Assembly: GCA_038087875.1 (NCBI GenBank)
Contig: CM075989.1
Coordinates: 14,572,001-14,636,000 of the forward strand
Length of the DNA: 64,000 nucleotides
Reading direction: 5' to 3'
From: Malacoraja senta
Lineage: Eukaryota
Shown: positions 1-64,000 of the stretch, one piece after another
Position numbering within the stretch: position 1 is the stretch's first letter
Layout of the letters: every line of letters begins with the position of its first letter
Translations under genes and position numbers: made by a program
The notes under the pieces: model-generated
Database searches by the model: none
What the model was told of the DNA's origin: nothing
What the model saw: only the letters and a program-made list of their open reading frames with translations

Positions 1-299
1 GTATCATTGTGCTGCAGTAATTACTTCTTGCAGAGTAATGGTCGAATGGAACATGGCCAGGAGTGGGTCATGAGCCACGCACAGCTGCCCTGTCCTTCTA
101 ATGAGTAATGAGTGATCTGTACCATCACCCCATCCACTCCTTAACTCCCCCTCTGCAAAGCTGCCCACATCACCCCAGAAGTCGCCATGTTTCTCTCTAC
201 TGAAGGAACGTGCAAACTCCACACAAACAGCATGCGAGGTGAGGATCAGACCCTAATCACTTGGCTGGTGATGGAGCAACGCTATGGGCGATGGGCGAT

Positions 300-572
300 G
301 GGCGGCATGGTGGCACAGAGGTAGTGTTGCTGCCTTACAGTGCCAGAGATCTGTGGACAATCCTGACTACGGGTGGGTTTGCTCCGAGATCTTCGGTTTC
401 CTCCCACTGTCCAAAGATGTACAGGTTTGTATGTTGATTGGCTTAGTATATATGTAAATTGTCCCTAGTGTGTGTGGGATAGTGCTAGTGCGCGGGGATT
501 GTTGGTCGGCGGGCAGTCAGTGGGCCAAAGAACCTGTTTCCGTGCTGTATCTCTAAGCTAAACTAAACTAAC
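300..572 (+). mobile_element. tRNA-derived SINE (HE1/V-SINE-like), internally deleted
   Basis: tRNA-like head (GGTGGCACAGAGGTAG..TTGCTGCCTTACAG), central GGTTTCCTCCCAC..CCAAAGA block, CR1-like tail GGGCCAAAG..CCTGTTTCCGTGCTGTATCTCTAA plus (CTAAA)n; same family as 14420-15500 and 17418-17712. Confidence 0.75.
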
Positions 573-829
573 TACTCAATCCTCTGGGTTCCTATAGTGG
601 GAGCACTCTCAGAGCATCTCCCACTTTAAAACTTCTCTCCTAACTCATTCCACCCCTTCTGTCTCCTCTTCTACTCAAATGCCCTTCCAGTCATTTCTGC
701 ACCAAACTCAGCCACATCTGCAGCCAGTGATCCATCACCATCACCAAATGTCATCAGGGAATGAAGCTTGGTTCTGTACGTTAATGAAGCAATGCTATCC
801 AATGACTGACTGACTGTAGGGAGAGCATG

Positions 830-965
830 CTTGATTAGTGTCAGGGTTATGGGGAGAAGGGCAGGAGAATGGGGCTGAGAGGGACAGATAAATCAGCCAT
901 GATTGAATGGTGGAGTAGACCGTATGAACCGAATGGGCTAATTCTACTCCTATCACCTATGAACA
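830..965 (+). mobile_element. CR1/HER1 LINE 3' end
   Basis: GGTTATGGGGAGAAGG..CAGGAGAATGGGG..TCAGCCATGATTGAATGG tail shared with other CR1 copies in the window. Confidence 0.7.
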
Positions 966-2439
966 TGTGAACATATCAGCATATCACGTTGTTTCCTCCG
1001 GTGTGTGGAGAGTAGTAGGGAATGCACGGCTTTGCCGGATGTCAAAGGAGCGGATAAATGTGAGAAACTACAACAGTCTGAACTCTTCACCAGGAACCAT
1101 TTCCCCAGTGAATCCATGGCTTACAAAAGCTGACATCACAGCCTCTTTGAGCGTGTTACCCCATTTCCCCACCGTGCACCCCTTCCTGGGCACTCAGAAA
1201 CATTTCCAAGGCAAGAACAAATGACTGAGTCCGTTTGCACTTCTTGAGCTAACTGACAGCTCCAACCACTACCTGGACTGGTTACTGCTCTGTCTCTGAC
1301 TCACCACTCACACAAGCAGCTACTTGTCACTGGGCTACTCTGTGTTGCTGTAATTAGACAGAGGCAGAATTATTTGTCGACAATAATGCAACTGCTTCTG
1401 TAAAACAATCCATCAAGGGCACGCCATGGTTAAAGGCACCCTGCCACTGTTGCTCACTGCATGAAGGCCCATTGTTCTTGTGTACAAGTAGGTGTTGTAG
1501 CAGCCTAGTGGATTGTAGATTGATGGAATCTTCAGATTTCCTGGAGTCTTGATGAAGTTGGTTATTTGCTGGTCCTTTTTATCTGTTTAATAATTAGGAT
1601 TGTGCTGCATTTATTATCAAATTCAACCAACTCACCCAATTCATAATCTAAGCCCTGAACCTTGAGCAGATAAAGGAAAGAAAGTCCAAGGCCTCACTTC
1701 ACAGGGTTTCTATCCTGAGGTTCTTGCCTGCAGGACCTGAACTTTCTACAGAAGAGTCAGGAGGATGTTCAAACCTTCTTTCCCAGGAAGCAAACCTCTT
1801 TTGATTCTATTCCCAGATGTATACAAAGCAAACACATCATAAAAAAACTAAAAATTAATTTTCACCAGAGATCACACTCGAGCTGAACTTTTAATTTGAC
1901 AATTAACCCTGTCTCGCTCACTTACCGTGACACAGGAGGCCATTCAACCCATCAGGTACATGTCAGCTCCTACTAGAATAATTTCACCAGCGCCATTTCC
2001 CTGTAGAACTGCAACTCGCCTTCTCTAACACGTCCGTCAACTCATCTTTGACTCTTTAACCACTTACTTTAATTAAGAGGGAGTTGTTTTATTTAATCAT
2101 TGTCAATTAACCCACCATCATGTGGGAGGAAACCTGAGTATTTTGGGGGCAAACCCACATAGTCACAGGGAGAATATGCACCAGAGGTCAGGATTGAACC
2201 TGGATCCCCGGAGCTGTGAAGCAACAACACTAATTCTTGCACTACCTCACTTCCAGCCAAGTTGACAACACCAAGGATGGCACGAAGGTCTTGTCAAGGT
2301 TTGATGTGATCTTTATACAATGCCTCAAAAACTGTCGCCATTTTCACTTCCACGGGATGCTCTGCTGAATCACCAATGTATTCACCGAGTATTTATCTTG
2401 TCCATCCTTGATAAGACCTCCTTGCCATCTTTGTCTATT

Positions 2440-3790
2440 GATCATAGTCTTATTCAGCACAGACACAGGCTCTATGGCCCAACTTGTCCATGCCAACAAA
2501 GTTGCTTAATGGAGTGAGTCCCATATGGCTGTGCCTAGCCCATATCCATCTAAACCTATCCTATCCATGTACCTTTCCAAGTATCTTTTAAATATCGTAA
2601 TTGTACCATCATCTACCACTTCCTCTGGCAGCTCGCTCCATGTTTGCACCAGCCTCTATTTGAAACAGTTGTCCCTCAGGTCTCTTTGAAACCTTTTCCC
2701 CTCTCACCTTAAACCTATGCCCTCTAGTTTCTGACTCCCCTATCTGGGGAAACGACTGTAACTATTCATATTGTCTATGTTCCTCGTGATTTTATATACC
2801 TCTGTAAAGGTCACCATACAACCTTCTTCAATGGAAAAATGGCCCAGGTATCCAGCCTTATAACTTAAACCCTCCAATCCCAGCAACATCCTCGTAAATA
2901 TTTTTGTACCCTTTTCTAGTTAATATCCTTCCTACAGAACTGTACACTGTACTCTGTACTCAAATGTGGCCTAAACAACATATTATACAGTTGTAACATG
3001 ACATTCCAACTCCTGTACTCGATAAAGCCAAGCATCCCAAATGCCTTCTTCACCATTCCGTCCACCTGTGACACCACCTTCATGGAACCGTGTACCAGTG
3101 AACCTGTACTATAATATTCTCCATGGCCCTACCATTTTCTGGCTAAGTCCTGCCCAAGTTTGGCCAACTCCACCTGCCAATCCTCGGCCCATTGGACCAG
3201 TTGACCAAGATCCTGCTGTAATCTAAGACAACATTCTTAACTGTCCATTATACCATCGATTTAAATGTCATCTGCAAATTTGCTACATTCTACATTCACA
3301 TCTAAATTGTTCATGTAAATTAGGAATAACAGTGGACCCGGCACCAATCCCTATGGCAACTGCTTGTTAGGAGCCTCCAGTCTGAAAATTGAACCTCCGT
3401 CATCACCCTCTGTTTCTTACTACAAAAGATAATTCTGTATTCAATTGGCTAATTCGTCCTGGATCCCATGAGATCTAAACTTCCAGACCAACCTACAATG
3501 CAGCACCTTGTCCACGTGGACCTCACTAAGGTCCATGTGGACAACATCTACTGCACCACCCACAGATATATTCTTGGTCACCTTTTCCAAAAACTCAATC
3601 AAATTGGTGAGACATGATTTCCCACACACAAGGCCACGCTGATCATCCCTAATCAGTCCGTGCCATTCCAAATGCATGTCGATCCTGTATCTCAGAATCC
3701 CCTCTAATACCTTAACCCCGGCTGATGTAAGGCTTATCAGTATGCAGTTCTCAGGCTTTTCCTTGTAACCTTTCTTAAATAGGGGCACTC
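2440..3790 (-). mobile_element. Degenerate CR1 LINE, RT region and 3' end
   Basis: ORF 3441-3788 has PLFKKG..PEN..ISLTS..GKSCLTNLIEF..VDVVHMD..DKV.H.RL CR1 RT motifs; 3' tail near 2450-2560. Confidence 0.85.
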
Positions 3791-3825
3791 ATTTTCTTGT
3801 GTTCAGAAAATCTTGCTCAACACCA

Positions 3826-4400
3826 TAGAGTCATAGAATCATAGACTCATACAGCATAAAAACAGACCCTTCAGCCCAACTTGCCCACATGTCCCAGCAA
3901 CAACAGTCCCACCTACCTGTGCTTGGCCCATATCCCTCCAAACTTGTCCTATCCATGGATAGGAAGAGGAAGAAGAAGATTAGACTTTATTGCCTTCCAT
4001 CACAGTGAGGAATGTGAAGAATCTGCTGTGGTGGATGTTTAAGTTAACGTTTATTTAGTTGTGTGTCTTGTTGCTTTTTTTTTTAGTATGGCTGTATGGT
4101 AATTCAAATTTCACTGCACCTTAATTGGTACATGTGACAATACACTGACCTTGAAACCTTGAAACCTACCTGTCTAACTGTTCCTTAAACGGGATAGTCC
4201 CTGCCTCAACTACCTCCTCTGGCAGCTCGTTCCATATACCCAGTACCCTTTGTGTGAAAAAGTTACCCCTCAGATTCCTATTAAATCTTTTTCCTTTCAC
4301 CTTAAACCTATGTCCTCTGGTCCTTGATTCCCCTACTCTGGGCAAGAGACTCTGTGCATCTACCTGATCTATCTCTCTCATGACTTTGTGTACATTTTAT
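3826..4400 (-). mobile_element. CR1 LINE 3' fragment interrupted by a ~200-bp insert (3961-4165)
   Basis: ORF 4166-4381 RTRGHRFKVKGKRF..NFFTQRV..WNELPEEVVEAG; the insert is a + strand LINE-like tail ending ACCTTGAAACCTTGAAA. Confidence 0.8.
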
Positions 4401-5081
4401 ACACCACTCCTGTCTTTATTTGCTGAAAACAAATCCTTACCTGCTCCCCATCTTAGATCTGCAATCTACTCCAGCCTGGTTTCTCCACTACATGCTTCAG
4501 CCCCCAAAGTCAGGTGCACTAAACCTTTTCCAACTTTATACCCACCTTAAGTCCACCGTACTGCTCTTTATCTCTTCCACCATTACTTGACTCTTTGTGT
4601 ATTTGCCCTCCATGGAGCTTTGCAATGCATTCAATAATTTTGTGGTAATCACATTGTACAAAAGTTAACTTGAAGAATGTCACCAGATGCTGCTTTTTGG
4701 TTACATGTTTGATTCCAAACCTAAAGCAGCTTCCTTGATGAAACATACCTCCTTTCTACAAAGGCTGTCACTGAGGCCTTGAGTCCATTGGCAATTCCAA
4801 CTCTATCAGGTAGTGACCAAGTAGAGCCTATCTCCTGTATTGTACACCCTGCCCGAGAATTGTTGCTTCCCAGAACATTCAATATCTATCATTGAGGCAT
4901 GAGGAATACAGAAGGCTCTAACAATTCTTTAGTTTTAAAAAGTCTCTCACTCTCAACTGCTGGAAAAAACAATAATAAATTATTAAATTCAAGACTGCAT
5001 TGATAGAACAGGTTGCAACTCAGATTGCTGAATAAAACTAAGTTTGGATTGATAACTTCATTACATTACTGCTTTTTCCAG

Positions 5082-5195
5082 CACAATACGATTGACAAGT
5101 GACTCTGGTGAGAGAGAAACCACCTCAAGTTGTTTTGCATCACTCCAGAAATTCAAATTGAGCGTGTCCCAGTATGATTCAAGATTGCACATGAG
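5082..5195 (+). CDS. Candidate internal exon of an unidentified host gene
   Basis: TTTTTCCAG acceptor, AG|GTAAC donor, 114 bp open as phase 2-2 (TIRLTSDSGERETTSSCFASLQKFKLSVSQYDSRLHMR), non-repeat sequence; no homology recognised. Confidence 0.3.
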
Positions 5196-5257
5196 GTAAC
5201 ATTCCTGACAACCTTCCTTGGGCGATGTTGCAGGAAATCAGACAGTATTCTCCTGGG

Positions 5258-5905
5258 GGTAGGCACAAAAAGGCTGGAGTAACTCAGCGGGTCAGGCAGC
5301 ATCTCTGGAGAAAAGGAATCCGTGACTTTTCAGGTCGAGAACCTTCTTCAGACTGAGAGTCAGGGGAAAGAGAGATGAGACATGTAGACGGTGATATAGA
5401 GAGATATAGAGCTGATTAATGAAAGATATGCAAAAAAGGAAGGATGACTAAGGAAACATGGAGCCCACCATGGCCCATTGGTAGTTGTGGACTCGATGAT
5501 AACAAGTTATACAGACAATGAAATTGAACATGACAATAGTGAAACTAGTACAATGAATAGGGTGGGGGGAGGGTGGGGGGGTGGGGGGGAACGGAGAGAG
5601 AGGGGATGCCGGGGTGACTTGAAGTTAGAGACCGTTGGGTTGTAAGCTGCACAAGCGAAATTTCAGGTACTGTTCCTCCAATTTGCGTTTGGCCTCACTC
5701 TGACAATGGAGGAGGCCCAGGACAGAAAGGTCAGTGTGGGAATGGGAAGGGGTGTTAAAGTGTTTGGCAACCGGGAGCACATGTAGGCCAAGACAGACTG
5801 ACCATAGGTGTTCAGCGAAAGGATCGCCCAGTCTATGCTTGGTCTCGCCCATATATAAGAGTCCACATCTGGAACAGTGGATACAGTAGATGAGGTTGAA
5901 GGAGG
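5258..5905 (-). mobile_element. Penelope-like element 3' part: GIY-YIG endonuclease plus pseudo-LTR
   Basis: ORF 5625-5975 NLIYCIHCSRCGLLYMGETKHRLGDPFAEH..PVAKHFN..H..LGL..RKLEEQ..LQPNGL is a PLE-type GIY-YIG domain; downstream CTGAAGAAGG..GAAA.GTC terminal motif. Confidence 0.85.
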
Positions 5906-7840
5906 GGCAGTTCTCCTGGGAATGACTAATGTTGGCCAATCCTCCAGTTCTATAAACTGCCCCTCCACCAAACACTCTCCTTGCTCACCATCCACTACTG
6001 GAACATCCAACCACTACTACTGGATGGGCTTCAGTCAGACGCTGGGAGCTTATTGTTCAGATCATTAGCTGGCATTATTCGTTTTGGAATGCAACTGACA
6101 AGAGGTTATTGGCATTTATTTTTAGGAATTTACTGTCAAGAGCAGCAATATAATTGATTAAACTTTATTTGCTATCTCGGATATAAAACCCTCCAAAGTT
6201 ACATTTTGCTTCATATACTACAGTTCAATTGGAAGAGGCCTGATGCTGAGAAACGTGGGTGTATAATCCTTCTGAAAAGTTAATATCTTACACACAGCTT
6301 CCTAATTTCACATGACTGATTTTATCTGTGCCTTGGTAATCTGCTGAGAGTATTTATGTGCCCCTGAAGTCACAGTGACAGCTTATTAAACAGTTTCAGT
6401 GTGGTTGTACTTCAAACACTTGTGGGCATCAAGGTCCATCTAGCTTTGTGTACTGAGACCAGAGTTAGTTAACGCATACAACGCTGATTCCTGATTAAAG
6501 GTCCAGCAACAATTAACATTCAAATCAGAATCGGTATTCCAGGACAGGCGTGCATCTTAAGGAAAGTTTCAATAAACTGCAGGAAAGTGTATTTGTTTCA
6601 CTGTATGTGTTACAGTTGACAATGTTATACATTTTCATAAAACTATGTAATCTTAGCTGCTAATTATTTTATTATGGAATGAATCATTGAGCAGTTTGTC
6701 CACATCCTTAAAACCCCTGACATGTGCAATTAGTCCTGCCTTCCAGTGTGTCTTCAAACAGAATGATTAACACTGACAGCACTTCAACCCGTTTTAGCTT
6801 GAGGGTATGGTAGTCCTGTTCTCTGATTATGCCAATTTTACCTGTTTGACTATTACAAAGCCATGATTCCAAGTATAAGACACTTAGACACATCACCACC
6901 TGAACAGGCTCATCTTCACCATCCACATGCTCTCTAAGTGGCTCCAGTGCCTCCGTGTTGATGAATGACCCAGATAACCAAGCCTTCCATCACAGACCTG
7001 AACAAAGCCCTTTGAAGTTGGCAGACAATGCAGCAGCTGCCCAGAGGACACGCTCGCTCGTGCTTTGTATCACAATCAAGTCAGGCCTTTCAAGCACAGT
7101 TTGTAATAAAAGCTTCTTGGATGGCAGTCTGCGCTCTTTGAGAATGATTCTCTGCATTCAGTATGTTCATAGAAACTGAATGGGTTTCAAAGAGGAGAGC
7201 TTCATGCTGACATATGAGTGGGATTGGAACGATAGACATGCCAGGAGAATGGATGCGTGAGAGTGAGGGCCTTTAGAATGGATAAGATTGTGTTCCCTCG
7301 TGTGAGGGGAATGTGAATTAAGAGACCACACACCAACAAGAAGTAACTGTGCTAATATTGAACCTTGCGCAGTACTCCACACACCTGACGGTGGTCCACG
7401 CCTGCTTTTTTCGGTGTTTTGACCATTTCAATAGATGCAGGTTTGATTTATTCTGTTCCCCCAGCTCCAGGCTCTGTGACTGTGGTGAGTGAGTGAGCGA
7501 GCGAGCGAGTGCAGAGATCGTTACGGCATGAATTGTGTTCATTTGACACATGCCAGCTTTTTTCTCCCTAAAATATAAATGCTAAGTAGATGGTTGCGTT
7601 ACATTCAATTTGCATACCTGAATTAGAGAGAGGTGATGCTTGTGTCACGGTGTGACACGAACTGAGATTTGGCAGGTGTATGTCAATGGCAGTCACTGGA
7701 AAACATACTGTGCAATTTCCAAACGATAAGTATAAATTATACAAATGCAAAGTCATGAAAATAGTTAAAGACAACAAGCAAGCTGTTGCTGCACTGGAAC
7801 GAAACAAGACAATGCAAACAATAGACTTTGTTTAGCATTA

Positions 7841-8393
7841 AGGGCCAGTCCCACGTGGGCGACCTAATCCGCCAGTTCTGGCGAGTTTGCCCTCGACTCA
7901 TACTCGCAGCATGGTCGACACGGGGTCGTAGGAGGTCTTCGTAACTCTCCTTCATGCTCGAGAGTGGTCTCCGCGTACTCGAGGCCTCAGCTAGGCCGCG
8001 GCGTTTTTTTCAATATGTTAAAAAATGCCCGCGAGTAATAAAAGGTTGCTATGGGAAAAATCGATACTTTTTTTACTCGTAGGTTTAGTCGTAGTAGGTC
8101 GTAGTAGGTCGGCACGTTAGTCGTAGGTAATCGAGGGTAGTTGAAGGTAGTCAAAGGTAGTTGTAGATAGTCTTCATCATAGTCGAAGGGAGGTCGAAGG
8201 GAGGTCGAAGGAGGTCGTCTTCACTCTCCACTATTCGGTGTCCAATTTTCCTGAAGTTAGTCATAGCTAGTCGAAGCTGGTCTTCAACATAGTCGAAGCT
8301 GGTCTTCAACATAGTCGAAGGAGGTCTTCATCATGTCATTTTTTCAAACTCTTCTAAACTCGCCAATTAGGTCGCCCAAGTGGGACAGCCCCT
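7841..8393. mobile_element. Non-autonomous DNA transposon (PIF/Harbinger-like MITE)
   Basis: ~28-bp TIRs AGGGCCAGTCCCACGTGGGCGACCTAAT / ATTAGGTCGCCCAAGTGGGACAGCCCCT, flanked by TTA and CTA; internal GTAGTCGAAGG-type repeats. Confidence 0.75.
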
Positions 8394-9095
8394 CTAGTTG
8401 TAAAAGGTGTAATTGAAGTTCTGACTCTATGACAGTAATTACTGTACAAGTATTTAATACCACTCTATCCGCAGGTGATCAATAACTAATGTAATGTTGG
8501 GAAAGTACTGCATTACACCATGGGCCACTCAATTGCTACTCAGTGCTGAAGACAATTTTAAGTGTTGATGGGTCTGTAATTCCATTAGTAACGATAGTTT
8601 TTCTTTTGATTTCCAATCCACCTAGTTTGCTGATATTAGTGTTTCACCAGAACATAGGACCTGTGGTGGGTCTGGTCACAGGATACACAGCAGCAGCTGA
8701 AAGCTGGAAGTTGTGACCTTCTTCACCCTGCCGCTTACATTTGTCCTGATTAAGTGGTCATGGGCTGAAGTCATCTACTGATAATGTAGAAGCTAGCGTT
8801 GTCAAAAGCAAATTGCCAGTGAGTGATGGCATGGCTGAGTAACAGTGGCATTCCTACTGCTCATATTTCTTTTGGTTAAGATTACAAAATAGCGTTTCAA
8901 TGTGGACTAATTTGCTGGGTGTTATTTTAGATTTCCTCCAGCTGTGCCAGTTCCGGCTAACGGCAGACTTCACAAAGCACAAGGACAGTTCAATATGGCA
9001 CCTATTAGCTTTTGGATTGATTCCTTGTGTCCCTTCAGTCTGGAGACCGCTATCCTACCAACAGCACCGAGGCACAATCAAGTGGACAACATTAC

Positions 9096-9880
9096 ATAGA
9101 AACATAGAAAATAGGTGCAGGAGGAGGCCATTTGGCCCTTCGAGCCACCACCGACATTCATTGTGATAATGGCTGATCATCCACAATCAGTAACCTGTGC
9201 CTGCCCCCTCCCCATACCCCTTGATTCTGCTAGCCCCTAGAGCTTTATCTAACTCTCTTTTAAATTAATCCCGTGAATTGGTCTCTACTGCCTTCTGTGG
9301 CAGAGAATTCCACAAATTCACAACTCTCTGAGTGAAAACGTTTTTTCTCATCTCAGTTTTAAATGGCCTCCCCTTTATTCTTAGACTGTGGCCCTTGGTT
9401 CTGGACTCCCCCAACATTGGGAACATTTTTCCTACATCTAGCTTGTCCAGTCCTTTTATAATTTTATATGTTTCTGTAAGATATCCTCTCATCCTTCTAA
9501 ATTCCAGTGAATACAAGCCCAGTCTTTCAAATCTTTCCTCATATGACAGTCCCGCCATCCTGGGGATTAACCTTGTGAACCTACGCTGCACTGCCTCAAT
9601 AGCAAGGATATCCTTCCTCAAATTAGAAGACCAAAACTGCACACAATACTCCAGATGTGGTCTCACCGGGCCCCTGTATAACTGCAGAAGGACCTCTTTA
9701 CTCCTATACTCAAATCCTCTTGTTATGAAGGCCAACATGCCATCAGCTTTCTTCACTGTCTGCTGTACCTGCATGTTTATTTTCAGGGACTGGTGTACAA
9801 GGACACCCAGGTCTCATTGCATTTCCCTTTTTCCTAATCTGACACCATTGAGATAATAACCTGCCTCCTTGTTGTTGCTG
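9096..9880 (-). mobile_element. CR1/HER1 LINE 3' fragment
   Basis: ORF 9265-9774 LYR..VRPHLEYCVQFWS..LEFRRMRG..NVFTQRVVNLWNSLP; (ACATAGAA) tail at 9096. Confidence 0.9.
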
Positions 9881-11933
9881 CCAAAGTGCCATGATTGCCA
9901 TGATTGAACCATAAATCAGCCATGTGCTGAATGGCCTTGATCTGCTCCTACATCTTGTGGTCTTGTGGCTGAATCTGCAGATGGATGTACTCAACAGTCA
10001 TGAAGAAAATAGTTAAACTTCCCAAAGGATAAAACTCAGTCTCTGTCTATTTTTGCATACCAGGATATAATTACATTGAGGAGGAAAATTGTTCCCAGAG
10101 TCAGGTGGGACTGAAGAGAAACTTTTCTTCAAAAAATTCAGTAGTCCAAAAACTGTCTACTTTCTAAAAATAATATCAAGGAATGGGAGAAGGTCATAAT
10201 AATGGGCTGAACAGCAGCATTTAGCTCTCAAAGCCATGCCATGTTGGAATGTTGACAGGGTCGTATTGTCTTGTAGTGAAGGACATCGGTGATGGAGTCT
10301 ACTCAAGTTAGCACGGCTGAAGCTCCCACAGAGTTTACTGAGGAGTTTACAGGAAGGCAGGGACCACTGCAACTGGGAACTTCATTCCCAGTCAGTGGCC
10401 TTGCTCTTGAAACACCTTCCACTCAGTCATCCATTGTCCACGGTGTGTAGTGACGGTGATAGTATATGTTGCTTCCCCCCCACTTGTGGCAAATGGTGCA
10501 TCTTGACCTTCATGTTGGTGCAGACTGTTATTGTGTCGAGGTGCTGTTTTGTGCTGGAGGCAGGTTGCTAAATGATCTTAAGGGGGTCTCAGGTGTAGCA
10601 CTATTCCTTCCTTACCGTTGACTGAACCTGCAAATTAACCTCCCGGCAATCCTGCACCAGCATTCCTAAGTCCCTTTGCACCTCCGATTTCCGAATTCTC
10701 TCTCCATTTAGAAAGTAGCCCTTGTCTTTGTTCCTTCCAATGTCAAGGAAGGCTGACACACGACCAAAGGAAATAGCCCACCACTGTGCAGTCAGGAAAT
10801 AGCTACCCAGATGGGATTGTTGCGGTTGGGTGCCTATTCGCTGCCATGCACCTGGTGGGCCGAATGGCCAGCTTCCACCCTCTATGACTCTGTGGCTCCA
10901 TGGCTTTGGAGTTGATCAAGACGCTGAATAACTAAACTGTGGAATCAAAAGGAATGTAGAAATTTGATTTGAAGCAACGAATGTCTTGCTTTGATAAGAG
11001 TAACTTATTTGGCATTGGCTGCATTGGCTGCTCTCAGTATAACTCTTGCTGTTGAGTTGGATGGTTGTGGGGGACAAAGATATTTGAACAGGTAATCTGG
11101 GATGACATTTCCGTGCAGTGCCAGGCAAAGGCAATTAGAAGCACAGCCTTCATCACCAAGGCTGCCTGTGTCTGTGGAGGAGATGCAATGAGTGAGAATG
11201 TGGCAAGGTCCCACTTTAAGATGAGACGTGAAGCTCTCGACACACCCCCGAACTACCCGACCCCTCCAAATAAAGCGATACCTGCTTCTTGTGGAATCCT
11301 GCTCTGTACACATTGGCCACTGTGTTTGTCCAAATCAAAGGAGAGATTGCACCGTTAAATAGTTGTGGACATTAAAGGCCCTCTCTGTGTGATTACAAGA
11401 CCTTTCTTCATTTACACGGAATTTCTTTACCCAAATAAACCATGTTCTTTAAAGCACAAGCCAAAATGTTGGCAGCCATCCAGGAAAGGCATGTTGCTGT
11501 TTCACATGCCTACAGCTCATTACACATCCCGTAATTATCCTGCACGTGTGCTCGGTGGGCAAATGACTTGTTTGCATTTGTTTGTTTTCCACCTGGAAGC
11601 AACCGCTGGGATGTTCCACGACCCGCGGCTCCCTGGATCCACAAGTGTCACAATGATTTATCACTTATCCGCCTTATCATTAACCTGTAATGCCGTGGAA
11701 GAACAGCAGTCTCCAGGTAAACAGAACATTTGTTCAGGTAAGGAAGTGACCCTTCTTCCATCACCACACTGAACGCATTGATTGCACTTAATGAAGAACA
11801 CCTCGCAAATCACAGCTCTCTCCACTGCCTTCAATGCTGTGAAGAGGACAATAACAAACACAAAAGGATAAGGAGCTCTCAGCGGTAAAAAAATCTCCTC
11901 AAACAACACGGACTAGACTTCAAAGGAACTTTG

Positions 11934-12130
11934 TGTAGGAAGGAACTGCAGATGCTGGTTTAAACCGAAGATAGACGCAAAAAGCTGGAGTAACTCAGCG
12001 GGACAGGCAGCATCTCTGGAGAGAAGGAATGGGTGACGTTTCGGGTCAAGACCCTTCTTCAGACTGGTTAGGGATAAGGGAAACAAGAAATATAGGCGAT
12101 GATGTAGAGAGATAAAGAACAATGAATGAA
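11934..12130 (-). mobile_element. Penelope-derived short element (pseudo-LTR)
   Basis: Matches the terminus of the PLE at 5258-5420; related copies at 15743-16000, 16890-16978, 20070-20140, 22200-22297, 40889-41013 and 57597-57732. Confidence 0.7.
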
Positions 12131-13139
12131 CTTTTATTGGCTATGAAACACTGAAAAAGAGCATTGTGGGTACGAGCTGCCAGGGGTGGTGGTGGAGGCA
12201 GATATAATAGCAGAGTTTAAGATCCTTTTATATAGGCATGTGGATAGGCAGGGAGTGAAGATTATGGATCATGTGTAGGCAGACGTGATGAGTTTATTAT
12301 GTTCATTATGCTCAGCACAGTCATTGTGGGCCAAAGGCCTGTTTCTTTGCTGTTCTGTTCTATGTTCTATGACACATCCTGAGGGAACGTAGGTTTTTCG
12401 TCCTCCTCTCCCTCCCAGTCTTCTGTGTCTCTGGTCATTCTGGCTTTGCGTCATAGTGTAAAACGGGTGGGAGAGAATTGAATAGATTATTACTATCTCT
12501 CCGGAGGGTTATTCCCACAGATTTGAATAGCATTACACAGTGGCATCAAATTATACCCTTGTTGCCTCTTAGGATGTGATTGCACCGGCACAACAAACGA
12601 TTTTGCTCAACTTTCTAATGAAGGCATTGACCCATTTATTTTAAATATGTTAGTGCCTCTGAGCTGTCTGCCTCTACAACTCTACAACAGAGAGTGTCTA
12701 TGGAAGGTCTCCAAGTGCCATGACACCACAGCATCCTGGGTAAAATGAATTAAATGAACCACAATTACAAACTGTTTATTACACACTGTTTTTATAGGAA
12801 CTCCAGACATAATAATCGGACCTCGCTTATTGCATTTGGAATTTTTTTAACATATCTTATTTTCTATGGCTTCCCTATTGCGATCGTAATGTGTTGGGTG
12901 TTTTGAAATGTACTGATGCTCCCAATCTTACGTGGGAACTTATCTGGTATTACAGCGGAAGGAAGAGTTCCCGACAAATATTCCCATTCTCCAATTGGAA
13001 AACTGGTCACATTACAAAAACAGCGACAGAGGATCTGACAACGCAGTGTATTCAACAAAGGTTGTGGTTTCAATGGTTATAAAATCCATCTCCAACTTGC
13101 TGAGTGTTAATACAGGAAAGCAGTGACAGCTGAAATGCA

Positions 13140-13530
13140 GAGTTTGAGGAGAATGAGAGTGTTTAAGAGGCTTTTTGAGAGGCATGTGGAGAGGCAGGGA
13201 ATGGAGGTTATGGATTATGTGTGGGCAAATACAAATACAACCTACCCCAGAGTGGGTGAATCGAGGACCAGAGGACATAGGTTTAAGGTGGAGGGGGAAA
13301 GATTTAATAGGAATCTGAGGGGTAACCTTTTCACACAAAGGGTGGTGTGTGTATGGAACAAGCTGCCAGTGGAGGTAGTTGAGGCAGGGACTAGCCCAAC
13401 ATTTAAGAAACAGTTAGACAGGTACATGGATAGGACAGGTTTGGAGGGATATGGACCAAATGCTGGGACATGTTGGCAGGTGGGAGCAAATTGGGCCAAA
13501 AGGCCTGTTTCCACACTGGATCACTCTGTG
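13140..13530 (+). mobile_element. CR1 LINE 3' fragments
   Basis: PRVGESRTRGHRFKVEGERFNRNLRGNLFTQRVV..WNKLP..FKKQLDRYMD. Confidence 0.85.
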
Positions 13531-14419
13531 ACTCAATGTGTTTTGTTTATTCTGTTCATTCTGGTTCAAGCACCATAGTGGGGAGAGCAGCAGAGAACCA
13601 ACCAGTCCTTTGTTGCATCAAGCAACAGCAATGAAGGTTGCTCAGGCACCCATGAGGGTGAGAGGTGCTGACATCCAGCAGAGCGAGGAGGCACAAGCAG
13701 AGCCCAAACCAACAATGGCCAGACACCATCAGGGGGACAATGGCATCATCAGCACTCATGAAGGAGAAGCCAAGGGTGACTTTAATCTCACTAAATGTTG
13801 GTGGCTGTGGGCAATCTTAGAGCTTTATAACATTATGAGGGGGCCATAGATACAGTAGAAGCTTTTCTTCCCAGTGCAGGGGAGCCTAGAAGTAGAGGGC
13901 ACAGGTTTAAGGTGAGAGGGGGAAATCTAAAGGAGATCTGAGTGATTGTTTTTTTCACAGAGAGCATGGTTTGCTGGAGGAAGTGGAGATGTTAGTGGAC
14001 TCCGACATATATGTCTGAATATCCGATATGTTTGACACATCAACAGAGGAGGTGTTGGATTCAGACACACATGTTGCTGGGAGATGTAGAATGGTAAATG
14101 GAGAGTTAACAGTATTTAATTGTCATATTTACCAACAACAGGAACAATGGATTTCTTACTTGCAGCAGCAGAAGGGGACTGTAAACACAATGCATATAGA
14201 AAATATGTAATAAACAAAATAAAATCAATCATCTTTGTAGGACTGATGGGATACTCAGTTGCTGTTCACCACCTGCGTTAGTCGGCGTCTGAGACAGAGT
14301 TTCTCATCCACGGGTCACTGTAGAGAGTTGGCCAGAGTTGACAATACCTATCTAAGATTCTGGACAATCACCAACTCTTGAATTATCAATGTTCATTTTG
14401 TGCCAACGAGTCTCCAGTT

Positions 14420-15500
14420 GTTTAGTTTAGAGATACAGCACGGAAACAGGCCCTACGGCCCGCCGGGTCTGCGCCGACCAGCGATCCCCGCACATTAACG
14501 CTATCCTACACCCACTAGGGACAATGTTTACATTTACCGAGCCAATTAACCTACAAACCTGTACGTCTTTGTAGTGTGGGAGGAAACCGAAGATACACAA
14601 TAGACAATAGACAATCGGTGCAGGAGTAGGCCATTCGGCCCTTCGAGTCAGCACCGCCATTCAATGTGATCATAGCTGATCATCCCCAATCAGTACCCCG
14701 TTCCTGCCTTCTCAGCATATCCCCTGACTCCGCTATTTTTAAGAACCCTATCTAGCTCTCTCTTGAAAGCATCCAGCGAACCTGCCTCCACCACCCTCTG
14801 AGGCAGAGAATTCCACAGACTCACTCCTCTCTGTCAGAAAAAGTGTTTCCTCGTCTCCGTTCTAAATGGCTTACTCCTTATTCTTAAACTGTGGCCCCTG
14901 GTTCTGGACTCCCCCAACATCGGGAACATGTTTCCTGCCTCTAGTGTGTCCAAACCCTTAACAATCTTATATGTTTCAATGAGATATCCTCTCATCCTTC
15001 TAAACTCCAGAGTGTACAAGCCCAGCTGCTCCATTCTCTCAGCATATGACTGTCCTGCCATCCCGGGAATTAACCTTGTAAACCTACGCTGCACTCCCTC
15101 AATAGCAAGAATGTCTTTCCTCAAATTAGGGGACCAAAACTGCACACAATACTCCAGGTGTGGTCTCACTAGGGCTCTGTACAACTGCAGAAGGACATCT
15201 TTGCTCCTATATTCGATTCCTCTTGTTATAAAGGCCAACATGCCATTCGCTTTCTTCACTGCCTGCTGTACCTGCATGCTTACTTTCATAGACTGATGTA
15301 CAAGGACCCCCAGATCCTGTTGTACTTCCCCTTTTCCCAACTTGACGCCATTTAGATAGTAGATCTCGGAGAAAACCCACGCAGGTCGCGGGGAGAACGT
15401 ACAAACTCCGTACAGACAGCACCCGTGGCCAGGATCGAACCCGGGTCTCCGGCGCTGCATTCGCTGTAAGGCAGCAACTCTACCGCTGCGCCACCGTGAC
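14420..15500 (-). mobile_element. HE1-like SINE split by a CR1 insertion (CR1 at 14595-15360)
   Basis: SINE 3' half 14420-14594 and 5' half 15361-15500 rejoin at GAAACCGAAGAT|CTCGGAG with AGAT repeated at both junctions; the CR1 encodes KKANGMLAFI..VRPHLEYCVQFWSP. Confidence 0.85.
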
Positions 15501-17417
15501 CGTTGGAAAGGTAGGAAAATCTTTCAAAAACCTTTCATGATTTGGCAAAATCTCAAAGACTTTAATAATAACAACATTGATGAATATAACATCTTTAGTA
15601 AAGCGAGTTAGTATTCCCTGAAGCCCTTCATTGGAGCGTAATCAAATTTTAAAAATTGACCCACATTAAAAATGCTCAGCCACAGAATAAATTGTAAGGG
15701 AAGTAACCAAAGGCTTGTCAAGCAGATCATTATAAGGAGTTTAGACACAAAATGCTGGAGTAACTCAGCGGGACAGGCATCATCTCTGGAGGGAAGGAAT
15801 GGGTGACGTTTCGGATCGAGACCTATTTCAGACTGAGAGTCGGAAGGGGGAGACCACAGAGATAAGGAAGTGTAAGGTGTGAGAACGAGACATCAAAGGG
15901 GGTGGGGATCAAGGGAAAATGTAGAATAGATCATTGTTGGCTAGGAGAAGTTAACAAGAAAGCAAACAGATAACATGTAATCAGGGACAGTCAGGCTGGT
16001 TGAGGAACCAGAGAGCTTCACGAAGGGAATTACCAGAGTTTAGCTCAGAGTCTGGCTCTCAATGAGGCAGACAAGGGGCAGCGTGGGAGGAGCACAGGTA
16101 ATCAGGGATCTGTAGAGTACAGAGAGATTAGAGAGGGCAGAGAGTAGTGAAACCACTGAGAGATTTGAAAACAAGGGTGAGAATCCCACAGACAATTGAG
16201 AACTTTTGAAGTGCTGACAAAGGTACCAAATGTAAGGACACAACTGGTTCATAAGTAATTAGAAAGTTAGCACTAAATGCTTATGCATGGATTGCGATGG
16301 CCCCAACAAATAAATTTCCACCACATTAAATGTCGGCTGCTGTGGGTGATAAAGCAGAACAAGGCAGTGTTAAACTGGGCACTAAAAGTAATGGATTGAT
16401 AACAATCCAGGGCCAATTATGTTTTCCGAATAAACAAAATAGTACATTAGATCTTTCTAGAAACCACAAAAGGATCTTTGGCAATAAACTTGAGTCATGG
16501 GTTCAGATATATCTGGAAGTCCAAATGCCTCTGAATCTTTCTCCCATTGATTCACACTCACCTACACACCAAGATGTGCTGTTAGGTTAATTGGATATGT
16601 TAAACTACCTCTCACGATGGGTTAATAGCAACAACAATCAAAAGGGGAGATGTTTTGAACCTCTAAAGTGACGGCAAAATAATTTGTTGTCAGGAGATAT
16701 AACTCTGCAAGGCTATAATTGAGAAAGTGCTACAATTCCCTGTATGCAATACGAACAAGCTGATAATCAACCACCCAAGTAATTTATTTCACTGATCCCT
16801 GTCTGATGAAATATATTTTTGGTTTATGTTTAAATATGGCACAGGATTTCAGGTTGCTGGGGGAAGCAAGCAGGGTTGAGGGTACACTTAGGAAGGGTTT
16901 CGGCCCGATACGTTGCCTATCTCCTTCACTCCATAGATGCTGCTTCACCCGCTGAGTTTCTCCAGCATTTTTGTGTACCTTTGAGGGTACACTTCACTAG
17001 TTCACTTGGCCTTCGTTCCCATTCCTCCTCACATCCACTTCTCCTGGAATCCATGTATCAAAGCAATGCTTCCTACTTATTAATAAGCAGACCTTCATCC
17101 CTTTATTTATTCTCAATTCTACCAAAGGAAGATCAATAATGGAAGCAGCGCATGATGGAAGTCACAATCCTGTTGCTAAGCAGTGGGCGAGAGTGGCCTG
17201 CAGGTATCGATTATGTGGCGTAATGATAATTCACCACAAACCTGCATGTAAAATAAACATTCCTTTCATTCAACACCATCATAATTATAGTAAATAGGGT
17301 CAGGGAAATAAATCACTTGAGTGGTTGATTATCAGAAGCATTTGGACTTGCAAACATTTCCGAGCTCATGACTCAGTGTATTGTCTATGACCCTTTAATG
17401 GTTTCTAGGAACAGTAA

Positions 17418-17712
17418 CGGCACGGTGGCGCATGGGGTAGAGTTGCTGCCTGACAGCGCCAGAGACCCGGGTTCGATCCTAAGTATGGGTGCTGTCTGTA
17501 CGGAGTTTGCACGTTCTCCCTGTGACTGAGTGGGTTTTCTCCGGGTACTCCGGTCTCCTCCCAGATTCCAAAGACGTGCAGGTTCCAAGGTTAATTGGCT
17601 TCTGTAAAATTGTCCCTGGTGTGTAGGATAGAACCAGTGTACGGGTGATCGTTGGTCGGCATGGACTTTGTGGGCCGAAGGGCCTGTTTCCACTCTGTAT
17701 CTTTAAATCTAA
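17418..17712 (+). mobile_element. HE1-like tRNA SINE, near full length
   Basis: A-box-like GGTGGCGCATGGGG, B box GGTTCGATCC, central conserved block, CR1-derived tail. Confidence 0.85.
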
Positions 17713-19532
17713 AGAACAATCTAAGCAAGATTCAACGTGCAACTTGTAACAGAACTTGTATTCCATTCATTATTCCGACAAAAACCCTAATTATTTCCTT
17801 CACTGCCTTGAAATTGGGATGTGTGATTATTAGTGTAGGATGGCTTAAAGCAAGTTCTTTCGCCAACTGCCTTGCAGAGCTGTGGCCTCATTACCACACA
17901 AGACTGCCTGAAGCACTGGCCCTCTCTCACCCACAAACAGGAGGCTTGCATTTACAGTGCCCCTGTCAGAACCTCCAAAACCACTTGGTAGCCAATGAAG
18001 TAGTCACGAAGTGTGATTGCTGATGTACGTATGTAGAGTGAGCAGCTACCTCACAACTCCAGTGACCAGCCCCAATATCCTGCCCTCAAGACGCTGTCTG
18101 TCCCTGCACTCACAACAACCGGGACCTGAAAATGGTGCCAATCTGATGACTCTGTATGTTGTCTCAGTGTACTACCCTTGTACTGTATCTGAGACGCTTA
18201 TCTAATAAGTATCTAAGTGCTGATGTATAGTGATACTGGTACTGAACTGTATACATAAATACATTTCACTGAACCTCAGTACACGTGACAAATAAGGCAC
18301 CTTACCATGGAGTTTGCACCTTCTCCCCGTGGCTGTGTAGGATTCCTCTGGCTGCCCCCCGTCTCATTCCAAAGGTGCGCCTGTAGTTGTGTTGGCCCCT
18401 GTTGGTTAGGTGGCAGGAGAATTAGGGGGGATTTGAGGAATATTGCGCAAGGAGGGAGATGTGGAAGAATGGGACGGATGGGTATGTTGAGAGCCAGCAT
18501 AGATTCAGTGGGCCGAACAACCTCCATCACAGTCACGAGGAAATAGGAAACCCTGGAAATATGGCTGCTGGTCGGACAAAAGATACTCTCAAGGTGCACA
18601 AGGTGGTGTGAGAGAGATCATCTGTCTTTAGCATGTTGAATGAGGGCTGACTATGTGCTTGGATAACTGCCAAACGGTGTGTGAATATTTAATATTTCTA
18701 AGATTGAGTTGGTGCTAGTTACATTCAATGGTTCATCATTATCACATCTACAGAGGTACAGTGACATTATTTTCTCACACACAGTGCAGTAAAGTATTAC
18801 CATACCTAAGATCAATCCCCAATAAGTACAAAGTGCACGGAAATAGTCCACTGAGATCATATGCAAGGGTTTGGAGAAACTACTCAACAATTCTACTGCA
18901 CTTTACTAACACCAATATTACCCATGGTATTTTGCTTTATCTGTCACCCCACCAATTATTAATGAATGCAATAAAAGTCCTTTCCAGGCTTTAGTTTCGC
19001 AAAGTTTTTGCCATCTAATCACTCTAACTTTTTTTTCCCAATAAGCAATTAAAAAATACAACCATTATCCAAATATTTGGCAAAGTGGTATATTTATTAG
19101 AATTCACGAACAGCTAATCATGTTTTTTTTTCCTTCTGGCTTTTCTGCACGCTGTTTGAGGGCCAAACTTTTCTGAAGTGACCTGTTTTTAGTGTTGCTC
19201 CATATGGAAACAGGAGCCAGACCAACCCTGCGCCTATCCTACACTCTTCCCAATTATTCTCCCCGATTACTCATCACCTCCCCTTAGAACCTGCCTCTCA
19301 TCTACACGCTCAGGACAATTCGAAGAAACCGCAAACCCACAACCCGTCTGTCTCTGGGTTGTGGAGGAAACTCACGGGGAGAAGGTGCAGAGTCGTCACA
19401 GACAGTGTCAGAGTTTGGGATTGAACCTGGGTTGCAGGGGCTTTGAGGCAGTGGATCTACCCACGGTGCCGCTGAGCCGCTGGTGAGGAAATTCCGATGC
19501 TCTACAAGGTGTAGTTACTGTGACAGACACAA

Positions 19533-20070
19533 AATCTGAGGAAAGACATTCTTGCCATAGAGGGAGTACAGAGAAGGTTCACCAGACTGATTCCTGGGAT
19601 GGCAGGACTTTCATATGAAGAAAGACTGGATAGACTTGGCTTGTACTCGCTAGAATTTAGAAGATTGAGGGGGGATCTTATAGAAACTTACAAAATTCTT
19701 AAGGGGTTGGACAGGCTAGATGCAGGAAGATTGTGCCCGATGTTGGGGAAGTCCAGGACAAGGGGTCACAGTTTAAGGATAAGGGGGAAATCTTTTAGGA
19801 CCGAGATGAGAAAAACATTTTTCACACAGAGAGTGGTGAATCTCTGGAACTCTCTGCCACAGAGGGTAGTTGAGGCCAGTTCATTGGCTATATTTAAGAG
19901 GGAGTTAGATGTGGCCCTTGTGGCTAAAGGGATCAGGGGGTATGGAGAGAAGGCAGGTACAGGATACTGAGTTGGATGATCAGCCATGATCATATTGAAT
20001 GGCGGTGCAGGCTCGAAGGGCCGAATGGCCTACTCCTGCACCTATTGTCTATGTTTCTATGTATCTATGA
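19533..20070 (+). mobile_element. CR1/HER1 LINE 3' fragment inserted in a Penelope-derived short element
   Basis: ORF 19599-19970 (CR1 ORF2 C-terminus) with CTATGT-type tail; flanks AGACACAAAAT and AATAACTCAACAGATCAGGCAGCATC are two halves of the PLE terminus. Confidence 0.88.
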
Positions 20071-20556
20071 ATAACTCAACAGATCAGGCAGCATCTCTGG
20101 AGAAAAGGATGGGTGACGTTTCGGGTGGGAACCTTTCTTCACACTCAGTTCCATCACCTCCATCACGACAAGGCTAGATGGCTCCAATACCAAAATACAA
20201 CTGAAGAACACTTCTTACATCACCATCATTGACAGATATCCTTTATAAATCCCTCTGCAGAAGAGTTGCTGGAGTTGATCCCCACCTCCTCACCGTCACG
20301 TTTCTGTCTATACCCCTGGTCTCTGTGGTTACCATTATCCTAGATTTTGTTTTGATTGCCCGTTACACATACTAAACAACTCTCATACTCGCGTTCCAGT
20401 TGTAAACGCGCTTTGAAGAATATTTGTTGTTGTTGTTTCATTACCATCTTAAGCCTACAATTGAATTAAAATACATTCAGTCTTTCTTTACGCATTTTTA
20501 ATTAGTTGAATAGATTTTAATTAGAAATGGCAGAACTATTGTGAATCTTATTACAG

Positions 20557-20864
20557 AAACATTGCCATGTTTGCTTCCCATGCCTTTATGAGCAATATTA
20601 ATTCAAATTCATCAGCGACTTCTAAATTCTTTGTGCTCTCCAGTGTTGCCGGGAATAACGTGAATGATGGGATCGACTCATTCAGCAGCCTGGGTGAGTC
20701 GGGCATTGTCATGTCATTTAATTGCCCAGTCTTACCTCACGGTAAAGAAGAAGATTTAACTTGTCTATTATCTGAAATTAAATTGGAATCGATTTTTCTC
20801 ACAATTCACCAGAATACAGAATACAAGCAGGCTTCACTTGCCAGATTTTCCATAAGAAACAAAG
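20557..20864 (+). CDS. Candidate 308-bp internal exon of an unidentified host gene
   Basis: TTACAG acceptor, strong AAG|GTAAGA donor, 102 open codons in AT-rich non-repeat DNA (NIAMFASHAF..GESGIVMSFNCP..ASLARFSIRNK); protein not recognised. Confidence 0.4.
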
Positions 20865-22585
20865 GTAAGAGTATAGCTAAGGTATATGGATAGGGAAGGT
20901 TTCGAGGGATTAGGGCCAGATAGAGGCAAATGGGATTTGAGTAGATTGGTACCTTGTTGTGCATGGACAAGTAGGCTGAAGAGCACTGTTTCTGTACTGA
21001 ATGACTCGTTGAATCTCAACCTATTGCTGCCCTTGAGCCCTGCTATCATTCACTGTCTACTCTTTCACCTCAGTACCACTTTCCTGCACTAACCCCACGC
21101 CCCTGGCTCTAAATATTCAGTGACTATGGATCAATGGATAACTCTGGATCAATGGATAGCTCAGAAATGTTGTGTTCAATGGATATTTTTAAGGTAGAGA
21201 TAGAGAGATTCTTGATTAGTACGGGTGTCAGCGGTTATAGGGAGAAGGCAGGAGAATGGGGTTAGGAGGGAGAGATAGATCAGCCATGGTTGAATGGGGA
21301 AGTAGACTTGATGGGCCGAATGGCCGAATTCTGCTCCTATCACCTACGACCTTATGACTAGGCATCCACAGTCCTCATGGGTAGAGAAGTCCAAAGATTC
21401 ACTACATATTGGCTCAAATATCTTCCTACTGCCATCTTCAATGACTGATCCCGATTTTGTGACTGTGACCTATGGGTCCTACAGTATCTCATAATCACTC
21501 CACATCAATGGTTCAATGGTTCTTTATTATCACATGTACCAAGCATCGTTTGAATGACATGATAACTAATATTTAATTAAATATATATAGTTATCTAGCT
21601 CTATAACTATAATGGCAGCTATATTTTGGGTAGATAAAAGCCGGTGGCAATATAACTGTCTAATGTATTCAGAGCTATTCCGAGACAACGTGGAGATTCA
21701 CTGACGTCACAGTCCCGCATTAACCTGCTGCCTATGTTGTGTCTACTCTTCCTGCAGTGCCCAGACCATTAAAAAAGGTGCTGACTTGGCACACTCATCA
21801 CTTCCCTCACCTGGTCAACCCGCCAGGATTTTGTAGTCACTAATCAACAAATAACAATCAGCGCTGATTGAATCCTGTTCCTTTGCTTAATTAGATTAAA
21901 TGGAAATCAAAAAGATGCAGATGCTGGAAATCTGATATCAATATGATGAAATCTGAAATCGACGTGATAAAAACTGAAATCAATGTTTCCGAGCTGAACC
22001 ATGAACTTGTTTCTCTTTCCGCAGATGCTGCCTGACCTGCTAAGTGTCTCCAGTGTCTTCTGTTGTTTCTTGCATCTTCTTGCCCTGTGGGGATCAGTTG
22101 ATTCAACACTGGACTTTGTACAGCTTCTTCATACAATGAGCTGGAAAAGTGGAACAGTATGTAGTGTCAATGTTAGTGCAGCTAATGTTACTAATAACTA
22201 GGGTACACAAAAATGCTGGAGAAACTCAGCGGGTGCAGCAGCATCTATGGAGCGAAGGAAATAGGTAACGTTTCGGGCCGAAACCCTTCTTCAGACTGCT
22301 AATAACTAATTTGGCACAAATAATTCGCAGGTGTTCAAGGAGAAAATATAATTGCAAAGCTTGTGCAGGAGCTTACTGAATTGAAATAGCGGCTACATGA
22401 GGAACCAGTGAGGATTTTACTGCAGTGGAATTTTCCTCAGCAAGTCTAGCGTGAAAAAGACTTGACAATTGTCCATTGGTGCACTTTGCCATTCAACTTT
22501 CTAATATTATTGGAGAGAAAACATTTATATTAAGCATACATTTTTAGATTATAAAATATTAAAAAGTTGAAGGTTCAATGGAACC

Positions 22586-22681
22586 TTTTAAACCGGCCCC
22601 CCTCTCAAAGGCGCCAAAGTTGCGCACACGGCCAGTGACAGAACTGCACCGCCGCTGAAGGTAAGTTTTGTAACATACCTA
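22586..22681 (+). mobile_element. Right end of hAT-like DNA transposon (family of 32811-33850)
   Basis: Aligns to 33756-33850 and ends in the same CTGAAGGTAAGTTTTGTAACATACCTA. Confidence 0.8.
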
Positions 22682-23010
22682 CTCAGTATCTGCAAGATTT
22701 TCAGCTGTGAAGCCAGAAACCGTTATATTCACTGAGCAGATATTTTTTTGGACATTCGTTTACTAACAGAGGACATGAAATTTGAAAGGACGTTGGACTG
22801 ATTTCATATGGACTTATATTTGATTTGATAACTGGACTTAAATGATCGCCTTCATTTACAAGGAGGGGAAATACGTTGTGTCTAGAAGACTATCCTTACA
22901 GTCACCACTAGAGGGCTCTGCCCCTATATGGATGTTTTCGGGGAATCAGTCGGCGGCCATCTTAAAAGCCGACTTACTGGCTCGGTAATTATTGTCCGTC
23001 AAACACTACA
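22682..23010 (+). mobile_element. Gypsy-B 3' UTR, polypurine tract and short 3' LTR (22874-23010)
   Basis: Inverted copy of 28750-29079; PPT AAGGAGGGGAAA followed by a ~137-bp LTR ending ACACTACA. Confidence 0.7.
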
Positions 23011-23109
23011 GGAACGGGGTACTGATTGTGGATGATCAGCCATGATCACATTGAATGGTGCTGCTGGCTCGAAGGGGCGAATGGCCTACTGCACCTATTG
23101 TCTATTCTT

Positions 23110-23786
23110 CAGTCTGAAGAAGGGTCTCGACCCGAAACGTCGCCTATTCCTTCGCTCCATAGATGATGCCTCACCCGCTGAGTTTCTCCAGGTTTTTGTC
23201 TACCTTCGATTTTCACAGCATCTGCACTTCTTTCTTAAACATAGGAATCTGAGGGGTAACTTTTCCATACAGAGGGGGTTTATATGGAATGAGCTGCCAG
23301 AGGAGGTAGTTGAGGCAGGGACTATCGCTATGTCTAAAAGACACTTGGATAGGTACATGGATAGGACAGGTTTAGAGGGACATGGGCCATTGTGAGCAGT
23401 TCTGGATCCCACATCTGAGGAAGGATGTGCTTGGCACTGCAGAGGGTCCAGAGGAGGTTTACAAGAACGATCCCAATAATGAATGGGTTAATGTGCGATG
23501 AGCGTTTATCTGCATTGGGCCTGGACTTGCTGGAGTTTGGAAGAATGAGTGGGTGAGTTCCTCATTAAAACTTTCCCAAATAGTGAAAGGCTTGGATAGA
23601 GTGGATGTGGAGAGGATGTTTCCACTAGTGAGAGAGTCTCAGACCAGAGGGCACAGCCTCAAAATTAAAGGGCGTTCCTTTAGAATGAAGATGGGGAGGA
23701 ATTTCTTTAGTCAGTGGGTGGTGAATCTGTGTGACTCTGTGATTTCCCTCCCCCAGCCCTGCCTCCTCTCTCCCCTTGTCTCTATC
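23110..23786 (+). repeat. Partial copy of the 1.38-kb composite repeat unit
   Basis: Near-identical to 53892-54568; cut at CTATC by the Gypsy-A LTR. Confidence 0.85.
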
Positions 23787-26700
23787 TGTGGTATTATGGA
23801 ATAATAGTGTAAGGAATGCCTTTATTCTGCTGCCAGTGGTCAGGCTGCAGTGACGGCATCCGGCCTGAAGGTGGGGCTGTGGGCGTAACCGGGGAGGCCT
23901 AGGAGCAGGGCCTAGGGATGCAGCACGAGGCTGCTGCTGTACAGAGTTGCTAAATAAAGACAGACTCCGATTACGACGTTGTACGAGCCTCATTATAAGA
24001 ATAATTCGACATGGTGTCAGAAACGGGATACTTGTAAGCGAAAAAAAAAGAAGAAGAAGTGGAAAGTGTATCGTTTTGGCGGAGAAATGTGAGATGAGCT
24101 GGCAGATATGGGGCACCCTACACCAACTGCTACGTTCACAATACAACCTCCAGAGACATTCGATTTTACCAAGCCTCAAGAATGGGAGCATTGGATCAGG
24201 AGATTCGACCGCTTTCGGCTTGCAAGCAACTTAAACGCAACGTCGGAAGAAAACCAGGTGAACACGTTCGTGTATTGCATGGGCGATGAAGCCGAAAATG
24301 TGCTAAAGGGGCTAACGCTAACTGCAGATGAGAGGAAGATGTACACGGATGTCAAGGCGGGCTTTGATGCATTTTTTGTGCCTAAAAAGAATGTAATCTA
24401 CGAAAGAGCCAAGTTCAATCAGCGTGTGCAACTGCCAGGAGAAACGGTGGATTCCTTCATCACTGCTCTATATGGATTAGCTGAACACTGCAACTATGGA
24501 CAGTTACAGAACCAGCTGATCCGCGACAGGTTAGTGGTCGGGCTGAGAAACGTCTCATTGTCAGAAAAGCTACAGCTAGACAGAGACCTAACCCTTGGAA
24601 CTGCGATAACAAAGACAAGGCAGTCTGAAGAAGTTAGACGACAGCGGTCTGACTTAAGAGGAGAAAATGGCGGTGCTAGCAAGTGCTCTAATGTTGATGC
24701 TGTGCATGCTAAAAGCTACAGAAAACCCAAATGTCCCTCAAAGCCTCAGCCACAAGCACAAACACCAGGCAAAAATAAACGTAATACACGGCCACAGCCA
24801 GGTTCAAAGGCCTGTTATAGATGTGGAAAAATGCCCTCGCATGGAAAATGGGAATGCCCTGCTAAAGATGCTGTGTGTCACAACTGTGGCAAAAAGGGAC
24901 ATTATGGCAAAGTGTGCAGAAACAGTGCAAAATCTCTGAATGCTGTCACTACAGAGGAAGAAGAGAGCTTTTTCCTGGGAGCCGTGGATGCTGGAAAAGA
25001 CCCGTGGACGGAGCAGCTACAAGTGAGACAAAAAAAAGTGTGCTTTAAAATAGACACTGGTGCTGATGTCACCGTCATGCCAGCCGAGGTGTACCATGAC
25101 ATTACAGGGGGGCATGATGGGAAGCGCCTGGCTGTGTCGACACGCCCGTTGTTTCGGCCAGGGGTCAATGCACTCTCTGTCCTAGGTGTAGCCAGAGAAA
25201 CACTGCGCAGAGGCAAAAAGACAGCCATAGAGAACATTTCTGTAGTAAAAGACCTGCACACTGCACTGTTGGGAAGGCCTGCAATAGAACAGCTTCAGCT
25301 TGTGTGCAGGGTTGACAGCATCACCATGGAATCAGTGAAACAACAATATCCGAAGCTGTGTAGCGGCTTGGGTCTTGTTCTGAGGCCATACTCAATTAAA
25401 TTAAAGCCAGAGGCTGTGCCCTTCTCTCTCCACACACCACGCAGAGTCCCTCTGCCGCTTATGGGAAAAGTGAAGGAGGAGATAGACCGTATGGAGAAGA
25501 TGGGCGTAATCACCAAGATTGAGGAGCCGACTGATTGGTGTGCCGGGATGGTGGTGGTGCCGAAAAAAGAAGGTGATGTTCGCATTTGTGTGGATTTCAC
25601 AATGATGAATGAATCAGTATGCAGAGAAAAGTTTATCCTGCCTTCTGTCGAGCACACTCTGGGCATGCTAGCTGGCGCAACAGTCTTCAGCAAATTAGAT
25701 GCCAACATGGGCTTTTGGCAAGTACCATTGACAAAAGAGTCTGCCAAATACACCACCTTCATCACGCCTTTTGGGCGCTACTATTTTAACCGTCTACCCT
25801 TTGGCATAGCATCAGCCCCCGAGCACTTTCAAAGGATGATGGTGACAGAAGTGACCGGTGGCCTGGAGGGGGTACTGTGTCACATGGATGACATCCTAGT
25901 CTGGGGACAGACGCAGGAGGAGCATGATGTGCGGCTACATGCGGTGCTAGAGAAGGCACAAAAGGCCGGCATTACGCTCAACATGGACAAATGTGAGCTC
26001 ACACGCCACACAGTCGGATTCCTGGGTCATGTGATTTCAGCAGATGGAGTGAAGCCAGATCCAGAGAAGACGAGAGCAGTAGAAGAGATGGATGCACCCA
26101 AAAATGTCAGCGAACTCAGGAGTTTTCTGGGCATGGTCAATCAGCTGGGCCGCTTCTTGCCTAACCTGGCTGAAAAAGACAAAGTGCTACGAGACCTGCT
26201 GTCCAAGAAGAACCACTGGCACTGGGGGACAGAGCAGCAGGCCGCCTTTGATCAGTTAAACACAGAGCTGTCATCCACACCAGTGCTCACATTCTACAAC
26301 CCAAACAGTGCTCTAAAGATCTCTGCTGATGCCTCTTCCTTTGGCCTGGGGGCAGTCCTGCTGCAGAAGAGCGATGCCATGTGGTCACCTGTGGCATATG
26401 CGTCCAGGTCAATGACGCCAACAGAGCAGCGCTATGCTCAAGTAGAGAAGGAGGCATTGGCTGCAACGTGGGCATGTGAAAGGTTCAGCTGTTTCATCCT
26501 GGGAAGACCATTCGAGCTGGAAACTGACCATAAGCCGTTGGTGAGTCTGCTGGGAAGGAAAGCTTTGGATGACCTCCCACCAAGAATCCAAAGATTTAGG
26601 ATGAGACTCATGAGGTACAACTATACAGTGAATCATGTCCCTGGCAAAAGCCTGTGGACAGCCGACACCTTATCTCGTGCTCCTCTGAGAGCCGCAAGAG

Positions 26701-28577
26701 CACACACAGGCACAAGCCTATTAGAGGGCACCAACATCTATGTAGACTCTGTCATCAGCAACATTCCTGTCAGTGGAGATTATCTGAGCAGCCTACGTGA
26801 GCACCTGAAGGCAGACAGCACATGCTCTGCACTGATGGAGTACTGCACAGACGGCTGGCCCGACAAAAGCCAACTGCAGGGAGTGCTGAGACATTACTGG
26901 GCTGATAGAGCAGTGCTGACTGTGCACGATGGGCTGCTGCTGCGGGGCACGAGGCTCGTCATCCCATCAGCCTTACAAGGTGATGTGCTGCAGAGACTAC
27001 ATGAGGGACACCTGGGGGTGACAAAGTGCAGGGGCCGGGCCAAACAGACGGTATGGTGGCCAGGACTCAGCAGCCAGCTGAATGACATGGTGCTGAAATG
27101 TAGAACCTGCATCCAAGAGAGAAGGAACGTCAAAGAGCCGCTGATGCCAATGGAGATGCCAGACAGGCCTTGGCAAACCTTGGGAGCTGACCTGTTCACG
27201 CTGAAACACAAGACGTATCTACTAGTAGTAGATTATTTCTCAAGGTATGTGGAAGTTGCGCTGCTGTCACCCACAAGGTCCACAGATGTGGTGGTGCACC
27301 TGAAATCCATGTTTTATCGTCATGGAATTGGGGAATTTCTTCAAAGTGACAATGGGCCCCAGTTCTCAGGTAGCCACTTTAAAGCCTTTGCAGCAGAGTA
27401 TGGCTTTGTACACATCACGAGCAGCCCCAAGTATCCTCAGAGCAATGGGGAGGCGGAACGCGCTGTATAAACCGTGAAAAACCTGCTAACAAAGGCATCA
27501 GACCCATATCTTGCATTGCTGGCCTACAGAGCAACCCCTCTACAGAACGGCTCTAGCCCGGCCGAGCTGTTGATGGGGCGCTGCCTCCGCACTACAGTTC
27601 CTGCCCTTCCAACCCTGCTGAATCCAGTTTTGCCTGACTACAACGCACTGGGGGCCAAAGAAAGGGAGAAGAGGAGAAACGACGCAAGATCCTTCGACAA
27701 GAGGCACAGAGCGAGAAACCTGGAGCCACTCGTACCTGGGGAGGATGTGTGGATCACCGATGCATGAGTCCAGGGCACAGTGCTATCTACACACAACACC
27801 CCATCGCTCTTATATCGTCCAGGTGCCTCAGGGCACACTGAGGAGGAACCGGCATCACTTGGTGCCGCTGCAGACCAACAGTGGGGTGGTCGACGCTGAT
27901 GAGCCACCGGTGGGGGAAGATTCACCTACACCAGAGCCAGCTCCACCAGTGACAACATCACCCAGCAGAGAGGGCCCCACCACAGAGACTGTGCAGACCA
28001 GGTGTGGGAGAGAGGTTAGAAACCGCAGAGACTTGATTGGTGAGTTATTGATTTGTTTTCTACAGTAAAAAAAAAGAGAGAGTGAAATGTGAGTGAAATT
28101 GTTCTGCTTTACTGGTTACATTTACCTGAAACCTGAGAGTTTAAGTATTGAAGAACAGCCTGCTAAAGTAATAGTTCACAGTATGGTAACGTGTAAGTTA
28201 TTTTATTTCTATTTTGCATGCTTGAAACAGGGACAGATCAGGGACAGGTCTTCCAGCAAAAGGGCAGAATAAACCCCGTAAGACCTGCAGAGACAAAGGT
28301 AGTCCACCCTTTGTTCTCAAAGAAAGGGAGATGTGGTATTATGGAATAATAGTGTAAGGAATGCCTTTATTTTGTAGTAACCGGAGGGTAGCGCTGCTGC
28401 CAGTGGTCAGGCTGCAGTGACGGCTTCCGGCCTGAAGTTGGGGCTGTGGGGGTAACCGGATGGACGTAGGGGCCGGGCCCGGGCATGCACACGAGGCTGC
28501 TGCTGTACAGAGTTGCTAAATAAAGACAGACTCCGATTACGTCGTTGTACGAGCCTCATTATAAGAATAACACGACA
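23787..28577 (+). mobile_element. Ty3/Gypsy LTR retrotransposon (Gypsy-A), full length
   Basis: LTRs TGTGG..CGACA at 23787-24011 and 28332-28577; PBS TGGTGTCAGAAACGGGAT (tRNA-Leu-like) 24012-24029; PPT AAAGAAAGGGAGA; PR-RT-RH-IN domain order. Confidence 0.97.
24108..27470 (+). CDS. Gypsy-A Gag-Pol polyprotein, truncated in integrase by a premature stop
   Basis: 1120 aa: two Cys/His knuckles (CYRCG..H..C, CHNCGKKGHYGKVC), protease DTGA, RT LPFG..HMDD, RNase H ADASS..EKEALA..ETDHKPL, integrase HEGH..C..C and D-D-E; TAA at 27468 is CAA in the second copy and homology continues to ~28040. Confidence 0.93.
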   Translation: MGHPTPTATFTIQPPETFDFTKPQEWEHWIRRFDRFRLASNLNATSEENQVNTFVYCMGDEAENVLKGLTLTADERKMYTDVKAGFDAFFVPKKNVIYERAKFNQRVQLPGETVDSFITALYGLAEHCNYGQLQNQLIRDRLVVGLRNVSLSEKLQLDRDLTLGTAITKTRQSEEVRRQRSDLRGENGGASKCSNVDAVHAKSYRKPKCPSKPQPQAQTPGKNKRNTRPQPGSKACYRCGKMPSHGKWECPAKDAVCHNCGKKGHYGKVCRNSAKSLNAVTTEEEESFFLGAVDAGKDPWTEQLQVRQKKVCFKIDTGADVTVMPAEVYHDITGGHDGKRLAVSTRPLFRPGVNALSVLGVARETLRRGKKTAIENISVVKDLHTALLGRPAIEQLQLVCRVDSITMESVKQQYPKLCSGLGLVLRPYSIKLKPEAVPFSLHTPRRVPLPLMGKVKEEIDRMEKMGVITKIEEPTDWCAGMVVVPKKEGDVRICVDFTMMNESVCREKFILPSVEHTLGMLAGATVFSKLDANMGFWQVPLTKESAKYTTFITPFGRYYFNRLPFGIASAPEHFQRMMVTEVTGGLEGVLCHMDDILVWGQTQEEHDVRLHAVLEKAQKAGITLNMDKCELTRHTVGFLGHVISADGVKPDPEKTRAVEEMDAPKNVSELRSFLGMVNQLGRFLPNLAEKDKVLRDLLSKKNHWHWGTEQQAAFDQLNTELSSTPVLTFYNPNSALKISADASSFGLGAVLLQKSDAMWSPVAYASRSMTPTEQRYAQVEKEALAATWACERFSCFILGRPFELETDHKPLVSLLGRKALDDLPPRIQRFRMRLMRYNYTVNHVPGKSLWTADTLSRAPLRAARAHTGTSLLEGTNIYVDSVISNIPVSGDYLSSLREHLKADSTCSALMEYCTDGWPDKSQLQGVLRHYWADRAVLTVHDGLLLRGTRLVIPSALQGDVLQRLHEGHLGVTKCRGRAKQTVWWPGLSSQLNDMVLKCRTCIQERRNVKEPLMPMEMPDRPWQTLGADLFTLKHKTYLLVVDYFSRYVEVALLSPTRSTDVVVHLKSMFYRHGIGEFLQSDNGPQFSGSHFKAFAAEYGFVHITSSPKYPQSNGEAERAV

Positions 28578-28749
28578 CTCAGCGGGTGAGGCAGCATCTA
28601 TGGAGCGAAGGAATAGGCGACGTTTCGGGTCGAGACCCTTCTTCAGACTGAAGAATAGACAATAGGTGCAGTAGGCCGTTCGCCCCTTCGAGCTAGCACC
28701 GCCATTCAATGTGATCATGGCTGATCATCCACAATCAGTACCCCGTTCC

Positions 28750-31625
28750 TGTAATGTTTGACGGACAATAATTACCGATCCAGTAAGTCGGCTTTTAAGA
28801 TGGCTGCCGACTGATTCCCCGAAAACATCCATATAGGGGCAGAGCCCTCTAGTGGTGACTGTAAGGACAGTCTTCTAGACACAATGTATTTTCCCCTCCT
28901 TGTAAATGAAGGCGATCATTTAAGTCCAGTTATCAAATCAAATATAAGTCCATATAAAATCAGTCCAACGTCCTTTCAAATTTCATGTCCTCTATTAATA
29001 AACGGATGTCCAAAAAAATAACTGCTCAGTGAATATAACGGTTTCTGGCTTCACAGCTGAAAATCTTGCAGATACTGAGGTCTCTTCTGTTGCTGAGAGC
29101 GTGGAGCGGGATTTGGCTGCTCTGCTGCAAGCGACCGCGATCGCTGTCATGACTGGATATCAGGAAAGGAAAAGCATCCGGTTCGTCTTCTTCCTGTCTC
29201 TGTCTGCTTGCGATAAGACGTCTCGCGTTCCCTCTGGTGTTATCGTGGAGGAGGTACGCGTTCTCACCGAGTCTCCCTTTGATCTGTATCGGCTTTGAGA
29301 GTGCGCTTGCGAGCTTACGCTGTCTGTTGGGGGGCTGATTCGTACCCAGTCGCCGACCTTGAACCGCGGCGCTCGCTTGTACTCTGCGTTTGGCATCAAC
29401 GTACGTTTTCCCTTTCACTTGTCTGTGTGATATCGTTTCCGCCCTCGCGTTTGTGTCTGTATTTGTGCGCGATGGTGGTTGAAGAGCATTCAGTTTCGTT
29501 CGCAGCTTTCACCCTGTCATCAACTCTGCTGGCGTTTTCCCAGTCAGCGTGTGCGGTGTGGATCTGTAGGATCGGAGGAGGATATGGATTGACTGTTCAA
29601 ATGTTTTCCCCTCCGACATGCTCGCTTTTACGCTTTCTTTGATCACGTGATTGAATCGTTCAACCCCGCCGTTCGATTGGGGGTTGTATGTCGACGTCCG
29701 CTGATGTTGAATGTCATAACTCGCGAGGAAGGTGGAGAACTGTTCAGATATGAACTGTGGGCCTTTGTCTGTCGTTATGACCTCCGACAGTCCCCACTTG
29801 GTGAACAGCTTTTCGAGAATCACGATGATCAAGCTTGTCGTGACTGAAGAAGTAGTTGCGATCTCAGGCCACTTGCTGTGGAGATCATGTACAACAAGTA
29901 GAAACCGCTGGCTTCTTGGCGCAGCTTACACCTCTCCGAAGATGTCGAGTTGCAAGTGCCTCCATGGTTTGTCCAGCCATGGGATTGGCTAAAGAGGGGC
30001 AGGACATGGTTTTGTTGCTTTCTCACTAATTCTGCAAGCTTCACAATCTTTAATGAAATCTTCTACGCGACGATCTATTGCTGGCCACCCCACTGCCTCG
30101 CGACACCGTTGTTTCATCTTAACAACGCCAGGGTGTCCTTCGTGTGCCAGTTGTAACATGCGGTGTTGCAGTGATTTGGGTATAACCACTCGAGTTCCAC
30201 GCGTGACACACGTATCGTCAAACACAGCCAGTTCTTGGCGTACCCGGTGGTACGGAACATAGATACATAGATACATAGAAAATAGGTGCAGGAGTAGGCC
30301 ATTCGGCCCTTGGAGCCTGCACCGCCATTCAATATGATCATGGCTGATCATCCAACTCAGTATCCCATACCTGCCTTCTCTCCATACCCCCTGATCCCTT
30401 TAGCCACAAGGGCCACATCTAACTCCCTCTTAAATATAGCCAATGAACTGGCCTCAACTACCCTCTGTGGCAGAGAGTTCCAGACATTCACCACTCTCTG
30501 TGTGAAAACGTTTTTCCTCATCTCGGTCTTAAAGGATTTCCCCCTTATCCTTAAGCTGTGACCCCTTGTCCTGGACTTCCCCAACATCGGGAACAATCTT
30601 CCTGCATCTAGCCTGTCCAACCCCATCTCCTCTGCTATCTCCTTGGGCCAGTCTGTCCTGAGATACTGGCAGATGATTTGCAGTGTGCCTGCCGTCAGCT
30701 GTCGATTCTTCCTTTCTGCTCTCCCCGCGTTACTAGATTTGCCGTCATGTGCAAAATCACGATGTCGCTTGAAGTGTCGCTATCGTGTGTGTGTGTGTGT
30801 GTGCGTGCCACCGTTGGGACGTGACTGAGCATGTCTGCGATACGATTGTGTGAACCTGCGAGGTATTCGATTTCGAAGTTGTACTGATTAAGGCGATCGG
30901 ACCATCTGTAGATCCGGAGCGGACGATGTCCTGAGCCTGACGTATCCAGTAACGTAGTTAGCGCTTGGTGATCCGCACGGAGAGTGAATGGTCTCCCATA
31001 TAGGTATAGGTGTCAGTGTTCACACGTGTAGATGCACGCTAATGCTTCGCGTTCCCCGGTGGAGTACTTACGTTCAATTGTAGTCAAGGGACGGGACGCG
31101 AATGCGATCAGTCGTTCACTTCCATCGATGCCCTGAGATAACACCGCTCCGATCGCGATACTGGAAGGGTCTGGGGTGGCGTACGTTTCAGCACTTGTAT
31201 CAAAGTGCACGAGAACAGGCGGAGATGCTATTTTGTCTTTCAGCGTGTTGAACGCAATGTCCTGCCCGCTTGTCCATTCCCACTGTGTGTCTTTCTGTAG
31301 CAGCTTCCGTAGCGGTTCTGCGATCTGCGCGTACTGCGGCACAAACTTGCGGTAGTAGTTGGTGGTGCCCAGTAATGAAGCTAAGTCTTTCGTGTTAGTT
31401 GGGGTGGGGAGCACATTGATGGCTTGGACATTGTCCTGAGAAGGCTCAACTCCAGTCGCTGTCACTCTGTACCCGAGAAAATCGCTGTCGGATGCTGCAA
31501 ATGAACACTTTGCTGCGTTGAGCATCACGTTGTGGTGCACGAGACGAGCTAACGCTGCATCCAGTCGTCGATCGTGTTCCTCCTTGTCCCTTCCATGGAC
31601 CACGACATCGTCGAGGAGGTTGAGT
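28750..31625 (-). mobile_element. Degenerate Ty3/Gypsy element (Gypsy-B): RT C-half, RNase H, integrase, PPT, 3' LTR (28750-28886)
   Basis: LLDDVVVHG..AKCSF..FLGY..PTPTN, FASRPLT..ERKYSTGEREALAC, AHEGHPGVVKMK..WP..CEAC, TDKGPQF..YNPQSNGGVERFN; several frameshifts and stops. Confidence 0.9.
30256..30625 (-). mobile_element. CR1 3' fragment nested in Gypsy-B
   Basis: ORF 30357-30626 nearly identical to the CR1 at 19700-20070; interrupts Gypsy-B between EEM and VPYH. Confidence 0.9.
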
Positions 31626-31971
31626 GTCTGAGAAGGAGAGAGAGAGAGAGAGAGAGAGAGAGGGGAAGGAGAAAGGGGGGAAAGGATGGTGTGAATGTGA
31701 GAGAGTGAGGAGGGAGATAGAGAGTTATAGAATAATACAGTGTGGAAACGGGCCCTTTGGTCCAACTCGCCCACACCGGCCAACAATGTCCCAGCTACCC
31801 TCATCCCACTTGCCTGCGCTTGGTCCAGAACCTTCCAAACCTGTCCTAACGATGGGATAGTCCCAGCCTCAACTACCTCGTGTGGCAACTTGTTCCAAAA
31901 ACCCACCACCCTCTGTGTGAAAAAGTTACCCCTCGGATTCCTATTCAATCTTTTCCCCTTCACCTTGAATC

Positions 31972-32642
31972 CAGTGCATTCAGAAAGTATTCCGACCCCT
32001 TCACTTTTTCCACATTTTGTTACATTACAGCCTTATTCTAAAATTGATTAAAACATTTTTTTTACCACCAATCTACACACAATACCCCATAATATAAAAG
32101 CGAAAACAGGTGTTTAGAAATTTTTGCAAAGTAATTAAAAATAAATAACTGAAATATCACATTGACATAAGTATTCAGACCCATTACTCAGTACTTTGTT
32201 GAGGCACCTTTGGCAGCGATTTGCAGAACAACAGACAGCCAACCATGTCATCTCTGGGTGCCCGCTCTACCACCCACCAAATGGAGCTCAGCGCCTGGCA
32301 GACATTAACGCCAACAGAGACAACAACCTGGCTGCTCAACACCCGACGTGAGATCTAACTATTCCTTTGGTTTATGTTTCATTCGCAAGAAGAAGAAGAA
32401 GGCAGCGATTACAGTCTCGTCTTCTTGAGTAAAGAGTCTGAATGTCAATGTGATATTTCAGTTCTTTCTCTTTAATTACTTTGCAAACATTTCTAAGCAC
32501 CTGCTTTCGCTTTTCTATTATGGGGTATTGTGTGTAAATTGATGATTAAAAAAAAAAAGAATTGAATCCATTTTAGAATAAGGCTGTAACGTAACAAAAT
32601 GTGGAAAAAGTGAAGGGGGCTGAATACTTTCTGAATGCACTG
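31972..32642. mobile_element. Non-autonomous Tc1-like transposon with long TIRs
   Basis: CAGTGCATTCAGAAAGTATTC..GAATACTTTCTGAATGCACTG termini, ~200-bp imperfect TIRs, internal repeat AAGTATTCAGACCC at ~32170. Confidence 0.88.
32222..32400 (+). mobile_element. LINE 3' end (Ingi/Vingi-like) nested in the Tc1 element
   Basis: 10-bp TSD GGCAGCGATT (32212-32221 and 32401-32410), (GAA)n tail, encodes AEQQTANHVISGCPLYHPPNG..WLLNT stop. Confidence 0.7.
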
Positions 32643-32810
32643 GATGTCCTCTGGTCCTCGATTCCCCTACTCTGGGTAAAAGACTGTGCATCTACCTGAT
32701 CTATTCCTCTCATGAGTTTGTACACCTCTATAAGATCTCCCACATCCTCCTGTGCTCCAGGAATAGAGACCCAGCCTACTCATCCTCTCCCTATAGCTCA
32801 CACCCTCTAG

Positions 32811-33850
32811 TAGCAATGTTACAAAATTTTGAGATTTTAAAAATAAAGTCTGCAATTTATCCCATCAGATAAAGCATAGAAAGAAGTTTAATTTGACACC
32901 TAATTCACTTTCATATCTTCAGTATTAAAGAAGTTATGGCCATTTTCATACTCGGAAATTAGCATCTTGTTCCCTATTGCTTTTCCATTGACTTAACACA
33001 AAAGCTGTGATCGAGGACAGTTAAAAGCCCATAACTTTCTTAAAAATTAAGAGAACTGAAAGAAATTTTCAGTTATTATAGATTGAAGCATTCTGAAACA
33101 AATATGAAACAATCTTACTTAGAAGACATGGAAGTAAAGCATATAATTAGTTAGTTACCTAATTGTAGCTAAATACAAAATTCAATTACTAGATCTAAAC
33201 ATCTATCAATTTCTTAAGAATAGATTAACATTTTTAAATAGCCTAAGTGTCCAAATAACATTCACACAATAATTTACAATATAACATAATTTTTAAATCT
33301 CATTTTCATGAATTTACAGGCCAAATGGAAGGAATTGAATGTTTAATACCTGTAAATTAATGGGCATTTAAATCATCTTGTGAGTGAGGATTTCTGGAAC
33401 GCGATCTTTTGGAACGTTCATTTGCGGTGAATTTAACCCCGTATTGGCATGAAAAATACTGCCGTTAGTTCGGGGAATAAAATCACTGTGTCGCATGAAA
33501 AAATGTGAATTAAAGGCTTCTTAAGAAGCACTTTTATACATTTAAAGAAACCACTTTCGTTTACCTGTCCCGTGTGTGAAATCCATCCCCGTTATCGGCG
33601 TTGACGCTTCAGGAGCTGCTTTTAAAATTACTCCAGCGCTGACATTGACGATTTAATAAAAATAAAAAATTCACTAAACGCCACTAGGAACGATTTGTCA
33701 GCAAAAGGTTGTACTCCAACGAAATATAATTCAGGACAAGGGAGGAGAAACCACGTTTTAACCCCGCCCCCCCTTAAAGGCGCAAAAATCGCGCACACGG
33801 CCAGTGGCAGAATTACAGCGCGACTGAAGGTAAGTTTTGTAACATACCTA
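32811..33850. mobile_element. Non-autonomous hAT-like DNA transposon (1040 bp)
   Basis: Imperfect TIRs TAGCAATGTTACAAAA / TTTTGTAACATACCTA; CCTCTAG duplicated on both sides; cleanly interrupts the CR1. Confidence 0.8.
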
Positions 33851-34431
33851 CCTCTAGTCCTGGCAACATCCTCGTAAATCTTTTCTGAACCCTTTCAAGC
33901 TTGATAATATCTTTCCTATAACATGTTGCCCAGAACTGAACACAATATTCTAAATGCGGTCTCATCAACGTCTTATACAACTGCAACATGACCTCCCAAC
34001 TTCTTTACTCAGTACTCTGACTGATGAAGGCGAAAGTGCCAAAAGCCTTTTTGACCACGTTATCTATCTGTGACTCGTCCTTCAAGGAACCATGCACCTG
34101 TACTCCTAGATCCCTCTGCTCGAGTACACCACCCAGACGCCTACCATTTACTGTGTAGGTCCTGCCCTTGTTCGACGTCCCAAAATGCAACTCCTCACAC
34201 TTTCCTGTATTAAACTCCATTCCTACACTTTGTCGGTGTGGCGCCACCTTGTGGCAGCGGCTCGACTGCAGTCTGTCTGTCTTTTCTTTCTTTTTGTCCT
34301 GTTAGGTTTATGTTTTTGGTTTTAGTTTTATTTTATTTGTAGCTGTGTATATGTGGGGGGGGAGGGGGGGACTTCTTAATCTCTTCCCTGTTCGGGGACG
34401 CAACCTTTTCCCTGTCGTGTGTCCGTTATCG

Positions 34432-34631
34432 NNNNNNNNNNNNNNNNNNNNNNNNNNNNNNNNNNNNNNNNNNNNNNNNNNNNNNNNNNNNNNNNNNNNN
34501 NNNNNNNNNNNNNNNNNNNNNNNNNNNNNNNNNNNNNNNNNNNNNNNNNNNNNNNNNNNNNNNNNNNNNNNNNNNNNNNNNNNNNNNNNNNNNNNNNNNN
34601 NNNNNNNNNNNNNNNNNNNNNNNNNNNNNNN
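34432..34631. other. Assembly gap (200 N)
   Basis: Run of N. Confidence 1.
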
Positions 34632-36453
34632 CACACGTACACACACGCACGCACACGTACACACACGTACACACACGCACAGCACACGTACACACACGTA
34701 CACACACGTACACACACGTACACACACGTGCACACGTACACACACGTACACACACGCACGCACACGTACACACACGTACACACACGCACGCACACGTACA
34801 CACACGTACACACACGTACACACACGCACGCACACGTACACACACGTACACACACGTACACACACGTACACACACGTACACACACGCACGCACACGTACA
34901 CACACGTACACACACGCACGCACACGTACACACACGTACACACACGCACGCACACGTACACACACGTACACACACGTACACACACGTACACACACGCACG
35001 CACACGTACACACACGTACACACACGTACACACACGTACACACACGCACGCACACGTACACACACGTACACACACGTACACACACGTACACACACGCACG
35101 CACACGTACACACACGTACACACACGTACACACACGTACACACACGCACGCACACGTACACACACGTACACACACGTACACACACGTACACACAACACAC
35201 GCACGCACACGTACACACACGTACACACACGTACACACACGTACACACACGCACGCACACGTACACACACGTACACACCACACGTACACACACGTACACA
35301 CACGTACACACACGTACACACACGCGCACACACGTACACACACACGCACGCACACGTACACACACGTACACACACGTACACACACACACACACACACACA
35401 CTACACACACTCACACACACACACACACGTACACACACACGTACACACACGTACACACACACACACACGTACACACACACACACACGTACACACACACAC
35501 GTACACACACGTACACACACGTACACACACACGTACACACACGTACACACACGCACGCACACGTACACACACGTACACACACACGTACACACACGTACAC
35601 ACACGTCACACACGCACGCACACGTACACACACGTACACACACGTACACACACACACGTACACACACGTACACACACGACACACGTACACACACGTACAC
35701 ACACACACACAGCACGCACACGTACACACACGCACGCACACGTACACACACGTACACACACGTACACACACGTACACACACATGTACACACACGTACACA
35801 CACGCACGCACACGTACACACACGTACACACACGCACGCACACGTACACACACGTACACACACGTACACACACGACGCACACGTACACACACGTACACAC
35901 ACGTACACACACGTACACACACGTACACACACGCACGCACACGTACACACACGTACACACACGCACGCACACGTACACACACGTACACACACGCACGCAC
36001 ACGTACACACACGTACACACACGTACACACACGTACACACACGCACGCACACGTACACACACGTACACACACGTACACACACGTACACACACGCACGCAC
36101 ACGTACACACACGTACACACACGTACACACACGTACACACACGTACACACACGCACGCACACGTACACACACGTACACACACGTACACACACGTACACAC
36201 ACGCACGCAACGTACACACGTACACACACGTACACACACGTACACACACGTACACACACGCACGCACACGTACACACACGTACACACCTACACACACGTA
36301 CACACACGCACGCACACGTACACACACGTACACACACGCACGCACACGTACACACACGTACACACACGTACACACACGGCATACACGTACACACACACGC
36401 ACGCACACGTACACACACGTACACACACGTACACACACACACACACACACACA

Positions 36454-36488
<35 letters not shown>

Positions 36489-37195
36489 ACACACACGTAC
36501 ACACACGTACACACACGTACACACACACACACGTACACACACACACACACACACGTACACACACACACGTACACACACGTAACACGTACACACACACGTA
36601 CACACACGCACACACACGCACGCACACGTACACACACGTACACACACACGTACACACACGTACACACACGTACACACACGCACGCACACGTACACACACG
36701 TACACACACGTACACACACACACACACGTACACACACACACACACACACGTACACACGTACACACACGTACACACACACACACACCACGCACACGTACAC
36801 ATACGTAAACACACGTACACACACACACACACGTACACACACACACACGTACACACACACACACACACACACACGTACACACACGTACACACACACACAC
36901 ACACACACACACGTACACACACACACAACACACACACGTACACACACGCGTGTACACGTACATACACGCACACACACACGCACACACGTACACACACGTA
37001 CACACGTACACACACGTACACACACACACACACACAACGTACACAGACGTACACACACGCGCGTACACGTACACATACGTACATACACGTACACACACGT
37101 ACACACACACGCACACACACACACACACACACACGTACACACACACACACACACACACGTACACATACGGACATACACGTACACACACGTACGCA
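34632..37195. repeat. Compound (CA)-derived microsatellite, mostly (ACACACACGT)n with ACGC variants, >2.5 kb
   Basis: Directly visible; accounts for the HT/CV-rich ORFs. Confidence 0.98.
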
Positions 37196-37199
37196 CGAC

Positions 37200-37702
37200 T
37201 GTTTCAGGATGACCCTCCTGACTGCCCCGGTTTATCGGGATGCATCACAGCACGGTTTGGGAACAGCTCCATCCCAGACCCGCATGAAATCCCAAGTTGT
37301 GGACGCAGCCCAGACCATCACACACACAAACCAACTACCCTTCAATCGACTCCATCTACACCTCACGCTGCCTCGGCAAGGCCAGCAGATTAATCAAGGA
37401 CAAGTCTCACCCCAGTCACTCCGTCTTCCCCCTCCCCATCGGGCAAGAGGTAAAGTGTGAAGGGGCAGTTTCTTTCCGGCTGTTATCAGGCAACTGAACC
37501 GTCCTCTCACCAACTGGAGAGCGGGCCTGACCTCCCATCATTGGAAACCCTCGGACTATCTTTTATCGTACACTGTGGACGGCTCGATTGTCCGAGGGTC
37601 TCCAATGTATAGTCTTTCCGCTGACTGGATAGCTCGCAACAAAAAAGCTTTTCACTGTATCTCGATACACGTGGCAAGAAACTAAACGAAACTCGCTAAA
37701 CT
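37200..37702 (+). mobile_element. Rex1/Babar-like LINE 3' end
   Basis: Frameshifted VVDAAQTIT..PSIDSIYTSRCLGKASRLIKDKSHPSHSVF.PLP C-terminus, 3' UTR and AAACT-type tail. Confidence 0.6.
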
Positions 37703-37968
37703 AAAATGGCTGCTGTTACGGTGGAATTAAAATGGCCAACACCACAGGGTGCATAAAATGGCCGCCACATGACTGCAGAGTTAAAATGGCCGCCGTCACA
37801 ATGAAGTTAATATGGCTGACATCACACAAGGTTAAAATGGCTGCTGGTAGGTGGGCGTAAAATGGCTGTCGGTTGAGTAAACATAAAAGGAGTGGCGGCC
37901 ATTTTAGTGTGACAGGGTGTGCGACCATTTTCGCGTGAGAGAGGGAGGGAGAGATGGGACAGACTCAC

Positions 37969-40782
37969 TTTACGGTGGTGGTGAGCTGAAAGGGACGTAC
38001 GCCCGGTGTAGCGAAGCAAACGTGTTTCGGTAAATCACGTGTTCAATGGCGCGGTTTATATTCTCGATATCATCTCCTTCCAAGACCAGGAGCGTCTGCG
38101 ATAGGTTGATGTGGATCTGGCGAGGGGAGAGAGAGAGAGAGGGGAGAGGGAGAGAGTGAGAGCGGGGAGAGGGAGAGAGGGGAGAGAGTGAGAGAGAGAG
38201 AGGGGAGAGGGAGAGAGGGTGAAAGCACTTCAAACATCACCCAAGCATCTCACACACACTCCAAGGACCCTACACACCCCCTCTTCCTCTTTCCCCCCTC
38301 TCCTTTCCTCTCCTCCCCTCCCCTCTCCCCCCTTGATCATTGGGGGTGCTGCGAGTCGGCTGCCCCGCCAGCAGCATGTTCGTTATTTCTACTTTTCTGG
38401 GGGTTTGTTGTGTGTCTAATGTTAGTTTGGGTGTCTGTCTCTCGGTGTGTTTTGTGTGAGGGGTGGTGGGAGGGGAAAGGGGGGAACCACTTTCGGTCAC
38501 CTCCTCCAGGGGGAGGCCACCTTGCCGGGGTCGCCTGAAAGGAGAGCTGCGATGCTGGCCTGGTGACTTTGACATCGCGGGGCTGTGGTCTGCGGAGCTT
38601 CTTACCGCCGACTTGGCCGGGGATCGCTAGAGAAGAGCTCTGACCACGGATGAACAAGGGAGGAGGGAGGCCTGGTTGAACTTTGTTGCCTTCCACCACA
38701 GTGAAGAATGTTGTGGGTGTTTGTGTTCAATCTTATTGTGTATTGTGTCTTCTCGTTTGAAGTGTATCGCTGCTGGCAAATTCATTTCACTGTGACGAAT
38801 AAATGTGACTTTGACCTCCTTTCCTCTTCTCCCCTCCCCCCTCCTACCTTCATCCCCTTTCCCCAGGCTCTCGAAGTCGCTGAAATCGAGACCTCTTTGC
38901 AGGAGTACAGACACACCAGCAACTCTCGAGAATTGATACTCGCCGCACGAAGGGTCACTCCCGCCAGCAGATCCACAGAAAGCGATCAGCGGGAGAGTCC
39001 AGAGTACCTGCAGAGAGAATGGAGTCCGTCAGCCTCCTGGCATTCCTCTTTCCTTCCCTACCTCCCATCCCTTTCTCTCCCTCCCCTCCCTCCCTCACAC
39101 TCCATCCCTCTACCTACCTCCCTCCCTCCCTCCCTCCCTCCCTCCCTCCCTCCCTCCCTCTCTCTCCTCTTACCAAAGGTGATGTCTGTGATATTGTTGG
39201 TCTCCTTCCATAGGCCATCTGTGGAGAGAGAGAGAGAGAGAGAGTCAGAGAGACATAGAGAGGGAGGGAGGGGAGGGAGGGAGAGAGAAAGAGAGAGAGA
39301 GAAGGAGAGTGAGAGGGAGTCAGAGAGACACAGAATCACAGAGTGATACAGCATGGAAACAGGCCCTTCGGCCCAACTTGCCCACATGTCCCATCTACAC
39401 TTGTCCTACCTGCCCACGTTTGGTCCATATCCCTCCAAACCTGTTTTATCCATGTACCCATCGAAGTGTCTCTTAACGTTGCGATAGTCCCTGCCTCAAC
39501 TACCTCCTCCGGCAGCTCGTTCCATACACCCACCCTCTGTGTGGAAAAGTTGCCCCTCACATTCCTATTAAGTATTCCCCCCCTCTCACCTTGAACCTAT
39601 GTCCCTCTGGTCCTTGATTCCCCAACTCTGGGCAAGAGACTCTGTGCGTCTACCTCTGTCTATACCCCACGTAATGTTGTACACCTCCATACGATCGCCA
39701 CTCATCCTCCTGCGCTCCAAGGAATAGATTCCTAGCCCACTCAACTCTCTCAATAGTTCAGGCCCTCTAGTCCTGGCAACATCCTCATGAACTGTCTCCG
39801 CTCCCTTTCCCAGTTTGACGACATCTTTCCCACAGCAGGTGGATATTTGGGACAATTTCCCCCAAAATGTGGTCGATGCCCCTCACCAATATGGTCACCG
39901 TCGCTACAAACACCACTCACCAAGATGGCCCCCATCATGCCCCACACCTAGATGGCAGCCCCTGCTCCAGCAAAGGATGCCCCTTACCAAGATGGTCGCC
40001 ATTGATACAAACGCCCCCACCAAGATGGCTTCCATACTCTTCAGTCACAGTCACTTCCACTAATTGCCCTGTACCAAGATGGCAGCAGCCTCCCCTCAGT
40101 CAGTCACTTGCTGCAAATGCCCCGCACCAAGATGATTGCCCTCTGTCACACTCACTCCCCACTGATGCCCGCAGTGTCCTTTGTGACCCCCACCTGGTCA
40201 TACGGTGATGCTGGGTGGGACGGTCAAGCCCGTGGGGAGAGACAAGGGGAGAGAGGGGGGCAGGGCTGGGGGAGGGGAGTCACAGAGTCACATAGATTCA
40301 CCACCCTGTCTAAAGAAATTCCTCCCCATCTCCTTCCTGAAGGAACGTCCTTTAATTCTGATTCCTCTACTCTGGACAAGAGACTCTGTGCTCCTACCCG
40401 ATCTATTCCCACCTAATTCTGTACACATTTATAAGATTCACCCCTCATCCTCCTGCGATCCAAGAAATAGTCCCAGCCAACCCCAACCGCTCCCTGTAGC
40501 TCAGGCCCCCCCCCCCTTGAGTCCTGGCAACATCCTCGTAAATCTTCTCTGAACCCTTTCAAGCTTGACAACATCTATCCTATAACACGGTGCCCTGAAC
40601 TGAACAGAAATGCAGAGAGTGAGACAGAGAGAGAGAGAGACAGAGGACAGAGGAAGGGAAGGGGAGAGACGGAGACAGAGAAAGACAGAGACAGAGAGAG
40701 ACAGAGAGACAGACAGGGAGTCAGAGAGAGAGACAGAGAGAGAGAGACAGAGAGAGAGAGAGAGACAGAGAGAGAGAGAGAC

Positions 40783-40837
<55 letters not shown>

Positions 40838-42642
40838 CAGTGACAGCGACAGAGACAGAGACAGAGAGGTGGAAAGAGCAAGAGGGTATATAGGAAGGAA
40901 CTGCAGATGCTGGTTGAAACCAAAGTCTGAAGAAGGTTCTCGACCCGAAACGTCACCCATTCCAAGCTGCTGCCTGTCCCGCTGAGTTACTCCAACATTT
41001 GTGTCTATCCTCGGTTAAATAGAGAGAGAGAGGGGGGGGGAGGGTGGAGAGACAGATAGGGGGGAGAGAGAGAGAGAGAGAGAGGGAGAGGGTGAGAGAG
41101 TGAGGGAGTGTGGAGAGAGAGGGAGTGAAGGAGGGAGAAGGGTTGTTGTAGCTCACCGTTCCAGCAGGCTGCGATGAGGAGGCGTGGGCTAGGACGAGGC
41201 AGGTGGAAGGGCCACTGTCGATAATCAGGACCGGTTCATAGATCACTCCATCGACATAGAAGATGATGGTGGGAAACTGGAGACTCAGAGCGTAGAGATG
41301 CCACTTGCCATCCCAGGCCTGGACCAGGACAGAATCCCGTTTAGAGATACAGCGCGGAAACAGGCCATTAGGCGACCATTTTGAGAGGGAGGGAATGGGC
41401 GGCTTAAAATGGCCGCCCCCGCTGATGCCTCCCTCTCCTCTCTCCCCTCCCCCTCCCTCTCCCTACACTGCACCAGCAGCGGGCAAGAGGGCGAAGGGAG
41501 TGTGATCCGTGTTCCCCCCCACACCCACTCTTCCCTCCTGATCCACACCTCCCATGACACTTTCCAACCTACTTTGAGGTGGCCATTTCGAGAGAGAGGG
41601 AATGGGCGGCTAAAAATGGCCGCCGTGAAGTCTTTTTTGACTGGGGAGGGGAGGGGAGGGGATGAGATGAGGGGGAGTAAAAGCTTTGCCTATGCCCCCA
41701 AATTTGCCGTCCTCCCAACTCGCCCGGCCCTGTACCTGCTCAAGATTCCAACGAAATCTGACGGGTCGGCTATCTCAAAGTTGGGGCCAATATAGGAACG
41801 TCACTCGAGGCGTGGAGCGTGAGCGCGTGTGTGCAAAGTCATTCTCTGAGGAGGACAGAGAGAGAGAGGGAAGAGAGAGGGGAGGCTCAATTGTATAGTC
41901 TTCCACTGACTGGATAGCACCCAACAACAGAGCTTCTCATTGTAGCTCGGTGACTGTCATAAACTCAACTAAATTCATCGAAAGTCTTCCTCTCTCCCCC
42001 CCCTCTCTCTCTCTCCTTACCATTGTTATCAATGTAGAAGTGAGAGGAGAGAGGGGAGAGAGGGAGAGAGGGGGGAGAGAGAAGGGGAGAGAGAGAGAGA
42101 GAGAGAGAGAGGGGAGAGAGAGGGGGAGAGAGGGATAGAGGGGGAGAGAGAGAGAGGGGGAGGGGGAAAGAGGGAGGGATAGAGGGGAGAGGGGAGAGAG
42201 GAGAGGGGGAGAGAGAAGAGGATGGAGAGAGAGAGGGAGAGAGAGGGGAAGAGCGGGGGAGAGAGAGAGAGATGGGAGGGGGAGAGAGAGACAAGAAAGA
42301 AAGGGGAGAGAGCGAGAGAGAGGAAGAGAGAAAATGGTGAGAGAGGGGAGAGAGTGAGAGGGGAGAGATAGAGATAGAGGGGGAGGAAAGAGAGAGAGAG
42401 GGGGGAGGAGAAGGGAGAGAAGAGGGGAGAGAAGGGGAGAGAAGGGGGCAAGAGGTAGAAAGTTAATCTAATTCACTCCCCCACCCCACCCCTCCCCTTC
42501 ACCCACCCCCCTCCCATCTCCCTTCACCTGCATAATGGAGGGGACATCTTAATCAATGGTGAAAAGTGGTGGATTTAGCAAGATTGTTTGGTCATTTTCC
42601 ATCACTATTCCTTGGTCTCAATCGATGTCTTCTACTTGTTAG
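37969..42642 (-). pseudogene. CLSTN3: Unprocessed, internally deleted calsyntenin-3 pseudogene, copy 1 (5 exons: 42528-42642, 41736-41845, 41157-41318, 38848-39007, 37969-38116)
   Basis: Exon translations match recalled CLSTN3: NK..QGIVMENDQTILLNPPLF; RVTFLYWP..RPVRFRWNLEQ; WHLYALSLQFPT..DGVIYEP..LLIAACW; LAGVTLR..SRE..CLYSCKEGLDFSDFESLGKGMK; IHINLSQTLLVLEGDDIENINRAIEHVIYRNT..FATPGVRPFQLTTTVK. All have AG/GT boundaries; in-frame stops and frameshifts present. Confidence 0.92.
38340..38815 (+). mobile_element. Non-autonomous retroelement with LINE-like tail, in CLSTN3 intron
   Basis: 3' end GCCTTCCACCACAGTGA..AAATTCATTTCACTG..AATAAATGTGACTTTGAC resembles the insert at 3961-4165. Confidence 0.5.
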
Positions 42643-43244
42643 CTGTGGGAAGAGGGAGGGAGGAAGAAGAGAGGGAGAGAGGAAGGGAGAGAGAGAGGGA
42701 GGGAGAGAAAAGGGAGAGAGGGAGAGAGAGGGAGGGAGGGAGAGAGCAGAAATAAACATTAAATGAGCACATCGCATTGACTACCAGAATAAAACATCTG
42801 TACAACCCCCACCCTCTCATCCGCATGGATGGCGACAGGATCTCGATCGGTTCACAAGTTCCGGGAGCAGAATGAGGCCATTCGGTCCATCGAGTCCATT
42901 CCACCATTCAATCACGGGTGATGTATCTCTCGTCCTAACCCCATTCCAATCCAAGCCGGTACCAAATCAACAATCTATCTATCTATCTCTGCCTTAAAAA
43001 CACCCACTGACTTGGCCTCCACCGCCTTCTGTGGCAAAGAATCCCACAGATTCACCACCCTCTGGCTAAAGAAACACCTCCCCATCTCCTGCCTAATACA
43101 GAGAAGTGTGAGGCGTCGCATTTGGAAAGGGGAAAGGTGGGCAGGAGCTACACGGTGAATGGTGGGTCTCTGTGGAGCACATGGGCAGAGAGGGGTCTCA
43201 GTTAGAGATGGAGGTCAAGTAAACAGGATGGGCAGCATCAGCAT

Positions 43245-46200
43245 CGAAGGTAGACAAAACCTGGAGAAACTCAGCGGGTGAGGCAGCATCTATGGGAGCG
43301 AAGGAATAGGTGACGTTTGGGTCGAGACCCTTCTTCAGACTGAAAAAGGGTCAGTTTAAAGAAGGGTCTCGAGCTGAAATGTCGCTTATTCCTTCACTCC
43401 ATAGATGCTGCCTCACCCGCTGAATTACTTCAGCTTTTTGTCTACCTCAGATTCCTGTTAAATCTTTCCCCTTCACCTTAAACTGATGTCCTCTGGTCCT
43501 CGATTCCCCTACTCTGGCAAGGGACTCTGTGCATCTACTCGAACTATCCCTGTGATGATTTTGTACACCTCTATAAGATCATCCCACATCCTCCTGCGCT
43601 CCAAGGAATAAAGTTATAATGCACTATAATACATAATGCACCATAATACGATATAATACTCTAAGACACATGATTGTTAACACACCCAAATACAATATAA
43701 TACACTATAACACAACTTAACACAATATAACACACTATAATACAATATAACACTATAATACAAAATGTGATGATGCCCTCACCAAGATGGTCGCCATTGA
43801 TACAAATGCCCCTCACCAAGATGGCTTCCGTACTCTTCAGTCATATCACTTCCACTAATTGCCCTGCACCAAGATGGTAGCAGCCTCCCCTCAGTCAGTC
43901 ACTTGCTGCAAATGCCCCGCAACAAGATTGCCACCTCAGTCACACTCACTCCCCGCTGATGCCCCGCAGTGTCCTTTGTGACCCCCACCCAGTTATTCGT
44001 TCATGCCGGGTGGGACGGTGATACCGGGTGGGAAGGTCGATCCCGTGGATAGAGACAAGGGGAGAGAGGAGGCAGGGCTGGGGAGGGAAGTCACAGAGTC
44101 ACATAGATTCACCACCCACTGACTAAAGAAATTCCTCCCCATCTTCATTCTAAAGGAACGCCCTTTAATTTTGAGGCTGTGCCCTCTGGTCCGAGTCTCT
44201 CTCACTAGTGAAACATCCTCTCCACATCCACTCTATCCAAGCCTTTCACTGTTTGGGAAAGTTTTAATGAGGAACCCACCCCCTCATTCTTCCAAACTCC
44301 AGCAAGTCCAGGCCCAGTGCAGACAAACGCTCATCGTACATTAACCCACTCATTCCTGGGATCGTTCTTGTAAACCTCCTCTGGACCCTCTGCAGTGCCA
44401 AGCACATCCTTCCTCAGATGTGGGACCCAAAACTGCTCACAACGGCCCATGTCCCTCTAAACCTGTCCTATCCATGTACCTGTCCAAGTGTCTTTTAAAC
44501 ATAGCGATAGTCCCTGCCTCAACTACCTCCTCTGGCAGCTCATTCCATACAAACACCCTCTGTATGGAAAAGTTACCCCTCAGATTCCTATGTTTAAGAA
44601 ATAACTGCAGATGCTGGAAAAATCGAAGGTAGACAAAAACCCTGGAGAAACTCAGCGGGTGAGGCATCATCTATGGAGCGAAGGAATAGGCGACGTTTCG
44701 GGTCGAGACCCTTCTTCAGACAGAAAAAGGGTCAGTTTAAAGAAGGGTCTCGACCTGAAACGTCGCTTATTCCTTCACTCCATAGATGCTGCCTCATCCG
44801 CTGATTTTCTCCAGCTTTTTTGTCTACCTCAGATTCCTGTTAAATCTTTCCCCTTCATCTTAAACCGATGTCCTCTGGTCCTCGATTCCCCCTACTCTGG
44901 CAAGGGACTCTGTGCATCTACTCGAACTATTCCTGTGATGATTTTGTACACCTCTATAAGATCATCCCACATCCTCCTGCGCTCCAAGGAATAAAGTTAT
45001 AATGCACTATAATACATAATGCACCATAATACAATATAATACGTTATGACACACGATTCTGAACACACCCAAATACAATATAATACACTATAACACACCA
45101 TTACACAATATAACACACTATAATACAATATAACACTATAATTCAAAATGTGATTGATGCCCCTCACCAAGATGGTCGCCATTGCTACAAACGCCCCTCA
45201 CCAAGATGGCTTCCGTACTCTTCAGTCACAGTCACTTCCACTAATTGCCCTGCACCAAGATGGTAGCAGCCTCCCCTCAGTCAGTCACTTGCTGCAAATG
45301 CCCATACCAAGATTGCCACCTCAGTCACACTCACTCCCCACTGATGACCCCAGTGTCCTTTGTGACCCCCACCCGGTCATTCGTTCATGCCGGGTGGGAC
45401 AGTGATGCTGGGTGGGAAGGTCGATCCCGTGGATAGAGACAAGGGGAGAGAGGGGCAGGGCTGGGGAGGGAAGTCACAGAGTCACACAGATTCACCACCC
45501 TCTGACTAAAGAAATTCTCCCCATCTTCATTCTAAAGGACACCCTTTAATTTTGCGGCTGTGCCCTCTGGTCCGAGACTCTCTCACTAGTGGAAACATCC
45601 TCTCCACATCCACTCTAGCCAAGCCTTTCACTATTTGGGAAAGTTTTAAGGAGGAACTCACCCCCACATTCTTCCAAACTCCAGCAAGTCAGGCCCAGTG
45701 CAGACAAACGCTCATCGTACATTAACCCACTCATTCCTGGGATCGTTCTTGTAAACCTCCTCTGGACCCTCTGCAGTGCCAAGCACATCCTTCCTCAGAT
45801 GTGGGACCCAAAACTGCTCACAATGGCCCATGTCCCTCTAAACCTGTCCTATCCATGTACCTGTCCAAGTGTCTTTTAAACATAGCGATAGTCCCTGCTC
45901 AACTACCTCCTCTGGCAGCTCATTCCATACAAACACCCTCTGTATGGAAAAGTTACCCCTCAGATTCCTATGTTTAAGAAAGAACTGCAGGTGCTGGAAA
46001 AATCGAAGGTAGACAAAAACCCTGGAGAAACTCAGCGGGTGAGGCAGCATCTATGGAGCGAAGGAATAGGCGACGTTTCGGGTCGAGACCCTTCTTCAGA
46101 CTGAAAAAGGGTCAGTTTAAAGAAGGGTCTCGACCTGAAACGTCGCTTATTCCTTCGCTCCATAGATGCTGCCTCACCCGCTGAATTTCGCCAGCTTTTT

Positions 46201-48210
46201 TGTCTACCTCAGATTCTGTTAAATCTTTCCCCTTCACCTAAAACCGACGTCCTCTGGTCTCGATTCCCCTACTCTGGCAAGGGACTCTGTGCATCTACTC
46301 GAACTTCCCTGTCATGATTTTGTACACCTCTATAAGATTAAGATCATCCCACATCCTCCTGCGCTCCAAGGAATAAAGTTATAATCCACTATAATACATA
46401 ATGCACCATAATACAATATAATACGTTATGACACACGATTCTGAACACACCCAAATACAATATAATACACTATAACACACCATTACACAATATAACACAC
46501 TATAATACAATATAACACTCTATAATACAAAATGTGGTTGATGCCCCTCACCAAGATGGTCGCCATTGCTACAAACGCCCCTCACCAAGATGGCTTCCGT
46601 ACTCTTCAGTAATATCACTTCCACTAATTGCCCTGCACCAAGATGGTAGCAGCCTCCCCTCAGTCAGTCACTTGCTGCAAATGCCCATAACCAAGATGGC
46701 CACCTCAGTCACACTCGCTCCCCGCTGATGACCTGCAGTGTACTTTGTGACCCCCACCCGGTCATTCGTTCATGCCAAGTGGGAGGGAGATACCGGGTGG
46801 GAAGGTCGATCCCGTGGATAGAGACAAGGGGAGAGAGGAGGCAGGGCTGGGGGAGGGAAGTCACAGAGTCACACAGATTCACCACCCACTGACTAAAGAA
46901 ATTCCTCCCCATCTTCATTCTAAAGGAACGCCCTTTAATTTTGCGGCTGTGCCCTCTGGTCCGAGTCTCTCTCACTAGTGGAAACATCCTCTCCACATCC
47001 ACTCTATCCAAGCCTTTCACTATTTGGGAAAGTTTTAAGGAGGAACCCACCCCCTCATTCTTCCAAACTCCAGCAAGTCCAGGCCCAGTGCAGACAAACG
47101 CTCATCGTACATTAACCCACTCATTCCTGGGATCGTTCTTGTAAACCTCCTCTGGACCCTCTGCAGTGCCAAGCACATCCTTCCTCAGATGTGGGACCCA
47201 AAATTGCTCACAATGGCCCATGTCCCTCTAAACCTGTCCTATCCATGTACCTGTCCAAGTGTCTTTTAAACATAGCGATAGTCCCTGCCTCAACTACCTC
47301 CTCTGGCAGCTCATTCCATACAAACACCCTCTGTATGGAAAAGTTACCCCTCAGATTCCTATGTTGAAAAGAAAGAAGTGCAGATGCTGGAAAAATCGAA
47401 GGTAGACAAAAACCTGGAGAAACTCAGCGGGTGAGGCAGCATCTATGGAGCGAAGGAATAGGCGACGTTTCGGGTTGAGACCCTTCTTCAGACTGAAAAA
47501 GGGTCAGTTTAAAGAAGAGTCTCGACCTGAAACGTCGCCTATTCCTTCACTCCATAGATGCTGCCTCACCCGCTGAATTTCTCCAGCTTTTTTGTCTACC
47601 TCAGATTCCTGTTAAATCTTTCAACTTCACCTTAAACCGATGTCCTCTGGTCCTCGATTCCCCTACTCTGGCAAGGGACTCTGTGCATCTACTCGAACTA
47701 TCCCTGTGATGATCTTGTACATCTCTAGAAGATCATCCCACATCCTCCTGCGCTCAAAGGAATAAAGTTATAATGCACTATAATACATAATGCACCATAA
47801 TACAATATAATACGTTATGACACACGATTTTGAACACACCCAAATACAATATAATACACTATAACACACCATTACACAATATACACACTATAATACAATA
47901 TAACACTCTATAATACAAAATGTGATTGATGCCCCTCACCAAGATGGTCGCCATTGATACAAACGCCCCTCACCAAGATGGCTTCCGTACTCTTCAGTCA
48001 CAGTCACTTCCACTAATTGCCCTGCACCAAGATGGTAGCAGCCTCCCCTCAGTCAGTCACTTGCTGCAAATGCCCCACAACAAGATGGCTGCCTCAGTCA
48101 CACTCACTCCCCGCTGATGCCCCGCAGTGTCCTTTGTGACCCCCACCCGGTCATTCGTTCATGCCGAGTGGGAGGGAGATACCGGGTGGGAAGGTCGATC
48201 CCGTGGATAG
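43245..48210 (-). repeat. Tandem array of a ~1.38-kb composite unit, about 3.6 copies
   Basis: AAGTTATAAT.CACTATAATAC marker at ~43611, 44994, 46376 and 47766 (periods ~1383, 1382, 1390); orientation opposite to 23110-23786 and 52773-55370. Confidence 0.95.
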
Positions 48211-51200
48211 TGTCGAAATTATTCTTATAATGAGGCTCGTACAACGTCGTAATCGGAGTCTGTCTTTATTTAGCAACTCTGTACAGCAGCAGCCTCGTGC
48301 TGCAACCCCGGGCCCTGCTCCTAGGCCTCCCCGGTTACGCCCACAGCCCCACCTTCAGGCCGGATGCCATCACTGCAGCCTGACCACTGGCAGCAGAATA
48401 AAGGCATTCCTTACACTATTATTCCATAATACCACATCTCCCTTTCTTTGAGAACAAAGGGTGGACTACCTTTGTCTCTGCAGGTCTTAAGGGGTTTATT
48501 CTGCCCTTTTGCTGAAAGACCTGTCCCTGATCAAACAAATCACCAATCAAGTCTCTGCGGTTTCTAACCTCTGTCCCACACCTGGTCTGCACAGTCTCTG
48601 TGGTGGGGCCCTCTCTGCCGGGTGATGTTGTCACTGGTGGAGCTGGCTCTGGTGTAGGTGAATCTTCTCCCACTGGTGGCTCATCAGCGTCAACTACCCC
48701 ACTGTTGGTCTGCAGCGGCACCAAGTGATGCCGGTTCCTCCTCAGTGTGCCCTGAGGCACCTGGACGATATAAGAGCGAGGGGTGTTGTGTGTAGATAGC
48801 ACTGTGCCCTGGACTCGTGCATCGGTGATCCACACATCCTCCCCAGGTACGAGTGGCTCCAGGTTTCTCGCTCCGTGCCTCTTGTCGAAGGATCTTGCGT
48901 CGTTCCTCCTCTTCTCCCTTTCTTTGGCCCCCAGCGCGTTGTAGTCAGGCAAAACTGGATTCAGCAGGGTTGGAAGGGCAGGAACTGTAGTGTGGAGGCA
49001 GCGCCCCATCAACAGCTCGGCTGGGCTAGAGCCGTTCTGTAGAGGGGTTGCTCTGTAGGCCAGCAATGCAAGATATGGGTCTGATGCCTTTGTTAGCAGG
49101 TTTTTCACGGTTTGTACAGCGCGTTCCACCTCCCCATTGCTCTGAGGAAACTTGGGGCTGCTCGTGATGTGTACAAAGCCATACTCTGCTGCAAAGGCTT
49201 TAAAGTGGCTACCTGAGAACTGGGGCCCATTGTCACTTTGAAGAAATTCCCCAATTCCATGACGATAAAACATGGATTTCAGGTGCACCACCACATCTGT
49301 GGACCTTGTGGGTGACAGCAGCGCAACTTCCACATACCTTGAGAAATAATCTACTACTAGTAGATAAGTCTTGTGTTTCAGCGTGAACAGGTCAGCTCCC
49401 AAGGTTTGCCAAGGCCTGTCTGGCATCTCCGTTGGCATCAGCGGCTCTTTGACGTTCCTTCTCTCTTGGATGCAGGTTCTACATTTCAGCACCATGTCAT
49501 TCAGCTGGCTGCTGAGTCCTGGCCACCATACCGTCTGTTTGGCCCGGCCCCTGCACTTTGTCACCCCCAGGTGTCCCTCATGTAGTCTCTGCAGCACATC
49601 ACCTTGTAAGGCTGATGGGATGACGAGTCTCGTGCCCCGCAGCAGCAGCCCATCGTGCACAGTCAGCACTGCTCTATCAGCCCAGTAATGTCTCAGCACT
49701 CCCTGCAGTTGGCTTTTGTCGGGCCAGCCGTCTGTGCAGTACTCCATCAGTGCAGAGCATGTGCTGTCTGCCTTCAGGTGCTCACGTAGGCTGCTCAGAT
49801 AATCTCCACTGACAGGAATGTTGCTGATGACAGAGTCTACATAAGATGTTGGTGTCCTCTAATAGCTTGTGTCTGTGTGTGCTCTTGCGGCTCTCAGAGG
49901 AGCACGAGATAAGGTGTCGGCTGTCCACAGGCTTTTGCCAGGGAATGATTCACTGTATAGTTGTACCTCATGAGTCTCATCCTAAATCTTTGGATTCTTG
50001 GTGGGAGGTCATTCAAAGCTTTCCTTCCCAGCAGACTCACCAACGGCTTATGGTCAGTTTCCAGCTCGAATGGTCTTCCCAGGATGAAACAGCTGAACCT
50101 TTCACATGCCCACGTTGCAGCCAATGCCTCCTTCTCTACTTGAGCATAGCGCTGCTCTGTTGCCGTCATTGACCTGGACGCATATGCCACAGGTGACCAC
50201 ATGGCATCGCTCTTCTGCAGCAGGACTGCCCCCAGGCCAAAGGAAGAAGCATCAGCAGAGATCTTTAGAGCACTGTTTGGGTTGTATAATGTGAGCACTG
50301 GTGTGGATGACAGCTCTGTGTTTAACTGATCAAAGGCGGCCTGCTGCTCTGTCCCCAGTACCAGTGGTTCTTCTTGGACAGCAGGTCTCGTAGCACTTTG
50401 TCTTTTCAGCCAGGTTAGGCAAGAAGCGGCCCAGCTGATTGACCATGCCCAGAAAACTCCTGAGTTCGCTGACATTTTTGGGTGCATCCATCTCTTGTAC
50501 TGCTCTCGTCTTCTCTGGATCTGGCTTCACTCCATCTGCTGAAATCACATGACCCAGGAATCCGACTGTGTGGCGTGTGAGCTCACATTTGTCCATGTTG
50601 AGCGTAATGCCGGCCTTTTGTGCCTTCCTCTAGCACCGCATGTAGCCGCACATCATGCTCCTCCTGCGTCTGTCCCAGACCAGGATGTCATCCATGTGAC
50701 ACAGTACCCCCTCCAGGCCACCGGTCACTTCTGTCACCATCATCCTTTGAAAGTGCTCGGGGGCTGATGCTATGCCAAAGGGTAGACGGTTAAAATAGTA
50801 GCGCCCAAAAGGCGTGATGAAGGTGGTGTATTTGGCAGACTCTTGTGTCAATGGTACTTGCCAAAAGCCCATGTTGGCATCTAATTTGCTGAAGACTGTT
50901 GCGCCAGCTAGCATGCCCAGAGTGTGCTCGACAGAAGGCAGGATAAACTTTTCTCTGCATACTGATTCATTCATCATTGTGAAATCCACACAAATGCGAA
51001 CATCACCTTCTTTTTCGGCACCACCACCATCCCGGCACACCAATCAGTCGGCTCCTCAATCTTGGTGATTACGCCCATCTTCTCCATACGGTCTATCTCC
51101 TCCTTCACTTTTCCCATAAGCGGCAGAGGGACTCTGCGTGGTGTGTGGAGAGAGGGCACAGCCTCTGGCTTTAATTTAATTGAGTATGGCCTCAGAACAA

Positions 51201-52772
51201 GACCCAAGCTTCGGATATTGTTGTTTCACTGATTCCATGGTGATGCTGTCAACCCTGCACACAGGCTGAAGCTGTTCTATTGCAGGCCTTCCCAACAGTG
51301 CAGTGTGCAGGTCTTTTACTACAGAAATGTTCTCTATGGCTGTCTTTTTGCCTCTGCGCAGTGTTTCTCTGGCTACACCTAGGACAGAGAGTGCATTGAC
51401 CTCTGGCCCAAACAACGGCGTGTCGACACTGCCAGGCGCTTCCCATCATGCCCCCCTGTAATGTCATGGTACACCTCGGCTGGCATGGCGGTGACATCAG
51501 CACCAGTGTCTATTTTAACGCACACTTTTTTTTGTCTCACTTGTAGCTGCACCGTCCACGGGTCTTTTCCAGCATCCACGGCTCCTAGGAAAAAGCTCTC
51601 TTCTTCCTCTGTAGTGACAGCATTCAGAGATTTTGCACTGTTTCTGCACACTTTGCCATAATGTCCCTTTTTGCCACAGTTGTGACACACAGCATCTTTA
51701 GCAGGGCATTCCCATTTTCCATGCGAGGGCATTTTTCCACATCTATAACAGGCCTTTGAACCTGGCTGTGGCCGTGTATTACGTTTATTTTTGCCTGGTG
51801 TTTGTGCTTGTGGCTGAGGCTTTGAGGGAAATTTGGGTTTTCTGTAGCTTTTAGCATGCACAGCATCAACATTAGGGCACTTGCTAGCACCGCCATTTTC
51901 TCCTCTTAAGTCAGACCGCTGTCGTCTAACTTCTTCAGACTGCCTTGTCTTGTTATCGCAGTTCCAAGGGTTAGGTCTCTGTCTAGCTGTAGCTTTTCTG
52001 ACAATGAGACGTTTCTCAGCCCGACCACTAACCTGTCGTGGATCAGCTGGTTCTGTAACTGTCCATAGTTGCAGTGTTCAGCTAATCTGTATAGAGCAGT
52101 GATGAAGGAATCCACCGTTTCTCCTGGCAGTTGCACACGCTGATTGAACTTGGCTCTTTCGTAGATTACATTCTTTTTAGGCACAAAAATGCATCAAAGC
52201 CCGCCTTGACATCCGTGTACATCTTCCTCTCATCTGCAGTTAGCGTTAGCCCCTTTAGCACATCTTCGGCTTCATCGCCCATGCAATACACGAACGTGTT
52301 CACCTGGTTTTCTTCCGACGTTGCGTTTAAGTTGCTTGCAAGCCGATTGCGGTCGAATCTCCTGATCCAACGCTCCCATTCTTGATGCTTGGTAAAATCG
52401 AATGTCTCTGGAGGTTGTATTGTGAACGTAGCAGTTGGTGTAGGGTGCCCCATATCTGCCAGCTCATCTCACATTTCTCCGCCAAAACGATACACTTTCT
52501 CTTCTTCTTTTTTTTTTTCGCTTACAAGTATCCCGTTTCTGACACCATATCGAATTATTCTTATAATGAGGCTCGTACAATGACGTAATCGGAGTCTGTC
52601 TTTATTTAGCAACTCTGTACAGCAGCAGCCTCGTGCTGCATCCCCGGGCCCTGCTCCTAGGCCTCCCCGGTTACGCCCACAGCCCCACCTTCAGGCCGGA
52701 AGCCGTCACTGCAGCCTGACCACTGGCAGCAGAATAAAGGCATTCCTTACACTATTATTCCATAATACCACA
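48211..52772 (-). mobile_element. Gypsy-A second copy, inverted and frameshifted
   Basis: LTRs 48211-48436 and 52548-52772, PBS ending 52547; ORF fragments near-identical to the 1120-aa protein; integrase frame open 48419-49747; ~190-bp deletion in the 3' UTR relative to copy 1. Confidence 0.97.
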
Positions 52773-55370
52773 GGACATGGGCCATTGTGAGCAGTTTTGG
52801 GTCCCACATCTGAGGAAGGATGTGCTTGGCACTGCAGAGGGTCCAGAGGAGGTTTACAAGAACGATCCCAATAATGAATGGGTTAATGTGCGATGAACGT
52901 TTGTCTGCACTGGGCCTGGACTTGCTGGAGTTTGGAAGAATGAGGGGGTGGGTTCCTCATTAAAACTTTCCCAAATAGTGAAAGGCTTGGATAGAGTGGA
53001 TGTGGAGAGGATGTTTCCACTAGTGAGAGAGTCTCGGACCAGAGGGCACAGCCTCAAAATTAAAGGGCGTTCCTTTAGAATGAAGATGGGGAGGAATTTC
53101 TTTAGTCAGTGGGTGGTGAATCTGTGTGACTCTGTGACTTCCCTCCCCAGCCCTGCCTCCTCTCTCCCCTTGTCTCTATCCACGGGATCGACCTTCCCAC
53201 CCGGTATCGCCCTCCCACTCAGCATGATCGAATGACCGGGTGGGGGTCACAAAGGACACTGCGGGTCATCAGCGGGGAGTGAGTGTGACTGAGGTGGCCC
53301 TCTTGGTTATGAGCATTTGCAGCAAGTGACTGACTGAGGGGAGGCTGCTACCATCTTGGTGCAGGGCAATTAGTGGAAGTGACTGTGACTGAAGAGTACG
53401 GAAGCCATCTTGGTGAGGGGCGTTTGTAGCAATGGCGACCATCTTGGTGAGGGGCATCAACCACATTTTGTATTATAACGTGTTATATTGTATTATAGTG
53501 TGTTATATTGTGTTAAGTTGTGTTATAGTGTATTATATTGTATTTGGGTGTGTTCAAAATCGTGTGTCATAACGTATTATATTGTATTATGGTGCATTAT
53601 GTATCATAGTGCATTATAACTTTATTCCTTTGAGCGCAGGAGGATGTGGGATGATCTTATAGAGGTGTACAAAATCATCACAGGAATAGTTCGAGTAGAT
53701 GCACAGAGTCCCTTGCCAGAGTAGGGGAATCGACGACCAGAGGACATCGGTTTAAGGTGAAGGGAAAGATTCAACAGGAATCTGAGGTAGACAAAAAAGC
53801 TGGAGAAATTCAGCGGATGAGGCAGCATCTATGGAGTGAAGGAATAAGCGACGTTTCAGGTCGAGACCCTTCTTTAAACTGACCCTTTTTCAGTCTGAAG
53901 AAGGGTCTCGACCCGAAACGTCGACTATTCCTTTGCTCCATAGATCCTGCCTCACCGGCTGAGTTTCTCAGGGTTTTTGTCTACCTTCGATTTTTCCCAG
54001 CATCTGCATTTCTTTCTTAAACATAGGAGTCTGAGGGGTAACTTTTCCATACAGAGGGTGTTTGTATGGAATGAGCTGCCAGAGGAGGTAGTTGAGGCAG
54101 GGACTATCGCTATGTTTAAAAGACACTTGGACAGGTACATGGATAGGACAGGTTTAGAGGGACATGGGCCATTGTGAGCAGTTTTGGGTCCCACATCTGA
54201 GGAAGGATGTGCTTGGCACTGCAGAGGGTCCAGAGGAGGTTTACAAGAACGATCCCAGGAATGAGTGGGTTAATGTACGATGAGCGTTTGTCTGCACTGG
54301 GCCTGGACTTGCTGGACTTTGGAAGAATGAGGGGGTGAGTTCCTCATTAAAACTTTCCCAAATAGTGAAAGGCTTGGATAGAGTGGATGTGGAGAGGATG
54401 TTTCCACTAGTGAGAGAGTCTCGGACCAGAGGGCACAGCCGCAAAATTAAAGGGTGTTCCTTTAGAATGAAGATGGGGAGGAATTTCTTTAGTCAGAGGG
54501 TGGTGAATCTGTGTGACTCTGTGACTTCCCTCCCCCAGCCCTGCCTCCTCTCTCCCCTTGTCTCTATCCACGGGATCGACCTTCCCACCCAGTATCACCG
54601 TCCCACCCGGCATGAACGAATGACTGGGTGGGGGTCACAAAGGACACTGCGGGGCATCAGCGGGGAGTGAGTGTGACTGAGGCAGCCATCTTGTTGCGGG
54701 GCATTTGCAGCAAGTGACTGACTGAGGGGAGGCTGCTACCATCTTGGTGCAGGGAAATTAGTGGAAGTGATATGACTGAAGAGTACGGAAGCCATCTTGG
54801 TGAGGGGCGTTTGGGCGACCATCTTGGTGAGGGCATCAATCACATTTTGTATTATAGAGTGTTATATTGTATTATAGTGTGTTATATTGTGTTAAGTTGT
54901 GTTATAGTGTATTATATTGTATTTGGGTGTGTTCAGAATCGTGTGTCATAACGTATTATATTGTATTATGGTACATTATGTATTATAGTGCATTATAACT
55001 TTATTCCTTGGAGCGCAGGAGGATGTGGGATGATCTTATAGAGGTGTACAAAATCATGACAGGGATAGTTCGAGTAGATGCACAGAGTCCCTTGCCAGAG
55101 TAGGGGAATCGAGGACCAGAGGACGTCGGTTTAAGGTGAAGGGGAAAGATTTAACAGGAATCTGAGGTAGACAAAAAAGCTGGCGAAATTCAGCGGGTGA
55201 GGCAGCATCTATGGAGTGAAGGAATAAGCGAAGTTTCAGCTCGAGACCCTTCTTTAAACTGACCCTTTTTCAGTCTGAAGAAAGGTCTCGACCCAAACGT
55301 CACCTATTCCTTCGCTCCATAGATGCTGCTCACCCGCTGAGTTTCTCCAGGTTTTTGTCTACCTTCGATG
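52773..55370 (+). repeat. Tandem array of the 1.38-kb unit, about 1.9 copies, opposite orientation to 43245-48210
   Basis: Reverse complement of the 43-48 kb units; markers at ~53620 and ~55000. Confidence 0.95.
53895..53922 (+). ncRNA. Minimal type-I hammerhead ribozyme-like motif (Penelope pseudo-LTR), representative copy
   Basis: CUGAAGA-A-[GGGUC UC GACCC]-GAAA-CG-UC; equivalent copies at 23114-23141 (+), 44692-44719 (-), 46072-46099 (-); stem I very weak, activity unproven. Confidence 0.5.
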
Positions 55371-55970
55371 CTGATGCTGCCCATCCTGTTTACTTGACCT
55401 CCATCTCTAACTGAGACCCCTCTCTGCCCCATGTGCTCCACAGAGACCCACCATTCACCGTGTAGCTCCTGCCCACCTTCCCCTTTCAAAATGCGACGCC
55501 TCACACTTCTCTGTATTAGGCAGGAGATGGGGAGGTGTTTCTTTAGCCAGAGGGTGGTGAATCTGTGGGATTCTTTGCCACAGAAGGCGGTGGAGGCCAA
55601 GTCAGTGGGTGTTTTTAAGGCAGAGATAGATAGATAGATTGTTGATTGGTACGGGCTTGGATTGGAATGGGGTTAGGACGGAGAGATACATCACCCGTGA
55701 TTGAATGGTGGAATAGACTCGATGGACGAATGGCCTCATTCTGCTCCCGGAACTTGTGAACCGATCGGGATCCTGTCGCCATCCAAGCGGATGAGAGGGT
55801 GGGGGTTGTACAGATGTTTTATTCTGGTAGTCAATGCAGATGTGCTAATTTAATGTTTATTTCTGCTCTCTCCCTCCCTCCCTCTCTCTCCCTCTCTCCC
55901 CTTTTCTCTCGCCCTCTTTCTCTCCCCTCCCTCTCTCCCTCTCTCTCTTCCTCCCTCCCTCTTCCCACAG

Positions 55971-56565
55971 CTAACAAGTACAAGCCATCGATTGAGCAAG
56001 GAAGAGTGATGGAAAATGACCAAACTATCTTGCTAAATCCACCACTTTTCACCATTGATAAAGATGTCCCTCCATTATGCAGGTGAAGAGAGAGGATGGG
56101 AGGGGGGGGGGGTGAAGGGGATGGGTTGGGGGATGTGGGGCACCTCTCTGCTCCCCTCTATCCCTCCCTCTTTCCCCTCTCCCCCTCTCTCTCTCCCCTC
56201 TCCCGTCCCCCTCTCTCTCTCTCTCCCTATCTCTCTCCCCCTCTCTCCCACTCTCTCTACCCCCTCCCTCTCCCCTTTTCTCTCCCCCTCTCTCCCCCTC
56301 TCCCTCTTCTCTCCCCTCTCTCTTTCTTGCTCCCCCTCTCTTCCCCCTCTCTCTCTCCCCCTCTCTTACCCACTCTCTCCTCTCCTCCTCTCTCTCCCCC
56401 CTCCCCCTCTCCCTCTATCTCCCCTCTCTCTCTCTCCCTTTCTCTCCCTCTTTCTTACTCTCTCTCTCTCTCTCTCCCCCACTCTCTCTCTCCTCTTTCT
56501 CTCTCCCCCTCTCTTTCCGCCTCTCTCTCTCTCCTCTCACTTCTACATTGATAACAACGATAAGG

Positions 56566-56596
<31 letters not shown>

Positions 56597-57456
56597 GGGG
56601 GGGAGAGAGGGGGAGACAGGAAGACTTTCGATGAATTTAGTTGAGTTTATGACAGTCACCGAGCTACAATGAGAAGCTCTGTTTTGGGTGCAATCCAGTC
56701 AGTGGAAAGACTATACAATTGAGCCTCCCCTCTCTCTTCCCTCTCTCTCTCTGTCCTCCTCAGAGAATGACTTTGCACACAACGCGCTCACGCTCCACGG
56801 CCCTCGAGTGACGTCCTATATTGGCCCCAACTTGGAGATAGCCGACCCGTCAGATTTCGTTGGAATCTTGAGCAGGTACAGGCCGGGCGAGTTGGGAGGA
56901 CGGCAAATTTGGGGGCATAGGCAAAGCTTTTACTCCCCCTCATCCCCTCCCCTCCCCTCCCCTCCCCAGTCAAAAAGACTTCACGGCAGCCATTTTAAGC
57001 CGCCCATTCCCTCTCTCTCGAAATGGCCGCCTCAAAGCAGGTTGGAAAGTGTCATGGGAGGGGTGGATCAGGGAGGGAAGAGGTGGGGGGGGGGAACACG
57101 GATCACACTCCCTTCGCCCTCTTGCCCGCTGCTAGGGCAGTGAGGGAGGGAGCGGGACGGGAGGGAGAGAGGAGAGGGAGGCATCAGCGGGGGCGGCCAT
57201 TTTAAGCCGCCCATTCCCTCCCTCTTCAAAATGGTCGCCTAATGGCCTGTTTCCGCGCTGTATCTTTAAAACGGGATTCTGTCCTGGTCCAGGCCTGGGA
57301 TGGCAAGTGGCATCTCTACGCTCTGAGTCTCCAGTTTCCCACCATCATCTTCTATGTCGAGGGAGTGATCTACGAACCGGCCCTGATTCTCGACAGTGGG
57401 GCCCTTCCACCTGCCTCGTCCTAGCCCATGCCTCCTCATCGCAGCCTGCTGGAACG
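55971..57456 (+). pseudogene. CLSTN3: Calsyntenin-3 pseudogene, copy 2 (exons 55971-56082, 56764-56875, 57293-57456; interrupted by the gap)
   Basis: ANKYKPSIEQGRVMENDQTILLNPPLFTIDKDVP; ENDFAHNALTLHG..LYWPQLGDSRPVRFRWNLEQ; AWDGKWHLYALSLQFPTIIFYVEGVIYEPALILDSG..ACWN; AG/GT sites intact; each exon frameshifted. Confidence 0.92.
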
Positions 57457-57749
57457 GTGAGCTACAACAACCCTTCTCCCTCCTTCACTCCTCTCTCTCC
57501 CATACTCCCTCACTCTCTCACCCTCTCCCTCTCTCTCTCTCTCTCTCTCATCTGTCTCTACACCCTCCCCCCCCCCCCTCTCTCTCTCTATTTAACCGAG
57601 GATAGACACAAATGCTGGAGTAACTCAGCGGGACAGGCAGCAGCTTCTGAAGAGAAGGAATGGGTGACGTTTCGGGTCGAGAACCTTCTCAGACTTTGGT
57701 TTCAACCAGCATCTGCAGTTCCTTCCTATATACCCTCTTGCTCTTTCCA

Positions 57750-58135
<386 letters not shown>

Positions 58136-58303
58136 CTCTGTCTCACTGTCTCACTCTCTGCATTTCTGTTCAGTTCAGGGCACCGTGTTATAGGAAAGAT
58201 ATAGTGAAGCTTGAAAGGGTTCAGAGAGATTTACAAGGATGTTGCAGGACTCAAGGGGTGGGGCTGAGCTACAGGGAGCGGTTGGGTTGGCTGGGACTGT
58301 ATT

Positions 58304-58503
58304 NNNNNNNNNNNNNNNNNNNNNNNNNNNNNNNNNNNNNNNNNNNNNNNNNNNNNNNNNNNNNNNNNNNNNNNNNNNNNNNNNNNNNNNNNNNNNNNNN
58401 NNNNNNNNNNNNNNNNNNNNNNNNNNNNNNNNNNNNNNNNNNNNNNNNNNNNNNNNNNNNNNNNNNNNNNNNNNNNNNNNNNNNNNNNNNNNNNNNNNNN
58501 NNN
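58304..58503. other. Assembly gap (200 N)
   Basis: Run of N. Confidence 1.
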
Positions 58504-59170
58504 CTTCCTTCCATGAAGCCAATTTGCTATCCATTCATCTATCTCTCCTTGGATCCCATGCGATCTAACCTTCCATAGCAGCCTACCATGCGGCACCTTG
58601 TCGAACACCTTACTGAAGTCCATGTACACAACATCTACAGCTCTGCCTTCATCAACCTTTTTGCTCACGTCTTCAAAAAAATCAATTAGATTTGTGAGAC
58701 ATGACCTCCCGCGTACAAAACCATGCTGACTGGCCCTAATCAGCCCTTGCCCGTCCAAATGCCTGTATAACCTATTCCTCACAATACTCTCCAGTAACTT
58801 ACCAACTACAGATGTTAAGCTCACCGGCCGATAGTTCCCAGCATTTTCCGTGCAGCCCTTCTAGAAAAGAGGCACAACATTTGCCCCCCTCCAATCCTCT
58901 GGTACCTCTCCTGTATTTATCTACCAGAGGTCTGTCTACCTTCAAACACGGCAGTACCCTCAGTACTTCTTCCACGGTAACCCTGACTGCTCTCAAGACA
59001 CTTCCAGTCACTGCTCCAAGTTCCTCCGTCCTACTGTCTTTCTCCTGGGTAAATACTCATTGAGGACCTTGCCCATCTCCTGTGGCTCCACACAGAGGTG
59101 ACCGCTTTCATTCCTGCGCGGTCCCACTCTCTCTCTAGTTACCCTTTTCCCCCTTTATGTATTTATAACA
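58504..59170 (-). mobile_element. CR1 LINE RT fragment
   Basis: SLTSVVGKLLESI..SQHGFVRGRSCLTNLIDFFE..VDVVYMDFSKVFDKVPHGRLL. Confidence 0.9.
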
Positions 59171-59339
59171 TCATTAGAGGGGGGAGGCTGGTGTGAATGT
59201 GAGAGTTGGGGAAGTGCAGTGCGGGGCAGATGTGGGGAATGTGAAAGTGAGTGTGGAGGAGAGGAGATGTAGAGAGCACAGAGGGTAGGGAGAGGAAAGA
59301 TTTGTAGCAGGGAAATGAGAGGTTAGGGATTCTCTCTTT

Positions 59340-59920
59340 CTTCCTCACTCTCTATCTCTATCTCTCCCTATATCTCACTCTTTCACTCTCTCTCTCTCTC
59401 TCTCTCCCTCTCCCTCTTCCTCTCTCTCTCTCTTCCTCACCCCTCTCTCTCTCTCTCTCTTTCCCTCTCCTCTCTCTCTCTCTCTCTCTCTCCCCCCTCT
59501 CTCTCTCTCTCTTTCTCTCTCTCTCTTTCTCACTCTCTTTCTCTCTTTCCCTTTCGCTCTCTCTCTCTCGCTCTCTCTCCCCATCTGCCTCTCTCACTCT
59601 CCCTCTCTCCATCGCTCCCTCTCTCCCTCTCTCCCTCTCTCCCTCTCTCCCTCTCTCTCTCCCTCTTTCTCTCTCTCTTTCTCTTTCTCTCTCTCTCTCT
59701 CTCACTCTCTCTCTCTCCCCCTCCCCTACCTTGTCCTTTCCTCGACTCCCATCCCCTCAACTCCCTCCCATCCCCTCCCCTCCCCACTACTCCCCTCCCC
59801 ACTCCTCCCCTCCCCACTACTCCCCTCCCCACTCCACCCCTCCCCTCCCCTCCCCTCCCCATCCCTACCATCCCCTCCCCTCCCCACTACTCCCCTCCCC
59901 ACTCCTCCCCTCCCCTCCCA
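59340..59920. repeat. Polypyrimidine tract: (CT)n followed by (CCCCT)-type repeats
   Basis: Directly visible. Confidence 0.9.
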
Positions 59921-60054
59921 TTGCCGTGTTTCTTCACATTGTGTGATAGGCTTTCCATCATGGTCTAAATTAAAAACACGGTTAAATTGCCGCGGCCTCA
60001 CGCCTCCCTCTGCTCACACTCGCTCTTGCACGCAGTATCTGTGGAATCTGTGGC

Positions 60055-60270
60055 AGTCTGTGAATTCTCTGCCTCAGAGGGCGGTGGAGGCCGGTTTTCT
60101 GGATGTTTTCAAGAGAGAGCTAGATAGGGCTCTTGAAGACAGCGGAGTCAGGGGATATGGGGAGAAGGCAGGAACGGGGTACTGATTGGGGATGATCAGC
60201 CATGATCACATTGAATGGCGGTGCTGGCTCGAAGGGCCGAATGGCCTCCTCCTGCACCTATTGTCTATTG
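60055..60270 (+). mobile_element. CR1 3' end
   Basis: NSLPQRAVEAG..FKRELDRAL..GVRGYGEKAGTGY plus 3' UTR. Confidence 0.85.
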
Positions 60271-60680
60271 TATCAACCGGCACGTCTGCTGCCACACACC
60301 CACTGACACACCGATGCAAGCTCATTTGCACACTCACTAATACTCATTGACACACCAATACACACTGACACACACATTGATACACCCAATGCACCAATCA
60401 CTGGCATAGACAGGCATTGACACACCAACACACACCCATTAATACACTTTCACCAACACACAATCACTCACACACAATGCACTACCTGAGACCACATACA
60501 CACTCACCAATGCACACTTGCACACACTCGTTGGCACAAGGACTGATCCACACTCACACTCACACACACTCACACTCACACTCACTGACACACAAATATT
60601 GATGCACCAACACAACCCGCTAGTGCACACTCACCAATACACGCCGATACACGCTTATTTGCACAATCATTGCTACATAC

Positions 60681-61050
60681 TGTAGATTGGCTATTGCACG
60701 CTAGCCAATCATAGTGCTTGTTAGTAGTAGCCCCGTCTAGTAGGAGCTTTCTAATATCGAGCGTGCCTCCGTCAGGCAGGAGATGTCAAAGACACTAGAG
60801 GAGCCAAGATGCATCACTCAGTGAACAAAGCGTAGTATGACGTGTGTGATCGTCGACGCCATTTTATAGGGCTTGCCCGCACACTGTCATGGCGTCCACA
60901 TCTACAGCTCGGTGTAACTTGTTCTAATCGCTAGTATCTTTGGTAGATGGAGCAGCTCGGAGCTGTAACGTACTGCACATCCTATGTTGTGTAAATGCTT
61001 TAATAAAAAATGGGTTGTATCTTAACGTGTGTTTGGATCACCTTATTACA
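60681..61050 (+). mobile_element. Solo LTR (370 bp)
   Basis: TGTA..TACA termini, perfect 5-bp TSD CATAC (60676-60680 and 61051-61055), AATAAA near the 3' end. Confidence 0.85.
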
Positions 61051-61754
61051 CATACGTGTGCATGTCAATGTACAATGATGGGTGGACACTCATCGACACA
61101 CCAGTGCACACTCAATGATGTGTAATTACACACCCACTGTTACACACAAATACACAGGCACCAGGACACACATTTACACACTCAGACACACTTACTGACG
61201 CAGACTGACGGTCACAGGAGGGAGGGAGGGAATGGGGGAGGGCGGGTTCACACTGTCATGGTTTCCTGTATTCCCGTGCTCACACACGTGCTCGCTGGAT
61301 CAGTGAGTGTGCGCGGGTGAGCGTGCACCGTTGTGGGCGTAGTGGTGAGCAGGCGTTGCAGAGCGTCGGGCCAGCGTGAAAACCCTGCGCCGGCATCCGG
61401 AGCCTGGGATCCCTTGTCGGGGATCGCCGGAGATGGGCTCCAACCGCCGGCATGCCTGCGGCCTATAACATCCTGAAGCCTCGGTCTCCGGTAGTCTGGA
61501 GCAAACCAGCTTGGTTCAGTGAGTAAATGAAGAACTGTCTCCAGACTAACTTAAGTCTCCAGACACACATGTGTACCTTTGAGTTACCACAATGAAAACA
61601 TCTTTTTGCTGTTTACATCTGGTAAGATTACACTTCCTTCGCTTCCTCTAGTGGTGAATGCATTTCTTGATCTCAGCGGGCAGACATTACAAACACCATC
61701 ATTGCTCAGGACAGAAGCGGGTAAGAAAACGTTGAAGCATAAATGGTCTTACAC

Positions 61755-62597
61755 TTGAGTAGAATAGAATAGAAGGCCATTTATTGTCATTCAAACAAAC
61801 AGGGTTCAAACAAAATGTTGTTCCTGCAGTTATAACAGCAAAAAACCCAAACACACACTTAACACAATTCCACACAAACATCCATCACAGTGAATCTCCA
61901 AACACCTCCTCACTGTGATGGAAGGAAAAGTCTTATCTCTTCCCTGTTCTCTGTTCTTTATTCTTCTCCCGCGGTCAAGCTGTCAAACTGCTGCATCGAG
62001 CTGATCGATCGAGGCTGATGATGCTGGATCCCCCGGTGGGCGATGGTAAGTCCCGCGTCAGTTTGAGCCGCGCCGGGCGATGTAAGGCCCTGCTCCGGGT
62101 CGGTTTAAAATCGATTTAAACCCCTCGGTTCGGGCAGGAGAAGTTGCCGTTGCGGGAGCTCCAAAAAGCGGTCTCCCACCAGGGACCCGTGAGTTCCCGA
62201 TGTTACCGTCCACCGGGCCTGCAACCGAAGCCTCTGAAGTCGGGTCGCAGCCGCGCGCCACCACAGCCCTCCGCGCTCCGAAGTCAGCCAGCTCAGTGAT
62301 GGTGAATCCGCAGGCTCTGTGACTGGAGCCCCAGGTCGATTCCTGTTGGAGGCCGTCAGCTCCACAATGTTAGGCCCCAACGACAATGGAGACACGACAG
62401 GGAAAATGTTGCGTCCCCGTACAGGGAAGAGATTAAAAAGTCCCCCCCATCCCCCCCACATATACACAGCTACAAATAAAATAAAACTAAAACCAAAAAC
62501 ATAAACCTAACAGGACAAAAAGAAAGAAAAGACAGACAGACTGCAGTCGAGCCGCTGCCACAAGGTGGCGCCACACCGACAAAGTGTAGGAATGGAG
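61755..62597 (-). mobile_element. Non-autonomous GC-rich retroelement with (TTCTA)n tail
   Basis: Tail AGAATAGAATAGAA..TTTATTGTCATT at ~61760; 62381-62597 is the reverse complement of 34215-34431. Confidence 0.6.
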
Positions 62598-62887
62598 GAG
62601 AATAAACTGTAATGTCAACTGCAAACACCAAGACCAAACTCTCTATATCTCTAGTATAAATACACAATAAAAGGAGCAGCAGTTTACACAATAAAGGGCG
62701 AGAATGGAAAACACTTTTATCAACAATTTCAATGAGCACAACGATGTAGAACAGATTGGAGAATTGTCTGTCAGTGAACGCTTTGTCATTTGTGATAAAT
62801 ATGCAGTCATTAAATATTAATTCTGAATAAAAGAAATGTAAATATTTGTCCATTTGATAGAGTCGTTCTTCTATCTACAGAGGCTCT

Positions 62888-64000
62888 ACTGTCACTATCA
62901 ACTATTACCGCAAGTTTGTGCCGCAGTACGCGCAGATCGCAGAACCGCTACGGAAGCTGCTACAGAAAGACACACAGTGGGAATGGACAAGCGGGCAGGA
63001 CATTGCGTTCAACACGCTGAAAGACAAAATAGCATCTCCGCCTGTTCTCGTGCACTTCGATACAAGTGCTGAAACGTACACCACACCAGACCCTTCCAGT
63101 ATCGCGATCGGAGCGGTGTTATCTCAGGGCATCGATGGAAGTGAACGACTGATCGCATTCGCGTCCCGTCCCTTGACTACAATTGAACGTAAGTACTCCA
63201 CCGGGGAACGCGAAGCATTAGCGTGCATCTACGCGTGTGAACACTGACACCTATACCTATATGGGAGACCATTCACTCTCCGTGCGGATCACCAAGCGCT
63301 AACTACGTTACTGGATACGTCAGGCTCAGGACATCGTCCGCTCCGGATCTACAGATGGTCCGATCGCCTAATCAGTACAACTTCGAAATCGAATACCTCG
63401 CAGGTTCACACAATCGCATCGCAGACATGAACTTGCGCCCAAATCCAGACACAAAAGCGAGGGCGGAAACGATATCACACAGACAAGTGAAAGGGAAAAC
63501 GTACGTTGATGCCAAACGCAGAGTACAAGCGAGCGCCGCGGTTCAAGGTCGGCGACTGGGTACAAATCAGCCCCCCCAACAGACAACGTAAGCTCGCAAG
63601 CGCACTCTCAAAGCCGATACAGATCAAAGGGAGACTCGGTGAGAACGCGTACCTCCTCCACGATAACACCAGAGGGAACGCGAGACGTCTTATCGCAAGC
63701 AGACAGAGACAGGAAGAAGACGAACCGGATGCTTTTCCTTTCCTGATATCCAGTCATGACAGCGATCGCGGTCGCATGCAGCAGAGCAGCCAAATCCCGC
63801 TCCACGCTCCCAGCGACAGAAGAGACCTCAGTATCTGCAAGATTTTCAGCTGTGAAGCCAGAAACCGTTATATTCACTGAGCAGTTATTTTTTTGTACAT
63901 CCGTTTATTAATGGAGGACATGAAATTTGAAAGGACGTTGGACTGATTTTATATGGACTTATATTTGATTTGATAACTGGACTTAAATGATCGCCTTCAT
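62888..64000 (+). mobile_element. Gypsy-B duplicate: RNase H joined to integrase C-terminus, plus 3' UTR
   Basis: Reverse complement of ~31370-30830 and ~29470-28915, with a ~1.35-kb internal deletion at ~63430. Confidence 0.9.

What the first reader, a model, noticed from the sequence alone, without database searches (positions are those of the whole stretch)
22586..64000. Hidden head-to-tail macro-repeat behind the apparent palindrome
Seen: 40468-43600 mirrors 55000-58303, 34215-34431 mirrors 62381-62597, Gypsy-B 28915-31370 mirrors 62888-64000, and 22682-23181 mirrors 28578-29079. Both Gypsy-B copies share the same lesions (CEH-stop, and PDPSS in place of the RNase H DAS motif), so they were duplicated after decay. 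Inference: undoing the inversion gives direct repeats of [Gypsy-B end, 1.38-kb array, CLSTN3 exons, other repeats, Gypsy-B]. That would be the tail of one unit, two near-complete units of over 20 kb, and probably another beginning past 64000.
Basis: partly seen in the sequence, partly recalled or inferred. Interest (0 to 1): 0.7.

Follow-up and report, generated by a model that had tools for sequence, protein, structure and literature searches.

The report
Transposon-flipped tandem duplication carrying CLSTN3 relics
In what is likely a skate or ray genome, a segment of roughly 20 kb holding broken pieces of the calsyntenin-3 gene is present in two part-assembled copies plus a stub, likely head to tail, with one copy likely flipped by recombination between two retrotransposons; this is ordinary structural variation, and two assembly gaps leave the layout unproven.

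Summary
The mirrors are real (93-98% identity), as are the shared Gypsy-B lesions.

Inside contigs, two young Gypsy-A copies sit where the 1.38-kb array switches strand. [quoted passage not shown] The second junction has no duplication, lacks 195 bp and carries a variant LTR. Mapping 28578-48210 backwards makes 8 of 8 non-Gypsy-A blocks direct. The X|array and array|CLSTN3 junctions are base-identical between copies. The CLSTN3 exons are a deleted pseudogene fragment.

Limits: the right unit is only 11.2 kb as assembled (6.9 kb paired), not a near-complete 20-kb unit. The tail-to-head closure crosses both gaps. Flipping the middle contig gives an equally consistent circle-integration model. 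The middle contig carries many short indels, and no read depth was obtained.

Verdict: likely a real local segmental duplication with a retrotransposon-mediated inversion, a known kind of rearrangement.

The parts
22583..22681 (+). Right end of a non-autonomous DNA transposon (likely hAT-type; class recalled) marking the left edge of the duplicated block; its terminal repeat abuts X1
   Evidence: 86% to 33753-33851 over 100 bp; terminal repeat ends ...CATACCTA
22682..23104 (+). X1: Gypsy-B 3' end/partial LTR plus retroposon tail; stub of a truncated unit
   Evidence: 3.3% substitutions versus X2 (14 of 423; 11 transitions), 4.0% versus X3 (7 of 174)
23105..23786 (+). T: first half of a 1.38-kb array unit, ending in target site CTATC
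23787..28577 (+). Gypsy-A copy A1, LTRs 23787-24011 and 28332-28577; 1125-aa gag-pol frame ending at a premature stop in integrase; 3' LTR is a variant (22 bp longer, 4-5% substitutions)
   Evidence: Pfam RVT_1, RT_RNaseH, Integrase_H2C2, rve
28578..28655 (-). Lx: 78-bp start of an array unit on the opposite strand (left inversion junction)
28656..29079 (-). X2, joined to the array at the same base as X1
28906..31630 (-). Decayed Gypsy-B, left copy, with CR1 insert at 30258-30624 (left end at 31630 approximate)
   Evidence: Pfam RT/RNase H/integrase pieces; lesions
31631..34214 (.). Y: CR1 fragments and a ~1-kb DNA transposon (32811-33858); absent from the right arm
34215..34431 (-). 217-bp repeat piece paired with 62381-62597; ends at the contig edge
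   Evidence: 96.3%, 8 substitutions
34432..34631 (.). Assembly gap 1 (200 N)
34632..37196 (+). 10-bp satellite (CACACGTACA), about 260 copies, at the start of contig B
37197..40467 (-). Z1: three further CLSTN3 exons (about 39222-39172, 39017-38845, 38119-37968) seen only in the left arm; 39421-40360 resembles the array unit
   Evidence: tblastn with P0001/P0002; 84.5% over 407 bp to unit R1
40469..43242 (-). C-left: CLSTN3 exon relics (42614-42540, remnant near 42040-42018, 41846-41733, 41327-41149) among GA microsatellites
43243..48210 (-). 1.38-kb array, left arm (4,968 bp, about 3.6 units); starts with CTATC next to A2
48211..52772 (-). Gypsy-A copy A2, opposite orientation; 1.19% substitutions versus A1 internally, broken by many 1-bp indels
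52773..55369 (+). 1.38-kb array, right arm (2,597 bp, about 1.9 units)
55370..58303 (+). C-right: CLSTN3 exon relics (55970-56085, 56763-56878, 57284-57464)
58304..58503 (.). Assembly gap 2 (200 N)
58504..62380 (.). Z2: CR1 pieces, microsatellites and other repeats with no partner in the left arm
62381..62597 (+). 217-bp piece, right copy, followed by a 290-bp filler in place of Y
62887..64000 (+). Decayed Gypsy-B, right copy (1.36-kb internal deletion), ending in X3 (63827-64000), cut by the window edge

Best explanation
A segment made of a dead Gypsy-B end, a 1.38-kb tandem array and a deleted calsyntenin-3 pseudogene fragment is present here in two part-assembled copies and a stub, likely duplicated head to tail by unequal exchange, and one copy was likely then inverted by recombination between two oppositely oriented young Gypsy-A insertions in the arrays of neighbouring copies. 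Shown: the paralogous blocks, identical internal junctions, the strand switch of the array across each Gypsy-A inside a contig, and one exchanged 5-bp target duplication. Inferred order: (1) a CLSTN3 piece was copied, lost most exons for residues 59-397, and an intronic stretch seeded the 1.38-kb unit; (2) the whole block was duplicated (1.2-3.7% substitutions); (3) Gypsy-A inserted into the first array unit of two copies in opposite directions; (4) a deletion of 195 bp at the second site, probably recombination with a third Gypsy-A variant, removed that target duplication and left a variant LTR; (5) ectopic recombination inverted 28578-48210. The segments seen once (Z1, Z2) each face a gap in the other arm and are probably collapsed. 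No function is predicted.
For: Target CTATC is the 5' flank of A1 and the 3' flank of A2, and the two flanks rebuild an unbroken array unit found empty at 5 other places; landing in register by chance is about 1 in 1385. At 2 LTR columns A1-5' pairs with A2-3' and A1-3' with A2-5'; the first pair differs by 4 of 225 sites. Backward mapping makes 8 of 8 non-Gypsy-A blocks direct and collinear. X|array and array|C junctions are base-identical across copies. X1 and X2 lie in one contig and differ by 14 of 423 sites, 11 of them transitions. Gypsy-B lesions are shared. T's nearest unit is R0 (9 of 403 differences against 15-17 for the other four). The pattern matches published criteria (PMC2775673, passages) and tandem duplications dominate in vertebrates (bioRxiv 2024.11.22.624925, passages).
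Against: Only one of the two expected target duplications is exchanged; the other junction lacks 195 bp and its LTRs differ by 4.15% plus 22 bp. The tail-to-head closure crosses both gaps. The right arm pairs over 6,857 of 11,228 bp only. Contig B's orientation is unverified and its flip is equally consistent. Positional pairing of array units is weak: T-R0 share 4 of 8 pair-exclusive columns, all in one 20-bp cluster, L0-R0 only 1 of 13, and R0 is as close to L1 and L3 as to T. Short indels reach 12-16 per kb between the two CLSTN3 arms against 1.8-3.7 elsewhere, so contig B is probably a poor consensus and its divergence inflated. No read depth or spanning read was seen.
Confidence: 0.6

Rival explanations
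1. Part of the duplication is false: contig C, or one arm of contig B, is the other haplotype or an under-collapsed low-quality copy scaffolded next to its allele with gaps.
For: [quoted passage not shown] Mirrors end at gap edges and Z1 and Z2 are each present once. The two CLSTN3 copies carry different short indels in the same G run. X2 and X3 differ by only 2 of 174 sites.
Against: X1/X2 (contig A) and both CLSTN3 arms (contig B) are duplicated within single contigs. Gypsy-B left versus right differs by 1.5-1.8% (7 transitions to 1 transversion in the RNase H block) plus 1.36-kb and 2.8-kb indels; the cited paper gives heterozygosity of 0.1-1.1%, at most 1.6%, in its genomes.
Confidence: 0.15
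2. Contig B is scaffolded backwards. A1 and A2 are then direct repeats and the whole block A1...A2 sits inside one CTATC target duplication: a circle of one unit, popped out between two Gypsy-A copies in neighbouring units, re-entered by homologous recombination into a third copy.
For: The flip makes A1 and A2 direct and puts Z1-gap-Z2 in one arm, so gap 2 would hide only the rest of a satellite. One pop-out between two different insertions explains both the 195-bp loss and the variant LTR. A 23.7-kb contig made of duplicated sequence is hard to orient (general knowledge).
Against: Needs three insertions and a circle; gap 1 would have to hide at least 9.7 kb; the assembly as given has the other orientation.
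Confidence: 0.13
3. The duplication is real but the inversion is an assembler mis-join through the near-identical Gypsy-A copies.
For: A1 and A2 are 98% identical over 4.3 kb; a swapped path would also give exchanged flanks and chimeric LTR pairs.
Against: The switch occurs independently in two contigs; a 4.6-4.8-kb repeat with 1.19% substitutions is normally crossed by long reads (inference; read type unknown).
Confidence: 0.1
4. Contig B is a fold-back (mirror) read artefact.
For: Its length (23,672 bp) is near one long read and it is palindromic with many short indels.
Against: The arms hold 4,968 versus 2,597 bp of array, meet different sites at the two ends of a 4.56-kb non-palindromic element, and contig A shows the complementary junction.
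Confidence: 0.02

Closest known systems
TE-mediated inversion by ectopic recombination (Galileo-generated inversion 2z3 of Drosophila buzzatii; PMC2775673, abstract and passages read)
   Same: Two copies in opposite orientation at the breakpoints, an exchanged target duplication, chimeric copies.
   Different: LTR retrotransposon rather than DNA transposon; only one of two target duplications survives; about 20 kb, inside a local duplication; no non-inverted chromosome available for comparison.
Tandem segmental duplication in vertebrates (bioRxiv 2024.11.22.624925, passages read)
   Same: Over 1 kb, over 90% identical, within 1 Mb, carrying gene fragments.
   Different: Copies differ by kb-scale indels and array length, are interrupted by gaps, and one is inverted.
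False heterotype/homotype duplications in long-read assemblies (bioRxiv 2020.05.22.110833, passages read)
   Same: Duplicated sequence next to scaffold gaps, uneven consensus quality.
   Different: Key duplications lie inside single contigs and differ by transition-rich substitutions and by distinct transposon insertion sites.
Calsyntenin-3 (CLSTN3), closest named hit P0002 calsyntenin-3-like of Hemitrygon akajei
   Same: Exon relics match residues 22-58 and 398-608 of P0002, in gene order.
   Different: Residues 59-397 are missing but for a short remnant, nothing after 608 is in the window, and the frames are broken.

Membership tests
TE-mediated inversion by ectopic recombination | Two homologous copies in opposite orientation at the breakpoints | tested here: met
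   A1 (+) and A2 (-), 98% over 4.3 kb; holds as scaffolded, would reverse if contig B is flipped
TE-mediated inversion by ectopic recombination | Exchanged target-site duplications at both junctions | tested here: inconclusive
   One pair exchanged (CTATC); the other pair shows none and 195 bp are missing
TE-mediated inversion by ectopic recombination | Both copies chimeric | tested here: inconclusive
   2 LTR columns pair crosswise, but the A1 3' LTR differs from all three others by 4-5% plus 22 bp
TE-mediated inversion by ectopic recombination | Non-inverted arrangement in another chromosome or relative | not testable with these tools
   No genome held; no reads laid
Tandem segmental duplication | Blocks over 1 kb and over 90% identical that are not just one mobile element | tested here: met
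   40614-45835 versus 58004-52773, 92.7% over 5.3 kb, spanning array and CLSTN3 exons
Tandem segmental duplication | Head-to-tail contiguity of units | tested here: inconclusive
   X-array-C order is inside contigs; the closure from Z1 to the 217-bp piece crosses gaps
Tandem segmental duplication | Read depth matching the copy number | not tested
   No depth data were obtained; best run held 0.46 of sampled words
Macrosatellite (many near-identical multi-kb units) | Many copies of uniform unit length | tested here: not met
   Two part units and a stub in the window; units differ by 1.36 kb, 2.8 kb and array number; copies beyond the window unknown
Ty3/Gypsy LTR retrotransposon (Gypsy-A) | LTRs, short target duplication, RT-RNase H-integrase order | tested here: met
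   TG...CA LTRs of about 225 bp, 5-bp duplication, Pfam domains in that order
Unprocessed CLSTN3 pseudogene fragment | Exons with introns, in gene order, with disabling losses | tested here: met

The most novel reading that the evidence does not exclude
Contig B is backwards in the scaffold, and a whole genomic unit with CLSTN3 exons was excised as a circle between two Gypsy-A copies and re-integrated into a third, leaving a composite element bounded by two direct Gypsy-A copies and one 5-bp target duplication. Three insertions within about 600 bp of the same 1.38-kb unit would then point to a large, still growing amplicon family in which a young Gypsy element both targets the array and moves gene-bearing cargo through circles in a vertebrate germ line.
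Probability: 0.12. Interest if true: 0.55.

Novelty: new member of a known kind. Interest (0 to 1): 0.27.

Why it matters
If real, it is a tidy worked example of how a young LTR retrotransposon turns a tandem duplication into a palindrome in a cartilaginous fish, with the order of events readable from target duplications. It also warns annotators that CLSTN3 exon hits here are pseudogene relics and that this scaffold join needs curation. It opens no new mechanism and no function is evident.

Tried and rejected
No whole genome is held, so extension past 64000 and genome-wide CLSTN3 copy number were impossible. The run search listed 21 runs; none held half of the sampled words (best 0.46). None was laid, so this is no evidence either way. 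Earlier scan notes: three look-ups (place, sequence, words) returned nothing. PDB sequence searches with two exon translations found nothing. Idea that the left arm is the working CLSTN3 gene: rejected, residues 59-397 are nearly all absent in both arms and nothing after 608 is present. Fold-back read: rejected (unequal arms). Position-specific pairing of array units: my first impression of a strong L0-R0 link did not hold (1 of 13 columns). Sex-chromosome amplicon idea: shark X is homologous to part of human chromosome 12 (PMC10620051, passages) and human CLSTN3 lies on 12p (recalled), but CLSTN3 was not found in the supplements held for PMC12318234 (1 file) or PMC11406177 (2 files); the spreadsheet of PMC12318234 may not have been among them; untested. 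Searches 'clstn3 + shark' (4 papers) and 'calsyntenin-3 + pseudogene' (1 paper) listed nothing on this locus (listings only). The ORF at 20525-20893 had no Pfam, homologue or atlas hit; its single phmmer hit was a repetitive bacterial protein with no tblastn match in the window, judged spurious.
Full report
Setting. The window is animal DNA rich in CR1-type LINEs and SINEs (types recalled). The best CLSTN3 matches are an unnamed protein (P0001, 85% over the exon) and a stingray calsyntenin-3-like protein (P0002), so the host is likely a skate or ray. No whole genome is held. Two runs of 200 N at 34432-34631 and 58304-58503 split the window into contig A (to 34431), contig B (23,672 bp) and contig C (from 58504). 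The finding does not mention them, and they decide how much can be claimed.

Observation. All four mirrors exist: 40614-45835 with 58004-52773 (92.7%), 34215-34431 with 62597-62381 (96.3%), 22682-23186 with 29079-28574 (96.6%), and Gypsy-B in two blocks (98.1% and 98.0%) separated by 1.36 kb that the right copy lacks. Both Gypsy-B copies share the PDPSS stretch and the stop after CEH, so they were copied after decay. The 217-bp mirror and the CLSTN3 mirror stop exactly at gap edges.

The inversion. Two copies of a younger element, Gypsy-A, lie at 23787-28577 (+, A1) and 52772-48211 (-, A2), with LTRs of about 225 bp and RT, RNase H and integrase domains. Across each, inside one contig, the 1.38-kb array changes strand. 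The 5' flank of A1 ends in CTATC and the 3' flank of A2 begins with CTATC; together they rebuild an array unit that is found empty at 5 other places. That is one insertion whose two ends now lie 24 kb apart on opposite strands. Those two LTRs differ at 4 of 225 sites, and 2 LTR columns pair A1-5' with A2-3' and A1-3' with A2-5'. Opposite orientation, exchanged target duplications and chimeric copies are the published criteria for inversion by ectopic recombination (PMC2775673, abstract and passages; PMC8232201, passages). The second junction does not fit cleanly: it has no target duplication, 195 bp of array are missing, the A1 3' LTR has 22 extra bases and 4-5% substitutions, and A1 has 177 extra bases before it. 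A recombination between two further insertions, or a deletion with conversion, would explain this; both are inferences.

The macro-unit. Mapping 28578-48210 backwards makes 8 of 8 non-Gypsy-A blocks direct and collinear; A1-A2 stays inverted (2 of the 8 were direct already). The X|array junction is the same base in X1 and X2 and the array|CLSTN3 junction the same in both arms, so X-array-CLSTN3 was copied as one piece. Substitutions between copies are 1.2-3.7% in the longer pieces; X1 and X2, in one contig, differ at 14 of 423 sites, 11 by transitions. A third X begins at 63827, in line with another unit beyond 64000, untested. 37197-40467 (Z1, plus the 2.5-kb satellite) and 58504-62380 (Z2) occur once each, and each faces a gap in the other arm, as expected if both are collapsed. 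The 2.8-kb Y segment is replaced by 290 bp on the right. No contig shows the step from the CLSTN3 end of a unit to the Gypsy-B end. Array variants give weak positional support: T is nearest R0 (9 of 403 against 15-17), but R0 is as near L1 and L3; T-R0 share 4 of 8 pair-exclusive columns in one cluster, L0-R0 1 of 13.

CLSTN3 content. tblastn with P0001 and P0002 finds exons for residues 22-58, 398-436 and 433-492 of P0002 in both arms, a short remnant near residue 195, and three more exons (489-608) in Z1 only. The rest of 59-397 and everything after 608 are absent from the window. This is an internally deleted, unprocessed pseudogene fragment. Some frameshifts differ between the copies, for example two versus four G in the same run, and short indels run at 12-16 per kb here against 1.8-3.7 per kb in comparisons with contig A; these are probably consensus errors. 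An intron stretch in Z1 (39421-40360) matches the array unit in collinear pieces (84.5% over 407 bp), suggesting the unit arose from this same fragment earlier; the CR1-like pieces of that match may be family-level.

Rivals. (a) False duplication: common beside gaps in long-read assemblies (bioRxiv 2020.05.22.110833, passages), but the key duplications are intra-contig, and divergence and distinct insertion sites exceed the heterozygosity quoted there (0.1-1.1%, at most 1.6%); it stays possible for contig C. (b) Contig B flipped: A1 and A2 become direct, the whole block sits inside one CTATC duplication and Z1-gap-Z2 fall in one arm, the footprint of a circle re-entering by recombination; sequence alone cannot exclude it. 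(c) Mis-join through Gypsy-A gives the same swapped flanks but would have to happen in two contigs. (d) A fold-back read is excluded by unequal arms (4,968 versus 2,597 bp of array). No read evidence was obtained: 21 runs were listed, none with half of the words, and none was laid, so depth, phasing and orientation remain open.

Comparison and verdict. Tandem segmental duplications are the commonest kind in vertebrates (bioRxiv 2024.11.22.624925, passages), and transposon-mediated inversion is well known. Five literature searches (listings) showed no description of this locus; that is a limited library. bioRxiv 158386 was seen as abstract and outline only and concerns tandem TE dimers, a different origin. 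PMC10620051 (passages), PMC12318234 (passages and 1 supplement) and PMC11406177 (2 supplements searched) gave no placement of CLSTN3; supplements not held may bear on the sex-chromosome idea. It is a new instance of a known kind; interest 0.27.

Noticed in passing
window 20525-20893 and about 22332-22390: A 122-codon open frame ending at a GTAAG donor-like site, with a possible short in-frame terminal exon about 200 bp before the duplication's left edge; no Pfam, homologue or atlas support. May be a chance frame.
   Followed up: yes
window 32811-33858: A ~1-kb non-autonomous DNA transposon with TAG...CTA terminal repeats and an apparent 7-bp target duplication inside a CR1 fragment; a second copy's right end forms the left boundary at 22583-22681.
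   Followed up: partly
window 23182, 23378, 23786 (array unit positions): Three different Gypsy-A junction sites fall within about 600 bp of the same 1.38-kb unit, two of them unpaired; hints at more copies of the array elsewhere or at target preference.
   Followed up: partly
window 43243-43453 and equivalents (44621-44835, 46001-46215, 47394-47607, 53779-53992, 55159-55369): Each array unit holds a ~215-bp imperfect palindrome (82-87% self-complementary) made of two inverted SINE-like heads.
   Followed up: no
window 34632-58303: 22 matches to a YY1-like word (motif recalled) in contig B, against 0 in 1-22585 and 0 in contig C; GC rises from 44% in the left flank to about 50% in contigs B and C.
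   Followed up: no
window 34632-37196: A 2.5-kb, strongly strand-skewed 10-bp satellite (CACACGTACA) at the contig break.
   Followed up: no
window 30258-30624 versus 19703-20069: The CR1 fragment inserted in the left Gypsy-B is 96% identical to a CR1 tail in the single-copy flank, a young family.
   Followed up: no

What the first reader, a model, noticed from the sequence alone, without database searches (positions are those of the whole stretch)
23782..52777. About 20-kb inversion between two opposite Gypsy-A copies, shown by a swapped TSD and LTR diagnostics
Seen: neither element has its own TSD. The 5' flank of copy 1 (..TGTCTCTATC|LTR, 23786) and the 3' flank of copy 2 (LTR|CTATCCACGGG on the minus strand, 48210) are the two halves of one empty site, TGTCTCTATCCACGGG (intact at ~53171), with a 5-bp TSD CTATC. 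LTRs 23787 and 48211 share GGCATCC and TTACGACG, whereas LTRs 28332 and 52548 share GGCTTCC and TTACGTC. Established: LTR integration gives matching TSDs and identical LTRs. Inference: ectopic recombination between the inverted copies flipped 28578-48210.
Basis: partly seen in the sequence, partly recalled or inferred. Interest (0 to 1): 0.75.

Follow-up and report, generated by a model that had tools for sequence, protein, structure and literature searches.

The report
Flipped segment between chimeric Gypsy retrotransposons
In what is likely a shark or ray genome, two near-identical jumping-gene copies, opposite as assembled, carry the two halves of one insertion footprint and enclose about 20 kb of reversed host DNA; recombination among probably three such copies likely flipped it, an ordinary kind of rearrangement that could still be an assembly error.

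Summary
Two Ty3/Gypsy copies (23787-28577 +, 48211-52772 -; 1.2% internal divergence) lack their own TSDs. Of four flank pairings only copy 1's 5' with copy 2's 3' gives one (CTATC). New support: a duplicated host segment runs forward, reversed, forward, switching at the two elements.

The simple two-element inversion is incomplete. The second swapped TSD is absent, and those two flanks lie 195 bp apart in the host repeat. LTR 28332 differs from the other three by 14-16 substitutions plus 22 bp. The LTR pairing rests on two sites. At least three insertions are the better reading.

A 200-N gap lies inside the segment, so its size and the elements' relative orientation are not shown by contiguous sequence. 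Copy 2 has 11 error-like single-base indels. No spanning long reads were available, and the crossover could not be placed.

Verdict: probably a real repeat-mediated rearrangement (about 0.7 over all variants), assembly artefact about 0.27; a known kind of event. The scan noted a similar swapped-TSD inversion in another genome (e1-7318689).

The parts
22682..23186 (+). Host block D0 (end of an older repeat, LINE piece, SINE); forward copy of the duplicated host segment
   Evidence: 96.6% to 28574-29079 reversed and 96% to 63827-64000 forward
23105..23786 (+). Left part of a ~1.38-kb tandem host unit, ending at the insertion site
   Evidence: 95-97.6% to the units at 43243-48210 and 52773-55369
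23782..23786 (+). CTATC, 5' half of the split target-site duplication
23787..28577 (+). Gypsy copy 1, 4791 bp, chimeric (its LTRs differ by 16 substitutions and 23 gap bases)
23787..24011 (+). Copy 1 5' LTR (225 bp, TG..CA), followed by a primer-binding site at 24012-24030
24093..27470 (+). Open gag-pol frame, 1125 aa (CCHC knuckle, protease motif, RT, RNase H, integrase); ends at a premature stop; further breaks near 27765 and 27803
28332..28577 (+). Copy 1 3' LTR (246 bp), divergent type with a 22-bp insertion; preceded by a polypurine tract
28578..48210 (-). Host segment reversed relative to its paralogues; 19,633 bases as assembled, including a gap of unknown true size
   Evidence: 21-mer orientation map; BLAST blocks
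34432..34631 (.). 200-N assembly gap inside the reversed segment
34632..37196 (.). 10-bp satellite, about 260 copies, abutting the gap
43243..48210 (-). About 3.6 tandem host units, three with the intact empty site
48206..48210 (-). CTATC, 3' half of the split target-site duplication
48211..52772 (-). Gypsy copy 2, 4562 bp; 185 bp shorter 3' UTR; frame broken by 11 single-base indels and two small deletions in its 5' two thirds
48211..48436 (-). Copy 2 3' LTR (226 bp), 4 substitutions and 1 indel from LTR 23787
52548..52772 (-). Copy 2 5' LTR (225 bp, ends TA)
52773..55369 (+). About 2 tandem host units, forward; the first starts 195 bp into the unit relative to the flank at 28578
55370..64000 (+). 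Rest of the forward paralogue of the reversed segment, with a second 200-N gap at 58304-58503

Best explanation
The two Gypsy copies carry the two halves of one CTATC target site and the host segment between them is reversed; this likely arose by ectopic recombination or template switching among probably three insertions of one family. Shown: the split site, the orientation switch at each element within gap-free sequence, the missing second TSD, the divergent fourth LTR. Inferred: insertion X landed at CTATC in the first host unit; Y1 (divergent LTR type) and Y2 landed in the opposite orientation at two other points of the same repeated unit, 195 bp apart. X's 5' part joined Y1's 3' part (copy 1) and Y2's 5' part joined X's 3' part (copy 2). 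Either Y1 and Y2 first fused into a hybrid that then inverted with X, or two template switches did it in one step; in the second case the event may itself have made the duplicated host segment.
For: Only 1 of 4 flank pairings gives a TSD. Host 21-mers are forward at 22-23.8 kb, reversed in 28.5-48.2 kb and forward again from 52.8 kb. LTRs 23787/48211 are the closest pair (4 substitutions) and group in the tree. All four junctions are precise LTR ends. The two unmatched flanks map to 23182 and 23378 of the intact unit. LTRs 28332/52548 differ by 14 of 224 sites plus 22 bp, against 4 of 225 for the X pair. Amino-acid changes shared by both copies hit conserved columns at a rate like other family members (5 of 42 against 2 of 27 to 4 of 17 in 11 relatives), as expected for separate insertions of an active lineage. 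Inference: a random mis-join among many family copies would not be expected to give a local, complementary swap.
Against: The segment contains an N gap, so copy 1 and copy 2 sit on different contigs. Copy 2 has 11 single-base indels where copy 1 has none (binomial p about 0.001), and 10 of them are listed as absent from family contigs: this looks like a noisy consensus. The LTR pairing rests on 2 sites. Copy 2's own LTRs differ by only 6 substitutions, so its chimerism is weakly shown. Polarised amino-acid changes split 15 to 15 with no switch along the element, so no crossover point is visible. The missing halves of Y1 and Y2 are not in the window (only 4 LTR hits).
Confidence: 0.5

Rival explanations
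1. Assembly artefact. The true locus has X intact with CTATC on both sides; the assembler crossed between Gypsy copies (possibly also between haplotypes, making the host duplication false).
For: Two gaps at the same place of the host segment; error-like indels in the middle contig; a mis-join gives the same TSD and LTR pattern as a real swap; the repeat is 4.3 kb at 98%.
Against: Long reads normally span 4.8 kb (general knowledge; the platform is unknown). It needs two complementary local mis-joins. The two host paralogues differ by about 2% (65 of 3116 sites over 8 blocks, summed) and by kilobase indels, high for alleles. It does not explain the missing second TSD or the divergent LTR, which need three insertions anyway.
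Confidence: 0.27
2. The gap-bounded contig 34632-58303 is scaffolded backwards. The elements are then direct repeats and CTATC flanks the whole composite: a host segment bounded by Y1 and Y2 was excised as a circle, or copied, and inserted into X.
For: That contig is near-palindromic around copy 2 and both its ends face the same part of the host segment. The model predicts the missing second TSD and unlike LTRs 28332/52548.
Against: Needs a scaffolding error; leaves more sequence missing in the first gap; no direct evidence.
Confidence: 0.12
3. One reading: two insertions only. Y lost its TSD and 195 bp by aberrant integration or later deletion, and its 3' end was converted by a divergent family member.
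For: Both informative LTR sites pair 28332 with 52548; the differences of 28332 cluster in about 120 bp.
Against: Needs two extra accidents at one element; both Y junctions are exact LTR ends, which a later deletion would not be expected to leave.
Confidence: 0.1

Closest known systems
Inversions made by ectopic recombination between opposite transposon copies, e.g. Galileo at Drosophila buzzatii 2z3 (PMC2775673; passages read)
   Same: Opposite copies at both breakpoints, exchanged TSD, chimeric copies.
   Different: There both TSD pairs are exchanged, nothing is deleted and uninverted chromosomes were sequenced. Here one pair only, 195 bp missing, an LTR retrotransposon rather than a DNA transposon, and no uninverted allele seen.
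Chimeric LTR retrotransposons with mismatched TSDs, e.g. CR elements of maize centromere 10 (PMC4806543; passages read)
   Same: Complete-looking elements with mismatched TSDs in repeat-rich, duplicated DNA, read as recombination products.
   Different: Here one of the two partner flanks can be found 24 kb away, and the host is an animal.
DUP-TRP/INV-DUP inverted triplications (PMC11293582; passages read)
   Same: An inverted copy between direct copies, with a junction inside a pair of inverted repeats of about 98% identity.
   Different: Both junctions here lie in retrotransposon homology, whereas the second junction there is put down to MMBIR or NHEJ; no copy-number gain is shown here.
Ty3/Gypsy elements of fishes ('K02A2.6-like', 'Gypsy retrotransposon integrase-like protein 1')
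   Same: Single gag-pol frame, same domains, 85-95% amino-acid identity to the closest clusters.
   Different: Both copies here are broken and lack their own TSDs.

Membership tests
Ty3/Gypsy LTR retrotransposon | Domain order gag-protease-RT-RNase H-integrase | tested here: met
   CCHC at aa 262, DTGA at 321; RT 489-648, RNase H 711-842, integrase 957-1115
Ty3/Gypsy LTR retrotransposon | LTRs with TG..CA ends, primer-binding site and polypurine tract | tested here: met
   3 of 4 LTRs end TG..CA, 52548 ends TA; PBS and PPT identical in both copies
Ty3/Gypsy LTR retrotransposon | No env gene (separates it from errantiviruses and retroviruses) | tested here: met
   No ORF of 150 aa or more between integrase and 3' LTR; the interval is under 300 bp
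Intact single LTR insertion | Own 4-6 bp TSD and near-identical LTRs | tested here: not met
   No TSD for either copy; copy 1 LTRs differ by 16 substitutions and 23 gap bases, copy 2 by 6 and 1
Reciprocal two-copy ectopic inversion (criteria of PMC2775673) | Copies in opposite orientation | tested here: inconclusive
   Opposite as assembled, but a gap lies between them
Reciprocal two-copy ectopic inversion (criteria of PMC2775673) | Both TSD pairs exchanged | tested here: not met
   1 of 2 pairs
Reciprocal two-copy ectopic inversion (criteria of PMC2775673) | Both copies chimeric | tested here: inconclusive
   Clear for copy 1; for copy 2 only 2 informative LTR sites; no polarity switch inside
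Reciprocal two-copy ectopic inversion (criteria of PMC2775673) | No deletion or duplication at the breakpoints | tested here: not met
   195 bp of the host unit missing between the two unmatched flanks
Reciprocal two-copy ectopic inversion (criteria of PMC2775673) | Uninverted arrangement in another allele or relative | not testable with these tools
   No genome held; all 24 runs listed are short de Bruijn contigs
DUP-TRP/INV-DUP-like inverted duplication | Inverted copy between direct copies, junction in an inverted repeat | tested here: met
   As assembled: forward, reversed, forward, switching at the elements; block D present three times
DUP-TRP/INV-DUP-like inverted duplication | Copy-number gain created by the event itself | not testable with these tools
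   Ages are compatible (paralogues about 2%, X LTR pair 1.8% with CI 0.5-4.5) but no ancestral allele is available

The most novel reading that the evidence does not exclude
A single replication event with two template switches among three Gypsy insertions split one element and produced an inverted duplication of a roughly 20-kb host segment, an inverted-triplication-like rearrangement in a cartilaginous fish with both junctions inside retrotransposons. It predicts a third, reversed Gypsy copy with the divergent LTR about 330 bp beyond the window's right end.
Probability: 0.2. Interest if true: 0.4.

Novelty: new member of a known kind. Interest (0 to 1): 0.2.

Why it matters
If real, it is one more case of retrotransposon copies rearranging host DNA, with base-level footprints, in a group where I found no such report in one targeted search (4 papers listed, titles and abstract starts only). 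It touches no intact gene that I could identify and opens no standing question. Its practical value is as a caution: one swapped TSD does not prove a clean inversion when the partner pair is missing and a gap lies inside. The inverted-duplication reading would be more interesting, because it would tie a segmental duplication to a dated transposon burst.

Tried and rejected
No genome was held, so nothing beyond the window could be read.

Public runs: 24 listed, all as Logan contigs, best share 0.57. Laid 4 of the 24 on 47900-54300. SINE and LINE pieces swamped the output: 15 joints shown and 1196 not shown, none of those shown at an LTR end. The four junctions are therefore neither confirmed nor contradicted, and no piece spans an element.

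Crossover mapping failed. Of 45 codon sites compared, 15 were derived in copy 1, 15 in copy 2, 14 synonymous, 1 unresolved, with no switch. Substitution density along the element is not significantly uneven (p 0.096). Disabling lesions do switch from copy 2 to copy 1 between element positions about 2950 and 3680, as a swap would predict. I did not count this, because it rests on single-base indels that look like consensus errors.

The idea that both copies are duplicates of one already decayed insertion was not supported.

The idea that the host unit is a structural RNA array was rejected: no Rfam match, no tRNA.

A simple foldback read artefact was rejected: the arms differ in unit number and by several percent.

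Testing whether the two CTATC halves come from the same unit copy was inconclusive: the left half groups with the first unit at 52773 (4 informative sites), the right half at 48210 shows no clear partner.

Metagenome scans for family DNA found nothing.

The exon-like piece at 41208-41339 was not identified (empty; weak Laminin-G-type leads at 0.82-0.85, top hit another family).

Full report
Setting. The window is repeat-rich animal DNA with two runs of 200 N, at 34432-34631 and 58304-58503. A LINE fragment is closest to a stingray protein (86%), with chimaera and bamboo shark proteins among the next named hits, so the host is probably a cartilaginous fish. No genome was held, so all structure comes from the window.

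The elements. Copy 1 is 23787-28577 (+, 4791 bp) and copy 2 is 48211-52772 (-, 4562 bp). They differ at 47 of 4003 internal sites, 1.17%. Copy 1 has one open frame of 1125 aa with CCHC knuckle, protease motif, RT, RNase H and integrase in Gypsy order; it ends at a premature stop. Both copies have the same primer-binding site and polypurine tract. Copy 2 lacks 185 bp of 3' UTR and is broken by 11 single-base indels and two small deletions. The family occurs in all 4 runs laid and has close relatives in bony fishes.

Checking the observation. Testing all 4 pairings of 5' and 3' flanks for 3-8 bp matches, only copy 1 5' with copy 2 3' matches, at 5 bp. The rebuilt empty site is intact five times in the window, because it lies in a 1.38-kb tandem unit. 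Two independent insertions at the same base of different unit copies are possible but improbable without strong targeting (inference). The LTR motifs are distributed as stated and the four-LTR tree joins 23787 with 48211 (88/85), on just 2 informative columns.

The host DNA is itself duplicated. Using 21-mers of 52773-64000 as a reference, matches are on the same strand at 22-23.8 kb and on the opposite strand from 28.5 to 48.2 kb. Each orientation switch lies within gap-free sequence and coincides with one element. Turning 28578-48210 round would put all three copies of the segment in one direction and give one element CTATC on both sides.

What does not fit two insertions. A reciprocal exchange predicts a second swapped TSD. 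The flanks at 28578 and 52773 share none; they map to positions 23182 and 23378 of the intact unit, so 195 bp are missing between them. The LTRs that should be their pair differ at 14 of 224 sites plus a 22-bp insertion, against 4 of 225 for the other pair. LTR 28332 is 14-16 substitutions from each of the others, which are 4-6 apart. Both ends are exact LTR termini. The simplest reading is that they belong to two separate insertions, so three elements took part. By the criteria given for Galileo inversions (PMC2775673, passages) this is not a clean member: one TSD pair of two, and a deletion at one breakpoint. Chimeric LTR elements with mismatched TSDs are described in maize (PMC4806543, passages).

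Mechanism. Shown: split TSD, orientation switches, missing second TSD, divergent fourth LTR. Inferred: X inserted at CTATC; Y1 and Y2 inserted in the opposite direction; X 5' joined Y1 3', and Y2 5' joined X 3'. One route is fusion of Y1 and Y2, then inversion with X. The other is two template switches in one event, as for human inverted triplications (PMC11293582, passages). If Y2 lay on the other homologue, that event would also create the duplicated host segment. Ages allow this: the paralogues differ by about 2% (65 of 3116 sites, my sum of 8 blocks) and the X LTR pair by 1.8% (CI 0.5-4.5). The left half-unit groups with the first unit right of copy 2 (4 informative sites). These facts also fit an older tandem duplication, so they do not decide. 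The routes differ in what lies about 330 bp past the window end (projected 64328).

Results against. The two elements lie on different contigs, and the middle contig is near-palindromic with both ends facing the same part of the host segment, so its orientation, and with it 'opposite copies' and '20 kb', is not shown by contiguous sequence. Copy 2 has 11 single-base indels where copy 1 has none (p about 0.001), mostly in base runs. Ten are listed as absent from family contigs (21 further rows not shown). Host units in that contig also carry many small gaps. This points to a noisy consensus and keeps a mis-join open, since a mis-join gives the same TSD and LTR pattern. Polarising amino-acid differences against the close relatives fetched gave 15 derived in each copy and no switch, so the crossover cannot be placed. 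Public data could not test the junctions: all 24 runs were short contigs, and of the joints in the 4 runs laid 15 were shown, none at an LTR end.

Literature and earlier notes. Searches: (listings and abstract starts). Three papers were read as passages; no supplements were opened. I found no report of this locus, which is a narrow search. The scan has no notes on this genome and one similar swapped-TSD inversion between solo LTRs elsewhere, which I did not check.

Verdict. Observation confirmed; interpretation partly supported. Three-insertion rearrangement as assembled 0.5, assembly artefact 0.27, flipped contig with direct copies 0.12, strict two-element inversion 0.1. A new instance of a known kind; interest 0.2.

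Noticed in passing
window 24093-27470: The Gypsy polyprotein is 92-95% identical to proteins annotated from an eel (Synaphobranchus kaupii), carp and sea bream, while a LINE in the window is closest to a stingray protein (86%), then chimaera and bamboo shark. This suggests horizontal transfer between bony and cartilaginous fishes. Such transfers in vertebrates are surveyed in PMC7070016 (listing only). No tree or synonymous-rate test was made.
   Followed up: partly
window 41208-41339 (-), 57150-57470 (+), 56640-56940 (+): Broken exon-like pieces, present in both host paralogues, that resemble the LNS region of calsyntenin-3 (recalled, not shown by any search); database searches were empty or gave weak Laminin-G leads.
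   Followed up: partly
window 23182, 23378, 23786 (positions in the host unit): Three LTR junctions fall within 600 bp of the same 1.38-kb unit, all in SINE or LINE pieces; local clustering or target preference, untested.
   Followed up: no
window 43243-48210 and 52773-55369: The 1.38-kb tandem unit is built of a head-to-head SINE pair, LINE pieces and an AT-rich simple repeat, and begins and ends with the same SINE copy, as expected from unequal crossover between SINEs.
   Followed up: partly
window 28751-32032 (-): An older, unrelated Gypsy-like element (RT and RNase H at 31013-32032) forms part of the duplicated host segment; the paralogue at 62381-64000 lacks two kilobase-size parts of it.
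   Followed up: partly
window 34432-34631 and 58304-58503: Both gaps fall at about the same place of the duplicated segment, next to where the 10-bp satellite lies; homology runs up to each gap edge.
   Followed up: yes
window 39976-40223: A 250-bp piece 92% identical to part of the tandem unit (47928-48176), outside the arrays.
   Followed up: no
window 19703-20069: 96% identical to 30258-30624 reversed, higher than other LINE pairs in the window (about 80%); either a young LINE copy or a further remnant of the duplicated segment.
   Followed up: no
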